IMG/VR virus record: IMGVR_UViG_3300031813_000669
Span: 1-64,000 of that record
DNA length: 64,000 bases
Source: a virus
Taxonomy: Duplodnaviria; Caudoviricetes
Reading direction: 5' to 3' (one strand)
Each line of letters starts with the position of its first letter. Position 1 is the first letter of the stretch. Position numbers and translations under genes: made by a program. Positions 1 through 64,000 of the stretch are shown one piece after another. The notes beneath the pieces are model-generated. The model was not told where the DNA came from. It saw nothing but the letters and a program-made list of their open reading frames with translations, and did not search any database.

Positions 1-1
1 T

Positions 2-352
2 ATCTCACATAATGGTGTTATTCTTCAGAAATACTATAACACCCGTGAAGCAGTAGAGAATCTGCTTTCAAACGGTGATATTTCTTCACTACGTCCAAAG
101 GTATCGGATACTCCGGTATCATTTGAGAACCAAGAGTATACCACTTATTATGCTTATCGTGGTGAAGCATTAACCGAAGCTCGTGCTTATACTGATTTTG
201 ATGATTATGAAAAGAATCATCAATATAATGAATATGAATACCTTTTCACCAAAGATAATGTATGGTCAGTATGCTATAATGGTGATTGGCATGACCTTGA
301 ATTTATTATTAATGAAGAAAAGTATAAGGACCCTTACCAAGAGGCTGCATAA
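2..352 (+). CDS. 5'-truncated conserved phage hypothetical protein
   Basis: Open frame from the window edge (ISHNGVILQKYYNTREAVENLLSNGDISSL...) to TAA at 350-352; overlaps the next ATG (TAATG). Confidence 0.7.
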   Translation: MSHNGVILQKYYNTREAVENLLSNGDISSLRPKVSDTPVSFENQEYTTYYAYRGEALTEARAYTDFDDYEKNHQYNEYEYLFTKDNVWSVCYNGDWHDLEFIINEEKYKDPYQEAA

Positions 353-552
353 TGTTTGATAAAATCGCCAATACAGTATATTTGCTTACCGTGGTGTTTT
401 TATTTGCGGGAGCAATGATTCATAATGTGACAAGTGTGAATAGGAAGGTATCTGATATCCTTGGAACTATATTTACTTGGTTGTTTCTACTGTCTTTTGT
501 GTTAATTCCAACGCAAATTCTGGTTGCAATCTGGTCTAATTGAGGTCGTATA

Positions 553-750
553 ATGGAAATACTTGATGTAATGTGGTTTTGTGGCCGTAACAATGTTGGT
601 ATTGTACAGGTTAATGATGAATATGATGGTATCAAATACTATATTGCTTCGGTAGACGGTATTAATGAAGAAACCAACAAGCAATTTATTGCGGATTGGG
701 GATCAACCTTCCCGAAGGACGCCGGTGACCTACTGTTTCACCAGAGTTAG
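553..750 (+). CDS. hypothetical phage protein
   Basis: 65 aa ORF with GAGG RBS in a tightly packed + strand run. Confidence 0.6.
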   Translation: MEILDVMWFCGRNNVGIVQVNDEYDGIKYYIASVDGINEETNKQFIADWGSTFPKDAGDLLFHQS

Positions 751-800
751 CAGACTGTTTCCCTAGGAGAGCTTGCAATCCTCCACGGTTCTGATACAAT
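734..800 (+). promoter_or_regulatory. early-type promoter cassette: TGTTTC x2 (734, 756), -35 TTGCAA 773, extended -10 TGaTACAAT 795
   Basis: Same layout recurs at 3138, 7055 and 19129. Confidence 0.6.
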
Positions 801-836
801 CTTCCCATAGTTTAAGAAATCAAGAGGAAATTTAAA

Positions 837-1226
837 ATGTCAACAAGAAATCGTTTAGGAAATTGTCACAATATGTATCAGAATGAAAACCCTAGGACTC
901 TGGTATGTTGTTCTGCTGGGTTACTTCGTTCACCTACTTGCGCCTGGATCCTTTCCAATAATCCTTGGAATCATAATACCCGCGCTGCTGGTTTGAATGA
1001 TGAATATGCTCTGTTATTGGTTGACCAAGTATTGTTAGAATGGTGTTCTTCTGTAGTAGTAATGGATAATCGTCAGGAAACTATGGTTAAGAATATGATG
1101 CAGGAATATGGTTATGATAAACCTGTATACAATCTTAATGTTCCCGACAATTATGGTTATAGGGATCCAGAACTGGTTGAATTACTTACTGAAAAACTTC
1201 TTGAAGTATTTCCGGTAGAATCTTAA
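837..1226 (+). CDS. low-molecular-weight phosphatase-like protein (CX5R P-loop)
   Basis: LVCCSAGLLRSPT near the N-terminus matches the CX5R(S) loop of LMW-PTP/arsenate-reductase folds; 129 aa. Confidence 0.7.
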   Translation: MSTRNRLGNCHNMYQNENPRTLVCCSAGLLRSPTCAWILSNNPWNHNTRAAGLNDEYALLLVDQVLLEWCSSVVVMDNRQETMVKNMMQEYGYDKPVYNLNVPDNYGYRDPELVELLTEKLLEVFPVES

Positions 1227-1239
1227 TTTTAGGTGATTT

Positions 1240-1479
1240 ATGTCCTATAGACAAATAACTGATGATTTGAAAACTAAAACAGTATGGTTGGAAGATAATG
1301 GTGATGGAATGTCCATTACTAATGATGCCGAAAGGGTATTGGACAAGTATAAATCATTGGGTTATGATACTGTTATCTACCGCGATACTAATGGTGATTA
1401 TACCAAAATGTATTATGGTGAAGTTAATACTTGGATGGGTAAAGGTATTGGTGTAGTTTTTGAAGATTATTATGGTTAA
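1240..1479 (+). CDS. hypothetical phage protein
   Basis: 79 aa ORF with AGGTG RBS. Confidence 0.6.
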   Translation: MSYRQITDDLKTKTVWLEDNGDGMSITNDAERVLDKYKSLGYDTVIYRDTNGDYTKMYYGEVNTWMGKGIGVVFEDYYG

Positions 1480-1615
1480 TGATTTGTTTATTGTTATGTT
1501 TCTGGTATTCCTTTTTATTGCCTTTACTCGCCGGGATGATCCAGCAGAGGTGAATACCTTTTCAGTATTGTCTCTGGGTGCTTTTGTTATTTCTTTATTT
1601 GAATGGTGATATATT

Positions 1616-2032
1616 ATGATGAAATCAGGTGAATACTATATTGGTGATTTGGCGTATGTAATGCACGATGTATGGGATGAAGTATGTGAACTATTATATC
1701 CAGAAGATTCCGTAGGTCGTGGTTTAGAAGGTGAGTTTACACTAAAGGATGGCCGTAAGTTTGCACTATATTCTACCAATTATGGTGATGGTGTATATAA
1801 TACCGATTTTGGTTATTCTTGCTCTGTAGATTCTGGTAGTATTGGTTGTATTCTGAAGTCAGATATTCGGGATAAATCTTATACTACTGCACAGATTAGA
1901 GGCCTGGCAGTATTCCAGACCTTTAAAAAGGATTTCAATACTGGTTTTGAATTTGATGAATATACCGATGATGCTGGTTATCGGGTTGAAGAAAAGATTA
2001 TCCAGTTTGGTGGATTCCAGGTTTATACTTAA
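1616..2032 (+). CDS. conserved phage hypothetical protein
   Basis: YYIGDLAYV...T.YGDGVY...VDSGSIG pattern typical of small T4-like accessory ORFs. Confidence 0.6.
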   Translation: MMKSGEYYIGDLAYVMHDVWDEVCELLYPEDSVGRGLEGEFTLKDGRKFALYSTNYGDGVYNTDFGYSCSVDSGSIGCILKSDIRDKSYTTAQIRGLAVFQTFKKDFNTGFEFDEYTDDAGYRVEEKIIQFGGFQVYT

Positions 2033-2048
2033 TTAGGAGATAATGAAT

Positions 2049-2219
2049 ATGGCAAAGTTTGAAATTCAATGGGCAGAAACGGTATGGTATTCAACCGAAG
2101 TTGAAGCTGATTCTGCTGAAGAAGCAAAAGAATTATTTTATGAAGGCCAGTTTGCTGGTGCAGAACAAATTGATAATTATTTTGAAGAAATTAGAAGTGT
2201 GGAGGAAATAGTAAAATGA
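2049..2219 (+). CDS. small acidic DpnD/PcfM-like protein (below ORF-track cutoff)
   Basis: MAKFEIQWAETVWYSTEVEADSAEEAKELF..., AGGAG RBS; paralog at 7173-7337. Confidence 0.55.
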   Translation: MAKFEIQWAETVWYSTEVEADSAEEAKELFYEGQFAGAEQIDNYFEEIRSVEEIVK

Positions 2220-2415
2220 CAAATTATAAAGATTATAACGGAACTGAGTATGACTATTCAAAGGATGAAATCCTTGATAATGGTCGGTTGTATAATAAGA
2301 AATATGGTAATTTCAATCCGAATATAGATTTGGATGATGAAGATATTGAATTTGAACCGGAAATTTTTGATCCGGATTGCTGGTAATAATAAATACTATT
2401 ATTTACGGCACTATC

Positions 2416-2967
2416 ATGGAATCATTCAAGCTCTTTATTACTGAAAAAGTATTGTCTATCGGTATTAATCCAGAGCATGAAGATTTTCGTGAGAAACACC
2501 GTCAGGAAATACATGATATGCTCCATAATTCATACAGTACCATTGGAGGGTATGCTGGGTTAGAATCAGGTTCCAAAGAAGAATCCGAAGCAATTCATCA
2601 TGATATTACTAATGGATTAATCAAAGCAACCAAAAGAAAGGGTAAATTGACTGCCGTTTCAATATACAAGAAATCTCATGGCAGAAAACTAATTGCAGCT
2701 GGTTCTGATGGTACTAAACAAGGTTCTGCCGATTTCAAGAAAACTAATCTGGAAGATAATACTCAAAAAAGAGCATGGGCTGAAGTATCTGGAGCAGTAG
2801 AAAAGATATCCAGAAACCAAGGGCATCCAGAAGTATCATCAGACAGAGCAGAAAAACTATTATCAGGCAAAAAGGTAACAAAAGAAAAGGGTACCAATTA
2901 CTATACCCGTGATATTGGTGGAAAACCCCATAGAAAAATAATGCTCGGGCATCCTAAACAAGAATAA
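2416..2967 (+). CDS. hypothetical protein, candidate head-packaged internal protein
   Basis: Likely start ATG 2416 (MESFKLFITE...); late-promoter-like AATAAATA at 2388-2395. Confidence 0.5.
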   Translation: MESFKLFITEKVLSIGINPEHEDFREKHRQEIHDMLHNSYSTIGGYAGLESGSKEESEAIHHDITNGLIKATKRKGKLTAVSIYKKSHGRKLIAAGSDGTKQGSADFKKTNLEDNTQKRAWAEVSGAVEKISRNQGHPEVSSDRAEKLLSGKKVTKEKGTNYYTRDIGGKPHRKIMLGHPKQE

Positions 2968-2977
2968 TTCTCATTTC

Positions 2978-3206
2978 TGCTGGCGCACCTCCTTGTATCC
3001 TGGAGCACCCAGCAAGACAAATTGACTAGAATGTACCAGAACACACCTGGTGCACCATTCTGCTCTTATAAATCAATCACTTGCAGCACCGATTTTGTCT
3101 GATTTCCTGCCAGCACCCGTCACCCACCAGTCCCGATTGTTTCTCCTGGCGAAGCAGACTGCTTCACGCTTTTGGGCTAGACAGGATCGTTTTTTTGTGA
3201 GACAAT
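2978..3206 (+). promoter_or_regulatory. C-rich intergenic promoter cassette: stem-loop, AATCAATCACTT box (3071), TGTTTC/TGCTTC (3138, 3160), -35 TAGACA 3178, -10 GACAAT 3201
   Basis: Non-coding gap; motifs shared with the cassettes at ~0.75, 5.2, 7.1, 12.6 and 19.1 kb. Confidence 0.55.
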
Positions 3207-3249
3207 AACACCATAAATTGAGTCAACCATTGAATTTTGGAGTTATATT

Positions 3250-4135
3250 ATGAATACAAATAAACAGTTTTTCGTCACCCTTGAATACCATTGCGATTTT
3301 GAACCGCAATATGACTTTAATAAGGAAGTCGGTACAGCTTTTAAATCCTTTGATAAGGCAGTAGATTTTGCAGAAGCAGTTATGAAAAATACGCAAACCT
3401 ATCTCACAAAGGTAGTAAACTATTCTGTCTGCTATAAGTAATTGGAGATTATTATGACAAAGTTTGAAAAGAAAATCTTTGTTAATCAGTATATGGATAG
3501 GTTTATTGACCCCGTTAAACAATATCAAGATACACCGAATATGGTATTCAATGGTTGGATCCGGTGGTTGTTTGAAATGTGGGATAAAGGTTTGATTAGT
3601 ATCAAGGAATATCGTGCCTTGATTAGAATTGATTTGAATGATTATATTAAAGTTTAATTGGAGATTATATTATGAAAGTATTTAAGTCAAAATCATTGGG
3701 TTGGACTGCTGAAGATTCGGTTCGTTTTGGTGATAAACTGGAATTGACAGTAGCTACTTATAAGAGAGGTACTAATCTGATTACTACCGCTCGGGTAGAT
3801 AAGATTGAGAGTGGTTTCAGAAGTCATACCCTATTCCAAGATTTTACTTCCCGACTACTATTATTGCCTTGCAAAAGGGTTACTGAAAAGGCAGTAGCAG
3901 AACAACAATCATTCATCAGTATTAATGATGTATTGGTAGCCGCTAAACTACATTATGGAGTAGAATAATGAAAAAATGGGGCTCATTTATTGTTGATTTG
4001 GTTGGTTACTGGGCCATTGGATTCATTATGAGTAGACATTATGGTATTCACGGATGGGATATATTCTATCTAATGGCAACATTTATTATAATTCAAGGGA
4101 TTATGAATTTCATTAAGGAGGTGGTTGAATATTAG
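3250..4135 (+). other. cluster of four small hypothetical ORFs (3250-3441, 3442-3657, 3672-3968, 3968-4135)
   Basis: Abutting ORFs; the first three have GGAG(A)TTAT(A)TTATG-type starts; the last is a 55 aa hydrophobic ORF. Confidence 0.6.
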
Positions 4136-4733
4136 ACCCCTTCACATATCTATTATAATATGATTCTAATGGTTGGAGATTGGTATAATGATTGAGTTTT
4201 ATCAATTCTTCTTCCGTTTTGGCTGATGATGTTGGTATTATATGGTCAATATCCCAATATGTTCCTTGGTTACCCCAATTCATATTAGAATCAAATTGGT
4301 TTTCCAAATGTTCTTTTAGTGTGTTATAATCACAACCTAATATATCTTGTGTTTTTGTATTTTTATGGAATTTTTTCTTTTTAATACTATTTCTTATTAG
4401 TGTTCTTAAATTGTGTTTTAATTTATACAGGGGATCAATAGAAATTCTATTATTGTGATATTTTCTTTTATTCTCATTAATAGTTTTTCTATTATTTTTT
4501 GAGTATAACCTGCATTTTTCATTACAAATTTCTTTATTTTTATTATAATAATCCTTTTTTTGTTGTTTTATTCGGTCACCATTTAATTTATAGTTTTTAT
4601 GTGTATTATCTTTAACGCAGGATTTACACCAAGCATTTAATTTGTCTTTTGTTGTTTTAGATTTATAAAAATCAGTCGTTGATTTTTCAATACCACATTT
4701 TGAACAAGTTTTGATTTGAGCATATATACTCAT
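4113..4733 (-). CDS. HNH homing endonuclease
   Basis: N-terminal CxxC...CxxC zinc ribbon; C-terminal WDIDHIIP...LNHYTNLQPL HNH motif; lies antisense within a + strand gene run. Confidence 0.85.
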   Translation of the reverse strand: MSIYAQIKTCSKCGIEKSTTDFYKSKTTKDKLNAWCKSCVKDNTHKNYKLNGDRIKQQKKDYYNKNKEICNEKCRLYSKNNRKTINENKRKYHNNRISIDPLYKLKHNLRTLIRNSIKKKKFHKNTKTQDILGCDYNTLKEHLENQFDSNMNWGNQGTYWDIDHIIPTSSAKTEEELIKLNHYTNLQPLESYYNRYVKGSNIQPPP

Positions 4734-4789
4734 GCTGATACTCCTTAACAGTATTAGAGGGTATAGATGTTGGTAGCATCGTGATACCC
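4734..4789 (-). ncRNA. structured endonuclease-leader element, copy A
   Basis: Sense: GGGTAT-CAC-GATG-CTACCAA-CATC-T-ATACCC-TCTAATACT-GTTAA-GGAGTATCAGC-ATG; TATAAATA on the minus strand at 4808-4815. Confidence 0.75.
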
Positions 4790-4991
4790 ATTTTTTATTG
4801 GTATTACTATTTATATTATATAGGAGTTTTAATGTTTATTGTCACTTTTATTCTGTATCAGTTATTTGGTTTCATTATGATATCCGCTGGTATATCTCCC
4901 ATTGATAATACTGCCCATTTCCTATCGTTATTCGGTATTCTGTTTGTGGTTGATATTCTCTCTTATCGGAATGCTCTGAGAGGCAATTAAT

Positions 4992-5180
4992 ATGATATAT
5001 TCTAAGTCTATTCTTATTCTCGGTGATACTGATATTGAATATGTGGTATCAAAGGAATATAATGATGATGGGTTTCCGGTGATTAACATTATATCAGACG
5101 GAAAACAAGTATTATCCCTATCCCATGAGGACGCAAAGGACATGGCAAAAGCACTCTCCGAACTGGCCAACGGCTATTAG
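4992..5180 (+). CDS. hypothetical phage protein
   Basis: 62 aa ORF with GAGG RBS. Confidence 0.55.
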   Translation: MIYSKSILILGDTDIEYVVSKEYNDDGFPVINIISDGKQVLSLSHEDAKDMAKALSELANGY

Positions 5181-5181
5181 G

Positions 5182-5344
5182 AATCAATCATTTACCGCAC
5201 CAATTCCTTCCTCCTTGCATCCAACCAGGGTCCGTGAGCATAGACTCTCACGGACTCACGGACGGTTGTTCACTAAACCTGCCAGCATTGTTTCACAAAT
5301 GAGCTGTCCGGACTGGTTGACTTCCTCCGTCCTTCTGATACAAT
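5182..5344 (+). promoter_or_regulatory. promoter cassette: AATCAATCATTT box, 9-bp hairpin GTCCGTGAG/CTCACGGAC (5230-5255), TGTTTC 5289, -35 TTGACT 5317, extended -10 TACAAT 5339
   Basis: Direct reading; same spacing as the 12.6 kb cassette. Confidence 0.6.
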
Positions 5345-5396
5345 AGTTTACATGAAGTGAGAGAAGGGTTCTCCCACAATAATTGGAGATTATATT

Positions 5397-5606
5397 ATGA
5401 GTATTGAAATTGTTGATTTTGTTGATGGTTTGGAAAAGCTTAGTTTTGAGCGTGCGGTAGAAAGTGTCGGTGAAAAAAGTTATGCCTACGCTTACGGTTA
5501 CTTTAATTCAGTAATGGCTAATACCTTGCACAATCTTAATCTGACGAAAAAGCAGAAAAAGATTCTGGAACAACAATTAAAGAATTGGAGCGTTAAGTAT
5601 GTTTAA
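5397..5606 (+). CDS. hypothetical phage protein
   Basis: 69 aa; GGAGATTATATTATG start directly after the promoter. Confidence 0.65.
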   Translation: MSIEIVDFVDGLEKLSFERAVESVGEKSYAYAYGYFNSVMANTLHNLNLTKKQKKILEQQLKNWSVKYV

Positions 5607-5861
5607 TCGTTATAGTGTTGATGTAGTAATAGATAATCAGGGTATTGAAAAGGGTTATGCAATCTTTGACAAATACCAGCAAGATTATATCGGAGACATT
5701 TATGAAGATAAGTGGCTCGCTATTGATGATTGTGACATAATGAATGAGGGACATGAACTTGAATATCAATAACCCTGTTGCAAAATTTGCACACAAAGTA
5801 AATAAGGCAGTTACTTTTAAGAGTAAGAAACAATATACCAGAAAAAACAAGAGGAATAACC

Positions 5862-6182
5862 ATGAGTGAAGTATTTGATTTGGATGAAGATATTGAACAG
5901 ATTATTGATTACTTTGACTTTGAAAAGTGTCATAAGGTAATGGAATTGCTTGAATGGGAGTGGTGGAATACTAATGGAGTCCCGTCTATTGGTCAAATGC
6001 GTCATTATGCCCGTAGAATAATCAGGGATTGTGTTCGTGGTATGTTGGAACTACCGACTGTTACCAAAGAATACAACATGGAATGTGGTGGTTTTCATGT
6101 GAATACGTATCAGGAGTATCCGGGTCAGAGGATTTATATTACTCTCCGATTCTCTTTGACCAGTTGGAGTAACATTGATTAA
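5862..6182 (+). CDS. conserved phage hypothetical protein
   Basis: DFEKCHKVM..L.W.W...GVP...GGF.V pattern; similar to the C-terminal half of 13442-13912. Confidence 0.65.
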   Translation: MSEVFDLDEDIEQIIDYFDFEKCHKVMELLEWEWWNTNGVPSIGQMRHYARRIIRDCVRGMLELPTVTKEYNMECGGFHVNTYQEYPGQRIYITLRFSLTSWSNID

Positions 6183-6689
6183 TGTTAGGAATTAAATGGA
6201 CAATTGGAATATATTCAGAATATGGTACTGAATATCTATCCAAGAATTCCAAAGATACGGAGTATTATTTGAGTGAATACATAGGCGAAGATACTATTAT
6301 ATGGCATGAACCAAATAGTCTGTTCCCTTTAAAGGAAGGACTATCTTGGTTGCCAATAGTAATAAAAGTTAGTTAGTAGTAGAGTAGTAGAAGAAAGTAT
6401 ATGCGAGTAAGAAAAATTAATGGAACATACCACAAAGTCCAGAGAAATAAACTATATCCTATTACTACCTATCAAGCAAAGAAGCTTATCAAAGACGGTG
6501 CAGAAGAATTAAAAGAAATCAAAATGAAATAGTATTGGTGTCATATGTTGAGTAGAATGATTGCTTTAATTTGGATTGGTGGGTCAATAGTCAATCCAGC
6601 CGGCACCAAAGTATTACTCGGAAAGAGTGTGGATTTTATCCATGCTCTTTTTTTGGTTGTTGTTCATTATATGAATACCGTAAACTAAT

Positions 6690-7067
6690 ATGACAAAAGA
6701 CGAATTTGCTGAATTAGGATTCACCCACGAAGTATTGCCATCGGGTCATATAAACATTATTAACACGGTACCATTCCTGTATAATAACACAAAAACAATT
6801 TGCTGTTATGGTGGGAAATACAGCAGAACCACGACTCACAAAGACCTTGCATTAGTGCTTTCTAATTTGTTTGAACTCAAAACAATAGAGCGCGCCTCCT
6901 TGAATTCCAAGACAGTCAGCAAGGAAAACACCAAAGAAGCACGCCAGACACGCCAGGCAGTAGAATCACCTCAACAAAATCAACAAGTTACAGAACCAAT
7001 TTCCACCAAAAAACGGCGCCGAACCAAAAAGACCAAAGCGACACCAGAACAGATTGTTTCCGAATAA
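6690..7067 (+). CDS. hypothetical protein with basic C-terminal tail
   Basis: 125 aa ORF; tail KKRRRTKKTK. Confidence 0.5.
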   Translation: MTKDEFAELGFTHEVLPSGHINIINTVPFLYNNTKTICCYGGKYSRTTTHKDLALVLSNLFELKTIERASLNSKTVSKENTKEARQTRQAVESPQQNQQVTEPISTKKRRRTKKTKATPEQIVSE

Positions 7068-7155
7068 GAAACAGTCTGTTTCGCATTTAGGGGCTAGACA
7101 AATTCTGGGATTGTGATAGAATGTATCCATAGTTTGAGACAACGCATTGATTTTT
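7055..7155 (+). promoter_or_regulatory. promoter cassette: TGTTTC x2 (7055, 7077), -35 TAGACA 7095, extended -10 TAGAAT 7117, conserved leader
   Basis: Leader 7117-7155 matches 12696-12734 at 38 of 39 nt. Confidence 0.65.
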
Positions 7156-7172
7156 AATTTAGGAGTTATATT

Positions 7173-7337
7173 ATGAAAGAGTTTAAAGTTACTTTTAGTG
7201 AAACCGTATACTTTACCACCATTGTTCAGGCTGAAACCCTTGAAGAAGCCCGGCTTGAATTCATGGAAGGAAATTTCGGTGATATTGAAGAAATTGACCG
7301 AGAATTCGGTGATATTGATGATGTTGAGGAGGTTTAA
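7173..7337 (+). CDS. small acidic DpnD/PcfM-like protein
   Basis: MKEFKVTFSETVYFTTIVQAETLEEARLEF...; AGGAG RBS; paralog of 2049-2219. Confidence 0.55.
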   Translation: MKEFKVTFSETVYFTTIVQAETLEEARLEFMEGNFGDIEEIDREFGDIDDVEEV

Positions 7338-7545
7338 TTATGAAACTAACAATCGTCAATAAAATTGACGGTAGTATTAGAACATTCAATGATAGACCAT
7401 CATCCAAAAAAGATGCGGAAGAAATGATTTGGAAGAGTAGGAATATAGTAAATTCGGAAGAATGGGATTATATTCTTATCAGTAATAAATCTAAAAAATA
7501 TCAATTTAATGAAAATGATGGTTTTTGGGAATGGGAGATAATCTA

Positions 7546-7749
7546 ATGGAAATAACAGAATTAAAACCTATTTCTGAGGAATGGAAGGAAGATTGTATTC
7601 ATCATCATGGTAAGGTATTAACAGGTAAATATAAACATTGGTGTCCTGAGTTTGATTATTTGCCCATTGATGAAACTATTGATGAATTTGAGTATTGTTT
7701 ATGTGAATTTGATGAAATGATTGATAAAGTTATTAAAGGAGAAAAGTAA
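7546..7749 (+). CDS. small His/Cys-rich hypothetical protein
   Basis: DCIHHHGKVLTGKYKHWCPEFDYLPIDET..EF..CLC; paralog at 13246-13449. Confidence 0.65.
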   Translation: MEITELKPISEEWKEDCIHHHGKVLTGKYKHWCPEFDYLPIDETIDEFEYCLCEFDEMIDKVIKGEK

Positions 7750-8246
7750 TGGGTCTTGATATGTATTTTACTGCAAAACGGTATGTTTCTGAATATGGTG
7801 ATGCAGATAAGGAATTGAGCACCAAGGTAAAGGATATTGTTGCACCCTTTGTACCAGAATGGAGTGTGAAAGAGGTTAGTTATCGGGTAGGTTATTGGCG
7901 CAAGGCTAATGCAATCCATAATTGGTTTGTTCAGAATGTCCAAGAAGGTGAAGATGATTGTAAGGAATACTATGTCAGTTCAGAATCTATTCAGGAACTA
8001 TATGAGGTAGTATGTGAGGTACTGGAATCAGGTAGTGCTGAGGTAGCTCAAGATAAACTTCCTACACATGAAGGATTCTTCTTTGGCAATACTGTTATTG
8101 ATGATTGGTATTTTTCAGACTTGGAAGATACCAAGAGAATGTTGCAACCACTTATTGATGCTTATAATCAAGCAAAAGAATTGGGAACTAAGTCTTATAC
8201 TCATCCGATTTACCAGTATGAGTTTTATTATAAATCAAGTTGGTGA
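7749..8246 (+). CDS. conserved phage hypothetical protein
   Basis: MGLDMY...GYWRKANAIHNWFV...GFFFG family pattern common in phages. Confidence 0.7.
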   Translation: MGLDMYFTAKRYVSEYGDADKELSTKVKDIVAPFVPEWSVKEVSYRVGYWRKANAIHNWFVQNVQEGEDDCKEYYVSSESIQELYEVVCEVLESGSAEVAQDKLPTHEGFFFGNTVIDDWYFSDLEDTKRMLQPLIDAYNQAKELGTKSYTHPIYQYEFYYKSSW

Positions 8247-8249
8247 GTT

Positions 8250-8834
8250 ATGAAAACAAGTGATTATGGTATTATTATTCTGTTGAGTGTTGGTCTGTTG
8301 GCCAATTCTATTGCAGACATTAAGTTGGAAAAGAGAGTATCCAGGTTGGAGAAGCGAGGTGAGGTTGAGGTAACGCTTGAGAAGGTACCAGAGGTAACAC
8401 CGGTCCCGATCAATACATATAATGGTCCGAGGTTGTATAATAACAAGACTAGAATTGTATTGTTTGATAAAAAGGAATTTACTTGTTTAGCTGAAAATGT
8501 ATTTTACGAATCTGGACACCAATCTTATATTGGCAAGATCGCAGTATTACAGACGGTTTATAATCGAGCAGAGACAGGTAAATGGGGGTATAGTTTCTGT
8601 AATGTAATCCATGCGGATAAACAATTCTCTTGGACTCTGAAAGAACAAAAGAAACCAAGAGGTTCTGCCTGGGTGGCATCAAAGGATGCGGTAAGGGCAT
8701 TCCTAAACGGAGTGAGGGTACGAAACCTATCCTCGACTGACCATTATCATGCAAATTATGCGTCACCATATTGGAATGTTTCCATGAAGAAAACTGCCAT
8801 CATTGGTGACCATATTTTTTATGCTTCTAGGTAA
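8250..8834 (+). CDS. cell wall hydrolase, SleB/Hydrolase_2 family, with N-terminal membrane segment
   Basis: CLAENVFYES...GKIAV...VYNR...QFSW...TDHYHANY..PYW...IGDHIFY. Confidence 0.85.
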   Translation: MKTSDYGIIILLSVGLLANSIADIKLEKRVSRLEKRGEVEVTLEKVPEVTPVPINTYNGPRLYNNKTRIVLFDKKEFTCLAENVFYESGHQSYIGKIAVLQTVYNRAETGKWGYSFCNVIHADKQFSWTLKEQKKPRGSAWVASKDAVRAFLNGVRVRNLSSTDHYHANYASPYWNVSMKKTAIIGDHIFYASR

Positions 8835-9558
8835 CTATATGATCCGAAATCAATACCTTTTTCCATTTTGATTTCGGATCATCACATAGGGAACATATAC
8901 TGGTTTTTGATTTGTATCCATAGTGTTTAGCTGCAGCTGGGGCTGATCCAAATATATCACCATTTGGATCAATATAATAGTATTTGGATTTTCCTTTATT
9001 TGATGGTTCTTTTCCTTTTAACCTATCGGACATTTTTTTTCTTTGTTCGTCACTTAGATTTTTAGGTTTTCTTAATTTCTGTTTCCATTCTTCAGTAAAT
9101 AATTTACCTTTATTTGGTCCAGTATAATCGGTTAGTTTACGAGTAATCCAAGATTCTCTCAGTTTTTGTTTGGTGTTTTCAGAATGTTGTTTCCCTAATA
9201 ATGATTCTGATAATTTTTTACTATGTTCTGGGGTTCGCACTCTGCCTTTTAACCTTTGACTTATTTGTTTTCTTGTTTTTTCAGATATTATTGTACCGGA
9301 TGCACCTTCTCCACCATCAGTCATATTACGAAGTATACCAGTACTATTATCCTTTCGGCCGAACCAACGGATATAATATCTTTCTAATATGAATGATTGT
9401 AATTCTGTAAGGTTATCTTGAACTATTATTATTTTATTTTTATCTTTTGGTGGTTTAATTCTGTGATTTGATGAATACATTCGTTTGTTTTTACCTTTAC
9501 CAACATAATAAGGTGTAAAATCTTCTCTGAGATAAAAATATACGTAATAAATATTCAT
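8827..9558 (-). CDS. GIY-YIG homing endonuclease with NUMOD3-like repeats
   Basis: YYVYFYLR...PYYVGKGK..R...ERYYIRWFGRKD...ILRNMTDGGEG, followed by HSENTKQKL-type repeats. Confidence 0.9.
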   Translation of the reverse strand: MNIYYVYFYLREDFTPYYVGKGKNKRMYSSNHRIKPPKDKNKIIIVQDNLTELQSFILERYYIRWFGRKDNSTGILRNMTDGGEGASGTIISEKTRKQISQRLKGRVRTPEHSKKLSESLLGKQHSENTKQKLRESWITRKLTDYTGPNKGKLFTEEWKQKLRKPKNLSDEQRKKMSDRLKGKEPSNKGKSKYYYIDPNGDIFGSAPAAAKHYGYKSKTSICSLCDDPKSKWKKVLISDHIVT

Positions 9559-9559
9559 T

Positions 9560-9614
9560 GCTGATACTCCTGTTTAGTATTAGAGCCATTAAGTCTGCCA
9601 GGACTGTGAATGGC
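9560..9614 (-). ncRNA. structured endonuclease-leader element, copy B
   Basis: Sense: GCCATT-CAC-AGTC-CTGGCA-GACT-T-AATGGC-TCTAATACT-AAACA-GGAGTATCAGC-A-ATG; TATAAATA on the minus strand at 9659-9666. Confidence 0.75.
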
Positions 9615-9625
9615 ATTTTTTGTGC

Positions 9626-9655
9626 TTGACAAAAACACCTAGTTTGGTGTATAAT
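9626..9655 (+). promoter_or_regulatory. sigma70-like promoter TTGACA-18-TATAAT
   Basis: Consensus hexamers upstream of ORF 9691. Confidence 0.6.
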
Positions 9656-9690
9656 ATGTATTTATATTAGTTTGTAATTGGAGATAAGTA

Positions 9691-10635
9691 ATGTTTGATA
9701 CATGGTTTGATAAAGTTTTCTTTGGTTTTTTGGGTTTATTGTTTTTTGCAATGATTATTATTCTTTTTGTTGGAATGCCTATGAGTGTTCATATAAACGA
9801 ACAATGTTATCAGAAAGGGTATACTGGTGGTGTGTATACCAGTAATGGTATTTACTGTCATAAGACAGGTCAATTTGGTGAAGATATTGTGGAGAAACTG
9901 TAATGAATAGTCACGATAAATTTGGTGTAATTTTATTCAGTTTGTTGATTGTTGGTGTCACTATTTGTATTGTAACAGGAATATTGACAAACAGAGAAAC
10001 CACTAAACAATATATTGAAAATGGTTATCAGGAATGTTGGCATCCTATTTCTGGTACTAAGTGGCAGAAGGAGTGTCAAAAGTTATGAGTAAAGTTACCG
10101 ATACTCCAACATTTTCATATACTGGAAATACTACATTTACTTTTGCAGACGCTCAAGCAGTTTCATTTACAACACCTATTGGTGATCTTTACCTTTATGG
10201 TAAGGATAATAAGACCAAATATATGTATGTTCCGCAAGATGATATTACTGTTCTTGAGTTATCATTAATCATGAGATTGTTTATCTCTGCATTACTTGCG
10301 TCTAGGGGATATATTCATTATAATTATTGGGGATATGTAAAGGAACATAATCTTGAAAGACATTTTGTGGAGAAACTGTAATGAATGAAAAGATTAGAGA
10401 ACTTGCTGAACAGGCGGAAGAAATGTGCTTGCGCGCCGAACCTTGGCGAATTTTGTCGGTCTGCCAATCAGTAGACAAGGTTTGGAGAGAAAAGTTTGCC
10501 GAATTGATTGTCAAAGAATGTGCAAGTATTTGCGAACATAGATATACCTATATGAATAAAGATATGTCAGAAGGAGCATTTGAGGCAATGGCTTGTCACG
10601 ATTCAATTTTAGAACATTTTGGTATTGAATATTGA
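9691..10635 (+). other. cluster of four small hypothetical ORFs (9691-9903 and 9903-10088 are membrane-anchored; ~10085-10381; 10381-10635)
   Basis: TAATG/ATGA-coupled ORFs in the ORF track. Confidence 0.6.
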
Positions 10636-10647
10636 GTAATATTCCAT

Positions 10648-10655
10648 TATAAATA
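10648..10655 (+). promoter_or_regulatory. T4-type late promoter TATAAATA
   Basis: Exact consensus, 3 nt before leader copy C. Confidence 0.7.
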
Positions 10656-10658
10656 GAT

Positions 10659-10713
10659 ATAGGTCACGGAATTGCAGTTCCCACCTATTCTAATACTATA
10701 ACGGAGTATCAGC
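10659..10713 (+). ncRNA. structured endonuclease-leader element, copy C
   Basis: ATAGGT-CAC-GGAA-TTGCAG-TTCC-C-ACCTAT-TCTAATACT-ATAAC-GGAGTATCAGC-T-ATG. Confidence 0.75.
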
Positions 10714-10714
10714 T

Positions 10715-11425
10715 ATGGATATTTATATCCCCACTATATTATTAATCAAACGACACAATAAAACTGGAAAGAAGTATTTCCACAAAACTACCAAACTTGA
10801 TTTAATTGAATCATATCCGGGTTCTGGAAAACATTGGAAAAAACATTTAAAGAAACACGGTAATAATTGGACTAATATCTGGATTAGTGAAGTTTTCCAT
10901 AATAAAGACGATTTAGTTGAATTTGCAGAATTTGTTAGTGAAGTATTAGATATTGTTAAAAGTGATGAATGGGCAAATCTCATACCAGAAAATGGATTAG
11001 ATGGCGGTAGCATATCAGAATATTATACTGAAGATATTCGTAAGAAAATGAGTGAATCTAAGAGAGAGTTTTTAAAGAATAATCCTAATCCACATATTGG
11101 TTTAAAAAGAAGCGAAGAAACCAAAAGAAGAATAGGAGAGAAATCTAAAGGAAGAAAATCTTGTCTTGGTTGGATACCGTCTGAAGAAACTAGAAAGAAA
11201 ATAGGAAATGCTAATAGAGGTAAAATACGAACATTAGAAACAAGAAAACTAATGTCTGAAAATCACAAGGGAAAATTACATTCAGAAGAAACCAAAAATA
11301 AACTAAGAGAAATTAATAAAGGGAAGAAAATGGTTTTTGTTGAGAGAGTATGTCCATATTGCAATAGAATTGGCAAAGGTCCAAATATGACTAGGTATCA
11401 TTTTGATAATTGTAAGGAGAAATAA
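10715..11425 (+). CDS. GIY-YIG-like homing endonuclease with NUMOD3 repeats and C-terminal zinc finger
   Basis: TILLIKRHNKTGKKYFHKT...YPGSGKHW...WANLIPENGLDGG; repeated SEETKRRI/SEETRKKI/HSEETKNKL; CPYC...HFDNC. Confidence 0.85.
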   Translation: MDIYIPTILLIKRHNKTGKKYFHKTTKLDLIESYPGSGKHWKKHLKKHGNNWTNIWISEVFHNKDDLVEFAEFVSEVLDIVKSDEWANLIPENGLDGGSISEYYTEDIRKKMSESKREFLKNNPNPHIGLKRSEETKRRIGEKSKGRKSCLGWIPSEETRKKIGNANRGKIRTLETRKLMSENHKGKLHSEETKNKLREINKGKKMVFVERVCPYCNRIGKGPNMTRYHFDNCKEK

Positions 11426-11426
11426 T

Positions 11427-12537
11427 ATGATTGGTGAAAAGGTTGATAGGTTCTCATTTGAACAACAGATTTTCGATTGTTGGAATGTAACAAAGGATAT
11501 TAATACACTATTCGAAGCAGTAGTGGAAAAGGATTTGACAAAGGATCAGATTTCTAATACACTATTGGGTATGCACCAGTTATATGAATTGAAGTTTGGT
11601 AAGTTATTTGATATGTTTGAAGAATTGTCATATAAGAAGGAACTGTAATGTCTTGGTGTAGATGGTCAACACATTGTGATAATGGTAGAGATTCGAACCT
11701 ATATGTTTATGAGGGTGGAGAAGGTCTTTATATTCATGTTGCAGGAAGGCATCTTATTAATTGGGAAGATGCACCAAAGGAAATGTTGGAATCTGAAATG
11801 ACACAAGAAAATGTCCAAGAATGGATTCGACAATATGACATTAGGTCTAAATGGATAGAAAAACATGGTGTATTTGGTCCTATCGGTCTACCTTATGATG
11901 GTGAAACTTTTATTCTTAACAACAAAGAAGATATTAAGAACACTCTTGATATGTTGAAGGAAGCAGGGTATAATTTCCCTGACCTTATCTATGATTATAT
12001 TGATGAATTTGAGGAAGAATAATGGAAGAAGTTAGACACAAACATTATGAATATATTATTGCATGGGCTAAAGGTGCAAAGATTCAACGAAGTGTAAAAC
12101 AATATGATGTGGTTCCCACCCGTAAAGAACCACAATTCATATGGATGGATGATAAAAATCCTACATGGTATGAAAATGATGAATACCGTTTGAAACCAGT
12201 ATATAAATCCCAAGAAGTAAAGATTACACTTTTATATCATAATTGGTATATTGAACCAGTGGATGAGGGTAAGGGTAACTGTCTTATCACTTATAATGCT
12301 GTTGATGAACAAATTATTGATATTACTATTTATATAATTTGGAGTTAAAATATGCGTGTCTATCTAGTATGGTTGACAGCTGGCAGGTCACATTCTGCCA
12401 CATTAGTTACTGTTTTCAAAACTCGAAAGGCCGCAAAGGCTTTTATTGATAAGGAAATTGATCTTAAAAAGTCTCTTAGCATTCAAGAGGTCGTGGTGCT
12501 CGATGATGACTCGGAAGACGCACCACTAACACAATAA
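11427..12537 (+). other. cluster of four hypothetical ORFs (11427-11648, 11648-12022, 12022-12348, 12352-12537)
   Basis: Coupled ORFs; 12022-12348 shares the RHKH...AWA.G..IQ...EYR.KP pattern with 13442. Confidence 0.6.
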
Positions 12538-12734
12538 AATCAATGACTTAGGGACGCATTTCCTTCCTGGTTGCGTCCTTTTTTATTGTCTGTCACTCTG
12601 CCTTGCAGAACTTCACCCTCCGCCGCTAACAAATCCTGCCAGCTCTGTTTCTTCCTGGTTGCCGTCCAGCCTCTTGACATCCACCGTGGTTGTGTTAGAA
12701 TGTATCCATAGTTTGAGACAACACATTGATTTTT
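12536..12734 (+). promoter_or_regulatory. promoter cassette: AAAATCAATGACTTA box, terminator-like hairpin (12552-12584), TGTTTC 12646, -35 TTGACA 12674, extended -10 TAGAAT 12696, conserved leader
   Basis: Direct reading; GGACGCA/TGCGTCC stem followed by T6. Confidence 0.65.
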
Positions 12735-12748
12735 TAGGAGATTATATT

Positions 12749-13253
12749 ATGAAAGATATTGATAATGTTTATACTTTGGTTGATAGTGTAAACCACACAG
12801 TAGAGAGTTTTGTTTTTGACCACATGACCAAGACCAAGGCAGAGAATCTTGGTCTTGATAGCCGTGCTGGTTATACCTTATATGTGAATGGTGATTGTAT
12901 TGCGGTTACAAAGTATAATGATCGTTCACTACAGTATTATGGTGGTTTTGAGTATGTTGATTCGGCTGATCGTGTAGAACTTGGAGAATATGTATTCTAT
13001 ATGGCTGAATCTGATCGGGTTCTTAATTGTATTGAATGTTTTAATGAAGTTGAAGTAGGAGTTTAATATGAAGATTGATCGTAATACCCTTATCGAAATG
13101 ATTGCCAATCAGATGACTGATAATGCTGATCTTGATGATCTGATGGATTATTATTATAATGGAACTGTTGACTTTCTTGATGACCTTTCCGATGAGGAAT
13201 TGCTTGAACAGGCAGATTGGGTTGGTGTTACCAGTGATGCCGAAGATGAGTAA
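12749..13253 (+). other. two small acidic hypothetical ORFs (~12749-13066, 13068-13253)
   Basis: GGAGATTATATTATG and AGGAG starts downstream of the promoter. Confidence 0.6.
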
Positions 13254-13449
13254 TTGGGATGAATTCAATGATGATTGTTTGCACCATCATGGTAAGGTAT
13301 TAACAGGAGAATTCAAGCATTTTTGTCACGAATTCGATTACCTGCCTATTGATGAAACGGTATTTGAATTCCAGTTTTGTACCTGTGTTTATATTGATTG
13401 GGATATGAATAAGAAACGTAAATTAGTTGAGGAAATGAGAAATGAATAA
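13246..13449 (+). CDS. small His/Cys-rich hypothetical protein
   Basis: DCLHHHGKVLTGEFKHFCHEFDYLPIDET..EF..CTC; paralog of 7546-7749. Confidence 0.65.
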   Translation: MSNWDEFNDDCLHHHGKVLTGEFKHFCHEFDYLPIDETVFEFQFCTCVYIDWDMNKKRKLVEEMRNE

Positions 13450-13912
13450 TAGACATAAACACGCTGACATTATCCATGCTTGGGCAGAAGGTAAAGAGAT
13501 TCAGTATTATTCTAAAATTTTTAAAGACTGGCTTGATTTAAGTGAACGTGAACCATCTTGGAATCTGGGTGATGAATATAGAGTAAAACCAGAAACTCCA
13601 TATGATAAGATTATTGAATCAGTTGTGAATGAAGTTGATTTTGAAAGTATTCATAAAATAATGATTGCTCTTAATTGGACATGGAATTTTGCAGACAAAG
13701 ATTGTCGTGGTGGATACAAATCAGGAGTACCTACTATCCATGATATGAAAAATACGGTTATACGACTGACAAATGAACTTCTAGTAAATAAGTTATATGA
13801 AAATTCTACTGGGGGATTTACAGTAAAGTGGTATAATAATTGTCGTACCACTATTACAGTAAGTTTTAAAGCTGTTTCTGATATTTTTGTTCCTGTTGAG
13901 AGGATTATATGA
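13442..13912 (+). CDS. two-module hypothetical protein
   Basis: N-half resembles 12022-12348; C-half resembles 5862-6182. Confidence 0.65.
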   Translation: MNNRHKHADIIHAWAEGKEIQYYSKIFKDWLDLSEREPSWNLGDEYRVKPETPYDKIIESVVNEVDFESIHKIMIALNWTWNFADKDCRGGYKSGVPTIHDMKNTVIRLTNELLVNKLYENSTGGFTVKWYNNCRTTITVSFKAVSDIFVPVERII

Positions 13913-14328
13913 CTCGTATTGTGATCAATGAATGCTACGGTGGTTTCGGTTTAAGTAGAAAAGCTGTTCTTCGATACCTAGAAATTAAGGGACAACAAGT
14001 ATGGGTTGAACCTGATAAATGGGGTGATAGTTATTGGTTGGTTGCACCAGAAGATCGTATGATTCTTAAAAGTGGACCAGATTTTTATTCTATGAGTTTT
14101 GAAGATCGTATTGAACATAATAGAATCTATGAAGAACAAACTTTCTGTCCTCGTAAGGTAGGAAGAGATGATCCAGTATTAGTTCAAGTGGTTGAAGAAT
14201 TAGGTAGGCAAGCGAATGGTGGCTATGCCCAATTAGAAATTGTAGAAATTCCTGATGATGTTGATTGGGAAATTGAGGAATTTGATGGTATGGAACATAT
14301 CGCTGAAAAACATAGAACTTGGAGATAA
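13909..14328 (+). CDS. conserved phage hypothetical protein
   Basis: VINECYGGFGLS...RDDPVLVQVVEELG..ANG...L.IVEIPDDV.W.IEEFDGMEHIAEKHRTW, a widespread phage family pattern. Confidence 0.75.
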   Translation: MTRIVINECYGGFGLSRKAVLRYLEIKGQQVWVEPDKWGDSYWLVAPEDRMILKSGPDFYSMSFEDRIEHNRIYEEQTFCPRKVGRDDPVLVQVVEELGRQANGGYAQLEIVEIPDDVDWEIEEFDGMEHIAEKHRTWR

Positions 14329-14831
14329 TTATGAATAAAAACACTGTGATTATTGTTTTGGGTATTATTGGTCTGTCTTTGTTTATTGATAAGGTGGCCA
14401 CAAACCATAGTGAGATTAAACAGGATCCCACTAACCAATATCTGTATGATGAAAAGGAAACTAAGCTTGATAAGCAATATCAAGAAATACAAAAGACCTT
14501 GACTGTTATTGAATCTGAAATTAAGAATCTGGAGAAGTAAAATGACATATCGTGAACTGCTTGACAAACTTCAAGTTATGGCTGAGTTTGAACCTACAAT
14601 GCTTAACCGTGACGTTATGGCATCATATGAAGATTCTGAATTCTTCTCTGTGGATAATATCATGGTGGAACCTCTTGGTAATGATTATCATGATAATAAG
14701 CAACCTCTATTAATTCTTGGTACTTAATCTCATCAACGGAGGACATAGCCATGGTATCAAGTGGAAATGTCTTTGTCAAGCTGTAATATATACTTGTGAC
14801 CATTTGGTCAATTTAAAAAGAGGAAAATACT

Positions 14832-15869
14832 ATGGAGATATACAATGTCCTGTTTCAGGATATTTCATATCTGTGGATGATATTCTTCATTATGATCTCT
14901 GCCGGACTAGCAAAGGAGTATAAACTATTTGCCCCGGCTTACGCCTATGTTAAGAATACATTCCGCAGTAATAAATTCGTAGTAGTTATCCTAAGCGCAA
15001 TCGGTGGTATTCTGCCGATTGAAGGTCGAGTTACTGTATCAGCTGGGTTACTTGATACGGTGGCTCCAAAATGTTGTCATGGCCGACAAAAGTTAGGAAT
15101 CGTGGACTATCTAGCGACACACCACTATTATATGTGGTCACCGTTAGAGAAAACTGTTATTCTACCTATTGCGGCTTTTGGTCTTACATATTGGGGCTGG
15201 CTCACCTTAATTGCACCCATGTTGATTGTTAGTTTGGTATTCATTACATGGTACATTTGGCACCAGGTACATGATGAAGAAGTACCAATCACACCTGGGA
15301 ACTTCAAAATCAGTTCAGTATTGAGAGATCCAATACCTATGTTCCTTGCAATCGGAGCGTATGTATATGGTATCGACCATATTGTATGTTTTGGATTGCT
15401 GACAATGTATTATATTCTTATTACACAACAATGGTCTCCTAGGAAACTGTTGGGATATGTTAAATGGAATGTATTGACTATTGTTGGTGCAGTTATTGTC
15501 TTAGGAAACTACATTAAAACCCACGAGCAAGATTTTCATAATCTTATTCTTAATATTGGTATTGATGTTCACACCTATTCCGGTCTGGCGACAATTTCTG
15601 CTATTGGTTTTCTTGCTAGCTTCTTAATGGGAAGTTCTGGTAAGTTTGCGGCGATTGCTGTATTAATGTCTCAAGTCTACGGACATGAGTATTTTCTATG
15701 GTTTTTTGCAGTAGATTTCTCAGCGTATCTATTGAGTCCTACCCATAAATGTGTCATTATCGGTCACAAGTATTTCAATACACCATTGAAAACTTATTAT
15801 AAGGCCTTAGGCACTTGGGGATTCCTTGTATTATTAACAGGAGCAATAGTTACATACTTCAAAATTTAG
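14832..15869 (+). CDS. polytopic inner-membrane transporter/permease (DUF401- or ion-transporter-like)
   Basis: 345 aa with ~9-10 hydrophobic segments; GILPIEGRVTVSA, THHYYMWSP, SSGKF and LSPTHKC motifs; GAGG RBS. Confidence 0.65.
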   Translation: MEIYNVLFQDISYLWMIFFIMISAGLAKEYKLFAPAYAYVKNTFRSNKFVVVILSAIGGILPIEGRVTVSAGLLDTVAPKCCHGRQKLGIVDYLATHHYYMWSPLEKTVILPIAAFGLTYWGWLTLIAPMLIVSLVFITWYIWHQVHDEEVPITPGNFKISSVLRDPIPMFLAIGAYVYGIDHIVCFGLLTMYYILITQQWSPRKLLGYVKWNVLTIVGAVIVLGNYIKTHEQDFHNLILNIGIDVHTYSGLATISAIGFLASFLMGSSGKFAAIAVLMSQVYGHEYFLWFFAVDFSAYLLSPTHKCVIIGHKYFNTPLKTYYKALGTWGFLVLLTGAIVTYFKI

Positions 15870-15878
15870 GAGTATTAC

Positions 15879-18032
15879 ATGAAAAAAATTATTTTAATTT
15901 TGGGGCTTCTTATTGCCCCTAGTATCGCTTTGTCTTTAGATATCCATACACTAGAACCTGTCGATGTATGGGGTGATAATTATCATCAGGCTGACATGAA
16001 TACACTAACCACAGTTGGTGGTCGTATTCCCGTTTTACCTATTGATAGTTCAAGAAATGTTCAAATCATTAATGAAGAAACAATCAAGGATCGTGGTACA
16101 CAATCTTTGAATCAGGCTATGCAGAATAGTGTTTCTGGTATTGATATTAATGCCAATGCTTCTGACCCGAATCGTAGTAATTTTATGATTCGTGGTTTCC
16201 AGATTGACGATGATTGGGGTACCAAGATTGACGGTCAAATGGAATTAGAATGGGCCGATTTTGAATGGTTTGATGTTGACCACATGGAAGTATCTAAGGG
16301 TCCTAATGCAGGAACCATGGGACTGTCAGATCCAGGTGGGTTTGTTAATTATGTTACCAAGAAGGCAAATTGGAATGATCCCCTTCTTGAATTCACTCAG
16401 AATGGTGGTTCTTATGGGTACACCAAAACCAACATTGCCTACACCACTCCTGTGAACGATTGGATGGCGTCTAGGACTGTGGCCACATTTACCAATGGAC
16501 AAACCCCATGGTTGAATAATGGTTATAATAGTACGCCTGATAAGATGCGTGGATTCTTCGGTCAAAACTTTATGTTTAAATTGGGGGAGAAATCTAGTCT
16601 GCAATTTGATATTCGTAATCTTTATGATTCTCAGAATTATGGTGCAGACAGTTATCTTCCTGCTGTTGGTTTTGGTCCTGCACCAATCAATATCAGAACC
16701 AATATGGCTTCCCCACAAGATTTTGTTCGATTGAATAATACCAATGTTGGCTACCAATTCAATACTGAAGTTGATGATAAAGTCTCATTTCATCACGATT
16801 TCAAGTATCAGTCTAATAGTAGAGTATACAAATACATGATGCCATATAATCTTGTGAATAACAAGATTTTACAGCTAAGTTATTATGATTTCAATACAGT
16901 AAAACAGTATGAGAGTACCGATAATTATTTTACATTTAAATATGACTTATTTGGATTAAAGAATAATCTCGTTACTGGTTTTAATTATATCAATTCAAAT
17001 ACTAATACTGTTAATAATTCTACTGTACCGTTGAGTACCGATACTTGTACGTCCACTAATGCAATTTGGTGTTTGAACATTTATAATCCTTCTTATGCTG
17101 GATTTAATTGGGTTACTGGTGCAACAGCAACAGCAACAAACGGTAATAGTGGTACTGGAGGTGGTCGTAACGATAACACAGCTCAGGGTGCATTTAGTCA
17201 ACAAAATGCAGCTGTATATGCACAAGATGAATTGTATCTGATGGATAATTGGATACTGAATACTGGTGTTCGTTATAATCATACCTATCAAAGTGGAACT
17301 GGAATCAATTCACCAACCAATACAAAGGTCAATCCTAATGTTGGTATGGTGTATAAGATTCTACCTAATCTGTCAGTATATGCTGATTATGCTCAAGGTT
17401 TTATGCCTCAAACTCAGGTCAATATGGGTTATGCACCACCGCAAAATTCATATCAGACTGAAACCGGTATTAAATTGATTGATAAGGACTATTCGTTTAC
17501 TGCCTCTTGGTTTACTCTTAACAGAACCAATGCACAAACTACCAATCCTAATGCACCAAATTATGTTACTTATACTGGTGAAGTCAATACAAATGGTTTT
17601 GAATTGGATGGGATGTATAAACTACCTTGGGTTGAAGGGTTATCAATTCGTGGTAACTATGCGAACCTAAATAGCTCTATAACCAAAGATTTAGATCCAG
17701 CATTAATTGGCAATAAGTTCCCATCAGTACCTAAGAATCAAGGTGGTGGATGGGCCATGTATGATACTGTGGCCTGGGAACTACCAATGGGATTTGGTAT
17801 AGGGTTTATGCACTCTGGTCAGAAATATGGTGATACTGCAAACTCTTTTGTATTGCCGGCATATACCACAATGGATATGATGGGATATGTTGATTTGACC
17901 AAGAATGCTAAATTGAGTCTGAATCTAAAGAATGTTACTAACGAAAAGTATTATGCGGCCGCATCAAATCGGTATGCTATTTTACAAGGTCAACCATTTG
18001 TAGCAATCGTTAACCTGGAGATTAAATTCTAA
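15879..18032 (+). CDS. TonB-dependent outer-membrane receptor (siderophore/metallophore type)
   Basis: Signal peptide, TonB-box-like TLEPVDV, plug (NVQIINEETIKDRG..SLNQAM; FMIRGF; EVSKGPNA..GL..PGGFVNYVTK), beta-barrel motifs (PQNSYQTETGIK; LSLNLKNVTNEKYY) and C-terminal Phe. Confidence 0.93.
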   Translation: MKKIILILGLLIAPSIALSLDIHTLEPVDVWGDNYHQADMNTLTTVGGRIPVLPIDSSRNVQIINEETIKDRGTQSLNQAMQNSVSGIDINANASDPNRSNFMIRGFQIDDDWGTKIDGQMELEWADFEWFDVDHMEVSKGPNAGTMGLSDPGGFVNYVTKKANWNDPLLEFTQNGGSYGYTKTNIAYTTPVNDWMASRTVATFTNGQTPWLNNGYNSTPDKMRGFFGQNFMFKLGEKSSLQFDIRNLYDSQNYGADSYLPAVGFGPAPINIRTNMASPQDFVRLNNTNVGYQFNTEVDDKVSFHHDFKYQSNSRVYKYMMPYNLVNNKILQLSYYDFNTVKQYESTDNYFTFKYDLFGLKNNLVTGFNYINSNTNTVNNSTVPLSTDTCTSTNAIWCLNIYNPSYAGFNWVTGATATATNGNSGTGGGRNDNTAQGAFSQQNAAVYAQDELYLMDNWILNTGVRYNHTYQSGTGINSPTNTKVNPNVGMVYKILPNLSVYADYAQGFMPQTQVNMGYAPPQNSYQTETGIKLIDKDYSFTASWFTLNRTNAQTTNPNAPNYVTYTGEVNTNGFELDGMYKLPWVEGLSIRGNYANLNSSITKDLDPALIGNKFPSVPKNQGGGWAMYDTVAWELPMGFGIGFMHSGQKYGDTANSFVLPAYTTMDMMGYVDLTKNAKLSLNLKNVTNEKYYAAASNRYAILQGQPFVAIVNLEIKF

Positions 18033-19117
18033 ATGGGTATAGAAGTTCCCGATTACGTTATATTTCAAGGCCGGTGGTTTTGTGAAGATGAAGTCACCGC
18101 CAATTATGTTCGATGGTCTGAATGGAAAAACATACCAGAATGGGAATATATTGAAATGCGGGAACATATCAAGAAAGGTGCCAAGTACCAAATCCGGATA
18201 TTGAAGCAAATTCATATTGAAGGATTTGGTGCTGGTGATATAGAATCGAATCCAAACGTCTGGGTCAATCCTGGACTCTGATTTTTCATGGGTGGGGCTT
18301 GCCTTCCTGGCCGGTTGTGTTAGGATGGTCCCACAAATTGATGAGGAGGTTGTTATGAAGATGTTCGCATTACAGAATCGGGATGCTACTGAATTTTATT
18401 GGTCTACTGAATATGGTTGGACCGATATTGACCATGCTGATTTCTTTTTTGGTAATGAGCTAGATGAAACCTATTGTTTAGAACTCTTAGACAAGACTAA
18501 GGGTAAATGGGTTATCAATGAAGTTAAGTTGGATATTGCAGTATGATTTATTTGTTAGAAACTACAAAATGGTCTGATGATACCCCAAACCATATCTACA
18601 CTTTTACTGACAAGAAAACGTCAAAAGTGTCCGGATACATACCAGCTGGTGGAAAGGATATTGTTATGTTCAAAAAGCCTATGCCTTTTGATAAACGCAA
18701 AAGGACTTTCAAAGAAATCAAACTGGAGTAATCTATGCTTCTACTTGTCAAATTAATAATCTATCTTATTTCTGCACATATATTTTATAATGCAGGATTC
18801 ACTTCAGAAGGAAAACTTTTAGAATTTATTACTTTGATGAGTTGTATTTTATTAATGGATATATGTTCTTACTTTACAGCAAGACATACTATTATTAAGG
18901 AACTCTTTGAACAAGAAGAAGAATGATTAGCCAATTTTATAATTCCCTTATTGATCTCCAAGAATGTATTGAAACCCTAAAACAATCTGAATCCCTGTCT
19001 GATCTTGATGTGTCTGAACCGGAATTGAAGGCCATGAAGTTCCTGTATCGTTCCTGTGGTGAATTCCGGGCCATCTATGAGAACCTAGAGGATGATGACG
19101 GCTACCGATCCCATTGA
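18033..19117 (+). other. cluster of five small hypothetical ORFs
   Basis: 18033-18281, ~18355-18546, 18543-18731, 18735-18926, 18923-19117; coupled starts and stops. Confidence 0.55.
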
Positions 19118-19128
19118 TCTCCGTCGAT

Positions 19129-19195
19129 TGTTTCTTCCTAGTTAGCACTCTGTTTCCCGATCAGAGCTTGCGTTTCCCACCAGTTCATGTATAAT
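19129..19195 (+). promoter_or_regulatory. promoter cassette: TGTTTC x2 (19129, 19151), -35 TTGCGT 19168, -10 TATAAT 19190
   Basis: Same 22-nt box spacing as at 734, 3138 and 7055. Confidence 0.6.
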
Positions 19196-19239
19196 GGACT
19201 CATAAATTCGTTGACACATTTCTTTTTTATTATTTTATT

Positions 19240-20064
19240 GTGAGGTATATTATGGCTCGTGGAGTTCCTAAGAATGGTTTTCGTATGACTGCAAAACGTA
19301 AGGCTGAAATGACTATCGAAGTCAAAGAGTCTAGGTTTACTATTAACCAGCGTTTTGACTTTGTTTCTGATATGGTATCAATGCTCGGCAAGGGTGACCA
19401 GGCTTCGGTTGTTGTGACTGGTCCTGGTGGTCTTGGTAAGTCACACACTGTATACCAGACTCTTGTTAAGAATGGTTTCAAGGACGTTACCACTCTTGAT
19501 GGTTTCAAACCTGGTGATGTTATCGGCAAGAAATACTTTGTTGTAGTCAAAGGTTATTCGACCGCCAAGGGTTTGTATCGTACTCTGTATGAGAATCGTA
19601 ACGGTGTTATTGTATTTGATGACTGTGACTCGGTACTCAAGGATCCTGTTTCTCTTAACATTCTAAAAGGTGCGCTTGATTCTTATTCTAAGCGTATTAT
19701 CTCTTACAAAGCAGATATTCGTGATGATGATCTGCCGAATGTATTTGAGTTCAAAGGTCGTGTTATCTTTATTTCTAATCTTTCTTCATCACAGCTCGAC
19801 CAGGCCATTATCTCACGTTCAATGGCTGTCGATCTTTCGATGACTAATGAACAGAAAGTCGACCGTATGCGGTTCCTTATCAATCAGGATGATTTCATGC
19901 CTGAATATGATAAGTCACTCAAGACTGATGCAATCAATCTTATTGCTTCTCTTGTTGATTCTGTTAAAGACTTGTCGCTTCGTACCCTTATCCAGGTTAC
20001 CAAGATTCGCAAGTCTGCTGACAAGAACTGGCGTGATCTCGCTGAGTATGCAGTCTGTGGTTGA
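19240..20064 (+). CDS. AAA+ ATPase
   Basis: Walker A GPGGLGKS, Walker B VIVFDDCD, RVIFISN sensor. Confidence 0.85.
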   Translation: MRYIMARGVPKNGFRMTAKRKAEMTIEVKESRFTINQRFDFVSDMVSMLGKGDQASVVVTGPGGLGKSHTVYQTLVKNGFKDVTTLDGFKPGDVIGKKYFVVVKGYSTAKGLYRTLYENRNGVIVFDDCDSVLKDPVSLNILKGALDSYSKRIISYKADIRDDDLPNVFEFKGRVIFISNLSSSQLDQAIISRSMAVDLSMTNEQKVDRMRFLINQDDFMPEYDKSLKTDAINLIASLVDSVKDLSLRTLIQVTKIRKSADKNWRDLAEYAVCG

Positions 20065-20119
20065 CATTGACACAAGGATGTGTTACCATTTTCATGTAAA
20101 TTAATTGAGGTTTTATATT

Positions 20120-21259
20120 ATGAAGTTAAATCAAAATCAAAAGGACTTTCTACAAGCTGTTAAAGAGGTGCTTGGTGATAAGGTTATTGTCAACCGAGCA
20201 GAAATCGACCAAGTGGTTTCGGAGAAAGGTGTTAAGTTTCCATTCTGGTTGACTGCCAAATCAACTTATCGGGTAGGTCGTGGAGAGTATTCACTACCAG
20301 GTACCAATCAGGTAGCTCCCCAGGTAACTATTCCGGAAACAGTTGAAGCAATGGCTCAGGTAGTTCATCTTCGACAACCTAAACTGATTGATGAATCTGA
20401 TTCATCTGTTCCTGAAGTATGGCCTGATTATGTACCTTTTGGTTTTTATAAAGACCTGTTGAATATCGTCAAGTCTAGTATGTTTTATCCTATCTTTATT
20501 ACTGGTCTTTCTGGTAACGGTAAAACTTTGATGGTTGAACAGGTATGTGCAAAACTGAATAGGGAGTGTATCCGTGTTAATATCTCTATCGAAACTGATG
20601 AATCTGATCTATTGGGTGGTCCTACTCTGGTTAACGGTAATGTTGTTAATAGAGATGGCCCGGTTCTGGTAGCAATGAAACGTGGTGCTGTTCTTTTGAT
20701 TGATGAGGTGGATCGTGGCTCAAACAAGCTTATGTGCCTGCAAGGTATTCTTGAAGGAAAACCATACTTCAACAAGAAATCAGGCGAAATGGTCCACCCA
20801 GCACCAGGTTTCAACGTCATTGCAACCGCAAATACCAAAGGTCGTGGATCAGAAGAAGGTCGGTATCTTTCGCAGATTCTTGACGATGCCTTCCTTGAAA
20901 GGTTCCCGATTACTGTTGAACAAGAATATCCAGATGTAAAGACTGAAAAGAAGATTCTATCTCCTTTGATTGATGATCCGGAATTTGTTGATAATCTTGT
21001 TAAGTGGGCTGATGTGGTTCGTATCTCTTTTGAACAAGGTGCTATTGATGAACTTATTTCAACCCGTCGATTGGTTCATATTGCGAAAGCTTATTCTATC
21101 TTTAAGAATAAGATGAAGGCGATTGAACTTTGTGTAAATCGGTTTGATGTAGATACTAAAACTGCATTCTTGGATTTGTATACAAAAGTTGATGAAAAAG
21201 TGGAAGATCAAACTCCACTTGAACAAGCTGAAAATAAAATGAAGGAAATTCCATGGTGA
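20120..21259 (+). CDS. cobS: CobS/MoxR-like AAA+ ATPase of T4-like phages
   Basis: GLSGNGKT, LLIDEVD, ATANTKGRGSE.GRY, LDDAFLERF, ISTRRLVHI; TTGACA-17-TACCAT promoter at 20061-20089. Confidence 0.8.
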   Translation: MKLNQNQKDFLQAVKEVLGDKVIVNRAEIDQVVSEKGVKFPFWLTAKSTYRVGRGEYSLPGTNQVAPQVTIPETVEAMAQVVHLRQPKLIDESDSSVPEVWPDYVPFGFYKDLLNIVKSSMFYPIFITGLSGNGKTLMVEQVCAKLNRECIRVNISIETDESDLLGGPTLVNGNVVNRDGPVLVAMKRGAVLLIDEVDRGSNKLMCLQGILEGKPYFNKKSGEMVHPAPGFNVIATANTKGRGSEEGRYLSQILDDAFLERFPITVEQEYPDVKTEKKILSPLIDDPEFVDNLVKWADVVRISFEQGAIDELISTRRLVHIAKAYSIFKNKMKAIELCVNRFDVDTKTAFLDLYTKVDEKVEDQTPLEQAENKMKEIPW

Positions 21260-21864
21260 TTGATATTATGTCTAATGTGATTTTTCATCCTATGAAAGAT
21301 TCTAGCAGATTGGATCTTGGTGTCCGACCCAAGTGTTCGATTGATGGTTGTGATAATGACTGTCAATTTATGGGTTCTTATAAGAAAAACGGAGAACCAC
21401 AATTCAGAAAGATTTGTTCATCCTGTCATTCCAAAATTACAGCTGAAAAAAGAGGATTGAAAAACATGGGACAGGTCATTGCTGTTAATGCTGGTTTTTC
21501 TTCGATTTCGGAATATCAAAATGCTTTGGCTGTAGAAAAGGGATTTACTGATTATTATGATTATCAGAATGCTTTAGCTATCGAAAAGGGTTTTAAGAGT
21601 TATTCTGATTACCAGAATTCAAAACATCCTTATCGTAAATACAGAAAAGATTATTGTGAGAACATTGATGGTAGACTAGGTTACGTTTGTACCACAACCA
21701 TTCATTGGGATGGTATGTTAGATGTGGATCATATTGATGGAAATCCGTCAAATAATAATCCATTGAATTTGCAAACATTATGTAAGTGTTGTCATGCTCT
21801 CAAGTCTAACATGAGTGAAGATTATAAAACAGAAGGGAGAAAAGCCCTTGGAATCAAATATTGA
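21253..21864 (+). CDS. HNH endonuclease with internal 14-aa tandem repeats
   Basis: LDVDHIDGNPSNNNPLNLQTLCKCCHALKS; N-terminal CSIDGC zinc motif. Confidence 0.85.
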   Translation: MVIDIMSNVIFHPMKDSSRLDLGVRPKCSIDGCDNDCQFMGSYKKNGEPQFRKICSSCHSKITAEKRGLKNMGQVIAVNAGFSSISEYQNALAVEKGFTDYYDYQNALAIEKGFKSYSDYQNSKHPYRKYRKDYCENIDGRLGYVCTTTIHWDGMLDVDHIDGNPSNNNPLNLQTLCKCCHALKSNMSEDYKTEGRKALGIKY

Positions 21865-21871
21865 GGATATA

Positions 21872-22135
21872 ATGGTGATAGATATGAATGATGATGAGAA
21901 GCTGAATCTAAAGGAACTGTTAAAGACTAATGTGGTTGAGGTTAAGTTTAAGAAAGTCAACGGTGATGAGAGGTTGCTACAATGCACTCTCCAGCCTTCA
22001 CTTCTCCCAGAGTCGGTGGTGAAGGAGGAGACACGGAAGCAGAGCGACACTTCTCTTGCTGTCTGGTCGATTGAAGATGATGGTTGGCGATCCTTCCGTT
22101 GGGAGTCTATTATTTCGTTTGGTATTAAGGAGTAA
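21872..22135 (+). CDS. WYL_2/Sm-like SH3 beta-barrel protein (DUF2693-like)
   Basis: VVEVKFKKVNGDERLLQCTL...VWSIEDDGWRSFR. Confidence 0.75.
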   Translation: MVIDMNDDEKLNLKELLKTNVVEVKFKKVNGDERLLQCTLQPSLLPESVVKEETRKQSDTSLAVWSIEDDGWRSFRWESIISFGIKE

Positions 22136-22137
22136 AT

Positions 22138-22380
22138 ATGAAGTTTGTTAGTATGTTGTTTGCATTGGTATTGGTCGGTTGTTCTGATGCGGAATTAGGT
22201 AAGATTGAAGCAATTGGACAAGGTGGACATATTGAATGCTGGTCTGGAAATCATAAGTATTATGAAGGTGAGTCAACAGGTAAGATCATGACTGAACATG
22301 AAACTGATGGTTGGTTTTTTATGGAAAAAGGTACTAATGATTTGATCCGTGTTTCTGGTCCCTGTGTGATTCGTAACTAA
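22138..22380 (+). CDS. small predicted lipoprotein
   Basis: Signal peptide with lipobox LVGC. Confidence 0.6.
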   Translation: MKFVSMLFALVLVGCSDAELGKIEAIGQGGHIECWSGNHKYYEGESTGKIMTEHETDGWFFMEKGTNDLIRVSGPCVIRN

Positions 22381-22434
22381 ATAACAAAGAAGGAACGATT
22401 TAAACAAGGACGTTTCTTTTTTATTTGGTGAATT

Positions 22435-22954
22435 ATGAATGAGAATAAGTTTATTGTAATTAAAGGTAGAAATACAGTTGTTGGTAAATATGGTTTGCAT
22501 TATGAAATTTATGATACTGTGAATTTCATTTGTTCTGAAAAAGAACTTCAAAAATATCAAAGGCGATATGTTTATTATAATCTATATCATGTCGACCACA
22601 AAATGAAACCCATTCGTTTTAGACGGGATGTTAATTGCCGTAGACGCCACCTATTAAAGTGTGATGGCACTATTTTTGCTGAAAAAGTAAAGATTTTTGA
22701 CTATCAAGATGGTACCTATTATGGTTTTATTCCTGTAGAGGCATTCAATTACTAATATGACAAAATTCCAATTAAATAAAAAGGATGTAGAGAAGATTCT
22801 CGAAATTATGAATAAGTTTCCTCAAGACAGAAATTATGAACTTGAGTATCATCCTGGTGCTATTGGGTATAGTATTGAAATGACTGTTCCAGTTTCACTA
22901 AAAGGTCAAATGGGAACATTTAAAATTGATATTACTGATCCGGGAGAGTGGTAA
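22435..22954 (+). other. two hypothetical ORFs (22435-22755, 22757-22954)
   Basis: ORF track; adjacent starts and stops. Confidence 0.55.
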
Positions 22955-22960
22955 AATTTC

Positions 22961-23002
22961 TTGACAAAAATGGTCAGAAATTGATATAATCCAGTATAAA
23001 TA
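22961..23002 (+). promoter_or_regulatory. tandem promoters for pmoC: TTGACA-18-TATAAT and T4 late TATAAATA (22995-23002)
   Basis: Exact consensus hexamers and octamer 85-125 nt upstream of the pmoC ATG. Confidence 0.7.
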
Positions 23003-23087
23003 AAATTGATGATTTGGGGTGTGACAGGATGACGCACCAACCCGACAAGGATGTTTAAGTGTAACTTTAAGATGTTAAGAGGTAATT

Positions 23088-23864
23088 ATGGCTACTATTG
23101 CTAAAGATGTTGTAACGTCAGAGGCACCACTACTCAATAAGGCGTGGTTGACCGCTGCATTTGGTATCTATGCTGTGTTCTATTTCTGGGTACGTTGGTA
23201 TGAAGGCGTATACGGATGGGCTGCAGGACTAGATTCATTCGCACCAGAGTTTGAAACTTATTGGATGAATTTCTTGTATACAGAAATTGTCCTAGAAGTG
23301 ACAACTGCAAGTATTCTATGGGGTTATATTTGGAAGTCAAGGGATCGTAACCTTGCCGCTATTACTCCAAGGGAAGAACTCCGCCGTAATATGACACACC
23401 TTGTATGGTTGTTTGCATACGCAAATGCAATCTACTGGGGTGCATCATACTTTACTGAACAGGATGGTACTTGGCATCAGACTATCGTAAGAGATACTGA
23501 TTTTACTCCAAGTCATATCATTGAGTTCTACCTGTCATACCCAATCTACATTATCACTGGATTTGCGGCATTCTTGTATGCCAAGACCCGTCTGCCATTC
23601 TTTGCAGAAGGTCTATCCCTGCCTTACCTGGTGACTGTGGTTGGTCCTTTCATGATTCTACCTAATGTTGGCCTCAACGAATGGGGACACACCTTCTGGT
23701 TCATGGAGGAACTCTTTGTGGCTCCCCTCCATTACGGATTTGTGTTCTTCGGATGGTTGGCACTAGCAATTGCAGGAGTTCTTCTCCAAGTGTTTGCCTC
23801 ATTTGGCAACCTTATTGGCAAAGAAGTAACTGAAGCAGTAGACAGTGGTCTTATTGCTAAGTAA
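23088..23864 (+). CDS. pmoC: particulate methane monooxygenase subunit C (gammaproteobacterial type), phage auxiliary metabolic gene
   Basis: VRWYEGVYGWAAGLDSFAPEFETYWMN, RDRNL..ITPREELRR, GASYFTEQDGTWHQTIVRDTDFTPSHIIEFYLSYPIY, PNVGLNEWGHTFWFMEELFVAPLHYGFV. Confidence 0.98.
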   Translation: MATIAKDVVTSEAPLLNKAWLTAAFGIYAVFYFWVRWYEGVYGWAAGLDSFAPEFETYWMNFLYTEIVLEVTTASILWGYIWKSRDRNLAAITPREELRRNMTHLVWLFAYANAIYWGASYFTEQDGTWHQTIVRDTDFTPSHIIEFYLSYPIYIITGFAAFLYAKTRLPFFAEGLSLPYLVTVVGPFMILPNVGLNEWGHTFWFMEELFVAPLHYGFVFFGWLALAIAGVLLQVFASFGNLIGKEVTEAVDSGLIAK

Positions 23865-23894
23865 ATTTAAGATTAACTTACGTCTAATCTTATG

Positions 23895-23920
23895 AAGGGG
23901 AACTTCGGTTCCCCTTTTTT
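23895..23920 (+). terminator. rho-independent terminator after pmoC
   Basis: AAGGGGAAC-TTCG-GTTCCCC-TTTTTT; preceded by an 8-bp inverted repeat TAAGATTA/TAATCTTA (23868-23892). Confidence 0.9.
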
Positions 23921-23935
23921 ATTTCGGAGAAAAAT

Positions 23936-24421
23936 ATGATTAAACTATTTTTATTACTTTTATGTTTTAGTACTGCAAACGCAGAAACACTTCCTAATCC
24001 AAACATTCCACCAGTTTCGGATTTGATTAACGGAGAAATTCTTCCAATGCAACCTTCATTGGCAAAAGAACAGTCGATGGAAATGAATCAAACGATTGGA
24101 AAGATGACACTCTTTACTCATAAGACACTTAGAGAAAAGGGTACCAGGGCACCTATTCATGTTCATCCTTTTGGTGGACAAACTTGTGTTGTCTCTGGTG
24201 AAATGACACTATACATGGACGGTGCAAAACCTGCAAGAAAAGTCGCGGGAGAATGTTATTGGATGCCACCTAAGATTCGTATGAGTGGTGTTAATACTGG
24301 TGATACTGATGCCCTAATGTTCGATACTTTCCTTGTGGACACTGAAGAAGATATATGGATTATTGTGGAACCAAATCTTCCATTCAATCAAAAGCAATAT
24401 AATACATTTAAACATCACTAA
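23936..24421 (+). CDS. secreted cupin-domain protein
   Basis: Signal peptide (..STANA-E); APIHVHPFGGQTCVVSGE.TLYMDG...AGECYWMPP cupin motifs. Confidence 0.75.
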   Translation: MIKLFLLLLCFSTANAETLPNPNIPPVSDLINGEILPMQPSLAKEQSMEMNQTIGKMTLFTHKTLREKGTRAPIHVHPFGGQTCVVSGEMTLYMDGAKPARKVAGECYWMPPKIRMSGVNTGDTDALMFDTFLVDTEEDIWIIVEPNLPFNQKQYNTFKHH

Positions 24422-24425
24422 AAAT

Positions 24426-24450
24426 AAAGGGGAACTAAGTTCCCCTTTTT
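24426..24450. terminator. bidirectional rho-independent terminator
   Basis: AAAGGGGAAC-TAA-GTTCCCC-TTTTT between convergent genes. Confidence 0.85.
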
Positions 24451-24451
24451 A

Positions 24452-24808
24452 TTATGCTCTTGATGGATATAAACCATTTATACAAATAATATAAATTGGT
24501 TCTTCAGAATAATTCTTCTGAATTTCCCTAGATTCTACGACCGGATCACACAAATATCCAAAATTACCAGGATCACCAGTTTCGTGGGATCTTTTAACTT
24601 CAGTATTTCTAACAAAGTATTCTCTTTCTTTGAAACTCAAATTAGGTAATGCAAAATCATTAATGCCGTCTCCACCATAAGTTGTGCCTAAGATAGAATA
24701 CAAAGCTTCAAAATGTTTAATTGGTAATTTTTGACCATTACATAATGCAAATCCTTCTGGCGCATAATTACCAGCAAACAATTTAATTACTCCCAAATAC
24801 TCTTCCAT
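24452..24808 (-). CDS. phage tail collar domain protein
   Basis: YLGVIKLFAGNYAPEGFALCNGQ.LPI....ALYSILGTTYGGDG..FALPNL...YIICINGLYPSR; TATAAATA on the minus strand at 24837-24844. Confidence 0.85.
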   Translation of the reverse strand: MEEYLGVIKLFAGNYAPEGFALCNGQKLPIKHFEALYSILGTTYGGDGINDFALPNLSFKEREYFVRNTEVKRSHETGDPGNFGYLCDPVVESREIQKNYSEEPIYIICINGLYPSRA

Positions 24809-24906
24809 ATTATTCTCCTAATTTAAAAATACGAATTATTTATAGGGCTTGACAACCCTGTGTGGTTGTGTTACAATGGTCCCCTAAATTATGTTATGGT
24901 GATCTT

Positions 24907-25287
24907 ATGTCAAATCTTGATGCGTTCTTTGAACCCGCCACTCTCCATGATCTTGGTAAATTTCTGACCGATGACGAACAGAAATCATTGACCAAGGCAG
25001 AAGTCCAATCCAAAATTCGTCAGCGTCGATCTCAGATGCTGGTGCATTCCCGTATCTATTATGTCCTTGATGAAAATATCGTTTCTGACGATAAATGGCA
25101 ACAATGGGCAAACGAATTGCGTGATCTACAAGAACAATATCCTAAGTATTGTAAAATAGATTTTTATGATCGTGAGTTTGCAACGTGGAATGGTGATTCC
25201 GGTGCATTCCTTCCGTTGAATGATCCTTATGTAGTGGGTAAGACTCAACAAGTTATTAACCAATGGTATAAAGAAAATGAAAAGTAA
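24907..25287 (+). CDS. stand-alone NAD+-dependent DNA ligase N-terminal (domain Ia)-like protein
   Basis: HSRIYYVLDENIVSDDKWQQWANELRDLQEQYP resembles LigA H..YY..D.P.ISD..YD....EL..LE..YP; promoter TTGACA-17-TACAAT at 24849-24877. Confidence 0.6.
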   Translation: MSNLDAFFEPATLHDLGKFLTDDEQKSLTKAEVQSKIRQRRSQMLVHSRIYYVLDENIVSDDKWQQWANELRDLQEQYPKYCKIDFYDREFATWNGDSGAFLPLNDPYVVGKTQQVINQWYKENEK

Positions 25288-27466
25288 TACACCGAAAACC
25301 ACCTATGATTCTGATGATTTGGGTATTATTTTATCTGGTCAAAAAGAAAGTAAACCAGTATACATGAAGTGTGCTTATAATTATTATAAGATTAAACGTG
25401 TGGTTGACATGGGTGATTTCTATATGTTAGAATCCCCCGAAGAAGATGGTGTTATAGGATTAGACGATGAGTAATATCTATCAACCTTTAGTATATACCA
25501 GTTTCAAAGGTAAATGTTATGAGTTTCCTGAAGAATTATCTGAAAGGTGGGATTTCCTAACTACTAAATTGGTATATGCAGAACAAGAGAATTTCGAAGA
25601 ACTATTGCGTGGATATTCAATAGTATTTAAATATGAGTTCGGTCAATATGAGATAAAATCTTGAGGTAATATTATGAATGATGAAGTAAAACAACTACTT
25701 CTTGATTGTCAGGTATTGTTTGAAATGGAATATGGTGATAAGTGGAAAATTCTAAGTAATGATTCTAAACTTAAACAAACCATGTTGAAATTGAAAGAAG
25801 TATTGGGTGAAGAATGAAAGTATACATTGGACCATATACACATTGGATCGGACCATATCAGATTGCTGATTGGTTAGAGCATTTTTGTGTTCTTGAAAGG
25901 GACCGTGATCGTATTGGTGAATGGTTAGCCAATACTTGGGTCAAAGATTTCTGTCAATGGATTGAAGATAAAAAAAGCCGTAATATGTTTATTCATATTG
26001 ACGGTTATGACGCATGGAATGCCGATGATACCATGGCAAGAATCATTCTACCTGTTATGAGAAAGGTCAAGGAAAATAAACAGGGATATGGTTTTATTGA
26101 TGATGAAGATGTTCCAGAAGAAATTCGTTCTACTAATGCTGGTCCTAAAGAAAATGAATGGGATTGGGATGATAATGCAGAAAAGCGTTATGAATGGGTA
26201 TTAGATGAAATCATCTGGGCATTTGAACAGATTCTAGCTCCTAATGCAGAAGACCAATTCCATACTGGTGTTATTGACCATATATGGGAACCATGTGAAA
26301 ACTCAAACCTGAGTAAATTAGGTCATGGACCAAAACATACCCATGAGTTTGATATAGATGGATATAAGGTCTGGTCTAAGAGAATTGATAACGGAACAAC
26401 CTTATTTGGTAAGTATTTCAGAACATTTTGGACTTAATGGTATAGTATATGTCGGACGAAAATACAAAAGTAAAACATTCTAAACGTATATTTCATACTG
26501 AAACAGTTATTGCTAAGAGAAGAAAACTTCTTAAACAGTATAATATGGATTGGGATAACAACAGAATGATTAAACAGAAACACCGTCTATCTAAGATGAA
26601 TGGTATCAACTGTGGTAATCCGGGTTGTATGTTGTGCATTAACCCCAGAAAGTATGGTGAAAAGACCATTCAAGAATTAAGTTTTGAACAAACAGAAAAG
26701 TGGAGTGAAGAATGATTGAATTTGAGAAAGATACTTGGGAAGAGTTTGTATGCAATTTTGCTGGCAAATTAAGTGTTGGGTATACCATCGAAGATGCTTT
26801 GAAAAATTTTCTGAAAGAATATTGGACAGTTCTCAATGTTCTGGAAAGTAAAGCAATGGAAGAAGAGAAAGAAGAATCTCTTGATGCTTACTTTGAACGC
26901 AGAATGAAACCTGTGTGGAATTATGTGTATAATCTGAATAGAGAAATTGGTAAGTTAAAGGCTGATGTTGCTCTATTGAAGGAAGCTGATGCTGCCAGAA
27001 CAATGACTTATGGTCCTATAAAGTATCCAAATAATATTCCACCGACTCATGAATATCCACTGGATTGGTATAAAGTTACCGCACATTCAAATGCACAAGA
27101 TAATCAACGTATTCCTGGTTTGATGCCAGAAGGATTTGCAACTACTGGTTATATGCAAGTAGTAGATCCAAAGTATACAGCTGCACAGATGAAAGATTGG
27201 TCTGGACTGAGGTTCGATGATCCGGCAGAGAGAAGGTAATGAATTTACTTAATTATTTTGGTGCTAGAAGGAGGTTAGTTGAGGTAAACAAAACCATTAT
27301 GGCTATGGGTGGTGAAGAGGAAGCACCCCCATTACTTTTAGCTCAAAGTGATATGACAGCTGATGAGGTAACATATTTCTACTATGAATCAATTTCTGAT
27401 GTGATATATACTTTTATATTCTTATTGATTTTAATTGTTGGATATGGAGCAGCTGATGCCCTGTAA
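25277..27466 (+). other. cluster of hypothetical ORFs (25277-25474, 25467-25664, ~25816-26437, 26449-26715, 26712-27239, 27239-27466)
   Basis: Coupled ORFs in the ORF track; no recognisable catalytic motif. Confidence 0.6.
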
Positions 27467-27470
27467 AAAA

Positions 27471-27968
27471 ATGATATTGGATATTTCATTGTCAGAATTG
27501 AACAGTGAACTACAGTATGAAAAAGAAGGATTTTTCACCCGAAAAAACTCAAAAGGTGGAAAAATTATAGGTTCCAGAGCAGGAAATATTGATAGAAATG
27601 GTTATGTACACGTTTCCATCAATAAAAGAAGGTATCTAGAACATCGATTGGTTTGGTTGTATCACCACGGTTATTTACCAGATAACTTTATCGACCATAT
27701 CAATAGAAATCCTTCTGACAATAGAATAGAAAATCTCAGAATTTGCCCAAATAATCATAGACAAAATGCACAAAATACTGGCAAATTTTCACATAATACA
27801 TCTGGACATAAAGGTGTAGGTTGGTCTCCAGGAAAAGGTAAGTGGAGAGCAGTAATTGGTGTTAAAGGTAAGAGTATACATTTGGGTTATTTCAAAGATA
27901 AAGTGAGTGCAATACAAGCTAGGAAAATTGCCGAAAAGCAATTCTTTGAATTTAGTGAAGAGGATTAA
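27471..27968 (+). CDS. HNH endonuclease with C-terminal AP2 DNA-binding domain
   Basis: YLEHRLVWLYHHG...IDHINRNPSDNRIENLR; SGHKGVGW...KWRAVIGV.GKSIHLGYF. Confidence 0.9.
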   Translation: MILDISLSELNSELQYEKEGFFTRKNSKGGKIIGSRAGNIDRNGYVHVSINKRRYLEHRLVWLYHHGYLPDNFIDHINRNPSDNRIENLRICPNNHRQNAQNTGKFSHNTSGHKGVGWSPGKGKWRAVIGVKGKSIHLGYFKDKVSAIQARKIAEKQFFEFSEED

Positions 27969-27971
27969 ATA

Positions 27972-28708
27972 ATGGGTTTCGACCTAATAACAAAGAGAGA
28001 TTGTCCGCATTGTGGTAAAGAAATTGGTGGAGGTCGTGGTAACCTAAAGACCCACATGAAAAAGTGTGCCAAGAAACTTGGTATTCTCGAAGATGTATTT
28101 GTACCCGTAAAGGAAATAAAAGGAGAAAATGAAATGAGTCTATTTGTTGAAGTGCATTCACTAGAAAAAGGGTGTCAGGTTATTATTAACCTAGATCATG
28201 TTATTGAAATTGCACCATTGGTTGCTGGTGGTTGTGCATTGTTTATGACTGATGGTTCTAATAAGATTTCGATCAATGTGGCTGATTCGTATGAACTATT
28301 CAAGCAGTTTGCCATGCAGACCGTTAGCTCAGAAGATATTGCAAGAAAGATTAAGTCATTGAAGGGTGCATAATGTCTAGGATCAGTTTTACTTTTAGTG
28401 ATAGAACGTATGAATCTATTGGTCCAGTGTGTAATGGTGAAAAACTTCAAAAACCAAAGAAACCTGAAAAGGTTGTTAATCTTGAAATTGATAATGTAGA
28501 ATCGATGCACATTGCTGAAATTGTTCATCACTTTGAACAATTCTTGAAGTCTAGTGGATATGTTATCTACGGAAATATTCGTGTTGTTAATCCTGGTTTC
28601 GAGTCACAACAAGAAAAATATTTTGGTACAATGTGGAAAGAACCTGATACTATTACAACTGTAAATGTATCAGCACAAACTCCACAAAATGGTAGATGGC
28701 AACTATAG
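27972..28708 (+). other. two hypothetical ORFs (27972-28373 with N-terminal CxxC..H..C finger; 28373-28708)
   Basis: ORF track; the first also has an internal GGAG RBS before MSLFVEVH. Confidence 0.55.
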
Positions 28709-28756
28709 TGTTTAGATAAATACCTGATTAATTAACAACTAATTAGGGATTTATAA

Positions 28757-30064
28757 ATGTTCATATTAGTAATAGACCCATGTGGTTTAACACTTGACTG
28801 GTGCCTACGCTGTATTGCAGCTGGGCACACAGTCAAACTTTTCACAGAAGGTAAAAAAGCAGAACCAATTGGACAGGGACTTGTTGATAAGGTAACCAAT
28901 TGGAAAAAGTATGTTGATGTTGCTGATTTAATATTTTCTTCCGACAATCTGAAATACATGGATGAAATTGATGACCTTATCAAAAAAGGTTATCCAGTAT
29001 TTGGTCCAGGTAAAAGAGCCGCAAAACTAGAACTTGATCGTATGTATGGTCAAGACGTTATCAAAGAATTTGGTGGTCCAATCATACCATCATATCCATT
29101 CAAGAATTACGACCAAGCAATTCAATTCATCAAAGATAATCCTAAGAGATATGTTTCTAAGCCAATAGGTGAAGAAGAAGATAAATCTCTGTCATATGTT
29201 GCAAAAGATGAGGCAGATATGATTGGATTCTTATCTAAGAGAAAAGAACTAGGTAAGGCCGCATCATTTATTCTACAAGAATTCAAACCCGGTGTCGAGG
29301 TAGCGGTAACAGGTATTTTCGGACCAGGTGGTTGGGAACCCTATTGGTGTGAAGGATTCGAACACAAAAAATTAATGGTTGATGAAAAAGGTCCCAATAC
29401 AGGTGAAATGGGAACTGTTATTCGTTACACCAAATACTCTAAACTAGCAAATATACTAATGAAACCAATGGAAGAAACTCTTCATAAGATTGGTTATGTT
29501 GGTATGTTAGACGTTAATGTTATTGTTGATGAAAAAGATGGTACACCATGGCCGATGGAATGGACCGCACGTCCAGGTTACCCGATGTTCAACATCATGT
29601 TGTCTCTCCATAAAGGCGATCCTGCCGAATGGATGTTAGATTGTGTCAAAGGTAAAAACACTCTGGAAGTTGAGGAGAAGACTGCCGTTGGTGTTGTTAT
29701 CTGCAACTCTGACTTCCCTTGGGCTAAGAAGCCAATCGAAACCTATCTTGATTTCCCTATTATCACAGATGATTGTGATATTGACCACGTTCATCCTTGT
29801 GAAGTAAAACTATGTACAACCATGAAGATGATTGATGATAAGGTTGTGGAAGATATTCCAGAATGGGGAACCGCAGGTACCTATGTTTGTGTTTGTACTG
29901 GTGTAGCTGATTCTATTACTGAAGCAAAAGATAAGGCTTATAAACAAATTAAAAATGTTAAAGTAGGAAATGACTACGGTTATCGTACTGATATTGGTGA
30001 AAAATGCGAAAAATATCTCAAAAAATTAAAGAAATTTGGTTATTGCACAGGATGGCGTTTTTAA
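28757..30064 (+). CDS. PurD (phosphoribosylamine-glycine ligase)-like ATP-grasp enzyme, divergent
   Basis: PVFGPGKRAAKLELDR.YG, LQEFKPGVEV, EHKKL.....GPNTGEMGT, GYVGML, EWTARPGYP, YRTDIG: PurD architecture with altered signatures. Confidence 0.75.
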   Translation: MFILVIDPCGLTLDWCLRCIAAGHTVKLFTEGKKAEPIGQGLVDKVTNWKKYVDVADLIFSSDNLKYMDEIDDLIKKGYPVFGPGKRAAKLELDRMYGQDVIKEFGGPIIPSYPFKNYDQAIQFIKDNPKRYVSKPIGEEEDKSLSYVAKDEADMIGFLSKRKELGKAASFILQEFKPGVEVAVTGIFGPGGWEPYWCEGFEHKKLMVDEKGPNTGEMGTVIRYTKYSKLANILMKPMEETLHKIGYVGMLDVNVIVDEKDGTPWPMEWTARPGYPMFNIMLSLHKGDPAEWMLDCVKGKNTLEVEEKTAVGVVICNSDFPWAKKPIETYLDFPIITDDCDIDHVHPCEVKLCTTMKMIDDKVVEDIPEWGTAGTYVCVCTGVADSITEAKDKAYKQIKNVKVGNDYGYRTDIGEKCEKYLKKLKKFGYCTGWRF

Positions 30065-30615
30065 TCAATTTTCTTACATTTCCATCCTTTATATTGATTT
30101 AATTTATTTTTTGACACCATATTCATACAACCAACATTTAAATTATTTTCTCTACAAAACTTCGACATATTTTTTATAATATATGACTTTCCGGCAGGAT
30201 CAATAATCAACCAATTACATGATTTTGATTCTGCCACTTTCAATATATGATTTTTATCTTTTGGTTTACCCTTATTAATACATCCATATCTGTTACCTTT
30301 GAAATGTAAGCTTATTTCTTTTTTTCTTTTTTCTGTATGTTTGTAACCAATAGTACTTTCGCCGCCATCTGTTTTATTGTGTAGAATTCCAGATCCATTA
30401 TCTTTTCTACCAAACCAACGTATGTAATATCTTTCCATCATCAAAGCTTGGATTTCAGACAAATCTTGTTTTATAAAGATTATTCTGGATTTGTCTTTCG
30501 GAGTGGAAATTCCATGTTTCCTATGACATTTATAGGCTCTATTTTGCTTTCCTTTTCCAACATAATATGGTGTATAATTTGAACGCAAATATAAATAAAC
30601 GTAATAAATACTCAT
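30061..30615 (-). CDS. GIY-YIG homing endonuclease
   Basis: YYVYLYLR...PYYVGKGK.NRAY...ERYYIRWFGRKD..SGILHNKTDGGE; close relative of 8827-9558. Confidence 0.9.
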   Translation of the reverse strand: MSIYYVYLYLRSNYTPYYVGKGKQNRAYKCHRKHGISTPKDKSRIIFIKQDLSEIQALMMERYYIRWFGRKDNGSGILHNKTDGGESTIGYKHTEKRKKEISLHFKGNRYGCINKGKPKDKNHILKVAESKSCNWLIIDPAGKSYIIKNMSKFCRENNLNVGCMNMVSKNKLNQYKGWKCKKID

Positions 30616-30670
30616 GCTGATACTCCTGTTTAGTATTAGAATAGGTGGGGATTGCAGTCCCGTGACCTAT
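30616..30670 (-). ncRNA. structured endonuclease-leader element, copy D
   Basis: Sense: ATAGGT-CAC-GGGA-CTGCAA-TCCC-C-ACCTAT-TCTAATACT-AAACA-GGAGTATCAGC-ATG; TATAAATA on the minus strand at 30674-30681. Confidence 0.75.
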
Positions 30671-30745
30671 ATTTATTTATAGCACTTGACTTAACGACTC
30701 ATGTATGTTACAATGACCATTCTCATGACTGTTTTATAATACACT

Positions 30746-31315
30746 ATGAATATTTTCTATCTTGATTCTGACCCAAAAGTTTGTGCTCAAATGCACAATG
30801 ACAAGCATTGCATTAAAATGATTTTAGAATATGCACAATTACTCTCTACTGCTCACCGTGTTCTCGATGGCGTTATTACTCAAGGTACTTCTCCGTCTGG
30901 AAGAAAGCGAACAACATACAGACTTGCAGACCATCGTGAAAGTGTGCTTTATTCTGCTACTCATATCAACCACCCTTCCGCTATTTGGGTAAGACAATCT
31001 CACAATAATTATATGTGGTTGTCTGAATTATTGATCGAATTGTGTAAAGAATACACATATCGTTACGGTAAAGTTCATAAGGTTGAACGTGATGGTCTTT
31101 TGAGTCAGTTATTGCATTCACCAGAAAATATCAATCTCAGTAAATCCTTTACAGAACCGACTCCAGCTATGCCTGATGAGGTAAAAATTTTAGGTAATTC
31201 TATTGAGTCGTATCGTAATTACTATATAAAGAATAAAACTAAACTTGCCTCATGGAAAGGTAAAGTAAATTCACGTTCAATACCGGAGTGGTATAATGCC
31301 AGTTTATCAGTTTAA
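30746..31315 (+). CDS. pyrimidine-dimer DNA glycosylase/endonuclease V-like protein
   Basis: MNIFYLD.DP..CAQ.H.DKH..KMILEYAQLLSTAH...ATH.NHPSAIWVRQS; promoter TTGACT-17-TACAAT at 30686-30714. Confidence 0.6.
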   Translation: MNIFYLDSDPKVCAQMHNDKHCIKMILEYAQLLSTAHRVLDGVITQGTSPSGRKRTTYRLADHRESVLYSATHINHPSAIWVRQSHNNYMWLSELLIELCKEYTYRYGKVHKVERDGLLSQLLHSPENINLSKSFTEPTPAMPDEVKILGNSIESYRNYYIKNKTKLASWKGKVNSRSIPEWYNASLSV

Positions 31316-31577
31316 AAATGTAAATACAGGTGAAGTAGAAGAACACATGATGAGTTATACCAAATTGGATGAGTTTAAGGAACAAAATCCACATTTGGAA
31401 AGACACTTTGCACCGGAGAATCTACCAGTCCTTGGTGATAGTATGAGAATGAGTTTACCCAAGTATAGTCAAGGTGACCCCGCTTTTGAACATGGTGTAA
31501 TTGATCGTATTAAAGAATCTGTACCAGGTAATACACTCAAAGACAACCATAAAACACAAGGATCTAAGTGGATTTAA
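31296..31577 (+). CDS. conserved T4-like hypothetical protein (FmdB-like N-terminus)
   Basis: MPVYQFKNVNTGEVEEHMMSY...NPHLE pattern, usually found upstream of phoH. Confidence 0.6.
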   Translation: MPVYQFKNVNTGEVEEHMMSYTKLDEFKEQNPHLERHFAPENLPVLGDSMRMSLPKYSQGDPAFEHGVIDRIKESVPGNTLKDNHKTQGSKWI

Positions 31578-31604
31578 TTTTCTCAACAACCCAACAGGGA
31601 TACC

Positions 31605-32306
31605 ATGGCAACAAAAAAAAGAACAGCCGCAGAGGAAGCACAGAAGCAACATTTCTCAATAAGAAATATTGAGCCATTAACGGAGAATCAAGCAAGAGCA
31701 TTCGAAGCATACGAAGAAGGTAAAAATCTAGTATTATCAGGGTCAGCTGGTACAGGTAAAACTTTTCTTGCAATGTCTATGGCATTACGAGAACTGATTA
31801 AAAATCCCGGTTCGTATTATAAGAAATTGATTATCATCCGTTCTGCGGTACCATCAAGGGATTTGGGTTTTGTACCTGGTACATTGGAAGAAAAGTCCAA
31901 GATATACCAGGATCCTTATATGAATATAGCTAATGAACTAATTGGGAGAGGCGATGCCTGGCATTTTTTGGTTAACAAAGAGATTATCGAATTTCAGACT
32001 ACTTCTTTCTTACGGGGTCTTACTTTTACTGATTGTATCATTATCTTTGATGAGTTTCAGTCTGCTACATTTCATGAAATTGATACCGTTTTAACTCGTA
32101 TCGGTGAGAATTGCAGATTCGTTCTATGTGGTGATTTCTGTCAGAATGACCTAAGTATTAAAAGAGAAAAGTCTGGTTTTGAAGATGCAATCAGAATTCT
32201 ACGTCAGATTAATGATGTAAAAGAAGTTAAATTTACTATTGATGATGTTGTTCGTTCTGGTTTTGTTCGTGAATATTTAAAAGAGAAAGAAAGACAAGGA
32301 CTATGA
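31605..32306 (+). CDS. phoH: PhoH-like ATPase
   Basis: IEPLTENQ, GSAGTGKTFLA, RSAVPSRDLGFVPG, SFLRGLTF, IFDEFQ, LTRIGEN, CGDFCQND, DDVVRSGFVREY. Confidence 0.95.
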   Translation: MATKKRTAAEEAQKQHFSIRNIEPLTENQARAFEAYEEGKNLVLSGSAGTGKTFLAMSMALRELIKNPGSYYKKLIIIRSAVPSRDLGFVPGTLEEKSKIYQDPYMNIANELIGRGDAWHFLVNKEIIEFQTTSFLRGLTFTDCIIIFDEFQSATFHEIDTVLTRIGENCRFVLCGDFCQNDLSIKREKSGFEDAIRILRQINDVKEVKFTIDDVVRSGFVREYLKEKERQGL

Positions 32307-32974
32307 AATTTAATTATTGCCCACCTATACAGATTCCTGAACTGGAGTCAGTAACATATCCAGATGGAAAAAGATATTATCTCACCCCAGACGGAGATAA
32401 GTTTCCATCAGTTACAACTGTTGTGGGTTCGGTAAAAAAGAAACAGATAATGGAATGGAGAAAACGTGTTGGTGATGAAGAAGCCAATAGAGTATCCAGA
32501 GTAGCATCAAACAGAGGAACAACCGTTCATACCTTGTGTGAACGGTACCTCAATAATGAATCTGTTGGTTCTGATGATATTATGCCCGATGCCTTTGCTA
32601 TGTTTAGGTCAATCAGACCTATTCTTGATGATATTAATAACATTCATTATCAAGAACAAGCACTATGGTCCAAATCGTTGGGTCTAGCAGGTCGTGTTGA
32701 TTGTATTGCAGAATTTAAAGGTCAACTTTCAGTAATCGACTTTAAAACTTCAAACAGAATCAAACACGAAGAAGATATTGAAGATTATTTCTGGCAATGC
32801 ACCGCATATGCTTTGATGTATGAAGAACTGGTGGGAATACCTATTCATAATATTCATATCATTATGGCTGTTGAAGGTAGTAAACCAATTGTGTTTAGTA
32901 AAAGAACAGAAGATTATATTTCAGGTCTGGTCAAGGTCATCCGAGACTACAACAAGGGCTTGACAAATTCTTAA
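32303..32974 (+). CDS. PD-(D/E)XK exonuclease (Cas4-like, T4-like phage exonuclease)
   Basis: PSVTTV, RGTTVH..CERYL, LAGRVDCIAEF.GQLSVIDFKTS, QCTAYALMYEE. Confidence 0.9.
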   Translation: MKFNYCPPIQIPELESVTYPDGKRYYLTPDGDKFPSVTTVVGSVKKKQIMEWRKRVGDEEANRVSRVASNRGTTVHTLCERYLNNESVGSDDIMPDAFAMFRSIRPILDDINNIHYQEQALWSKSLGLAGRVDCIAEFKGQLSVIDFKTSNRIKHEEDIEDYFWQCTAYALMYEELVGIPIHNIHIIMAVEGSKPIVFSKRTEDYISGLVKVIRDYNKGLTNS

Positions 32975-33122
32975 TTTTCATATATAATAGTACAATGAAA
33001 GTAAAAGAACTCATACAAAAATATTTCGAAGCAATCTTCAACAAAGACTCCCAAAAGGAAGAAAAGTTGTATAAGAAGATTACCAAGAAGAGTCTGAAAG
33101 GTAAAAAGACTCAAAGAATTCG

Positions 33123-33770
33123 TTGATGTTGTTGAAAATAATGATACTGGAAATAAATGAAAAAGATTTAACCGATATCAAAAGAAAAATTAAATATCTG
33201 GTTAATCTCAAAGAAAACTTAATGAAAGAACAAGATATTAGGCTTGTTCAGGATGATAAACTTGAGAAAAAACTTAGAGGTAAGGAAAAAGATTACCAAT
33301 CAATATTGAGATTATATGAATCTAATATTAGTCAAATTTATGAGAAAAAAGATATAAATTCTTTTTATGTTTATTTTCATTGTGATCCCAATATACCATT
33401 GAATATTAATAAAAATGCAAAAAATTTATTTGCAGCTTCTATAGGATTAACTCATCAACCTTTCTATGTTGGTAAAGGAACAGGTGATAGATTCAATGAT
33501 ACTAACAGGAATGATAGTTACGCAAAGAAAAAACAACAGATAAAACAGTCCGACAAAGAAATTATTATAGTTAAATGGAAAGAGAATTTAACTGAAGATG
33601 AATCTTTTTCATATGAATCAAAATTTATTGATATTTTTGGATTAATTTCGTTCAGTCAATATAATTGGTTGGTCAATTTAGACGAAGGTAAAGATAAAGA
33701 AAAAAGAAGAAATCTATATAAGAGAGGTTCAAAAAGAATTTTACTATCGAATAAAATGATAGTTAATTAA
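33123..33770 (+). CDS. GIY-YIG (LEM-3-like) endonuclease
   Basis: FYVYFHCDP...PFYVGKGTGDR...YESKFIDIFG...LVN. Confidence 0.75.
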   Translation: MMLLKIMILEINEKDLTDIKRKIKYLVNLKENLMKEQDIRLVQDDKLEKKLRGKEKDYQSILRLYESNISQIYEKKDINSFYVYFHCDPNIPLNINKNAKNLFAASIGLTHQPFYVGKGTGDRFNDTNRNDSYAKKKQQIKQSDKEIIIVKWKENLTEDESFSYESKFIDIFGLISFSQYNWLVNLDEGKDKEKRRNLYKRGSKRILLSNKMIVN

Positions 33771-33774
33771 TCTG

Positions 33775-34185
33775 CCACATATTTCTGTGGCAACTTTATA
33801 ATGTAGTTGCAGGAAGACAGCGGGGCAGTACCGCTCCACTCCACCAAAAGGACATTTATGACAGATTTGGAAATAATAGAAGAAGTCAATCAATGGTTTA
33901 GTAAAAATCATCATATGTTCAAAACTGATGAATACTACGGGATTGATATTGTCTGTGAGTTGTATAAACTTGTCAATAAGTGTGCTTCTGATGGGGTGGA
34001 ACCAGTATCGATTCGGTAATGAAGTTATAAGGGGATCGGCAAGAATCAGAAGCCGTTAGGATTGGGGTTACCCGGTCGAAGATGATAAATAAAAGTAATT
34101 GCAAACGATAGCGATTATTCTTACGCTCTTGCAGCGTAAGTGAGGTTTCGGTAGGTTGACCTTATCACAAGAATAACCTACCACT
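33775..34185 (+). ncRNA. ssrA: circularly permuted (two-piece) tmRNA: acceptor piece ~33775-33846, intervening segment 33847-33992, coding piece from 33993
   Basis: T-arm AGCGG-GGCAGTA-CCGCT plus CCACTCC-A-CCA (33819-33846) comes before the 5' end GGGGTGG (33993). The acceptor stem pairs with G3.U70. Tag GCA...GCG TAA (34101-34139) = ANDSDYSYALAA. Helix-2 pairing TTATAAGG/CTTTATAA between the pieces. Outer boundaries are approximate. Confidence 0.9.
33858..34019 (+). CDS. putative 53-aa ORF inside the tmRNA intervening segment
   Basis: AAGGA RBS, ATG 33858; MTDLEIIEEVNQWFSKNHH...SDGVEPVSIR. Confidence 0.4.
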   Translation: MTDLEIIEEVNQWFSKNHHMFKTDEYYGIDIVCELYKLVNKCASDGVEPVSIR

Positions 34186-34371
34186 TTTATCAACAACAGA
34201 AGGTAACTACAAATTATTATTTGATTTTGACTCAATCGGGAATTTACAACTCCCTGTTTTTTAAACACTCCAAAAAGTAAAAAAAGCGAAAAAGTCTATT
34301 CGTAACTGGAGACCAAGAGTTTTCTGAGAATACTATTCTCTTAAATCTCGTAATCAAGAGGTAAGAAAACG

Positions 34372-34725
34372 ATGTATTCGAAACATCTAAAACCAAAACT
34401 TTTGTCATTAATTTTTCTGGCATTGTTATCAACAAACTTAATGGCACAAACTGGTACAGCATCATGGTATGGACATCCACACCATGGTAAAAAAACTGCA
34501 TCAGGTCAGATATATAATATGCATCATTTGACAGCTGCTCACCGGACAATTAAATTAGGATCTAAAGTAAAAGTAACCAATTTAAAGAATAAAAAGTCTG
34601 TGGTTGTTACAATCAATGATCGGGGACCTTTTGCAAAAGGTCGTATTATTGACCTTTCTCATGCAGCTAAAACTGCAATTGATATGGATGGTACTGCAAA
34701 AGTGAGTTTAGAAATTTTGGATTGA
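34372..34725 (+). CDS. rlpA: RlpA-family lytic transglycosylase (DPBB) with signal peptide
   Basis: GTASWYG...KTASGQ.YN...[37 protein letters not shown]. Confidence 0.92.
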
Positions 34726-34900
34726 CACAGAGATCAAACTATGATATCCTTTACTGTACATGAATATTGTGAAGATGGTATAATGATAACCAGGCATGAA
34801 CCTATTGAACCTCCTGTTCAAGGTCTGTCTCCAAATTATACATCTACAATCAAAATGAAAAAGTCTGAATTGACGCATCTAATTAATATATTGAGTGATT

Positions 34901-35128
34901 ATGTCGAAACCAAGTAAGGATGAAATACAAGAATTTAGTATGATGATTGAGGTTATGGCATCCGATCTTAAATGTAATAGGTTGGATGCCATTCTTCATC
35001 ATTGTGAAGAAACTGGTCTTGAAGTTGAAGTGGCCAGCACATTACTATCATCTGCTCTGAAAGGTAAAATCAGAGAAGAATCTGAACAACAAAATTTGGT
35101 AAAGAAATCATCTAAACTGCCAATATGA
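34901..35128 (+). CDS. gp33: late promoter transcription co-activator gp33
   Basis: DAILHHCEETGLEVEVASTLLSSALKGKIREE; position immediately before gp59 and gp32. Confidence 0.8.
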   Translation: MSKPSKDEIQEFSMMIEVMASDLKCNRLDAILHHCEETGLEVEVASTLLSSALKGKIREESEQQNLVKKSSKLPI

Positions 35129-35727
35129 TTTTAATTGAAGGTGAAGGTTTTAGTGCCTACGCCATTTATAATGCAATACATCTGCATTTTACTTCAAGTA
35201 GTTATGATTACTTCAAGTATAATGGCGGTACTAATGTAAGTAAAGATTCATTTCTGAAAAGGAATGATAAATATAAGTTTCATAAACTATCCAGAAAATA
35301 CTCAAATGATGAGTTAAGAGATTATTTTGTCTCTAATTTTATTCATGCTGAGGTAAACTGGGTAGGTGATATTGTAGGTGAAACGGGTGAAACTACCTAT
35401 CGTGACTGGAAGAAAAGGAATCAAAGTCTGACTTATGTATATCAGAATGATATCAAGACTTTATTTGATGAGGTAGATAGTCCAGGTGATCTTTTGGCAA
35501 TTAAGTCAGGTAACTATCCTAGACTGTTGAAGGTAACAATGGAAGGTAGAATTTCACTTGAAACTTTATGTATATTGAATGATATTATGAATTTCTTTCC
35601 TATGTGGGAAAAAAAGATAGATGATGATATAATATGGCCGACCTGGAAAAGAAAGGTTGAACGATATACACCGTTTATCAATTATGATAAAGATAAGTTT
35701 AAGAAGATACTGAAGGAAGAAATATGA
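35125..35727 (+). CDS. gp59: helicase loader gp59
   Basis: Y.AIHLHFTS.SYDYFKYNG.T.VS..SF.KR.DKY.F.KLSRKY...ISLETL.IL. Confidence 0.9.
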   Translation: MILIEGEGFSAYAIYNAIHLHFTSSSYDYFKYNGGTNVSKDSFLKRNDKYKFHKLSRKYSNDELRDYFVSNFIHAEVNWVGDIVGETGETTYRDWKKRNQSLTYVYQNDIKTLFDEVDSPGDLLAIKSGNYPRLLKVTMEGRISLETLCILNDIMNFFPMWEKKIDDDIIWPTWKRKVERYTPFINYDKDKFKKILKEEI

Positions 35728-36215
35728 AAAAGCCACAAATTAGTTGCATCTACCTTGATATGGATGGGGTTATTGCAGACTTTGAAAAGAGATATAAAGA
35801 ACTCTTTCATATGGAACCTAGAGAGGCTGAAAAACAGGAAAAGTTTAGGCCATTCTTTGCTGAATTTATCAGAAACCAAAACTTTGCTTCACTTGAACCA
35901 ATGGAACATTCTATGGATGCCATTTCTTATTTGAAGAAACTCCATGTTCCTACGCAGATACTTTCTTCTACAGCCAATGAGAAATATTATGATGATATTT
36001 CTAAACAGAAGATGATTTGGTTACAGAAGTATGGTATCACATTTAACCCTATTTTTGTTCCAGGTAAAAGACTGAAACAACAATATGCCGCACCTGATAA
36101 GATTTTGATTGATGATACAGAAATCAACATCAAGCAATGGAATGAAGCAGGAGGCATTGGTATTCTCCATAAAGATTGGGAAACCACTCTGGCCATTCTT
36201 AAAATGTATGTCTAA
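35724..36215 (+). CDS. 5'(3')-deoxyribonucleotidase (HAD)
   Basis: IYLDMDGVIADF, ILSST, ILIDD...NI.QW..AGGIGILH. Confidence 0.85.
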   Translation: MKKPQISCIYLDMDGVIADFEKRYKELFHMEPREAEKQEKFRPFFAEFIRNQNFASLEPMEHSMDAISYLKKLHVPTQILSSTANEKYYDDISKQKMIWLQKYGITFNPIFVPGKRLKQQYAAPDKILIDDTEINIKQWNEAGGIGILHKDWETTLAILKMYV

Positions 36216-36223
36216 ATAGGGGA

Positions 36224-36322
36224 TTGACAATAAATCTATATTATGTTATAATCCGTTTTTCATTATGTGTAAGTGATATATTCCGTTAATACACCGTTAT
36301 ACACCGTTAATAAGAGGTAATT
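36224..36322 (+). promoter_or_regulatory. gp32 promoter (TTGACA-17-TATAAT) and repeat-containing leader
   Basis: -35 at 36224, -10 at 36247; CCGTTA(A)TA repeats at 36283-36313. Confidence 0.65.
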
Positions 36323-37228
36323 ATGTCTAATTTTGCAAATCTAAAAAAGCAGTCTGGTAATCTTGATAAGCTTGCAAAGGCTATCGAGCAACTCAATTCT
36401 TCCGATTCTGAATCATCTTCCGATAAGTTCTGGCGTCCTGAAACCGATAAGGCAGGCAATGGTATGGCAACTATTCGTTTCCTACCTGGTGCATCTGTCG
36501 ATGGTGATGATGCACTTCCTTGGGTTAAGGTATTCTCCCATGGATTCCAGGGTCCAGGTGGTTGGTTGATCGATAACTGTCTCACCACCAAGAATCAGCA
36601 ATGTCCTGTTTGTGAACACAATTCTACTCTTTGGAATTCTGGCATCGAAGCGAATAAGGATATCGTTCGTAAACAGAAGCGTAAGTTGAATTATATTTCT
36701 AATGTTTACATCGTTTCTGATCCTAAGCATCCAGAAAATGAAGGTAAGGTTGTTCTATTCAAGTATGGTAAGAAAATCTTTGATAAGATTACTGAAGCAA
36801 TGAATCCGCAGTTTGAAGATGAACCAAAGTTCAATCCCTTTGATCTCTGGAAGGGTGCCAATTTCAAGTTGAAGATTCGTAAGGTGGATGGATATCCTAA
36901 CTACGATAAATCTGAATTTGAATCATGCTCTGTATTGAGTGATTTTGATGATGGTGAACTTGAAAAGATTTGGAAGTCTGAACATTCATTGAATGATCTG
37001 CTTGCAGACAAGGAATTTAAGTCTTATGATGAATTGAAGAATCGTCTTGATCGTGTTCTTGGTCTGGCTGGAGAATCTCGTCCTAAGACGACCGTTGAAC
37101 AGATTAAAGAGTCTGCACCTAAGTCTCGTCCTGTTGCGGAAGATGCACCATGGCAAGACAAGGCAACGATCTCTGAAGATGATGATGACCTAGATTCATA
37201 CTTCTCCAAGTTGGTTGAAGAAGATTAA
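36323..37228 (+). CDS. gp32: single-stranded DNA-binding protein gp32
   Basis: DKFWRPETDKAGNG.ATIRFLP, HGFQGPGGW.IDNCLTT...CPVCEHN, KYGKKIFDKI, GANFKLKIRKV; acidic tail. Confidence 0.97.
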   Translation: MSNFANLKKQSGNLDKLAKAIEQLNSSDSESSSDKFWRPETDKAGNGMATIRFLPGASVDGDDALPWVKVFSHGFQGPGGWLIDNCLTTKNQQCPVCEHNSTLWNSGIEANKDIVRKQKRKLNYISNVYIVSDPKHPENEGKVVLFKYGKKIFDKITEAMNPQFEDEPKFNPFDLWKGANFKLKIRKVDGYPNYDKSEFESCSVLSDFDDGELEKIWKSEHSLNDLLADKEFKSYDELKNRLDRVLGLAGESRPKTTVEQIKESAPKSRPVAEDAPWQDKATISEDDDDLDSYFSKLVEED

Positions 37229-37241
37229 TAATCTCCTAACT

Positions 37242-37270
37242 AAAAACCCCGCTTCGGCGGGGTTTCTTTT
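37242..37270. terminator. bidirectional rho-independent terminator
   Basis: AAAAACCCCGC-TTCG-GCGGGGTTTCTTTT between convergent genes. Confidence 0.9.
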
Positions 37271-39492
37271 TACCATCTAACTTTCATAGGATTGTTACTC
37301 ATATAATTCGCAACCTGTAAAGACCAATCTTTGTCTCTCACAGGAATAGATGAGTAGTCTACAATACCCTTTTCGTTCTTAGATACATTATTTTTGACAG
37401 AATTGACTGTCATAGATTGTACCGCTTTATTCCAAGTTGATTCCATAACAGTAGTAGGATCAGAATTAGGGTCTTCTTTTACTTCTGTTTTTCTTTCTAT
37501 GGTTGTTAAGGATTCAATCTTTAATCTTATCTTATCAATAGTGGCTGGATCTTCGGCTTTATCTACAACCTTTTTCAGACCTTTCTGGAACATATCATAA
37601 TATTTTTCCGCATCAGCCATGAAATCCAATGTTTCTATTTTTTCGGCCTTCTTTATGGCTTCTTCTTGTATAGGCTTTAATTTCTCAGCAACACCTTGTA
37701 CTGTTGCTCCTCTTAAAGATGAATAGGTTTCTTTTGCTTTGGCTGATACTTGAGTAGGTATTTTAGACGCAGACTCTTCAGCCTCCTCGACCTTTTCTTC
37801 TGCTTTTTCTTTTGCATCTTCCAATTTTTTGAAAGTTTCTGAACTTGTAACAGTTTCACCAAACTTTGTTAATTTACCTTTAGCATAATTGGAAAGTTCT
37901 ACACCCTTTTCTTTTAAGAAATTCTTTGCAGGTTCTTCAATTTGTTGTGCTATGTGTCTGGGTAACATTAAATCATAGAATTCAGCATGACCTGATATTT
38001 TTGATCCATCAGGACGTTTGATATAATCGGTAACATCAACTGACAATTTATCTTTTTCAGATTTCATTTGACCGACTTTATTCATATATGCGTCTTTGTC
38101 AAAAGTATAGCCGGTACCGACCAATTTTTCTTCAATATGATTCATTTGTTGTTTTCTCAATTCAAGTATTTTTACTAATTGAGAATTAACTCGGTCTTGA
38201 TATTCTTTATCACCTTCTTCGGGAGTTTTAGCCAAGACTTCATCCAACTTTTCGGGATGATCCATTACATCTTGTAAATAATCTTCACTTTGGAATCTTT
38301 TTTTAATATCTTGTTGTGCAGCTGTCTTCTCTGGCATTTGACCAACAATATCTTTTAAAGTGTCTTGGTACCCTTCTCCATATCTAAGTGTTTTAGCAAA
38401 ACCAGAGAGACTTGTTACTGCGGCTTGTATTCCGAAAATTGCAGATAGACCTTTCATCCACCAAGGACCTAAAGCACCAACAACCATACCAGCAACTCCA
38501 CCATTTTTACTAGCTTCTGCCATTATAAATCCCATTAAGGATTTTAATGAGTTACCTATGAGTGAAGGTAACTGTTCCGAAATAAAAGTAGAAATTCCAT
38601 CAATAACACTAGATATTTGAGATGTTACCCAGTCCACAACTTCTTTGATAGTACCTTGTACACCTTCAGATAATGATGTTGACTTATCTGACAACGACTT
38701 AAATATTGGTGAATTCTTTACCATGTTAATGACAGGACTTATAAAATCCATAATACCTTCATAGATACTTTTTATAACATTGATTACAGAAACAATTTTA
38801 TCACCATATGATACTAGACTTTTTAAAGTTTCTTTTGCAAATTCTTTGATTTCATCTCGAAATAGATAAACTAATCCAGTAATTGCGGTTGCAAGACCAA
38901 CCCAGAAAGTACCTTTTAAAATAGATCCAACCTTTCCAAAGAAACCTTTCTTCTTTTTTAGTCCAAGGTCTTTTTCAACTTTTTCATACTTTCTTTCTCT
39001 TTCCTGTTGTTTTTCTTTTTTCAGACCTTTCTTAGAATCTATTTCTTTCTTCTCTTTCTCTGCATTTTTTGTCATGAAACTATAAATTTTCATAAGAACG
39101 TTTTTATAGTATTCACCCAAAGGTAAATCAGGATCAAGATCATATTCTTCATCTTTAATTGTAGATGCTGATTCTTTTATAGGCATTCTATTAACAAGTT
39201 CAGTTACAGCCAGAACTGTATTTTCTAAACTTTTCATATCTTTTTCAAGATCGGTCATGCGACCCAAAATTGCAGGAATTCTGGCATCATCGGCTGATCC
39301 ACCAGCTTCTTTTTCAGCTATATCAAATTGTCTTCTTTCCGAAAACGTATTTTTTGTCGAATCTAAAATGGAAGAAATTATATCTTCAATACCAGAAACA
39401 CGATCTTCTAAATCAACAACCCTTTTTCCTTGGTTCTGATCTTGTAACTGTTTAATAACTGCACTTAAATTCGGTTGTCTTTTTTTGGCCAT
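37270..39492 (-). CDS. large coiled-coil virion protein (baseplate hub/tape-measure-like)
   Basis: 740 aa, helical and charged with central hydrophobic segments; follows gp26/gp51 and the SLT gene. Assigned by synteny only. Confidence 0.45.
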   Translation of the reverse strand: MAKKRQPNLSAVIKQLQDQNQGKRVVDLEDRVSGIEDIISSILDSTKNTFSERRQFDIAEKEAGGSADDARIPAILGRMTDLEKDMKSLENTVLAVTELVNRMPIKESASTIKDEEYDLDPDLPLGEYYKNVLMKIYSFMTKNAEKEKKEIDSKKGLKKEKQQERERKYEKVEKDLGLKKKKGFFGKVGSILKGTFWVGLATAITGLVYLFRDEIKEFAKETLKSLVSYGDKIVSVINVIKSIYEGIMDFISPVINMVKNSPIFKSLSDKSTSLSEGVQGTIKEVVDWVTSQISSVIDGISTFISEQLPSLIGNSLKSLMGFIMAEASKNGGVAGMVVGALGPWWMKGLSAIFGIQAAVTSLSGFAKTLRYGEGYQDTLKDIVGQMPEKTAAQQDIKKRFQSEDYLQDVMDHPEKLDEVLAKTPEEGDKEYQDRVNSQLVKILELRKQQMNHIEEKLVGTGYTFDKDAYMNKVGQMKSEKDKLSVDVTDYIKRPDGSKISGHAEFYDLMLPRHIAQQIEEPAKNFLKEKGVELSNYAKGKLTKFGETVTSSETFKKLEDAKEKAEEKVEEAEESASKIPTQVSAKAKETYSSLRGATVQGVAEKLKPIQEEAIKKAEKIETLDFMADAEKYYDMFQKGLKKVVDKAEDPATIDKIRLKIESLTTIERKTEVKEDPNSDPTTVMESTWNKAVQSMTVNSVKNNVSKNEKGIVDYSSIPVRDKDWSLQVANYMSNNPMKVRW

Positions 39493-39500
39493 TTTAATGA

Positions 39501-41813
39501 TTACTCATCGTTAATGTAACTGAATGGATTTGAAAAAATAGATGGATCATCATTAGTAAAACTTCTATCAACAACAGAATATTTATTTTGTTGAACATTA
39601 GTTTGCACATTATTAGTGTGCAAAGATGGCATTTGTAAATTCGGGTCTTTTTTTTCTTTTCTTGGTATTTCTGTATTTTTATTCAGGTAAGGTGCAACCA
39701 TTTCTTCAAGTTTTCCAGACTTCATCATATTATTGGTTTTGTCTACCAGATTACCAAGTAATACTTTCTGTTTCTCAAACATATCCATAGCCATGTCGAG
39801 AAAGTCCATACTTTCTTCTGATTTACCTTCATCAATATCAGTTGATTCTGGGAATTTACCACCTTGACTGTTTACACCACCTTCTCCTTTTTCAACTTCT
39901 ATTCTGGAAGGTATATCATACTTTTCTTGAGGTGTTGTTTGATTGATGTGATCTCTCAATGCTGCCGCAATATCTTCTGGTGGAGTATAATCTGTCTTCC
40001 AGGTTCTTCTTTTGCCAATGTCAACGTGAATGAAAGTCTTGTATGCACCAATCCCACCAAATCCTAGTCTGCTGGCAGTACGAATGAATTTGACTCTATC
40101 AGATGTTCCCCATTGTGCCACATTGATATCCACAGCCATCCTGTGTGTGTGATATGAATCCTTTGCGGCACCATGTCCTGCTTTTCTCAGGGCTTCATTG
40201 TATGCAGGACTTCTATAACCTGAATTGATAATGAAATTACTCACACCAAGTTCTTCTCTTAGTTTCTGAACTTTCTTAGCAAGAACCTTTAAAATTCCAG
40301 TTTGATCGGGATGTAAGAATCTAAGATTTTTCAAGTCACTTTCAGTTGCAATATCATTATCATTTGCAGACTTAACTTCTGCGGTTGTTGAATTTACTCC
40401 AGTTTCACCTTTATCTGACGTTTTTGTATTTCTAGGTATTCTGTATGAATCAGGTTCACCAGACAATGCAGATTTAAGTACGTCTTGTTTTGGTGCAGGA
40501 GTTTCTAGTAAAGCTTTTTCTTCGGCTGGTTTAAACGCTAATGATCTAGGTTCTTTAATTGATGTATCAGGTATTTCATTTTTTATTGCAGCCTGAGCTG
40601 GATCAATCTTAGTTTCAGGTGTTATTGGTGGTGCTTCTAGAGGTGTTTTATTTCCAGTAAGTCTTTCTTGATAGGCAGATTGATATTTACCCACCTTATT
40701 ATACATGAATTGTTTTACTTCACCTACAGTTCTTGCCTGACCTGTTTTTTTATCGTAGAATACATTTCTGTTTGCTTGTGCAGCCTCAGGCAATACATTT
40801 GCGGCAATATCAGAATCATCCGCACGATAAAATCTTCTAGCGCCAGCTGGACCAAAGAAGTGTCCTGCATAAGTTTTAGTTAAATCTTTTGTGCCTAATT
40901 CTTTTTGTGTTTCTTTCATATACAAAGCACCAGCTAATGCATTAGCCTCTGGATCGTATATGCTTTTTCCTCTTAATTCTGGGTATTTTTCTTGTAAACC
41001 AGCCCATGTACCTTTTGTGATTTGAAACAATCCCTTTGCAGATGATGTTCCAGCGCCGGCATTTGATTTGAATCCACTTTCTTGTCTGGCAATTGCATAC
41101 AAACTTGCTTTATCAACACCCGTTGCGGCTGCTGCTTTGTCTATAGCGGAAGCCACCTGTTCACTTGGCATTGTAAGACCACCAACATCGATTGGTTTTC
41201 CTGCATCATATACAGTATCATCACCACCAAAGTCAGGTAGATATGGCTTGACTGTTTCTGAGAAACTTGTTGAGATATCATCAAGAGTAGAAATGATACC
41301 TTGAATGGCTTCAGTAATACCTAACTCATCGGATAAGTTCTTGATTGTTTTACCTAATCCTTCGATACCTAGAAGTTTTTCAATTTGTTCCCAATGATTG
41401 TAGACAAATCTACCCATAGAAAAGTATTTGAAGTATCTCCAGAGTTTACCCAAAAGACCTTCTTTTTCTTCTTCTGGTTCTTCTTTTTCTTCTTCTACTT
41501 TTTGCAACAATTGTATTTGTTGTTCAGTTTGAATATCATCTTCTTTTTCTTCTTCACTTTCTAGTTTTTTTCTATCAAAACTTTTATTGTAAGAATCACG
41601 AACAATAAATTCATAAAGTTTATTGAGAACATCAGATCCATCATTTTTATCTTTTTGGATCTTATCTTTTGATTTGTTATCTTCCATTGATCTAATGAAA
41701 GTTGTAGATATATTAAACCCTCCAAACCTTTTTTTTAGAGATTCGGCAATATCTTTCTTTTCTTCTTTTGTTAAAGAAGAATCCATTTCATTAACTGTTG
41801 GTAAGTATGCCAT
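39501..41813 (-). CDS. virion-associated protein with lytic transglycosylase (SLT) and peptidase M15 domains
   Basis: AIARQESGF....A.TSSAKGLFQI...W...IYDPEANALAGALY (SLT); INSGYRSPAYN...AKDSYH...AVDI...GFGGIGAYKTFIHVDIG (M15). Confidence 0.85.
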   Translation of the reverse strand: MAYLPTVNEMDSSLTKEEKKDIAESLKKRFGGFNISTTFIRSMEDNKSKDKIQKDKNDGSDVLNKLYEFIVRDSYNKSFDRKKLESEEEKEDDIQTEQQIQLLQKVEEEKEEPEEEKEGLLGKLWRYFKYFSMGRFVYNHWEQIEKLLGIEGLGKTIKNLSDELGITEAIQGIISTLDDISTSFSETVKPYLPDFGGDDTVYDAGKPIDVGGLTMPSEQVASAIDKAAAATGVDKASLYAIARQESGFKSNAGAGTSSAKGLFQITKGTWAGLQEKYPELRGKSIYDPEANALAGALYMKETQKELGTKDLTKTYAGHFFGPAGARRFYRADDSDIAANVLPEAAQANRNVFYDKKTGQARTVGEVKQFMYNKVGKYQSAYQERLTGNKTPLEAPPITPETKIDPAQAAIKNEIPDTSIKEPRSLAFKPAEEKALLETPAPKQDVLKSALSGEPDSYRIPRNTKTSDKGETGVNSTTAEVKSANDNDIATESDLKNLRFLHPDQTGILKVLAKKVQKLREELGVSNFIINSGYRSPAYNEALRKAGHGAAKDSYHTHRMAVDINVAQWGTSDRVKFIRTASRLGFGGIGAYKTFIHVDIGKRRTWKTDYTPPEDIAAALRDHINQTTPQEKYDIPSRIEVEKGEGGVNSQGGKFPESTDIDEGKSEESMDFLDMAMDMFEKQKVLLGNLVDKTNNMMKSGKLEEMVAPYLNKNTEIPRKEKKDPNLQMPSLHTNNVQTNVQQNKYSVVDRSFTNDDPSIFSNPFSYINDE

Positions 41814-41997
41814 TATCGTCTAGAATTTTGTTCTCTTATTTTCTGGTTTTCTTGCTCAATATATTGTATCAACAAATTAACATAAATTTCTCTTTCCCAA
41901 GGCAACATAGATTCTAATTCATTCAAACTATATTTGTGATGTTGCATCAATGAAAAATTGGTCTTATAATGATTGACTAGGTTATCATGACGAAATA
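41813..41997 (-). CDS. gp51: baseplate hub assembly protein gp51 (start uncertain)
   Basis: YKTNFSLMQHHKYSLNELESMLPWEREIYVNLL; first nearby in-frame ATG is at 41947, downstream of conserved-looking residues. Confidence 0.8.
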
Positions 41998-42723
41998 CTA
42001 TCCGAAAAAATTTTCGAGACCCTCCACGGTAATGGAATGGTCGTAACCACATTTGTCACATTTCATTTGAATGTCTTTCTTGATTTTCGGAATATTATCA
42101 AAGAATTCTTGTATTTTTGCAAACTGATCTTTATTCAAATATTCAATAAAGTCCATTAACTCTTTTGGTGTTGTTTCATTTGAGTAGTAATATTGTTGAC
42201 CATCAAAGATATAATCTACTGAATCTACAATAATTTTAAATGCCGCATCAACAGAATTGGTTGATGATGACAATTTTTCGACCAAAGAGAATTCTGGGTA
42301 TCTCATTGCTATTGAGATTTCATCATTTAATTGAATAATGTTAGCATCTTTTTTATATTCATCAACACGAATATCATTCAGATCAATGACAACTTTCATC
42401 TTGTTGCCACATTTCTTACCTTCAACTTCGTTGTTACAAATATAATTGTTTTCTACTATTTCACCTACTGATTTAGCTCTCAAGGTTAAGAAATAGAATT
42501 CAACATCAACTACAGGTAGTTTATCAATATCAATACCTTCAGTCAAAGTACAATTGTGAAGTATTTGTTTGATATTTCTTTCAATAGTTTCTTTGTCATT
42601 AGCTTCTAAAGCCATTAACAAAACTTTTTGTTCACGAACCAAAAAAGGTCTAAATTTAATTTCCTTTTTAGATAATGGTAACTGTATGTAATATACTGGC
42701 GTATCAATTTTTGGCAAAGCCAT
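41998..42723 (-). CDS. gp26: baseplate hub assembly protein gp26
   Basis: MALPKI.TP.Y...LP.SKKEIKFRPFLVREQKVLLMA, FLTLRAKSVGE, CDKCG....EGLENFF. Confidence 0.92.
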   Translation of the reverse strand: MALPKIDTPVYYIQLPLSKKEIKFRPFLVREQKVLLMALEANDKETIERNIKQILHNCTLTEGIDIDKLPVVDVEFYFLTLRAKSVGEIVENNYICNNEVEGKKCGNKMKVVIDLNDIRVDEYKKDANIIQLNDEISIAMRYPEFSLVEKLSSSTNSVDAAFKIIVDSVDYIFDGQQYYYSNETTPKELMDFIEYLNKDQFAKIQEFFDNIPKIKKDIQMKCDKCGYDHSITVEGLENFFG

Positions 42724-42745
42724 TTTATATCTCCTTCAAATCAGT

Positions 42746-43330
42746 TTATGTTCCTAATAGTGATCCTATAGCTGAAGTTCCTAATTGTTTTGCAACAGAA
42801 TCAATAGTTGCTTCTTGCCATTTGGTGTATGCAAATGTTACTGTTAGTTTGTGATAACCTTCATTAGACCAATCCAAATCCAATTGATTTACTACAATTG
42901 GGAATGCATCAACTAAAACTGCTCTATATGTGACTTCATTATTATCATTATATTGAGTAATTCCTATATCAGAAGCATAATTTACTTTGTAGTTGAAATT
43001 ATATGTAGATGATGGATTAATATATTCTTGCCATTGGTCAAAAAATAATTTCTCACTCATATCCCTAGATACAATAAATGTCATAGAAACATCATTGTAA
43101 ATAGATTGATATGGGAATTTTTCTATCGGTGCAGACCCTATTTTTCTTTCTGTTGTACCTAGAGTTCTACCTGGCATTTCTGACATTTCACAACGAAAAG
43201 TTAAATTTCTGGTTGTAGATAGATATAATGGCCACAGATCAAATGGTATAGGTATGTTTATGTCATATCTACTAGGTCTAGCAAATCCTTTATCAAAATT
43301 AGCTAAAAACTCTCTTATATTAGCGGCCAT
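42746..43330 (-). CDS. tail tube-like / baseplate tail-tube initiator (gp19/gp54 family)
   Basis: ARPSRYDINI, CEMSEMPGRTL, PYQSIYNDVSMTF, LVDAFPI.VNQLDLDWS......LTVTFAY.KW; start ATG 43330. Confidence 0.75.
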   Translation of the reverse strand: MAANIREFLANFDKGFARPSRYDINIPIPFDLWPLYLSTTRNLTFRCEMSEMPGRTLGTTERKIGSAPIEKFPYQSIYNDVSMTFIVSRDMSEKLFFDQWQEYINPSSTYNFNYKVNYASDIGITQYNDNNEVTYRAVLVDAFPIVVNQLDLDWSNEGYHKLTVTFAYTKWQEATIDSVAKQLGTSAIGSLLGT

Positions 43331-43929
43331 TAAACTTTTCCCTTGATCGTATCTACTGATTCTTGCCAAACATCTTTAGCTTGAGCTTTCTTAAATTGAT
43401 GTACAGGTAAAAATAATGCAACATCCCATTCTTCTGGTTGTACTGTCAATATTTTTGACCTGATATGTCCTGTCAAATATCTTTTAACACAAGGTTTGAA
43501 TTCTTTAAATCTCTTTGTTATACAAAGTAGTTCATAAGTAATTCTCAGTCTTTTTATTTCATTATCTTCATTGAGAACAGCATATTCAAGTAACTTATCC
43601 ATAAAGTTAATTCTATACTTTATAGGTAAATAATGTAAATTCAAACCAAGAAAACCATCATTGTATTTTTCCAATGGAATAACCAAAGGAAATTTATCAT
43701 AGTAAGGTAAGTCATTTTTACCTTTTGGATCATAATAAAAGAAATATAAACCACCCAAAACAAATTTTCTAGTATGTCTGGACTTTTCGTTAGATATACT
43801 TTTTGCTATAGGATATGGGTTTTTTATTTCAGAAACTTTCTTCGTCAACCATTGTATAGAATCACGGCTCATTGTTTGCAATTGAGCCGCTGATTTATTT
43901 TGTGTTAGTGTTGTTAATTTTGAAGCCAT
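43330..43929 (-). CDS. gp2: DNA end protector protein gp2
   Basis: LYFFYYDPKGK.DLPYYDKFPLVIP......GFLGLNLHYLP...R, KPCVKRYL.GH.RS. Confidence 0.9.
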   Translation of the reverse strand: MASKLTTLTQNKSAAQLQTMSRDSIQWLTKKVSEIKNPYPIAKSISNEKSRHTRKFVLGGLYFFYYDPKGKNDLPYYDKFPLVIPLEKYNDGFLGLNLHYLPIKYRINFMDKLLEYAVLNEDNEIKRLRITYELLCITKRFKEFKPCVKRYLTGHIRSKILTVQPEEWDVALFLPVHQFKKAQAKDVWQESVDTIKGKV

Positions 43930-43937
43930 ATATGTAT

Positions 43938-44405
43938 TTAGGTGAGTAATAAGTCACTTTCTGTTAATGATTTGAAGGCATCTCCATCAGAAGAAACCAT
44001 CACTATAAATTCCCATTTTCTATCTTTGCAGTATTCTATTGCAGACTTCCATTTTGCTTGGTTTACACCCCAAGTAACTACTTCATTAATATATTGTTTG
44101 GTAACTCTTTTCTTTTTTTCTGGTGGCCTAGATTGTTTTTCTGGTTTTACCTCAATCAATAGCGTTTTAATGCCTTTATTTGAGTTGACTTTAACTAGAA
44201 AATCTGGAAAATAACGGTGCCATCTACCATCAACTGGTGATTTATATGGTATCTTGATTTCTTCTGAAGACCAAGAAATTATATTTGGATCTTTATCGAA
44301 ACGGTCCATTATCCTACATTCCCAAGATGACCTATAAATAATGTTTCTATGATCACCTACATACTTTTGGGGATTTCTTGGCGTAAACTTTCCTTTGTAA
44401 GACAT
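43938..44405 (-). CDS. gp4: head completion nuclease gp4
   Basis: YKGKF.P.NPQKYVGD..NIIYRSSWE...WSSEEI.IPY.SPVDG.WHRYFPDF...EVKP.KQ...NQAKW..A.EYC. Confidence 0.95.
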   Translation of the reverse strand: MSYKGKFTPRNPQKYVGDHRNIIYRSSWECRIMDRFDKDPNIISWSSEEIKIPYKSPVDGRWHRYFPDFLVKVNSNKGIKTLLIEVKPEKQSRPPEKKKRVTKQYINEVVTWGVNQAKWKSAIEYCKDRKWEFIVMVSSDGDAFKSLTESDLLLT

Positions 44406-44439
44406 AAATACTATATATATTTAATCCGGATTTAATTAA

Positions 44440-45678
44440 ATGGCACAAATAGACGTATTTCCTTTATCTGTCAATGGTGTTATGCCACCAATGAATTTGA
44501 TTTCAAATGCATTAGCTGGTAAAGGAATAACATCAAATTATCTTTATCCTCTCGATTTAGGTAGCAACTCAAATTATGGTCATGCTGTAATATTCAGCGC
44601 CGTAAAACCTCAATATACATCATCAATAAGTGGTGCATTATCAAATATAATGAATTTGATAAATCCCCAAACATTATTGAACTTAAACGGTCAGTTTAAC
44701 CCACAAGGATCAATCTCCTTATATATGCCGGATACTTTAGCTGTTAATTATTCACATAATTATGGTGAAGTAAGTCTTACTGAAGCTATAGGTCCCGCTT
44801 CATACTTTGGTGCTTTATTGGCTGATGTTGGAAGTAAAGGAAAAGGTACTGATGTTGATAAAGGTAACATAGCACAATTAATAGCTAAACAAGGTATAGG
44901 ACAACAAGGTGCAGCTGCCGGTTTTGCTGGAATAGCTGGTGCTCTTGGTGGTAATTTTGGTGAAGCCTTGTCGGTAGCACAAAATGTAATGGGACAAGTT
45001 GCTAACCCACATTTACAAATGTTATATAAAGGTATATCACTAAGAGAATTTCAATTTGAATTTAGATTTACACCATCTTCTTCACAAGAAGCATCTGAAG
45101 TTGATAAAATAATAAATCAATTCACATATTGGTCTTTACCTTCTGTTAATGCTGGATCCGGTGTAAGTCATCAATACTTAGAACCGCCAGAAATGTTTGA
45201 TATATCTTTTGTATTCATGGGTGGAACAGGAGTTGCATCAGCGGTATCAAATTTCTTTAGAAACATAGGCACAAATATATTTGGATCACAATTGACCTCA
45301 CTTTTAAGTCCAGGACAAAGTAACATATCAAACGGAAATAAAGCAAAAATATTTCAAATATACCATAGATGTGTTCTAATGAGTATGAGTGTAGATTATG
45401 CTCCTAACGGTTGGGCATCATTCAACGATGGTTATCCAGTTGAAACGAGATTAATATTACAATTCAAAGAAACTGATATTGTCACAAAACAAGACATGAA
45501 GGGTGGAGTTGGTTCTCTTGGTGTATTTGGTAATGCAACTCAACAAGAATTACAAAATGTGGAAGCTATGAATCCTGACACCTACAATACTATTGGTGAA
45601 TTACCTTTAGGTCCAACACTTTCTGATGTTGGTGGTACAACTTATACCGACCTAGCCAATATGCCAGGATTTCCATAA
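44440..45678 (+). CDS. gp48: baseplate tail-tube cap gp48
   Basis: YPLDL, ISLYMP, NPHLQMLYKG..LREFQFEFRF.P.S.QEA, L.SMSVDYAPNG, L.LQFKET.IVTK. Confidence 0.85.
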   Translation: MAQIDVFPLSVNGVMPPMNLISNALAGKGITSNYLYPLDLGSNSNYGHAVIFSAVKPQYTSSISGALSNIMNLINPQTLLNLNGQFNPQGSISLYMPDTLAVNYSHNYGEVSLTEAIGPASYFGALLADVGSKGKGTDVDKGNIAQLIAKQGIGQQGAAAGFAGIAGALGGNFGEALSVAQNVMGQVANPHLQMLYKGISLREFQFEFRFTPSSSQEASEVDKIINQFTYWSLPSVNAGSGVSHQYLEPPEMFDISFVFMGGTGVASAVSNFFRNIGTNIFGSQLTSLLSPGQSNISNGNKAKIFQIYHRCVLMSMSVDYAPNGWASFNDGYPVETRLILQFKETDIVTKQDMKGGVGSLGVFGNATQQELQNVEAMNPDTYNTIGELPLGPTLSDVGGTTYTDLANMPGFP

Positions 45679-46307
45679 TGAAATATTTTAAGAATTTACC
45701 AATAATAACACAACTTGATCCTTCAGGTAATCAAATAACAGTAAATAATCTGTTGACCCGAGGTTATTTCCTTCCTTCATTATTGAATAATATATTATTA
45801 TTTTATCAATATGATCTAAGAGATGGTGATAGACCGGAGGAAATTGCTTACAAATATTATAATGACATTTATTCTTATTGGATTGTTTTGTACTCTAATG
45901 GTATTATAGATCCACAAACACAATGGCCATTAACAGATCAACAATTTGAAATATATCTAAATGACAAATATAGTTCAGACGCCAATACTGCTGGAATGAC
46001 TGTATTACAGTATGTGCAAGAAACAACTAAAACATATCAACAAATAATTACAACATACGATTCAGAGAATCTACAAAAAAATGTTATAACTATCGAAATT
46101 GATGAAGATACATACAATTCATTGAATCCTATAACTCAAGTTTTTACTCTGAATGGTGTAGAAATAACAAAAAGTGTTGATAGAAATATACAAACATTGT
46201 ATGAATATGAAGTTTTGACTAGACAAACTAAAAGAAAAATTAATATTCTAAACAGCAAATATTATAATAGTGTTATCTCACAATTCCAGTCATTGATGGT
46301 ACAATAA
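45678..46307 (+). CDS. gp53: baseplate wedge protein gp53
   Basis: MKYFKNLP, Y.LRDGDRPEEIAYKYY....YWIVL..N.IIDP..QWPL, YEYE....KR.INIL. Confidence 0.9.
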   Translation: MKYFKNLPIITQLDPSGNQITVNNLLTRGYFLPSLLNNILLFYQYDLRDGDRPEEIAYKYYNDIYSYWIVLYSNGIIDPQTQWPLTDQQFEIYLNDKYSSDANTAGMTVLQYVQETTKTYQQIITTYDSENLQKNVITIEIDEDTYNSLNPITQVFTLNGVEITKSVDRNIQTLYEYEVLTRQTKRKINILNSKYYNSVISQFQSLMVQ

Positions 46308-46308
46308 T

Positions 46309-47796
46309 ATGAATTTTTTACAGGGTTTATCTGATGTAAGTAATTTCTTATCTCAAGGAATAAACAACATCGGAATAGGAAATTTTGGTGGTGGTATTAA
46401 TGATGGTACCATATCAAGTTCTGAGCCTGCTGTTCCAGATTTGTCCTCACCTTTTGATTTTAACTTAAAAAGTGTTATCTTATCCGATTCTTCAGGATCA
46501 TCTAGTTTAGATTTAACTGCATATCTAGTTGAGTTGAATTATTATGAAGATATTTTTGGAGACTGTATTTCTGGAAAGGTAGTTCTTTCAGATTCGGTGG
46601 GTGTTATATTCCAGAGTAGAATGAATGGTACCGAAAAATTAACAATATCATTTACATCAGGTACAAATACAGGTAAACCTGATTTAATACAACATAGTTT
46701 TAGAGTATACTCAATTTCAGGTAGACATTTTGATATAGGTGGAAACTTTGAAAACTATACTATAAATTTCTGTTCAGAAGAAATGTTGTTATCCGAAAAA
46801 TACAGAATATCAAAATCATATAAACAAAAAACTATATCTGATATGATTAATGATATAATGAAAAACTATCTACTCACTAATAAAAAATTAAACATAGATA
46901 GTACAACAGGAATATATGATATAGTTGTACCAAATAAAAAATTGTTTGAAACAATTAATTGGTTAGCCTATTATGCACAATCTACATCGTATACTGGTGC
47001 AGATATGTTATTCTATGAGAGTAATAGTGGATATTATTTTAAATCATTACAATCATTGTATACACAATCTCCAAATTTTGCATATGCCTATAATCCTGCA
47101 AATATAGTTCCTACAAATTCCGATGCTTTTAATAACGAAGTATTGACTATAATGAAACTTGATATTTTAAATACTTTTGATACATTAAAAGCAACAACAA
47201 AAGGAACTTTTACAAATAGATTGATAACCATTGATCCCATTCTAAGGAAGAAATATATCAATGATTTTAATTACAATGATTATCAATCAAGTTCAAGAAA
47301 ATTAAATGAACATGATGTAACAAACAATTCCGATAACGGAAGTAGACCATCATATTATGACAGAATGGGTCAAAGTCTATACACCATAGGAAATAGCATT
47401 GTTGAGGCAGGTCCATTAAATCTAATGGTAACAAATTCAAATCAACAAGCCCAATCACCAACAATTAGTCAAAATGCAGGATCGGTAGTTAGTGATTTCT
47501 TTGTAGAAAGAACTGCAAAATACAGAAATGCTCAATTAGCATTATCCAATTATACAAGAATAAAAATTATGGTTCCTGGAAATTCAGCAATAACTGTCGG
47601 AACTGTTCTTGATATTGATGTATTTGGTGCTGACGTTGAATCTATGGAATCGACTGCACCAGGAAAGAGAAAAGAAGATTCATATTTATCTGGAAATTAT
47701 CTAGTTACAGCAGTTAGACATGTAATCAATTTGAATAGATATATAACAGTAGTAGAACTAGCGAAAGAAAGTAACAGAAATACAGGCAAAGGATAA
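46309..47796 (+). CDS. putative baseplate hub protein (gp27-like)
   Basis: LVELNYYEDIF...ISG.V.LSD, YT.NFCSEE, LFYE...GYYFKSL.SL, VPGNSAITVG.V, SGNYLVTAVRH; lies between gp53 and gp5. Confidence 0.55.
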   Translation: MNFLQGLSDVSNFLSQGINNIGIGNFGGGINDGTISSSEPAVPDLSSPFDFNLKSVILSDSSGSSSLDLTAYLVELNYYEDIFGDCISGKVVLSDSVGVIFQSRMNGTEKLTISFTSGTNTGKPDLIQHSFRVYSISGRHFDIGGNFENYTINFCSEEMLLSEKYRISKSYKQKTISDMINDIMKNYLLTNKKLNIDSTTGIYDIVVPNKKLFETINWLAYYAQSTSYTGADMLFYESNSGYYFKSLQSLYTQSPNFAYAYNPANIVPTNSDAFNNEVLTIMKLDILNTFDTLKATTKGTFTNRLITIDPILRKKYINDFNYNDYQSSSRKLNEHDVTNNSDNGSRPSYYDRMGQSLYTIGNSIVEAGPLNLMVTNSNQQAQSPTISQNAGSVVSDFFVERTAKYRNAQLALSNYTRIKIMVPGNSAITVGTVLDIDVFGADVESMESTAPGKRKEDSYLSGNYLVTAVRHVINLNRYITVVELAKESNRNTGKG

Positions 47797-48101
47797 TGTT
47801 TGATACCAGTAATTTTATTGGAAAAAACGGTTTTGTATGGTGGATAGGTGTAATAGAAGATCGTGTTGATCCTTTAGCCATGGGTAGATGTAAAGTGAGA
47901 ATTCATGGATGGCACTCAGATAATAAATCAATATTACCTACAGAAGAACTACCTTGGTCTTTACCTGTTTTTCCTGTAAATAATTCACAATCCTGGACAG
48001 CACCACTTGTTGATGATTGGATTCTGGGATTTTTCATGGATGGAGAAAACGGACAATTTCCTGTTATGTTCGGTGTTATACCTTATATTAAAGAGACATA
48101 A
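47796..48101 (+). CDS. gp5 N-terminal OB-fold domain as a separate ORF
   Basis: FVWWIGVIEDRVDPL.MGRCKVRIHGWH....LPW....W..GFFMDGEN.QFPVMFG; stop at 48099-48101. Confidence 0.85.
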   Translation: MFDTSNFIGKNGFVWWIGVIEDRVDPLAMGRCKVRIHGWHSDNKSILPTEELPWSLPVFPVNNSQSWTAPLVDDWILGFFMDGENGQFPVMFGVIPYIKET

Positions 48102-48102
48102 A

Positions 48103-48744
48103 ATGGCAACAGATAATCCAAATTTAGCACCAGTAAATCCAAATGGAAAAGAAACTGATCCACCCAAAAAACCTCAGGGTGTGAATAGTTCTACCTCATA
48201 TCAAAATTCAGGTTCATCCTTACCAAAACTATCACAAGGTGTTTTGAATGACACTATGACGGAAATTAATAACCTACTTCCTGTTGCTGGTTGTCCTATT
48301 AGATTACCAAACACTTTAAATAAAATTATGACCCAAATGGGGTTATATCCAGAAGTTGAAGCTAATAGGCTAGCAGAATGGGCTGAAAAATTAGGAGAAT
48401 TCTTAGCTCCAATTGTTGAGGCTATTGCTAATGCTGTTAAAGCTTTGAAACAAATAATGAATGAGATTATGTATTACATAAACCAAATGATGGAATTAAT
48501 AAAAGAAATTCAACAATTTATTAGTGATGTTATGTCATTTGTATCATTCGTTTTGTCTTTACCTGCTCGATTAATGCAATTAGTTATGAATTGTTTAAGT
48601 TCGTTGATATCAGGAGCTTCAAATTATGTTAGCGAAGCATTCACCAGTTTCCAAACCGCAATATCTAACGGAGTTAGTACTGAAGTTCCTCTAAACGAAA
48701 CAACAGGAACATATACTACTAAACCACCAAAAGCTAATACATAA
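48103..48744 (+). CDS. hypothetical baseplate-region protein with long amphipathic helix
   Basis: ATG 48103 (MATDNPNLAP...), between the gp5 N- and C-terminal ORFs. Confidence 0.6.
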   Translation: MATDNPNLAPVNPNGKETDPPKKPQGVNSSTSYQNSGSSLPKLSQGVLNDTMTEINNLLPVAGCPIRLPNTLNKIMTQMGLYPEVEANRLAEWAEKLGEFLAPIVEAIANAVKALKQIMNEIMYYINQMMELIKEIQQFISDVMSFVSFVLSLPARLMQLVMNCLSSLISGASNYVSEAFTSFQTAISNGVSTEVPLNETTGTYTTKPPKANT

Positions 48745-48751
48745 ATTGATT

Positions 48752-49069
48752 ATGGACGCAAATACACATATTAATAAATTATATCAAAGTATAAGTTCTT
48801 TGCAGGAACATATTGGTAATTTACAAAACCAAGTTAATACACTAAATGATGTACATCAATCATTCAATGATAATCTTAGTGAAGGAACTATACATCCTGA
48901 TACATTAGATAAAATACAAAGTATACAAAATCATGTTATTGATCGATCTAATCACCTAGAGAATTTAATATCCAATGTTTTACATCCAGACGTTATTGAA
49001 AATAAAATCAAAATGATAAAATTGATACACGATAATAAAAATTATATTGATGTGAATCCAGGAGATTAA
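48752..49069 (+). CDS. hypothetical coiled-coil protein
   Basis: ~105 aa ORF abutting both neighbours. Confidence 0.55.
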   Translation: MDANTHINKLYQSISSLQEHIGNLQNQVNTLNDVHQSFNDNLSEGTIHPDTLDKIQSIQNHVIDRSNHLENLISNVLHPDVIENKIKMIKLIHDNKNYIDVNPGD

Positions 49070-49070
49070 T

Positions 49071-50006
49071 ATGGCAACAGATGCATGGTTTAGACCGGAT
49101 AATAGTACTGAAGAAGAAAAACCATTATACCCTTATAATTCTGTAAGAAGTACAGAATGTGGTCACTACGAGGAATATGATAGCACCCCCGGAAATGAAA
49201 GAATAAGAGTTCAACACAAATCTGGAACATATAAAGAATATCAAGCGACAGGAAATTGTGTTCACCATATCACAGGAAATGGTTACCATATTGTATTACA
49301 AGATGATAATGTAAAAATAGAAGGTTCTTGTCATGTAACAATAATGAAGGATGCAGAGATTCATGTAGCTGGAGATATGCATTTAATTGTGGATGGAGAC
49401 TTCACACAGACTGTTAAAGGTAATTACAATCTTGCGGTTGAAGGAGATCACACATCCGATGTGTCTGGAACTCACCAGGTGACTGCCTCAGACGTACAAC
49501 ACGCTTCATCAGGCACATTGACACACAGCGGAGATTTGAACATCCGAGGTGATATCATATGTCAACAATCAGTCTCGGCTTTAGGAAATTTAACAGCGGG
49601 TGGTCACTTGAGTATTCAAGGATCAATCATGGCGGAAGGCATGATTCCTCAAACAGGAGGAGAACCTCTACCACACATAATAACCGGAATAGTTCCTGGA
49701 ATTGGCCTAACAATTAATACTGTTGGTGCTATTCAAGCAGCCACAACAATGGGAATTTTACTACAAGCAGGCATTGGTATATCAGCTACTGCTGGTGCAG
49801 GAATTACTGCTACCGCTGGTGGTGCTGTATCACTAACAGCTGGTGCGGCTGCGTCATTGACTGCCGGAACATCAGCATCAATAACAGCTGGGGCAGATGC
49901 CTCTATGACTGCTGGTGGTGCAGTAACAGTAAAAGCGGCTGGAGCTGCAACATTACAGGCAGCAGGTATAACAAGTATCAAGGGATCTTTGATAAATCTG
50001 AACTAA
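49071..50006 (+). CDS. gp5 C-terminal central spike (triple beta-helix)
   Basis: YPYNSV..TECGH..EYD.TPGNERI...H.SGTY.E, V.G-type repeats, Ala/Gly-rich 8-mer repeats, ending in INLN. Confidence 0.85.
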   Translation: MATDAWFRPDNSTEEEKPLYPYNSVRSTECGHYEEYDSTPGNERIRVQHKSGTYKEYQATGNCVHHITGNGYHIVLQDDNVKIEGSCHVTIMKDAEIHVAGDMHLIVDGDFTQTVKGNYNLAVEGDHTSDVSGTHQVTASDVQHASSGTLTHSGDLNIRGDIICQQSVSALGNLTAGGHLSIQGSIMAEGMIPQTGGEPLPHIITGIVPGIGLTINTVGAIQAATTMGILLQAGIGISATAGAGITATAGGAVSLTAGAAASLTAGTSASITAGADASMTAGGAVTVKAAGAATLQAAGITSIKGSLINLN

Positions 50007-50015
50007 GGAGAATTT

Positions 50016-50399
50016 ATGGCAGGCCTAGGATTAGCTTTACAAAACAGCGTAGTATCCTGTACAGATGGAATAATAGGAATACCCTGTAAATTTACTCCAA
50101 CAGGAACTCCAATTTCTTGGTTTTGGAATACACCACTTATTAGTTCAGCCTCAGCATGTAGCACAACAGTAAAAGTAAATGGACTAGGAATAGTTAGAGC
50201 TGGAGATGTTATGATGATGCACCCAGATGGATCAATATGTACACCCGTTCCAATTAATCATGCTCCACCTTTGGTAGCTACTTCTGCAACCGTTTTTGTT
50301 GAAGGTAAACCTGTGGGTAGAATAGGTGATCTTTTTAATGATGGAAATGGATATACACACACAATAACAACCGGTTCATTAAATGTCTTATCAGGATAG
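50016..50399 (+). CDS. PAAR-type spike tip protein (gp5.4-like)
   Basis: S.TVKVNG.GIVRAGD...HP...H...VATSATVFVEGKPVGRIGD; directly after the gp5 C-terminal ORF. Confidence 0.85.
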   Translation: MAGLGLALQNSVVSCTDGIIGIPCKFTPTGTPISWFWNTPLISSASACSTTVKVNGLGIVRAGDVMMMHPDGSICTPVPINHAPPLVATSATVFVEGKPVGRIGDLFNDGNGYTHTITTGSLNVLSG

Positions 50400-50400
50400 A

Positions 50401-50408
50401 TATAAATA
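50401..50408 (+). promoter_or_regulatory. T4-type late promoter TATAAATA
   Basis: Exact consensus immediately upstream of gp25. Confidence 0.65.
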
Positions 50409-50412
50409 AACG

Positions 50413-50805
50413 ATGGCAACAAAACAATACATATACTCAGACATAGATTTGAGATTTAATCCCCAACCAGCAATTGGAGATGTATCTATCAGTTATGACG
50501 AGCAAGCTGTTATTAGGGCTGTTCGTGGACTATTGTTGACAAAACCTTATGAAAGGTTATTTAATCCTACCATGGGTTCACAGGTTGATAATTTATTATT
50601 TGAGCCTATTACTCCTATTACTGCAAATTTATTAAGACAAGAGATCATTAATACCATAACAAATTGGGAACCAAGAGTTACAATAGCCACAATAGATGTT
50701 GTACCTTATCCAGATCAAAATGGTTTTAGTGTATCATTATTTCTTTATATTGGAAATAAAACAGAACCTACTGGAATAAATTTAATATTAAAAAGATCAA
50801 GATAA
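50413..50805 (+). CDS. gp25: baseplate wedge subunit gp25
   Basis: YSDIDLRF, AVIRAVRGLLLT.PYERLFNP.MGS....LLFEP, WEPRV. Confidence 0.93.
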   Translation: MATKQYIYSDIDLRFNPQPAIGDVSISYDEQAVIRAVRGLLLTKPYERLFNPTMGSQVDNLLFEPITPITANLLRQEIINTITNWEPRVTIATIDVVPYPDQNGFSVSLFLYIGNKTEPTGINLILKRSR

Positions 50806-50858
50806 TTTGTACTCACTTTAAGCACAAATAAATAAGAATAAAAATAAAGGTTTTTTAA

Positions 50859-52934
50859 ATGGCTGCAAATACCTCAACATCTCTAGTCGGATTAGATTTT
50901 GATTCAATCAAAAATAATCTACTCAACTATCTACAGAGCCAAGATACCTTTAAGGATTACAATTTTCAAGGATCAGGTCTATCTGTACTTCTTGATGTAT
51001 TAGCATACAATACTCAATATAATGCATTCTATCTGAACATGGTTGCAAACGAAATGTTCCTGGATACTGCATTACAAAGATCGTCAGTTGTATCTCACGC
51101 TAAATTACTGAATTACACACCAAAGTCTGCAATAGCTCCTACTGCATTTGTTGACATAACAGTTAATAATGTTGGTACAACAAGTTTAACACTTCCATCT
51201 TTTACCAATTTCTTATCTGAATCGGTAAATGGAGTTAATTATAATTTTGTTACAACTAAATCAACAACAGTTAGTGCAAATAATAATACTGTTAATTTCT
51301 ATGGTGTTGAGTTAAAACAAGGAATACCAGTAAAATATACATTTACTGTAAACTCAACAACAAATCCAACATATACATTCCAATTACCGGATTCTGATAT
51401 TGATACTAGTACAATATCCGTTTCTGTTCAGAATTCATCTTCGAATAATTATACTCAAACATTTGTTGAATCCACTAACTATCTCACACTAACACCAGAT
51501 AGTAGAGTTTATTTCTTACAAGAATCTTTAAATGGTAATTATGAAATTTCTTTTGGTGATAATATTCTCGGAAGAAAATTAGATGATAATAATGTGGTTA
51601 TTGTAAATTATTTGATAACACAAGGAACTTCAAGTGCGGGTGCAAATAATTTTGTACTCATGGATTCTATACCTAATTTTGGTACCACCTCAGTTAAAGG
51701 AAACACTCCTGCTTCACAAGGGTCGGAAAAGGAATCTATTGATTCAATAAAATATCAGGCACCAAAATCATACTCTGCACAAAGAAGAGCTGTAACAAAT
51801 GAAGATTATATTACAGCAATACAACAAAATAACATAGGATTTAACTTTGATGCAGTAAATGTTTGGGGTGGCCAAGATAATGATCCTCCCGTTTATGGTC
51901 AGATATTTGTTTGTTTGAAACCAAAAGGATCTTACACATTCACTTCAACACAGAAACAAAGAATTATTTCTGATATACTTAAACCAATTTCTATAGTAAC
52001 TGTGGAACCAACTATTGTTGATCCAGATTACACATATATTGTTGTTAATTCTAATGTTGTTTATGATCCAAAGAAAACAACTTTATTACAATCTGATATA
52101 CAAAATTTAGTACAGACAACAATTTTAAACTTTGCAGCCAATAATTTGAGTACTTTTAATTCAACCTTTTCCGCAAGTGAATTGATGAGAGAAATTCAAA
52201 TTGCTGATATATCAATTGTCGCAAATGAGATATCAATAAAGTTGCAGAAAAAATTATATCCTATTTTTGGATCTTCTATATCATACAATTTGAATTTTAC
52301 TGTGCCTTTACAAAAAGGAATATTAACTAGTGGTATATCAAGTACACCGTCATTAACATTTAATAACCCATATAATCTTGCTAACACAATTAATGATGTA
52401 TATATTGAAGAAATTCCTACATTTACTGCTGGAATTGACACAATTAATATCATTAATTCTGGGTATAATTATACAGTCACACCTACAATAACAATTACTG
52501 GTGATGGTAGTGGTGCAACTGCAAATGCAACAATAGATTCTCTAGGAAGAATTAACTCAATACTCGTAACAAATTCTGGAAATAATTATACTAGTGCCGT
52601 TGTTACCATTACAAATGGACCTGGTGATAATAGAGGAACAGGTGGACAAGCTGTTGCTGTATTGAAAGGTAGATATGGTCAATTAAGAAGTTATTACTAC
52701 AATAGTAACAATGTTAAAACCATATTGAATCCAAATATTGGTATAGTAGATTACACAAAAGGAATTATAACACTAAATTCTTTCAATCCTATTGATAGTT
52801 CAGATCCATTGGGTTCATTATCAATAATAACAAATCCAGTATCTTCAATCATATCTTCAACTTTTGATAAAATAATAACAATAGATCCTTTCGATCCTAA
52901 TGCTATTACTGTTAATGTAACTGCCAAAACATAA
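50859..52934 (+). CDS. gp6: baseplate wedge subunit gp6
   Basis: LDFDSIK.NL..YL.SQ.TF.DYNF.GSGLSVLLDVLAYNT.YNAFY.NM..NEMFLD.A..RSSVVSHAK.L.Y.P.S; ESIDSIKY.AP..Y..Q.RAVT..DY. Confidence 0.95.
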   Translation: MAANTSTSLVGLDFDSIKNNLLNYLQSQDTFKDYNFQGSGLSVLLDVLAYNTQYNAFYLNMVANEMFLDTALQRSSVVSHAKLLNYTPKSAIAPTAFVDITVNNVGTTSLTLPSFTNFLSESVNGVNYNFVTTKSTTVSANNNTVNFYGVELKQGIPVKYTFTVNSTTNPTYTFQLPDSDIDTSTISVSVQNSSSNNYTQTFVESTNYLTLTPDSRVYFLQESLNGNYEISFGDNILGRKLDDNNVVIVNYLITQGTSSAGANNFVLMDSIPNFGTTSVKGNTPASQGSEKESIDSIKYQAPKSYSAQRRAVTNEDYITAIQQNNIGFNFDAVNVWGGQDNDPPVYGQIFVCLKPKGSYTFTSTQKQRIISDILKPISIVTVEPTIVDPDYTYIVVNSNVVYDPKKTTLLQSDIQNLVQTTILNFAANNLSTFNSTFSASELMREIQIADISIVANEISIKLQKKLYPIFGSSISYNLNFTVPLQKGILTSGISSTPSLTFNNPYNLANTINDVYIEEIPTFTAGIDTINIINSGYNYTVTPTITITGDGSGATANATIDSLGRINSILVTNSGNNYTSAVVTITNGPGDNRGTGGQAVAVLKGRYGQLRSYYYNSNNVKTILNPNIGIVDYTKGIITLNSFNPIDSSDPLGSLSIITNPVSSIISSTFDKIITIDPFDPNAITVNVTAKT

Positions 52935-52937
52935 TAA

Positions 52938-55900
52938 ATGATAGACAGTATACAAAAAACTTCCATATTAGTTCCATCACAATTACCTGAATGGATTCGT
53001 GATGATGAGAACTATAAACATTTCGTTTATTTCCTTCAAGCTTACTATCAATGGTTGGAGCAGGAAGGTAATGTATTGGATTATTCTAAAAATATTCCAA
53101 ATTATCAAGATATTGATAAAACTACTGATCAATTCATGCAGTATTTTATCAATGATTTCTTACCTTACTTCCCTGAAGATGCTTTAATCAGTAAAACAAA
53201 AGCATTAAAATTTGCAAAAGAATTATATCAAACAAAAGGAACTCCTGCTTCTTATCAATTTCTATTCAGAGTATTGTATAACTCTGATTGTGATATAGTT
53301 TACACCAAAGACTTTGTATTCAAAGCATCATCGGGTAATTGGTATGTTCCAAGAAGTCTAAAACTAGCAACAGATGACCCTAACTTCTTATCTATAGCTA
53401 ATTATAGAATATTTGGTGAAACATCAAAATCATTAGCGGTTATTGAATCTGCTTTACAAAATGGTTTAAAAACCGAAATATTTATTTCGGATGTACAGAG
53501 ATTATTTCTATCAGGTGAATATGTAAAAATTCTTGATTATAATTATCAAGATGTTTATTTTTTAAATGGAAATAGAGTAGATAAAGGAACTCCCGGATCA
53601 GAACTACTTAGAGCTAAATTAGTAGGTCAGATAAGCCAAATTAATATTGATCCTTCAAATAGAGGATCTTACTACCAACAATATTATCCTGTTGTTGTGT
53701 ACGGTGGTTTAAATGCCGAAATATTAAATCCGGTAGGAGCTAAAGCTGAAGTTGGTGATGTTACGACCGGTATATTACAAAGTATACAAGTAGTTGATGG
53801 TGGATGGGGTTACAGAACTGATCCAAATACACAAATTGTATTTCCAGACTTATCTCAAAATGCTCCTATTGCTGCGGTTTCAATAACATTATCATCTTTG
53901 TTGCCTTATGCTAATATCAGCAATCCTGGATTTGGTTATCAAAATAATGATCCAATTTATGTAAATTATCAGAGTGTTAATTATCATGTAGCTGATGTTA
54001 AATTAGTTAATAACTTAGGACAAATACTACAAGTAAATTATGTTTCAGGTACGGATGAAAATACAATTTTAGGATTGTCAGCGAATGTAGTTTCTTCTAA
54101 TGCTAATGCACATGGAGCTGTAATAACATTTCCTTCTAATACCAGAAGTTCTGCAGCAAATTTAACCTATGCACCTATTAACACTTTACAGTTAGCTCAA
54201 AATATTACGATAGGGTCTGGTAGTTATACATTTACAAAATCATCCGCTAATGCAAATACCAAATTATCAAATGGTTTAGATTTTGTAACATTTCAAACTT
54301 ATTCTATAGGTCAAGTTGCAGTAGAAAATGGTGGTGGTGGTTTAACAACCTCTCCTAAAATCCAAGCTTTAGCTGTATATGATACAGATATTGCAACATC
54401 AACATCTGACATATCGGATACTGCTCATATTTACAAACTGGGTATACTTTCTCCTATCCAAGTTTTAGGTGGAGGTAATGGATACCGAGTAAATGACGCA
54501 ATTGTTTTTAGCGGAGGATCTGGTTATGGTGCATACGCTAATGTTACTAATGTAACACCATCAGGTGCAATAACCGAAGTAACATACTATCAAGGAAATT
54601 TGACATATCCTCTCGGAGGAATGGGATATAAATCCGATTCTTTACCTACATTGAGTGTAAAATCAGCCAATTCTTCAGCATCAGGAGCTTCTCTTGTTGT
54701 TACTGGTATACTTGGTGCTGGTGCAGTATTATCTGGAGTAACCAGTCAAGCAGGACAAATTACCACAATTAATGTTATTGACAACGGACAGGACTATACT
54801 TCTGCACCAAATTTATCATTAAAAATTCAAGATTTTATTGTACATAACTTATCTCCTTCCAATTTCCCAAAAAAAGGAGATGTTGTATATCAAGGTTCGA
54901 GTTTAAACAATTCAACATGGAACGCATATGTTGAATCTGTAACTTTCTTAACAACTATACAAAATGTATCATACTATAATTTAAGAGTATATAACTATAA
55001 CACTTATCCTGATCCCAACAAAACAATTTATAATGTAAATAATAATCCAGTTAATGCTACCATAACTAATAATAAAATTATTTCAGATACTATAAATGGT
55101 CTTGGATTAAAAATAGGCAATCTAACTTTGTCATATTCTTATGATACAAATATAGGAATATATGGATTTAATAGTTACGGTGATGGTAAAGCAAAAGCGG
55201 TTGCACAATTCCTAAACGGACTGGTAATAGGTCAAGGACAGTATCTAGACACAAGTGGACAACCAAGTTCTTATAGTGTACTTCAAAATGAAGATTATAA
55301 TAATTTCACCTACAAATTAACTGTAGAAAAAGAAATATCAAAATATAAGAATATATTGTTGAATCTGTTACATCCAGCTGGATTGAAGGTTCTAGGAAGA
55401 TTCTCTGCAAAATCTCAATCTGATTTTATAGTTCGTTCAGAAGATGAATTATTAACTGGAAGACCATTGTATAGTGCTAATGCTTCTGGTATAGTAGGAA
55501 GTTATGTGACAATGGTAACTGATTTTGTTAATAAAAGTAACAATATCATTACTTTCAATAACATAGATGGTGCAAACCTAAACAATTTCATATACACCAA
55601 TAGTATAATACAATTAACACCAACAAATGGACCAAATGTACGATCTTCTGTTCTTTCGGTTAATGCTACAAGTAACCAAGTAACATTATCAACAAATACT
55701 TGGTTGACTTTCTCTAATATAGCTTACACACACATCACCGCTGGATCCAATGTTATAAATATTGATGTATTAACAGGTGCTTATAACATAATCAATGATG
55801 GTGTTTATAGTGATCCTAATTATCCTTTAAAAGATATAGCTTATGTTGGGGATAATTTAAAAATTAGTAACTATCCTGATTCTAATGATTTTTCAACTGA

Positions 55901-56219
55901 AGATGGATTATATTCAATATTACTGGAAAATGGAACAGACACTTTAATATCTGAAGTATCACATGCAAATGCAGTATTTACTATAACTCAAATAAATTAT
56001 GCAGCGAATACCATATCAGTTATTGCTCCAGCTGGCGGAATACTAAGTTATTCTAATACTTTTGTTTCAGTAAACAGAACATTTGTAGCATACAGCACAC
56101 TTACATCAGATCAAGTTAGAATATATGGACAAGTTGGATATGCTTATTATCCAGAAATATCGAATGAATTAGGACAAACAATAACGACCGAAGACGGAAG
56201 ATTAATATTACTAGGATAA
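52938..56219 (+). CDS. gp7: baseplate wedge initiator gp7-like
   Basis: SQLPEWIR.D...FV.FL.AYY.WLE, K..LKF.KELY..KGT.ASY.FLFR.LY, LQN.DY..F.Y, LLHPAG.K..G; position between gp6 and gp8. Confidence 0.75.
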   Translation: MIDSIQKTSILVPSQLPEWIRDDENYKHFVYFLQAYYQWLEQEGNVLDYSKNIPNYQDIDKTTDQFMQYFINDFLPYFPEDALISKTKALKFAKELYQTKGTPASYQFLFRVLYNSDCDIVYTKDFVFKASSGNWYVPRSLKLATDDPNFLSIANYRIFGETSKSLAVIESALQNGLKTEIFISDVQRLFLSGEYVKILDYNYQDVYFLNGNRVDKGTPGSELLRAKLVGQISQINIDPSNRGSYYQQYYPVVVYGGLNAEILNPVGAKAEVGDVTTGILQSIQVVDGGWGYRTDPNTQIVFPDLSQNAPIAAVSITLSSLLPYANISNPGFGYQNNDPIYVNYQSVNYHVADVKLVNNLGQILQVNYVSGTDENTILGLSANVVSSNANAHGAVITFPSNTRSSAANLTYAPINTLQLAQNITIGSGSYTFTKSSANANTKLSNGLDFVTFQTYSIGQVAVENGGGGLTTSPKIQALAVYDTDIATSTSDISDTAHIYKLGILSPIQVLGGGNGYRVNDAIVFSGGSGYGAYANVTNVTPSGAITEVTYYQGNLTYPLGGMGYKSDSLPTLSVKSANSSASGASLVVTGILGAGAVLSGVTSQAGQITTINVIDNGQDYTSAPNLSLKIQDFIVHNLSPSNFPKKGDVVYQGSSLNNSTWNAYVESVTFLTTIQNVSYYNLRVYNYNTYPDPNKTIYNVNNNPVNATITNNKIISDTINGLGLKIGNLTLSYSYDTNIGIYGFNSYGDGKAKAVAQFLNGLVIGQGQYLDTSGQPSSYSVLQNEDYNNFTYKLTVEKEISKYKNILLNLLHPAGLKVLGRFSAKSQSDFIVRSEDELLTGRPLYSANASGIVGSYVTMVTDFVNKSNNIITFNNIDGANLNNFIYTNSIIQLTPTNGPNVRSSVLSVNATSNQVTLSTNTWLTFSNIAYTHITAGSNVINIDVLTGAYNIINDGVYSDPNYPLKDIAYVGDNLKISNYPDSNDFSTEDGLYSILLENGTDTLISEVSHANAVFTITQINYAANTISVIAPAGGILSYSNTFVSVNRTFVAYSTLTSDQVRIYGQVGYAYYPEISNELGQTITTEDGRLILLG

Positions 56220-56223
56220 AAAA

Positions 56224-58758
56224 ATGTCTACAGTTAAAATTTCAGAATTACCATTACTTACCCAACTAAATGCTAATACCGCAAATAGTTTGTTTGTGGG
56301 TGTCGATATACCATCAGGTGTAACTGGTAAATTTACTGCACACACTCTAGCACAAGGTTTATATTCTAATGAAATTTTAAATGTGGGTGGAAATCCTCTT
56401 TTATTCACCAATACTATATCCCAGTTTGCTGCATTTGATTCCTCATTCTTACAAATCAACCTACAGAACATCACAGGATCAGGATCCTCAGATTTTGTTG
56501 CTACTGCTAACATCGGCACACAAGCAAACAATTATATCGACATGGGCATCAATGGATCGACTTTTAGTGATCCTAATTTCTCTTCAATGAAATCTCTTGA
56601 TGGTTATTTGTATGTGCATGGTTCAAGTGATTATTCTTCAGATGGTAATCTTGTTGTAGGAACAGCATCAAAAGGTGCTAATGTATCAATTATTATTGGT
56701 GGTACAAAGTCTAGTAATGTTGTGGCGACATTCGGCAACAACAGCACATATTTCTATAAAGACGTATTTACAGGCAATGTTACTGTAACTGGAAACTTTA
56801 TACTTTCTGATGGATCTGTAGCTGCATCAAACACATATATGCAGGCTAATGATTTAACAACATTAACTTTGTCTAGAACTTATACCGATACAGCCAATAC
56901 ATTCTTAAAAGCCAATGATGCATTAACTTTAAGTTCAGCTAAATCATATACTGATACTGCAAATACATTTCTACAATCCAATATTGCTTCGACATTAACA
57001 TTATCTAAAAACTACACAGATACCACCAATAATTTCATACAATCAAATTATCTTGCTAATACAACAGGAAGATTTAATGGTTCATTAACCATAACTGGTA
57101 ATTTGACTGCAAATACCTTTGGAACTACAGTTTCATATGATAATATATCTTCCAACAATGCAGTATTCTCGAAAAATATTACTGTTCTAGGATCAATTAC
57201 AGCTAACACATCATTAGGTAATGTTTTCTTTTCAAATATAACAACAATAACAACACAAGCAAATACACTACAATTCTTCTCTCAATCATCATCAAATCCA
57301 CCACCACAAACATCTGGTCAGATATGGTATAATGGTGATATTCAGTCATTAACAAATGATACTGATATTGCAGGCGATAGACCAGGTATAGGTAGAGTAT
57401 TGTATGAAAGAGTATACAATCAGACCGGTGCAACCATTCCTGCTGGATCTGTTGTAAGATTACAAGGTAATGTAACATCTAATAATATTCCTTGGGTTAC
57501 TCTAGCTGATGCAACAACGGCGGCGAATTCTTTGGCTTCCGGTTATGTGAAGAATGCAATTGCAAATGGAGCTTACGGTTACACCTATAGTAGTGGTATT
57601 GTTGAAGGTTGTAATACTTCAATGTACACTACTGGTGATATACTGTTCTTGACTGCAACTCCAGGTGCAGGTACAATGGCAAATACTGCTCCATTAGATC
57701 ATGCCAATGCATCTATACAGATCGCAAAAGTAGTATCTTCGAATGCAACATCAGGTAAACTTCGTGTTCAGATTATAGATCGACCTGCATACGGAAAGGC
57801 AAATGGTTCTGTCGTATACGCAAACAACAATATTCTTGTTGCAACACAGATGTTGTTCTTGAATGATGATTTAAGAACAGTTAATATTGCAGGTAGTATT
57901 TCAGCAGTTGGTAGTATTGCGTTGACTGGTTCAATTACAATGAACAACTCCACATTTGCTGCAAATAGTGCTGCTGTTAACATTATTGCTTCCGCTAATG
58001 GTGCAACCCAAGCACCTATTGCTGATGGTACATTGTTACAATTAACAGGTAAAGATGGTTATAATGCCAAAGTAATTCTTGATTCTGCTGGTGCATCAAA
58101 TAGTACATATGCACTTTTCAATGGTCGTTCCATGAGAGGTACTGCACAGAATCCTACCGCAACACAAGCAGGAGATACGATAGTAAGATTTGGTGGTAAT
58201 GGTTATGGTGCAACAGGATTTGGTTCTGGTGTTGGTTCTGGTGGTGCAAAGATGGATTATGTTGCACTTGAGAACTACACAGACACACAGAAAGGAACAC
58301 AGATTATATTAGCAACAACACCCGTTGGTTCTAATGCACTAACAACCGTTGTTACATATGCAGCTAATGCTATTAACTATGCACAGAATACATCACTATT
58401 CATTGCAAACACCATTCACTATAATGCAAATTATAACAATACAACAGTAACACAGTTAACCAATAAATCAACTGCTGTTTATGCAAATGGTCGAACTGGA
58501 CAGATCACGACCAGTGGTGCGAATTTAAATAAAGGTGCGGCAGTATCATTTACAGTATACAATACATATGTTACCAGTGCAAAAGATGTTATTATTATTA
58601 ATATTGCAAGTGGTGCATCAGTAAATTATGATGTTAGTGTGAATGCAGTCTCACCGGGAAGCTTTGTTGTTGTTATAGATAACTGTGATGGAACACCATC
58701 CGGATCAAATGCGGCAGATACTCTGATATTAAACTTCGCAATCATTAATGTAACCTAA
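56224..58758 (+). CDS. virion structural protein (fibre/baseplate-associated)
   Basis: MSTVKISELP N-terminus; N/T/S/G-rich beta-structure typical of fibres. Confidence 0.6.
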   Translation: MSTVKISELPLLTQLNANTANSLFVGVDIPSGVTGKFTAHTLAQGLYSNEILNVGGNPLLFTNTISQFAAFDSSFLQINLQNITGSGSSDFVATANIGTQANNYIDMGINGSTFSDPNFSSMKSLDGYLYVHGSSDYSSDGNLVVGTASKGANVSIIIGGTKSSNVVATFGNNSTYFYKDVFTGNVTVTGNFILSDGSVAASNTYMQANDLTTLTLSRTYTDTANTFLKANDALTLSSAKSYTDTANTFLQSNIASTLTLSKNYTDTTNNFIQSNYLANTTGRFNGSLTITGNLTANTFGTTVSYDNISSNNAVFSKNITVLGSITANTSLGNVFFSNITTITTQANTLQFFSQSSSNPPPQTSGQIWYNGDIQSLTNDTDIAGDRPGIGRVLYERVYNQTGATIPAGSVVRLQGNVTSNNIPWVTLADATTAANSLASGYVKNAIANGAYGYTYSSGIVEGCNTSMYTTGDILFLTATPGAGTMANTAPLDHANASIQIAKVVSSNATSGKLRVQIIDRPAYGKANGSVVYANNNILVATQMLFLNDDLRTVNIAGSISAVGSIALTGSITMNNSTFAANSAAVNIIASANGATQAPIADGTLLQLTGKDGYNAKVILDSAGASNSTYALFNGRSMRGTAQNPTATQAGDTIVRFGGNGYGATGFGSGVGSGGAKMDYVALENYTDTQKGTQIILATTPVGSNALTTVVTYAANAINYAQNTSLFIANTIHYNANYNNTTVTQLTNKSTAVYANGRTGQITTSGANLNKGAAVSFTVYNTYVTSAKDVIIINIASGASVNYDVSVNAVSPGSFVVVIDNCDGTPSGSNAADTLILNFAIINVT

Positions 58759-58778
58759 TTTGAGTAATAAATAAAACC

Positions 58779-60164
58779 ATGGCAAATATATCACTTCTAA
58801 CATCAGGTTTAAAAAATACTACTGTAGTACAGATGGCCTACGCTCCTTCTTCTTATATAGAAGGTAGTGAAGATAACGAAGTTAATCTATCTCAATTGTA
58901 TTGCGTACTTTCCTCGGTGACACCATGGCCAGATGATAATAATCCACCGACACCAACCCAAGATCAGTATTCAGTTAAAAAATTTCTAAAAAATGCATTT
59001 GTTGCTAAGTTGATAACAACAAACAATATATCTCCTGTAGTTCATAGAAATGATTGGTCCGCAAACACCATCTATGATTATTACAGAGATGACAAAGAGA
59101 TGACAATTACTGATGAAAACGGTTACTTAGTGTATAATTTTTACATTAAGAACAAGTATGATCAAGTATTCAAATGTTTGTGGAATAATAATGGTAGTCA
59201 ATCTACAGTAGAACCATATTTTGAACCAGGATATTACTCCACAAATAATATCTACACAGGTGGAGATGGTTACAAGTGGAAATACATGTACAGTATAAGT
59301 TCACAACAAAAAGTGAATTTTATGGACTCTACTTGGATGCCTATACCTTTCAATTTTAATTGGCCTAATCCAATTAAAAGTCAATATGGTTATGGTAGTT
59401 TAGATGTTATCAATGTATTAAATGGAGGAACAGGTTACAACCCTTCATTAGGTGATATATTAGTCAATATAACTGGAGATGGAACTGGAGCTTCAGCTAA
59501 TGTAGCTCTATCAGGTAATGTAATATCCGATATAATCGTGACAAATCCAGGATCAAATTATACCTATGCTACTGCAACAATACAATCACCATCAGGTAAT
59601 GGTGTTGTAATTTCTGCAAATACTGTTTCACCCATTGGGGGACACAGTTGGGATCCTATGTCTGAACTTGGATGCAATCATGTGATGATTACAGTAGAAT
59701 TTAATGGAACTGAGACATATAATAACATAAATTATATGCCAACTGACATAACCTATTACCAAATGGGAATATTAGTAAATCCAACATCAAAATTAACAAC
59801 TTCTGTAGCAAATTCGAATATATACAAATGTTCCACCGATTTAGTTCTATCAAGCACAGGAACAAAATATACAATAGGTGAAACTGTCTTCCAAGGATCA
59901 ACACTAACATCTTCAACATTTACTGGTACAGTTTTAGATTTTGATGCATTTAATAGTGTATTGAGTCTGATAAATACTAAAGGAACTTTAGCAGTCAATC
60001 AAGCAGTTGTAGGATCATCATCTAGCGCTTCTAAAGTTTTAATATCATATATGACACCAGATTTCATACCTGTCTCAGGTTATCTAGCATATATAGAAAA
60101 TAGATCAGGAATACAAAGAAGTTCTGATGGAATTGAACAATTTAAATTAGTATTAGGATATTAA
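58779..60164 (+). CDS. gp8: baseplate wedge subunit gp8
   Basis: PWPDDNNPPTP, R.DW...TIYD.YR, FY.KN..DQVFKCL.N, DGYKWKYMY.I, GGH..DP..ELG, YIENR..I.RS.D..EQFKLVL. Confidence 0.9.
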   Translation: MANISLLTSGLKNTTVVQMAYAPSSYIEGSEDNEVNLSQLYCVLSSVTPWPDDNNPPTPTQDQYSVKKFLKNAFVAKLITTNNISPVVHRNDWSANTIYDYYRDDKEMTITDENGYLVYNFYIKNKYDQVFKCLWNNNGSQSTVEPYFEPGYYSTNNIYTGGDGYKWKYMYSISSQQKVNFMDSTWMPIPFNFNWPNPIKSQYGYGSLDVINVLNGGTGYNPSLGDILVNITGDGTGASANVALSGNVISDIIVTNPGSNYTYATATIQSPSGNGVVISANTVSPIGGHSWDPMSELGCNHVMITVEFNGTETYNNINYMPTDITYYQMGILVNPTSKLTTSVANSNIYKCSTDLVLSSTGTKYTIGETVFQGSTLTSSTFTGTVLDFDAFNSVLSLINTKGTLAVNQAVVGSSSSASKVLISYMTPDFIPVSGYLAYIENRSGIQRSSDGIEQFKLVLGY

Positions 60165-60173
60165 GGTAACAAA

Positions 60174-63100
60174 ATGGCACTAAATTTTAACGTCAATCCG
60201 TATTATGATGATTTTGATCCTAGCAAAAATTTCCATCGTATACTTTTTAAGCCAGGCGTAGCAGTACAAGCTAGAGAATTAACACAATCTCAAACAATTT
60301 TACAGAATCAAATATCCAATTTAGCGGATAGTTTTTTCTCTCAGAATTCTCCTGTTACTGGTGGCCAAGTAACAACAAATGTTAAATGTTATTACCTTAA
60401 ACTCAACACAACATATAATGGATCACAAATTGTAGCAGCAAATTTCTTGAATAAAAACATAACAGATGTAACTGGAACTATATTAGCTAAAGTTATAGCT
60501 ACTGCTGAAGCAACAGGATCAGCTTCAAATCCTGGAGATCCTCCTACATTGGTAATTACATATCTTTCTGGTGGAGTATTTTCAGATAATATGTCTGTTA
60601 TTACAACAGATGGAAGCAATCAAATTGCTATCACTATTGGTACAACAGGTGGCACCACCTCTACAGGTTATTCATCCGTTGCTTCAATAAGTCAAGGTGT
60701 TTTTTATGTGGTTACTGGATGGTCTCAATCCAATGTTCAAAATCCAGATGGAACATATTCAAAGTATTCAATAGGCAATTTTGTAAATGTTGCTCCCCAG
60801 ACTATTATCTTAGATAAGTATGATAATGCACCCACGGGTAGAATTGGCCTTAATGTTGTTGAATCTATTGTTGATTATATTACAGACACATCACTTCTGG
60901 ATGAGGCAGTTGGTGCTTCGAATTATCAGGCACCTGGTGCAGATAGATATAAAATCGATTTAACTCTTGCTAGTTACCCTATTGACTCGGGAACAGAAAG
61001 TCTATCCTTTATTGAGTTGGTTAGAATCAATAGCGGAAGTTTGGTAAAAATTGTTAACGGAAAAAGTTTCACTTCTTCATTTGAAGATTATTTCGCAAAA
61101 AGAGATTATGAGACAAATGGAGATTATATCGTAAATGACTTCAAAATAACTGCATCATCTATACCAGGAGACACTACAACTTATAACTTGACAATTGGTC
61201 CGGGTGTAGCATATGTGCATGGATATAGAGTTGAGAATAATAGTCCTATAACCATCAATTCACCTAGATCACAAAACACACAAACTGTTGCAGGAAATTC
61301 TTTCCATACGGATTTTGGAAGTTATTTCATTACAGATTCAATGAAAGGTTTGTTTGATTATACAACTATGCCACAAGTTGATTTTCATTGTGTTCCTTCA
61401 GCTAATATAAATTTATCTTCAGCAAATACTTATAATTCAACTCTAGTTGGAACTGGATTCATAAGAAACCTTGTATTCCAAAATGCATTAAATGGAACAA
61501 ACCCAAATGGATATTTGTTTAACACATATGTCAATGATATTCAAACCATAACTCTGAATGGTAAAGTAAGCACAGCTACAAATACAACAATAACAATTGT
61601 TGATACAACAAATAACTTCTCTAATACCAACAATGCATATTATGGTGCTAAGTTAACAATAACCGGAGGAACAGATTCACTTCTTGTTTCGGGTGTTAAT
61701 GAATCTGCGAAAATAATAACAAATTACTCTGTTACTGGCAGCAGCAAAACATTTACATTGAATTCTCCATTCTATGTCACACCAGATAGTTCGACAACAT
61801 TCTCTATCTCATTACAAACTAATCTGGTAGAAAGTATCGTACAAAAATCACTGACAGGATCTTCTAATCCTACATATGCACTAACAGCTAATACTAATAT
61901 CAATAATACAGGTAAAGTAAACGGAAATCCAACTGGATATACAATACTCAATAACGCAACATCACCAGAATTGATCTTTAATATTGGTTCAAGTTATGTT
62001 TCAGCTTCCGGAGGTTCAAGTTATTATACGTCCAAAATATTCAGAAATCAAAATTTCAATATTATTACCGGTCAATTACAAATAACAGCTCCATCAGGAA
62101 TGTCATTCTCTTGTGGACAGGGAACATTTGGTGGAGGAACAAATAATTCTGCATTCCAGGAAACATTCCTTATTGTTGATACCAATACTGGAAATATTTT
62201 AGATTTTACTTCTTCAGGTAATACTGTAACGGTATTAGGATCTACAGCTACATTTACATCATCAGTTTATGCCTCACAATACACTAGTTCAACAATTAGT
62301 GTTATATCACAGTTAAAGGTAACTGATGGTGATGCTTATACCACAATAAAAAAATCCAAAAATCTTGTTAGTGGATTAGTATCAACAGCTGGAACACTTA
62401 CCGCTGTATCAGGACTAGCTAATACTTATATTTCTACCGATATTAATAATAATCCAACAGGACAAACATATATTCCATATACAAGTCTTGGTTACGGATC
62501 TATTAGTTTATATGTAACCGATTTAACCGATATAGTAAAAATTTATGACCTGGGTACACAAGGTACAATACCTTCAGCCGGATCATCTTTAACATCTTTC
62601 AATGATATAACAAATTATTTTACATTAGATAATGGTCAAAGAGATAATTATTATGATTTCGCATCAATAAAATTGAAAGCTGGATTGTCACCACCAAAAA
62701 ATGATATTCTTGTTGTTTATAATTACTATCTACATTCAGGCGGCGATGGTTATTTCAATGTAAATTCTTATCCGAATTATACTACAATTCCATCCTATTC
62801 AGCTAAAGACGGAAACATTTATAATTTAAGAGATTGTATCGATTTTAGACCTTCTAGAATAAACGGGCAGGCGTCTTATGTATGGGAATACAATAACAGT
62901 TTGAGTTCTCTGGGTATGATGATTCCTACACCTGGAGTATCTTCATACTTTCAACATAATTACGCATATTATCTGTCCAGAAAAGATAAATTAGTCTTAA
63001 CAAAAGATGGTCAATTTAATATAGTTTATGGAACACCAGCTATAAACTCCATTTTACCTAAAGAACCATTGGGAACACTAGTTCTAGCTAATATATTTTT

Positions 63101-64000
63101 AGATCCTTATACTTCTTATATTCCTGGTGATATTGTTAATCATCAAACTCCTATTCCAAATTTAACTTTAAACAAAGTATTACACAAGCGTTGGGCAAAA
63201 TCTGATATAACGGAATTGCAGAACCAAGTTAATAATTTGGAATACTATACAGCACTTTCTGCATTAGAATCTAGTGCTTCTAATATACAGGTACCAGATA
63301 ACAACAATATTAATAGATATAAAAATGGTATTCTTGTTGATAGTTTTAGTGATTATTCAGTTTCAGATTCAGCATATCCTGGATTCTCAGCTAAAATTGA
63401 TATAAGAAATAGAAAATTAGGTCCACAACAACACATTTCTAACTTTCAATTACAGAATCCATTAGTATTAAAATTTGCTGCTAATACTGCAACAACATAT
63501 AAAGTTCACAGTATAGGTTCTTCTGGAACAAATATTTTCACTCTACCTTATACCACTTCAGACTTTATCGTTCAGAAATGGGCAAGTAACACAATTAGTA
63601 TCAATCCATTCTCTGTAATCACAGAACAAGGAACACTATCACTTATTCCACCCGCTGATAATTGGTTCAATTCAATTAAACCACCGGATTTATTGATTAA
63701 TACTCCTAATATGCAATTTAATCAATATAATGGAGGAAATAATCTATTGAATTCAGGCGATGCTTATTCTCCTATTGGTGTATCAACTTACAACCAGCAG
63801 GATACAGGATTACAAGTATCCACCAATTATCAAAGTCAATTGATGGGATTATCTACAACATCAACCACATCAACTACGGCAGGAGCTTTATCTGTTGATA
63901 ATGGTGTGATTAACAATAATCAGGTTGCAACTTACATTAGACAACAAGACATTGGAATTTACGCAAGAGGGTTGTTAAAAAACTCTAAATTAACATGTTT
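60174..64000 (+). CDS. large virion structural protein (DUF4815/VrlC-like), truncated by the window end
   Basis: MALNFNVNPYYDDFDPSKNFHRILFKPG.AVQARELTQSQTILQNQI; APGADRYKI.L; absent from the ORF track, consistent with no stop inside the window. Confidence 0.8.
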   Translation, partial: MALNFNVNPYYDDFDPSKNFHRILFKPGVAVQARELTQSQTILQNQISNLADSFFSQNSPVTGGQVTTNVKCYYLKLNTTYNGSQIVAANFLNKNITDVTGTILAKVIATAEATGSASNPGDPPTLVITYLSGGVFSDNMSVITTDGSNQIAITIGTTGGTTSTGYSSVASISQGVFYVVTGWSQSNVQNPDGTYSKYSIGNFVNVAPQTIILDKYDNAPTGRIGLNVVESIVDYITDTSLLDEAVGASNYQAPGADRYKIDLTLASYPIDSGTESLSFIELVRINSGSLVKIVNGKSFTSSFEDYFAKRDYETNGDYIVNDFKITASSIPGDTTTYNLTIGPGVAYVHGYRVENNSPITINSPRSQNTQTVAGNSFHTDFGSYFITDSMKGLFDYTTMPQVDFHCVPSANINLSSANTYNSTLVGTGFIRNLVFQNALNGTNPNGYLFNTYVNDIQTITLNGKVSTATNTTITIVDTTNNFSNTNNAYYGAKLTITGGTDSLLVSGVNESAKIITNYSVTGSSKTFTLNSPFYVTPDSSTTFSISLQTNLVESIVQKSLTGSSNPTYALTANTNINNTGKVNGNPTGYTILNNATSPELIFNIGSSYVSASGGSSYYTSKIFRNQNFNIITGQLQITAPSGMSFSCGQGTFGGGTNNSAFQETFLIVDTNTGNILDFTSSGNTVTVLGSTATFTSSVYASQYTSSTISVISQLKVTDGDAYTTIKKSKNLVSGLVSTAGTLTAVSGLANTYISTDINNNPTGQTYIPYTSLGYGSISLYVTDLTDIVKIYDLGTQGTIPSAGSSLTSFNDITNYFTLDNGQRDNYYDFASIKLKAGLSPPKNDILVVYNYYLHSGGDGYFNVNSYPNYTTIPSYSAKDGNIYNLRDCIDFRPSRINGQASYVWEYNNSLSSLGMMIPTPGVSSYFQHNYAYYLSRKDKLVLTKDGQFNIVYGTPAINSILPKEPLGTLVLANIFLDPYTSYIPGDIVNHQTPIPNLTLNKVLHKRWAKSDITELQNQVNNLEYYTALSALESSASNIQVPDNNNINRYKNGILVDSFSDYSVSDSAYPGFSAKIDIRNRKLGPQQHISNFQLQNPLVLKFAANTATTYKVHSIGSSGTNIFTLPYTTSDFIVQKWASNTISINPFSVITEQGTLSLIPPADNWFNSIKPPDLLINTPNMQFNQYNGGNNLLNSGDAYSPIGVSTYNQQDTGLQVSTNYQSQLMGLSTTSTTSTTAGALSVDNGVINNNQVATYIRQQDIGIYARGLLKNSKLTC

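Follow-up and report, generated by a model that had tools for sequence, protein, structure and literature searches.

The structured leaders of this uncultured T4-like phage are best read as copies of a portable cassette, about 90 bp long, at the 5′ end of mobile homing-endonuclease genes, and the fold under selection in this cassette sits on the strand opposite the endonuclease gene. Since the fold lies on that strand, a small antisense RNA is its most likely product, and we lean modestly towards a scheme in which the nuclease mRNA arises from one of two convergent promoters and a cis-antisense RNA of about 65-75 nt from the other, the antisense RNA limiting nuclease production.

The DNA analysed was a 73-kb IMG/VR record, and the window is the stretch of 64,000 nucleotides of it in which the copies lie. 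Within the window, the pattern TCTAATACT-N5-GGAGTATCAGC occurs exactly four times, against 0.01 occurrences expected by chance, which bears out the number and the places of the copies given by an earlier, sequence-only reading (Table 1). The outer stems (GGGTAT/ATACCC, GCCATT/AATGGC and, twice, ATAGGT/ACCTAT) and inner stems (GATG/CATC, AGTC/GACT, GGAA/TTCC and GGGA/TCCC) are as that reading described them, and the CAC bulge, the 6-7 nt loop and the C or T bulge were found in every copy, as was TATAAATA on the gene strand at 4808, 9659, 10648 and 30674. Only copies 3 and 4 have this box next to the stem, 3 nt away, and TATAAATA is not enriched in the AT-rich window (12 found, 11 expected). The genes had been taken for one HNH and three GIY-YIG/NUMOD3 endonucleases; one His-Me/endonuclease VII-like and three GIY-YIG-like genes stand, but NUMOD3 is present in only two. 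The copy 4 and copy 2 nucleases share 57% identity in their N-terminal domains. The other three endonucleases of the window lack the element, as had been stated, since a search of the 73-kb record with a covariance model turns up no copy beyond these four.

Table 1. Features of the four cassette copies and their nuclease genes (window positions)
Copy	Feature	Position	Strand	Remarks
1	Nuclease gene, His-Me (endonuclease VII / HNH-like)	4113..4733	-	206 aa, M-S-I-Y start; phrog_1035, E 1e-16
1	Antisense-strand promoter box, codons 2-4	4721..4728	+	Degenerate (CATATATA)
1	Exact pattern	4734-4758	-	
1	Hairpin 2′	4735..4757	+	CUGAUACU / AGUAUUAG; third pair G.U; anti-Shine-Dalgarno CC in loop
1	Stem-loop 1′	4759..4789	+	6 bp, bulged G, 1 pair, bulged G, 4 bp
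1	U-rich tail past stem-loop 1′	4790..4799	+	AUUUUUUAUU; without adjacent sense promoter
1	Sense TATAAATA	4808..4815	-	18 nt upstream of stem
2	Nuclease gene, GIY-YIG-like with NUMOD3	8827..9558	-	243 aa, M-N-I-Y start
2	Antisense-strand promoter box, codons 2-5	9546..9553	+	AATAAATA
2	Exact pattern	9560-9584	-	
2	Hairpin 2′ and stem-loop 1′	9561..9614	+	9561-9583 and 9585-9614
2	U-run	9615..9622	+	AUUUUUUG
2	Perfect sigma-70 promoter beyond U-run	9626-9655	+	Predicted
2	Sense TATAAATA	9659..9666	-	44 nt upstream; terminator-like hairpin (9650-9635) between
3	Sense late-promoter box TATAAATA	10648..10655	+	3 nt ahead of stem
3	Stem-loop 1′ and hairpin 2′	10659..10712	-	10659-10688 and 10690-10712, minus-strand reading
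3	Exact pattern	10689-10713	+	
3	Nuclease gene, GIY-YIG-like with NUMOD3 repeats	10715..11425	+	236 aa, M-D-I-Y start
3	Antisense-strand promoter box, codons 2-5	10720..10727	-	TATAAATA
4	Nuclease gene, GIY-YIG-like	30061..30615	-	184 aa, M-S-I-Y start
4	Second antisense-direction TATAAATA	30590-30597	+	
4	Antisense-strand promoter box, codons 2-5	30603..30610	+	AATAAATA
4	Exact pattern	30616-30640	-	
4	Hairpin 2′ and stem-loop 1′	30617..30670	+	30617-30639 and 30641-30670
4	U-rich tail	30671..30684	+	Complement of sense TATAAATA (30674-30681, -)

The compensatory covariation proposed from the four copies holds on an alignment of 110 distinct copies, in which changes on both sides were observed in 16 of 19 pairs and every stem covaries. 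Such cells numbered 429, whereas shuffles gave 98 and slid controls no more than 44, and RNAalifold independently recovered the same structure, supporting a real structure under selection. When the two strands were compared, standard pairs made up 98.8-99.1% of cells on the antisense strand and 92.1% on the mRNA strand; leaving aside the loop-closing pair, the antisense strand carried 161 G.U cells and a single A.C. Of 107 cores, 106 reached a lower minimum free energy as antisense than as sense, the means being -17.2 and -13.4 kcal/mol, respectively. The supposed asymmetric CAC/Y loop, viewed earlier as a C-loop-like protein-binding module, resolves into a pair between the middle base of the CAC bulge and the pyrimidine bulge, which on the antisense strand is GC in 74 copies, GU in 22 and AU in 14, and never AC. 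The second hairpin exists as a stem, but its A.C mismatch is a G.U pair in antisense and its mRNA version reaches only 5 bp; the earlier reading had not noticed that this mismatch and the CAC/Y loop become G.U pairs when the complementary strand is read. Simple antisense pairing does not account for the conserved bulged G residues or for the loop-closing pair, in which only U.G and C.A occur.

Also overlooked was a conserved TATTTAT in codons 2-4, the reverse complement of the late-promoter box. On the antisense strand, each position of the TAAATA within these codons is conserved in 107-111 of 111 copies, and it is because this box is held at the nucleotide level that unrelated nucleases share an M-x-I-Y start, seen in 67 of 91 ORFs. 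Of these 67, 65 have ATT as codon 3, compared with a 41% background (p 2e-21), and the final base of their codon 2 is always T. The distance from box to hairpin is constant even in a different reading frame (ATG TAT TTA), with the box 6-7 nt ahead of hairpin 2′ in 80/110 copies. Three divergent copies carry in its stead, at the same place and in the same direction, a near-perfect sigma-70 promoter (TTGACA-17-TG-TAAAAT/TATAAT). The sense late-promoter box stands 3-5 nt ahead of stem 1 in 87/110 copies. Both candidate promoters are motif matches. In a few GIY-YIG genes, the antisense box is shifted by whole codons, so the GIY motif could be a partial source of TATTTAT conservation. The box of copy 1 is degenerate, which counts against the antisense reading.

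Comparison of empty and filled sites places the cassette inside the mobile insertion, at its end, in support of the earlier suggestion that it terminates a mobile unit; in copy 4, the insertion ends at the tail, immediately ahead of the TTGACT box of the next gene. The cargo downstream comprises GIY-YIG, HNH/His-Me and TnsA-like nucleases, and portability across nuclease families is thereby upheld. Beyond the window, the exact motif was present in at least 119 IMG/VR loci, and, with covariance model R1, three large phage records (the first a 360-kb phage) gave 16, 7 and 4 copies, and a named phage, Variovorax phage V45v66, gave one. The model found nothing in four Synechococcus phages with homologous nucleases. 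An Rfam search returned no match at the gathering score or at E<=1, in agreement with the earlier failure to recognise a named RNA family. More than a hundred nuclease genes of other uncultured phages begin with the element.

From the boxes, their spacing and the fold, we infer the following scheme of transcription, antisense 3′ end, in vivo pairing and repression. The two late-promoter boxes point towards each other across about 80 bp. From the gene-strand box, the nuclease mRNA would begin at the base of stem-loop 1 or slightly within it, while the box in codons 2-4 (xxT ATT TAT, ATAAATA on the other strand) would start the antisense RNA 0-2 nt before hairpin 2′. This RNA would fold into hairpin 2′ (8 bp, a fixed G.U and an anti-Shine-Dalgarno CC in a 7-nt loop) and stem-loop 1′ (11 pairs, two bulged G), and its 3′ part would enter the U-rich tract complementary to the sense promoter, giving about 65-75 nt if it stops there. 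It would be fully complementary to the 5′ leader, the Shine-Dalgarno sequence and the AUG of the nuclease mRNA, and RNA-RNA pairing could block ribosome binding and/or create an RNase III substrate. The U-rich tail follows the second hairpin of the antisense strand, stem-loop 1′, and a U6 run persists there in copies 1 and 2 although these have no adjacent sense promoter. The tail averages 6.1 U per 10 nt, its longest run is 3 in 78/110 copies and a simple terminator scan did not call it. Such a tail is weak as an intrinsic terminator, so transcription of the antisense strand may continue into the adjacent gene.

This weakness also suits an alternative that we regard as unlikely, a two-faced promoter/insulator in which the RNA of the antisense strand would serve the gene beyond the cassette as a structured 5′ leader or a leaky terminator, late transcription being restored across the insertion in the style of PeSL composites and nuclease control being secondary. 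The neighbour is co-directional with the antisense transcript in 60/95 cases, often within 15-130 nt, TTGAC boxes follow the tail in 20/110 copies and a perfect sigma-70 promoter lies past copy 2; the cassette lies right on the insertion boundary, adjoining the neighbour's early promoter, and several intact cassettes precede truncated ORFs. However, 35/95 copies would run antisense into the neighbour and keep the element and tail equally well, the neighbours own promoters, empty sites need no such leader, and a start exactly opposite the AUG with Shine-Dalgarno coverage is left unexplained.

A T4-type read-through mask draws on the two boxes being exact reverse complements flanking the leader: in transcripts entering from upstream, AUAAAUA of the sense promoter region would pair with UAUUUAU just past the AUG and close the whole leader, so that only late-promoter transcripts are translated. 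It follows the lysozyme (e)/I-TevI principle (PMC3014915), and in copy 3 an extra upstream segment (10639-10645) pairs with the Shine-Dalgarno sequence (z -4.2). We hold it improbable, although it may coexist with the antisense RNA: both boxes are invariant and so offer no covariation to read, TATTTAT is kept without an adjacent sense box (window copy 2, L067, L056, L085), a 7-bp A-U helix around a 75-nt multiloop is weak, and the antisense-strand bias of the internal stems is left unexplained.

The sequence-only reading took the fold for a cis-acting structured leader at the 5′ end of the nuclease mRNA; this model is disfavoured, and we consider it very improbable. Its 5′ stem-loop would stabilise the mRNA, hairpin 2 would half-bury the Shine-Dalgarno and a protein may bind the CAC/Y loop, and it draws on the 92% pairing of the sense strand, the position of the sense box before stem 1 and the leader hairpins known for T-even homing endonuclease genes (PMC3014915). 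The fold nevertheless fits the opposite strand by pairing percentage, energy and antisense box, and the 161 antisense G.U cells become A.C mismatches on the mRNA, with one the reverse. On the mRNA, hairpin 2 has an invariant A.C, a late transcript at 3-nt spacing would miss the first bases of the outer stem, and the nucleotide-level TAAATA box has no explanation. Least likely of all is a DNA-level recombination or capture site of single-stranded hairpins with extrahelical bases, comparable to integron attC, for although DNA hairpins also tolerate G.T, two conserved bulged bases and the cassette-end position recall attC and identical stem types precede unrelated ORFs, no integrase or other recombinase accompanies the cassette, the fixed promoter-box spacing at both ends and the same-direction sigma-70 replacement point to transcription, and the cassette occurs in both orientations relative to flanking genes, so the fold is not tied to the replication strand.

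The antisense RNA proposed here resembles IS10/Tn10 RNA-OUT, a structured antisense RNA some 70 nt long, transcribed from a convergent promoter a short way into the gene, which is complementary to the translation initiation region of RNA-IN and represses by blocking ribosome binding (PMC5006887); in both, the mRNA start of a selfish gene is covered. In contrast to RNA-OUT, the cassette, known from sequence alone and with no sequence or Rfam relation to it, has phage late-type boxes, an overlap spanning the whole leader of about 57 nt, two hairpins and a homing endonuclease instead of a transposase as cargo. The T-even leaders (I-TevI, I-TevII/III, segB, Aeh1 mobE, e, soc, 49) are gene-specific intramolecular mRNA hairpins with the late promoter within the 5′ arm (PMC3014915). 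They share with our proposal a late promoter before a selfish nuclease gene and RNA structure near the Shine-Dalgarno limiting expression, whereas the cassette is one conserved unit for many unrelated genes, with an opposite-strand fold and the sense promoter outside the structure. CfrI of cyanophage S-PM2 (Millard et al. 2010, cited in PMC2984593 and PMC5931967) is an experimentally detected antisense RNA of about 225 nt over a free-standing homing endonuclease gene, which it links to psbA, and is known from one locus type; both cases concern T4-like phages and an antisense RNA overlapping a homing endonuclease gene, predicted in ours, but the cassette is about 70 nt, repeated and portable. 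PeSL cassettes of T4-type phages, a sigma-70 early promoter plus terminator between co-oriented ORFs, are likewise short promoter-plus-stem-loop composites bordering variable genes at points of modular exchange (PMC2839356, PMC4122927), unlike ours lacking two facing late boxes, start-codon overlap and nuclease linkage; a sigma-70 promoter of their kind occurs only in a few variant cassette copies. Finally, type I toxin-antitoxin systems with 5′ overlap such as symE/SymR place a cis-antisense RNA over the ribosome-binding site (PMC3874152), and a harmful nuclease-like protein would similarly be held down here, although in a lytic phage, with mobile homing-gene cargo and no sign of addiction or differing RNA stability. 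For the phage, the outcome of the proposed antisense control would be a lower output of a potentially harmful nuclease.

The invariant motif TCTAATACT-N5-GGAGTATCAGC was found exactly four times in the window, compared to 0.01 expected, at the four positions that the sequence-only reading had listed. All four copies possess the outer and inner stems, the CAC bulge, the loop of 6-7 nt, and the single pyrimidine bulge described there. They head one His-Me (endonuclease VII/HNH-like) and three GIY-YIG-like nucleases, with NUMOD3 motifs in two of the latter. The late promoter box TATAAATA, reported upstream of every copy on the gene strand, was present in all four, but it adjoins the stem only in copies 3 and 4; the distance is 18 nt in copy 1 and 44 nt in copy 2, where a terminator-like hairpin lies in between. 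TATAAATA is not enriched in the window (12 found versus 11 expected), so that position and conservation, rather than counts, carry the promoter argument. The sense TAAATA box is located 3-5 nt upstream of the entire structure in 87 of 110 copies. A search of Rfam 15 with the four copies gave no match at the gathering score, nor at E<=1 on either strand, and no description of the cassette was found in the searchable literature. The source record (73 kb, estimated 44% complete) carries a T4-type baseplate module. Other features of the window include a circularly permuted tmRNA gene, a phage-encoded TonB-dependent receptor, and an AmoC/PmoC homologue, which suggests a phage of a methane or ammonia oxidizer.

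Coordinates of the cassettes and of accompanying features (L numbers, IMG/VR or named-phage loci)
Feature	Position	Strand	Remarks
Cassette copy 1	window, near 4734	-	
Cassette copy 2	window, near 9560	-	
Cassette copy 3	window, near 10659	+	
Cassette copy 4	window, near 30616	-	
Six-base loop of stem-loop 1, example	window 10672-10677		
Segment AUAUUCC upstream of copy 3	window 10639-10645	+	pairs with GGAGUAU (Shine-Dalgarno region), z -4.2
Perfect sigma-70 promoter	window 9626-9655	+	TTGACA-18-TATAAT, 12/12; directly beyond the U6 run of copy 2
Additional TATAAATA at copy 4	window 30590-30597	+	antisense strand, 6 nt upstream of the antisense box, within the nuclease ORF
DUF401 membrane protein, then TonB-dependent receptor	window 14832-18032	+	receptor complete, 717 aa, Plug domain and barrel
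AmoC/PmoC homologue	window 23088-23864	+	full-length, PF04896, E 3e-122
TATAAATA upstream of the AmoC/PmoC homologue	window 22995-23002		
tmRNA gene	window 33781-34139	+	two-piece type; RF04321, 83 bits; alpha_tmRNA, 61 bits
Cassette of Variovorax phage V45v66	L200:1501-1588 = PV558790.1 85988-86075		record unannotated, 'UNVERIFIED'; found with R1
Truncated ORFs behind intact cassettes	L023:8958-9068; L142:1431-1520; L091:1813-1842; L049:4296-4430		10-45 aa
Different insert at the purD junction	L170:2745-3371		~620 bp

In IMG/VR, the exact motif of hairpin 2 was present at no fewer than 119 loci (a lower bound), all of which share a common layout: a (T/G)ATAAATA box, a spacer of 3-5 nt, a bulged stem-loop of freely varying sequence (stem-loop 1), a conserved hairpin with GGAG (hairpin 2), the start codon, and a fixed TATTTA(T). 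The covariance model of the cassette (R1), built from 85 non-redundant copies, recovered the four window copies and many outside. On the window's own record it found these four only, confirming that the other three endonucleases of the window lack the element. Three large phage records of 360, 244, and 328 kb contained 16, 7, and 4 matches, respectively, and further copies were found elsewhere. In the 360-kb record (G002, loci L132-L156), the hairpin 2 sequences read on the antisense strand (hairpin 2′) are strongly diversified yet retain their pairing, and they may represent specificity classes. The Pfam domains of the downstream ORFs comprised NUMOD3 (37), HNH-type (16), GIY-YIG/SegE (6), and TnsA-like (2) domains, which bears out the proposed portability across nuclease families. 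The commonest stem type, GTAGTT/AACTAC, heads unrelated ORFs, consistent with exchange within the shared first codons. Truncated ORFs were also observed behind intact cassettes, indicating that a cassette can persist beyond its nuclease gene.

Megablast of the region and blastn of one cassette against named phages returned nothing. The sole named carrier, Variovorax phage V45v66, was found only by protein search followed by the covariance model, which gave one match ahead of a homologous nuclease (55 bits, E 4.5e-11). Its hairpin 2 is compensated (CTAATGTT/AACATCAG), and its antisense TAAATA box is displaced 9 nt deeper into the ORF. No cassette was detected with R1 in four Synechococcus phages bearing homologous nucleases (S-SRM01, S-N03, B23, and S-B68), where the sole match, in S-N03, scored 16.8 bits (E 0.47) and the other three had none at E<=1. 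Among prokaryote genomes, the exact motif was limited to five MAG contigs from unrelated taxa, which are probably mis-binned phage contigs and give no sign of a cellular home.

Across 110 distinct copies, 16 of the 19 pairs showed changes on both sides, and double-sided changes amounted to 429 cells versus 98 ± 9 after shuffling and at most 44 with the partners slid, so that the covariation first proposed from four copies is well above that of shuffled alignments. RNAalifold, unaided, predicted the same structure. Hairpin 2 covaries at five of its eight pairs when divergent copies are added; its 'invariance' among the first loci, at least 119 in number, was forced by the search pattern. The six-base loops of stem-loop 1 end in U.G or C.A in 45 of 49 cases and in G.A in the remaining four, never in a Watson-Crick pair, and their first and last bases share 0.98 bits of mutual information. 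Reverse-complement pairs of loop sequences occur across copies, and two bulged G residues are nearly invariant; together with the loop-closure rule, these features hint at a specific recognition step. Kissing covariation was also sought between two loops, that of stem-loop 1 and the N5 loop of hairpin 2, but gave no signal, the mutual information reaching 0.22 bits at best (p 0.11).

When the two strands are compared over identical columns, standard pairs account for 92.1% on the mRNA strand and 99.1% (98.8-99.1%) on the antisense strand. Read on the antisense strand, hairpin 2 has an invariant G.U in place of the 'A.C mismatch', and divergent copies add 19 further wobbles there and no A.C. 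The 'CAC bulge' and the 'pyrimidine bulge' are likewise joined by a pair that involves the middle base of the former; on the antisense strand this pair gives 74 G-C, 22 G.U, 14 A-U, and no A.C, while on the mRNA strand it would give 25 A.C and no G.U (85-copy set). With the loop-closing pair left out, G.U outnumbers A.C on the antisense strand by 161 to one, and of 107 cores, 106 fold more stably as antisense (mean -17.2 versus -13.4 kcal/mol). The sense hairpin 2, with its invariant A.C, folds to 5 bp only and holds the GG of the Shine-Dalgarno sequence in its loop. A strand-specific mutation bias cannot explain these figures, because cassettes occur in either orientation with respect to the genes around them. 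The earlier view of a structured mRNA leader is therefore disfavoured: the stable fold is selected on the antisense strand. In copy 3, a segment upstream of the late promoter pairs with the Shine-Dalgarno region in read-through transcripts, forming a classical T4-type mask that is not kept in other copies.

The first codons of the nuclease genes carry a second constraint. Although the families are unrelated, 67 of 91 downstream ORFs start with M-x-I-Y; codon 3 is ATT in 65 of these 67, compared to 41% of the isoleucines in the rest of these genes (p 2e-21), and codon 2 ends in T in every one. Proteins starting with M-Y-L keep TATTTA in another reading frame at an unchanged distance from the hairpin. 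On the other strand, this box over codons 2-4 reads (A)TAAATA, the core of a T4-type late promoter, and each TAAATA position is kept in 107-111 of 111 copies. Unrelated nucleases would thus share their start because their first codons also encode a promoter. In 80 of 110 copies, 6-7 nt separate the end of the antisense box from the point where pairing in hairpin 2′ begins, which would place the transcript start immediately at the hairpin. Three divergent copies (L175/L186 and two in L091) instead have a near-perfect extended -10 sigma-70 promoter, TTGACA-17-TG-TAAAAT/TATAAT, in the same direction at the position of the antisense box. Two promoter classes at one position and in one direction provide independent support for antisense transcription; the putative opposite-strand promoter, convergent with that of the gene and lying within the start of the ORF, was recognized at the motif level only. 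Copy 4 has an additional TATAAATA on this strand.

Beyond stem-loop 1′, a U-rich tract averages 6.1 U per 10 nt. In most copies it is the sense promoter read on the opposite strand; window copies 1 and 2, which have no adjacent sense promoter, still show a U6 run. The tract is weak for a terminator, which leaves the antisense 3′ end uncertain. A perfect sigma-70 promoter follows the U6 run of copy 2, and TTGAC boxes occur beyond the tail in 20 of 110 cassettes.

The most economical reading is antisense control from convergent promoters, in which transcription, the 3′ end, and repression are what we infer. Of two convergent promoters ~80 bp apart, one would yield the nuclease mRNA and the other an antisense RNA with two hairpins, some 65-75 nt long, whose sequence complements the entire leader, the Shine-Dalgarno sequence, and the AUG. 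Pairing with the mRNA would block ribosome binding or invite RNase III, thereby throttling a risky nuclease. In the main rival reading, the chief role of the antisense transcript is that of a leader or insulator for the neighbouring gene; this suits 60 of 95 contexts but misfits 35, and the two classes do not differ in how well the element is kept. Neither did the strength of the U-tail differ between the orientation classes (p 0.33, 0.11). A role merely as the leader of a divergent neighbour was rejected on the mixed orientations (18 co-oriented, 20 opposite, and 6 mixed; 60 versus 35 in the larger set).

A bolder extension of antisense control, which we consider unlikely, is that each homing endonuclease carries a private antisense 'antidote', forming a portable pair similar to type I toxin-antitoxin systems that governs phage competition and not self-restraint only. 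The variable stem-loop 1 would then provide copy-specific recognition and the shared hairpin 2 cross-regulation between copies and co-infecting phages, while the bulged G and the obligate U.G/C.A closure would mark an RNA-RNA kissing or protein-recognition step. If so, the cassette would confer immunity to a rival's nuclease expression.

The suggestion that the element is the end of a mobile cassette gained support at the purD-like gene adjoining copy 4, where many relatives have empty sites and a few have filled ones. Empty sites consist of 34 nt between purD and the next gene, forming a TTGACA-17-TATAAT promoter that overlaps the purD stop codon. In filled sites (the window and L167), an inverted nuclease gene with its cassette lies between the last purD codons and the TTGAC box, and the insertion ends at most 6 nt from the sense TATAAATA. 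The same site in L175/L186 holds a nuclease of 49% identity with a divergent cassette; these comparisons identify the cassette as the end of the mobile unit. For copy 3, a second empty-site comparison yielded one distant relative only, with no synteny. The same purD junction in L170 harbours a different insert, a forward Cys-rich HNH-like ORF behind TATAAATA, with no R1 cassette there.

To our knowledge, the control that keeps free-standing homing endonucleases harmless to their phage has been described only for a few genes of T-even phages, every one of which relies on an mRNA hairpin of its own, and antisense RNA control is almost unexplored in lytic phages, CfrI being the lone documented case. 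In I-TevI, mobE, and the T4 lysozyme gene e, the hairpins of the leader are intramolecular (PMC3014915), whereas the cassette is proposed to act through an intermolecular antisense RNA. The I-TevI/e type keeps the Shine-Dalgarno sequence and/or the AUG in a helix internal to the mRNA; its late promoter lies inside the 5′ arm and late transcripts escape the hairpin, in contrast to the upstream sense box of most cassettes. The one antisense RNA so far documented at a homing endonuclease of a phage, CfrI of S-PM2, exceeds the proposed cassette RNA in length and is locus-specific (PMC2984593, PMC5931967). By analogy, the cassette may work like the antisense control system IS10 RNA-OUT/RNA-IN (PMC5006887) or a type I antitoxin, although no homology to RNA-OUT was seen, with no Rfam match even at E<=1. 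PeSL elements combine a sigma-70 early promoter and a terminator stem-loop between ORFs of hyperplastic regions, whereas canonical cassettes extend over the start codon and bear a late-type box on each strand; a sigma-70 promoter occurs only in the L175/L186 and L091 variants. The likeness lies in the location at borders of exchanged modules, as seen in the purD insertion end and in the same stem type on unrelated ORFs.

Across many uncultured phages, large ones and T4-like ones, one portable, covarying cassette thus serves nucleases of the GIY-YIG, HNH, and TnsA-like kinds, and a single genome can carry as many as 16 copies. R1 offers a sequence handle by which mobile nuclease genes, and the borders of their insertions, may be located in metagenomes, and V45v66, as one cultured phage-host pair, makes the antisense idea directly testable. 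The cassette points to antisense RNA as a control principle for homing endonucleases.

Follow-up and report, generated by a model that had tools for sequence, protein, structure and literature searches.

A probably functional circularly permuted tmRNA gene, with a putative small protein gene nested in its spacer, in an uncultured freshwater T4-like phage carrying pmoC

Two-piece tmRNAs are reportedly known from Alphaproteobacteria, the Caulobacter form being that said to be described by Keiler et al. in 2000 (Rfam model RF01849, alpha_tmRNA), and from Betaproteobacteria (RF01850, beta_tmRNA), for which the description is reportedly that of Sharkady and Williams in 2004. They are also carried by phages. 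The main text of Buchholz et al. (2022; PMC9004378) describes two-piece tmRNAs in the OM43 phage Melnitz and in pelagimyophages, reports that 53 of the 133 unique phage tmRNAs which ARAGORN called are two-piece forms (50 of these from marine or aquatic samples), and proposes a host switch from an alphaproteobacterium as the origin of the Melnitz tmRNA. A 2025 tmRNA database paper (PMC11915505) holds 79 phage sequences, and its main text gives examples of unusual tmRNA gene contents, i.e., T-loop group I introns that carry homing-endonuclease genes, and intervening sequences containing a tRNA-Ala gene and a repetitive element.

We examined a permuted tmRNA gene within a 64 kb stretch of DNA (the window), taken from a 73-kb IMG/VR virus record estimated to be 44% complete. 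The window holds T4-type replication and late-transcription genes at a G+C of 31-38%. In our reading, to which we give a probability of about 0.8, an uncultured T4-like phage of fresh water that carries pmoC has here a functional, circularly permuted ssrA; the gene is an old resident of the phage lineage, present in what looks like a mosaic copy, and its spacer holds a small protein gene. The features of the region are as follows.

33123..33770, + strand: GIY-YIG endonuclease-like ORF, ending 3 nt before the tmRNA gene (Pfam PF22945, E 7.4e-6, 26.5 bits, just under the cut-off of 27)
33773..33846, + strand: acceptor piece, with 5' hairpin (33774-33791), P2 3' strands, T-arm, 3' acceptor strand, A73 and encoded CCA; 5' limit approximate (RF04321 and RF01849 alignments, direct reading, cofold)
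33819..33835, + strand: T-arm, stem AGCGG/CCGCT with 7-nt loop GGCAGTA (direct reading, alignment to the alpha_tmRNA consensus)
33836-33842, + strand: 3' acceptor strand CCACTCC, then discriminator A at 33843 and CCA at 33844-33846 (direct reading)
33847..33992, + strand: intervening segment (spacer), 146 nt, starting AAAG and ending TGAT, predicted to be removed on maturation
33858..34019, + strand: spacer-nested ORF of 53 codons, with AAGGA at 33848-33852, 5 nt before the ATG, and stop TAA at 34017-34019 inside the coding piece
33993..34182, + strand: coding piece, with 5' acceptor strand, D-loop-like stretch, P2 5' strands, PK1 first stem, tag frame, P5 and a hairpin; 3' limit approximate (RF04321 and RF01849 alignments, cofold)
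33993-33999, + strand: 5' acceptor strand GGGGTGG (direct reading)
34037-34040 / 34052-34055, + strand: PK1 first stem CGGC/GCCG (model alignment)
34101..34139, + strand: tag frame, resume codon GCA at 34101, peptide ANDSDYSYALAA, stop TAA at 34137-34139 (direct reading; high posterior in the Rfam alignment)
34120..34140, + strand: P5-like hairpin, 8 bp, loop CTTGC, containing the last tag codons and the stop codon (cofold)
34150-34182, + strand: further hairpin in the coding piece (cofold)
34895-35128, + strand: gp33 late-transcription coactivator (Pfam, tblastn, synteny)
35125-35727, + strand: gp59 helicase loader (Pfam, tblastn, synteny)
35724-36215, + strand: NT5C-like nucleotidase (Pfam, tblastn, synteny)
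36323-37228, + strand: gp32 (Pfam, tblastn, synteny)

In the Rfam search the + strand matched the permuted-tmRNA model RF04321 from 33781 to 34139 with 83.4 bits (cut-off 47) and E 1.8e-14, and the alignment ran the full length of the model, positions 1-213 of 213. The best-scoring model of the tmRNA clan was alpha_tmRNA, at 60.7 bits against a cut-off of 50, matched at model positions 40-271 of 355 only; the score of the window against beta_tmRNA (cut-off 84 bits) was suppressed by the clan filter of the search. ARAGORN, which the preliminary description had suggested along with the Rfam models as a check, made no tmRNA call in the window. The same program called a permuted tmRNA in 45 of 60 related loci, among them loci with spacers of 175-247 nt, so that spacer length alone does not explain the miss. 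The RF04321 score of the window lies below those of all relatives above cut-off (94.9-156.3 bits). Contigs from other lake-water metagenome runs are identical to the window letter for letter over 33600-34062 and 34134-34400; among the lake-water contigs compared, none that is identical bridges 34062-34134.

By direct reading, the gene order is permuted, the CCA end at 33846 lying upstream of G1 at 33993 on the same + strand; the next + strand TCCACCA after the tag occurs at 38457, 4.3 kb away. All 7 of 7 acceptor stem pairs form, and the alanine identity elements G3.U70 (G33995.T33840) and A73 (A33843) are present. The P2 region is readable as 3-, 5- and 8-bp helices between the pieces (direct reading and model alignment), where the 5-bp helix pairs GTTGC (33806-33810) with GTAAT (34016-34020), including two G.U pairs, and the 8-bp helix pairs CTTTATAA (33794-33801) with TTATAAGG (34025-34032), including one. 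The minimum-free-energy cofold pairs 33802-33816 with the 3' tail at 34184-34198 in preference to the P2 helices. For PK1 the model aligns the first stem only, and the cofold places an extra hairpin at 34061-34079. The tag frame opens on an alanine resume codon and closes on a hydrophobic ...LAA tail, with the stop codon placed in helix 5. The T-loop GGCAGTA is the alphaproteobacterial-consensus loop, as opposed to the usual TTCGA type; the same T-arm loop is seen in two phage relatives (L091 and L109), and among bacterial contigs with the T-arm/CCA pattern Alphaproteobacteria are named in 71 of the 80 titles listed. What the preliminary description had read from the letters was recovered in each part: the tRNA-like 3' end upstream of the 5' end, the 7-bp acceptor stem with G3.U70, the helix 2 pairings between the pieces (exact, at 5 and 8 bp), the tag and its stop, and the lack of a second CCA end after the tag. 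The window carries a real, apparently intact permuted ssrA.

The host was approached through PmoC similarity, following the reasoning used for pmoC-phages in the main text of PMC7674155 (a text in which the word "tmRNA" is absent). The PmoC of the window (258 residues, 23088-23864) matches that of freshwater Methylococcaceae genomes at 82-95% identity, the isolate Methylotetracoccus oryzae and contigs of 344-452 kb being among the matches, and none of the best 80 PmoC loci listed is from an alphaproteobacterial methanotroph. Since this one gene is closest to Methylococcaceae, the host is, by the pmoC-phage reasoning, probably a gammaproteobacterial methanotroph. Some of the best PmoC matches lie on short MAG contigs, which may themselves be phage. 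By gp32 and gp59 the closest isolated phages are cyanophages, at 40-56% identity, which give no host clue, and blastn against the phage collection returned no match for either the tmRNA region or pmoC. Four of five candidate-host Methylococcaceae genomes have a one-piece tmRNA (203.5-223.7 bits), the fifth, a 2-Mb bin, having none above cut-off; a permuted tmRNA above cut-off was found in 0 of the 5. The beta_tmRNA model likewise gave nothing above cut-off in 151 genomes of the class of one candidate host (G055), the unpublished genomes G196 and G094 included, though none of our claims depends on these two. The candidate-host tags are ANDDNYALAA (three genomes) and ANDDVYALAA (one), and the phage tag keeps their AND start and YALAA end. 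Because four of the five candidate hosts are one-piece and none is permuted, the phage tmRNA, judged from these sequences, is not copied from the one-piece gene of the probable host; on this point the preliminary description, which had doubted a simple copy of a gammaproteobacterial host gene, is borne out for the host as reached through PmoC.

Downstream of the tmRNA gene, gp33-gp59-nucleotidase-gp32 (34895..37228) form a conserved neighbourhood; upstream, the GIY-YIG endonuclease-like ORF could be a driver of local recombination or exchange at the tmRNA gene. The sole terminator-like site is the hairpin at 33773-33792, and promoter-like sites numbered 5, no more than chance would give (4.6 expected). 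At 34238-34262 there is a weak hairpin with a T-run, which is altered in the variant lake contig described below. An SmpB gene was not found in the 73-kb record, itself about 44% complete.

Relatives of the locus were found via gp59 as 80 IMG/VR loci (50-61% identity), of which 50, chosen beforehand for longer contigs or more upstream DNA, were searched. RF04321 matched in 41 of these 50 related T4-like phage records (39 above cut-off), and in 40 of the 41 gp59 followed the permuted tmRNA on the same strand at a distance of 874-2029 nt (median 1215 nt; 986 nt in the window). A whole-Rfam scan, which covered 20 related loci, gave beta_tmRNA in 9 (94.7-153.9 bits against the cut-off of 84), alpha_tmRNA in 5 (50.8-81.9 bits) and the general permuted model alone in 6. 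Four sets were compared: viral contigs with an alpha-type T-arm and CCA end; bacterial contigs with the alpha-type T-arm and CCA pattern; bacterial contigs in which a tmRNA 5' end comes after a standard T-arm (for the most part Burkholderiales, Rhodocyclales and Nitrosomonadales, with nine Stenotrophomonas besides); and the gp59-relative phage loci. Tree rows were the window, all 25 unique rows of the gp59 set, 22 drawn at random from 72 viral alpha-T-arm rows, 22 drawn likewise from 70 bacterial alpha rows (three with non-alpha titles having been excluded beforehand) and the 20 unique rows from a random 22 of 59 bacterial beta rows.

In the tree of the tRNA-like domain most gp59-set phage genes are nested among bacterial beta-type genes, and the window and L091 sit on a long branch (0.73 for the window) between the alpha and beta sides. 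In the coding-piece tree the window and 16 gp59-set phage rows share a starred clade (100/96) on the beta side, and the acceptor-piece tree pairs the window with a viral alpha-T-arm row (98/95). Identities of the coding piece are 0.70-0.73 to phage relatives versus at most 0.63 to any bacterial alpha gene; the best bacterial alpha identities are thus 0.71 (acceptor piece) and 0.63 (coding piece), against 0.73 for phage relatives. The exact 27-base T-arm/acceptor stretch had 0 matches in 185,579 species genomes, and the relative L091 combines the alpha-type T-loop GGCAGTA with a 142-bit beta-type gene. These results are suggestive of a mosaic, an alpha-like T-arm on a coding piece nearest a beta-side phage lineage, and suggestive only, because AU tests rejected neither the alpha nor the beta placement for either piece (p 0.27-0.49).

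The spacer of the window is 146 nt long, whereas those of the relatives measure 34-87 nt with exceptions of 120 and 175 nt. The conserved core of its nested ORF is 46 residues and ends in ...SDG, whose codons span the tmRNA 5' end; the C-terminus in the window reads ...SDGVEPVSIR. Five homologues (83-98% identity) keep the first 46 residues and diverge after ...SDG because the tmRNA bodies downstream differ. A variant contig from another lake run carries the ORF with four differences, 4/4 at third positions and synonymous, and in the open antisense frame all four change a residue; in this contig the ORF is flanked on both sides by a different T-arm and acceptor pair (the contig ends are loose). 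A profile search of 1.84 billion representatives gave a family of 26 clusters at E<=1e-3, of 45-337 residues, 25 of them 45-115. An alignment of 28 rows (25 clusters, plus two close homologues and the window ORF itself) shows W13, F21 and G28 in no fewer than 90% of them, and members less than 50% identical keep all three residues without frame breaks. As we read their C-terminal residues, several family members appear to run on into recognisable tmRNA 5' sequence. One member, about 55% identical, lies in the spacer of a 97.8-bit permuted tmRNA (L523), with a TAAGGA of its own and a TGA stop within the TGAT that precedes G1. Searched by peptide patterns, the window ORF had no relatives in the viral_contigs or metagenome_contigs collections, and no usable match to its function came from Pfam, PHROGs, a PDB profile search or the ESM Atlas. 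An SMN_YG-box match of one family member (E 6e-5) was taken as chance. We hold the spacer ORF to be a real small protein gene, with selection seen in its sequence and translation predicted, and this gene appears to have been exchanged between different tmRNA genes.

Long spacers with open frames were also seen in other phages. Spacers of at least 95 nt occur in 26 of 72 viral genes with an alpha-type T-arm versus 3 of 73 bacterial genes, both halves having been found heuristically (the 5'-end finder takes the first GG-starting 7-mer that fully pairs with the 3' strand, and its spacers below about 20 nt are doubtful). For 13 of 28 long spacers (the 26 viral ones, the window and L112) the longest open frame was reached by no more than 5% of shuffles. 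Many of these frames have a purine-rich site ahead of them and start 12-23 nt past the CCA; roughly half of the long spacer ORFs stop before G1, and the remainder extend 10-40 nt into the tmRNA. Homologous pairs of spacer ORFs gave dN/dS of 0.22-0.51, with one pair saturated at synonymous sites, and one spacer ORF matches Pfam DUF6356 above its cut-off. The spacer ends recur as well: TGAT before G1 in 21 of 25 and 48 of 63 unique phage genes versus 9 of 52 bacterial ones, and NAAG after the CCA in 19 of 25 of the gp59 set.

As to origin, our reading of the relatives is of a phage-borne gene, old, at the fixed gp33-gp59-gp32 locus and recombining among phages, and its appearance is not that of a recent capture. 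Recent acquisition of an alphaproteobacterial ssrA, e.g., after a host switch from an alphaproteobacterium, would fit alpha_tmRNA as the best clan model, a T-loop that among bacteria is chiefly alphaproteobacterial in the titles listed, and an acceptor piece nearest phage and Pelagibacter alpha-type rows in the tree; we regard it as unlikely, given that RF01849 is matched over only part of its length, that the coding piece clusters with the beta-side phage lineage, that bacterial alpha identities (at best 0.71 and 0.63 for the two pieces) stay below the 0.73 of phage relatives, that the 27-base stretch is missing from all the species genomes searched, that the locus is common to 40 of 41 relatives, and that L091 joins the same T-loop to a beta-type gene. 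Thus the cross-lineage acquisition raised in the preliminary description stands only in the form of an old phage-borne gene recombining among phages; by the 27-base stretch (0 of 185,579 genomes), a recent capture does not seem to have taken place. Its other proposal, an independent circular permutation of a one-piece tmRNA in the phage or in the gammaproteobacterial host lineage, was not upheld. The one-piece genes of the candidate hosts and the long branch of the window gene would agree with such an event; nevertheless existing permuted models are matched end to end, the locus, the spacer ends AAAG...TGAT and about 70% identity are shared with many permuted phage genes, the coding piece falls with the phage lineage, and the tmRNAs of the candidate hosts match the permuted model below cut-off only, all of which makes it very improbable.

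Two further alternatives concern function. The gene could be a decaying or non-functional remnant, kept only through transcription of the spacer gene and the neighbours, and its score, the lowest among those above cut-off, the ARAGORN miss beside 45 calls in 60 related loci, and the incomplete PK1 all lean that way. This is quite improbable against a 7/7 acceptor stem with G3.U70, A73 and CCA, an intact T-arm, a resume context and a tag frame that closes in the canonical ...YALAA and stops within P5, and a sequence unchanged in several lake-water runs. Alternatively, the spacer ORF could be untranslated, its conservation representing an RNA structure needed for processing. Here the cofold is of interest, as the spacer base can fold into a long imperfect stem in which both the AUG and its Shine-Dalgarno site are covered. 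In addition, the spacer can be read without a stop in one antisense frame, and the ORF terminates downstream of the processing site. Against this, the four variant bases are synonymous in the sense frame only, distant members keep W13, F21 and G28 with the frame unbroken, the L523 member has a Shine-Dalgarno site and a stop of its own within a different tmRNA spacer, and other spacer ORF families show dN/dS of 0.22-0.51 and, in one case, the DUF6356 match; we consider an untranslated ORF rather unlikely.

Returning to a functional gene with a translated spacer ORF, we infer the following course of processing, charging, tagging and ORF translation from the anatomy and from established tmRNA biology. 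A single transcript would hold the acceptor piece, the spacer and the coding piece in that order. The tRNA-processing enzymes of the host (RNase P and the 3'-end enzymes) would cut after the CCA at 33846 and before G1 at 33993, and the two pieces would remain joined by the P2 helices and the acceptor stem. Through G3.U70 and A73 the RNA would be charged by host AlaRS, and host SmpB and EF-Tu would deliver it, whereupon stalled ribosomes would be freed and the nascent chain tagged with a peptide ending in a canonical protease-recognition tail. Degradation of host mRNA by a T4-like phage presumably supplies broken messages in plenty. Translation of the spacer gene would take place on the precursor or, where the stop precedes G1, on the excised spacer; in the window the stop lies beyond G1, and because of this, processing and complete translation of the ORF would be mutually exclusive for each molecule.

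It is possible, although we lean against it as matters stand, that the spacer of phage two-piece tmRNA genes serves as an exchangeable expression slot, and that in the window the roles of messenger and stable-RNA precursor compete. Excision of the tmRNA would then leave the spacer message as a non-stop mRNA, because the core ends at the RNase P site and the stop is inside the mature tmRNA; the message would itself be a tmRNA substrate, and the arrangement would act as a switch or timer between the small protein and the tmRNA. If phages routinely carry and swap small protein genes in the discarded part of a precursor, annotation pipelines would be missing a gene class, and tmRNA processing would be coupled to the expression of such genes. 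A pmoC phage with a probable host of a one-piece class would also provide a natural test of how a foreign two-piece tmRNA works with the SmpB, AlaRS and proteases of another lineage.

Compared with Melnitz, the window belongs to a similar T4-like aquatic myophage with a permuted ssrA upstream of gp33, and in both the phage tmRNA differs in type from the tmRNA of the host. Two-piece tmRNAs of aquatic T4-like phages having been published already (main text of PMC9004378), the novelty that the preliminary description saw in the permuted gene is to that extent reduced. The two phages differ in several respects: the probable host class of the window is one-piece, whereas OM43 is placed on a two-piece branch in the main text of PMC9004378; Melnitz has a glutamine riboswitch, and none was found in the window at E up to 10 within 32500-35500; the window gene looks mosaic and not plainly alpha-type; and it has a putative spacer-nested protein gene, of a kind for which we found no mention in the main text of PMC9004378.

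The betaproteobacterial two-piece tmRNA is resembled in that 9 of 20 related phage loci match its model and the coding piece of the window falls on the beta side, but for the window the alpha model outscores the beta one (whose score was clan-filtered) and the T-loop is not of the TTCGA type. With the alphaproteobacterial form the window shares the T-loop GGCnGTA, the resume-codon context, the AND... tag start and the 60.7-bit match; it differs in that the match covers 40-271 of 355 only, in a coding piece nearer the beta-side phage genes, and in spacer length, the bacterial spacers sampled being short (3 of 73 reach 95 nt).

For protein genes in tmRNA spacers we found no published description, the supplements of the papers concerned (PMC9004378 Table S1, PMC7674155, PMC11915505) being outside the reach of the search; "Open reading" is absent from the main text of PMC11915505. 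The cases given in that main text are alike in that a segment of the tmRNA gene which is absent from the mature RNA harbours foreign genetic material; they differ in that no intron is involved in the window, where a permuted gene carries in its spacer a putative small protein gene led by a Shine-Dalgarno site. The tmRNA itself is a further member of the published phage two-piece tmRNAs, and the nested, apparently exchangeable spacer gene is the less ordinary part.

We examined the genes surrounding the permuted tmRNA gene (33773-34182, +) in the window:
23088-23864, + strand, stand-alone pmoC whose product shares 82-95% identity with PmoC of Methylococcaceae
30061-30615, - strand, a second ORF, 3 kb upstream and on the opposite strand to ORF 33123-33770
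33123-33770, + strand, GIY-YIG endonuclease-like ORF (Pfam LEM-3_GIY-YIG, 26.5 bits vs cut-off of 27)
34372-34725, + strand, RlpA-like double-psi beta-barrel protein (Pfam DPBB_1, 83.7 bits)

The GIY-YIG-like ORF stops 3 nt short of the tmRNA gene, and the N-terminus of the ORF on the opposite strand, its motif judged by eye, is one that we take to be GIY-YIG-looking. The RlpA-like protein gene, whose product has a signal-peptide-like start, sits between gp33 and the tmRNA gene. The stand-alone pmoC marks the record as a pmoC-phage; the paper on pmoC-phages (PMC7674155) says nothing of tmRNA in its main text. The word TCCACCA was found 24 times on both strands of the whole window compared with 8.3 expected, a count reached by no shuffle, and codon usage is possibly the source of this excess.

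The 3' part of the tmRNA gene was found to vary in other lake-water metagenome runs. In runs X2, X5 and X9, contigs with higher coverage hold 316 different letters in place of the 237 of the window (34063-34299); the same contigs match the window over about 30 nt around 34033-34062, and again from 34300 onward. These shared words are points where assemblies break. The replacement of 34063-34299 between common flanks indicates that related phages differing in the tmRNA 3' part co-occur in these runs.

Permuted tmRNA genes were also present in other phage records. The related phage record G048 (235,812 nt, called 100% complete) has two by Rfam RF04321 (104.3 and 118.4 bits), located as follows:
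143658-143932 of the contig, permuted tmRNA gene
172862-173101 of the contig, permuted tmRNA gene

In the viral contig L255, the ORF within the spacer of the permuted tmRNA (6413-6595, +) matched Pfam DUF6356 (33.8 bits vs cut-off of 24.4). Within one candidate host genome, the "permuted" tmRNA reported by ARAGORN at L201:943-1595 (-) overlaps the standard tmRNA and has an implausible tag, and looks like a false call.

Nine Stenotrophomonas contigs (L475, L476, L481, L483, L488, L497, L502, L513, L519) fit a pattern in which a tmRNA 5' end comes after a standard T-arm with CCA, and may hold permuted tmRNA genes, prophage-borne copies or other sequences; the four sampled for the tree of tRNA-like domains formed their own starred clade. 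Among the matches listed, the alpha-type T-arm plus CCA pattern occurred on five contigs titled Candidatus Saccharibacteria (L347, L359, L360, L363, L368). By the heuristic, which takes the first GG-starting 7-mer pairing fully with the 3' strand, 4/5 (all except L347) lacked a 5' half up to 600 nt away; for L347 one was placed 594 nt away, and ARAGORN called no tmRNA there.

A beta-type permuted tmRNA was found on a 4512 nt contig (L486) binned as an archaeon, from a MAG titled Methanoregula. In the tree this tmRNA groups with the phage rows L082 and L108, and L486 is probably a phage contig mis-binned as archaeal. We liken it to the "archaeal" tmRNAs treated in PMC11915505.
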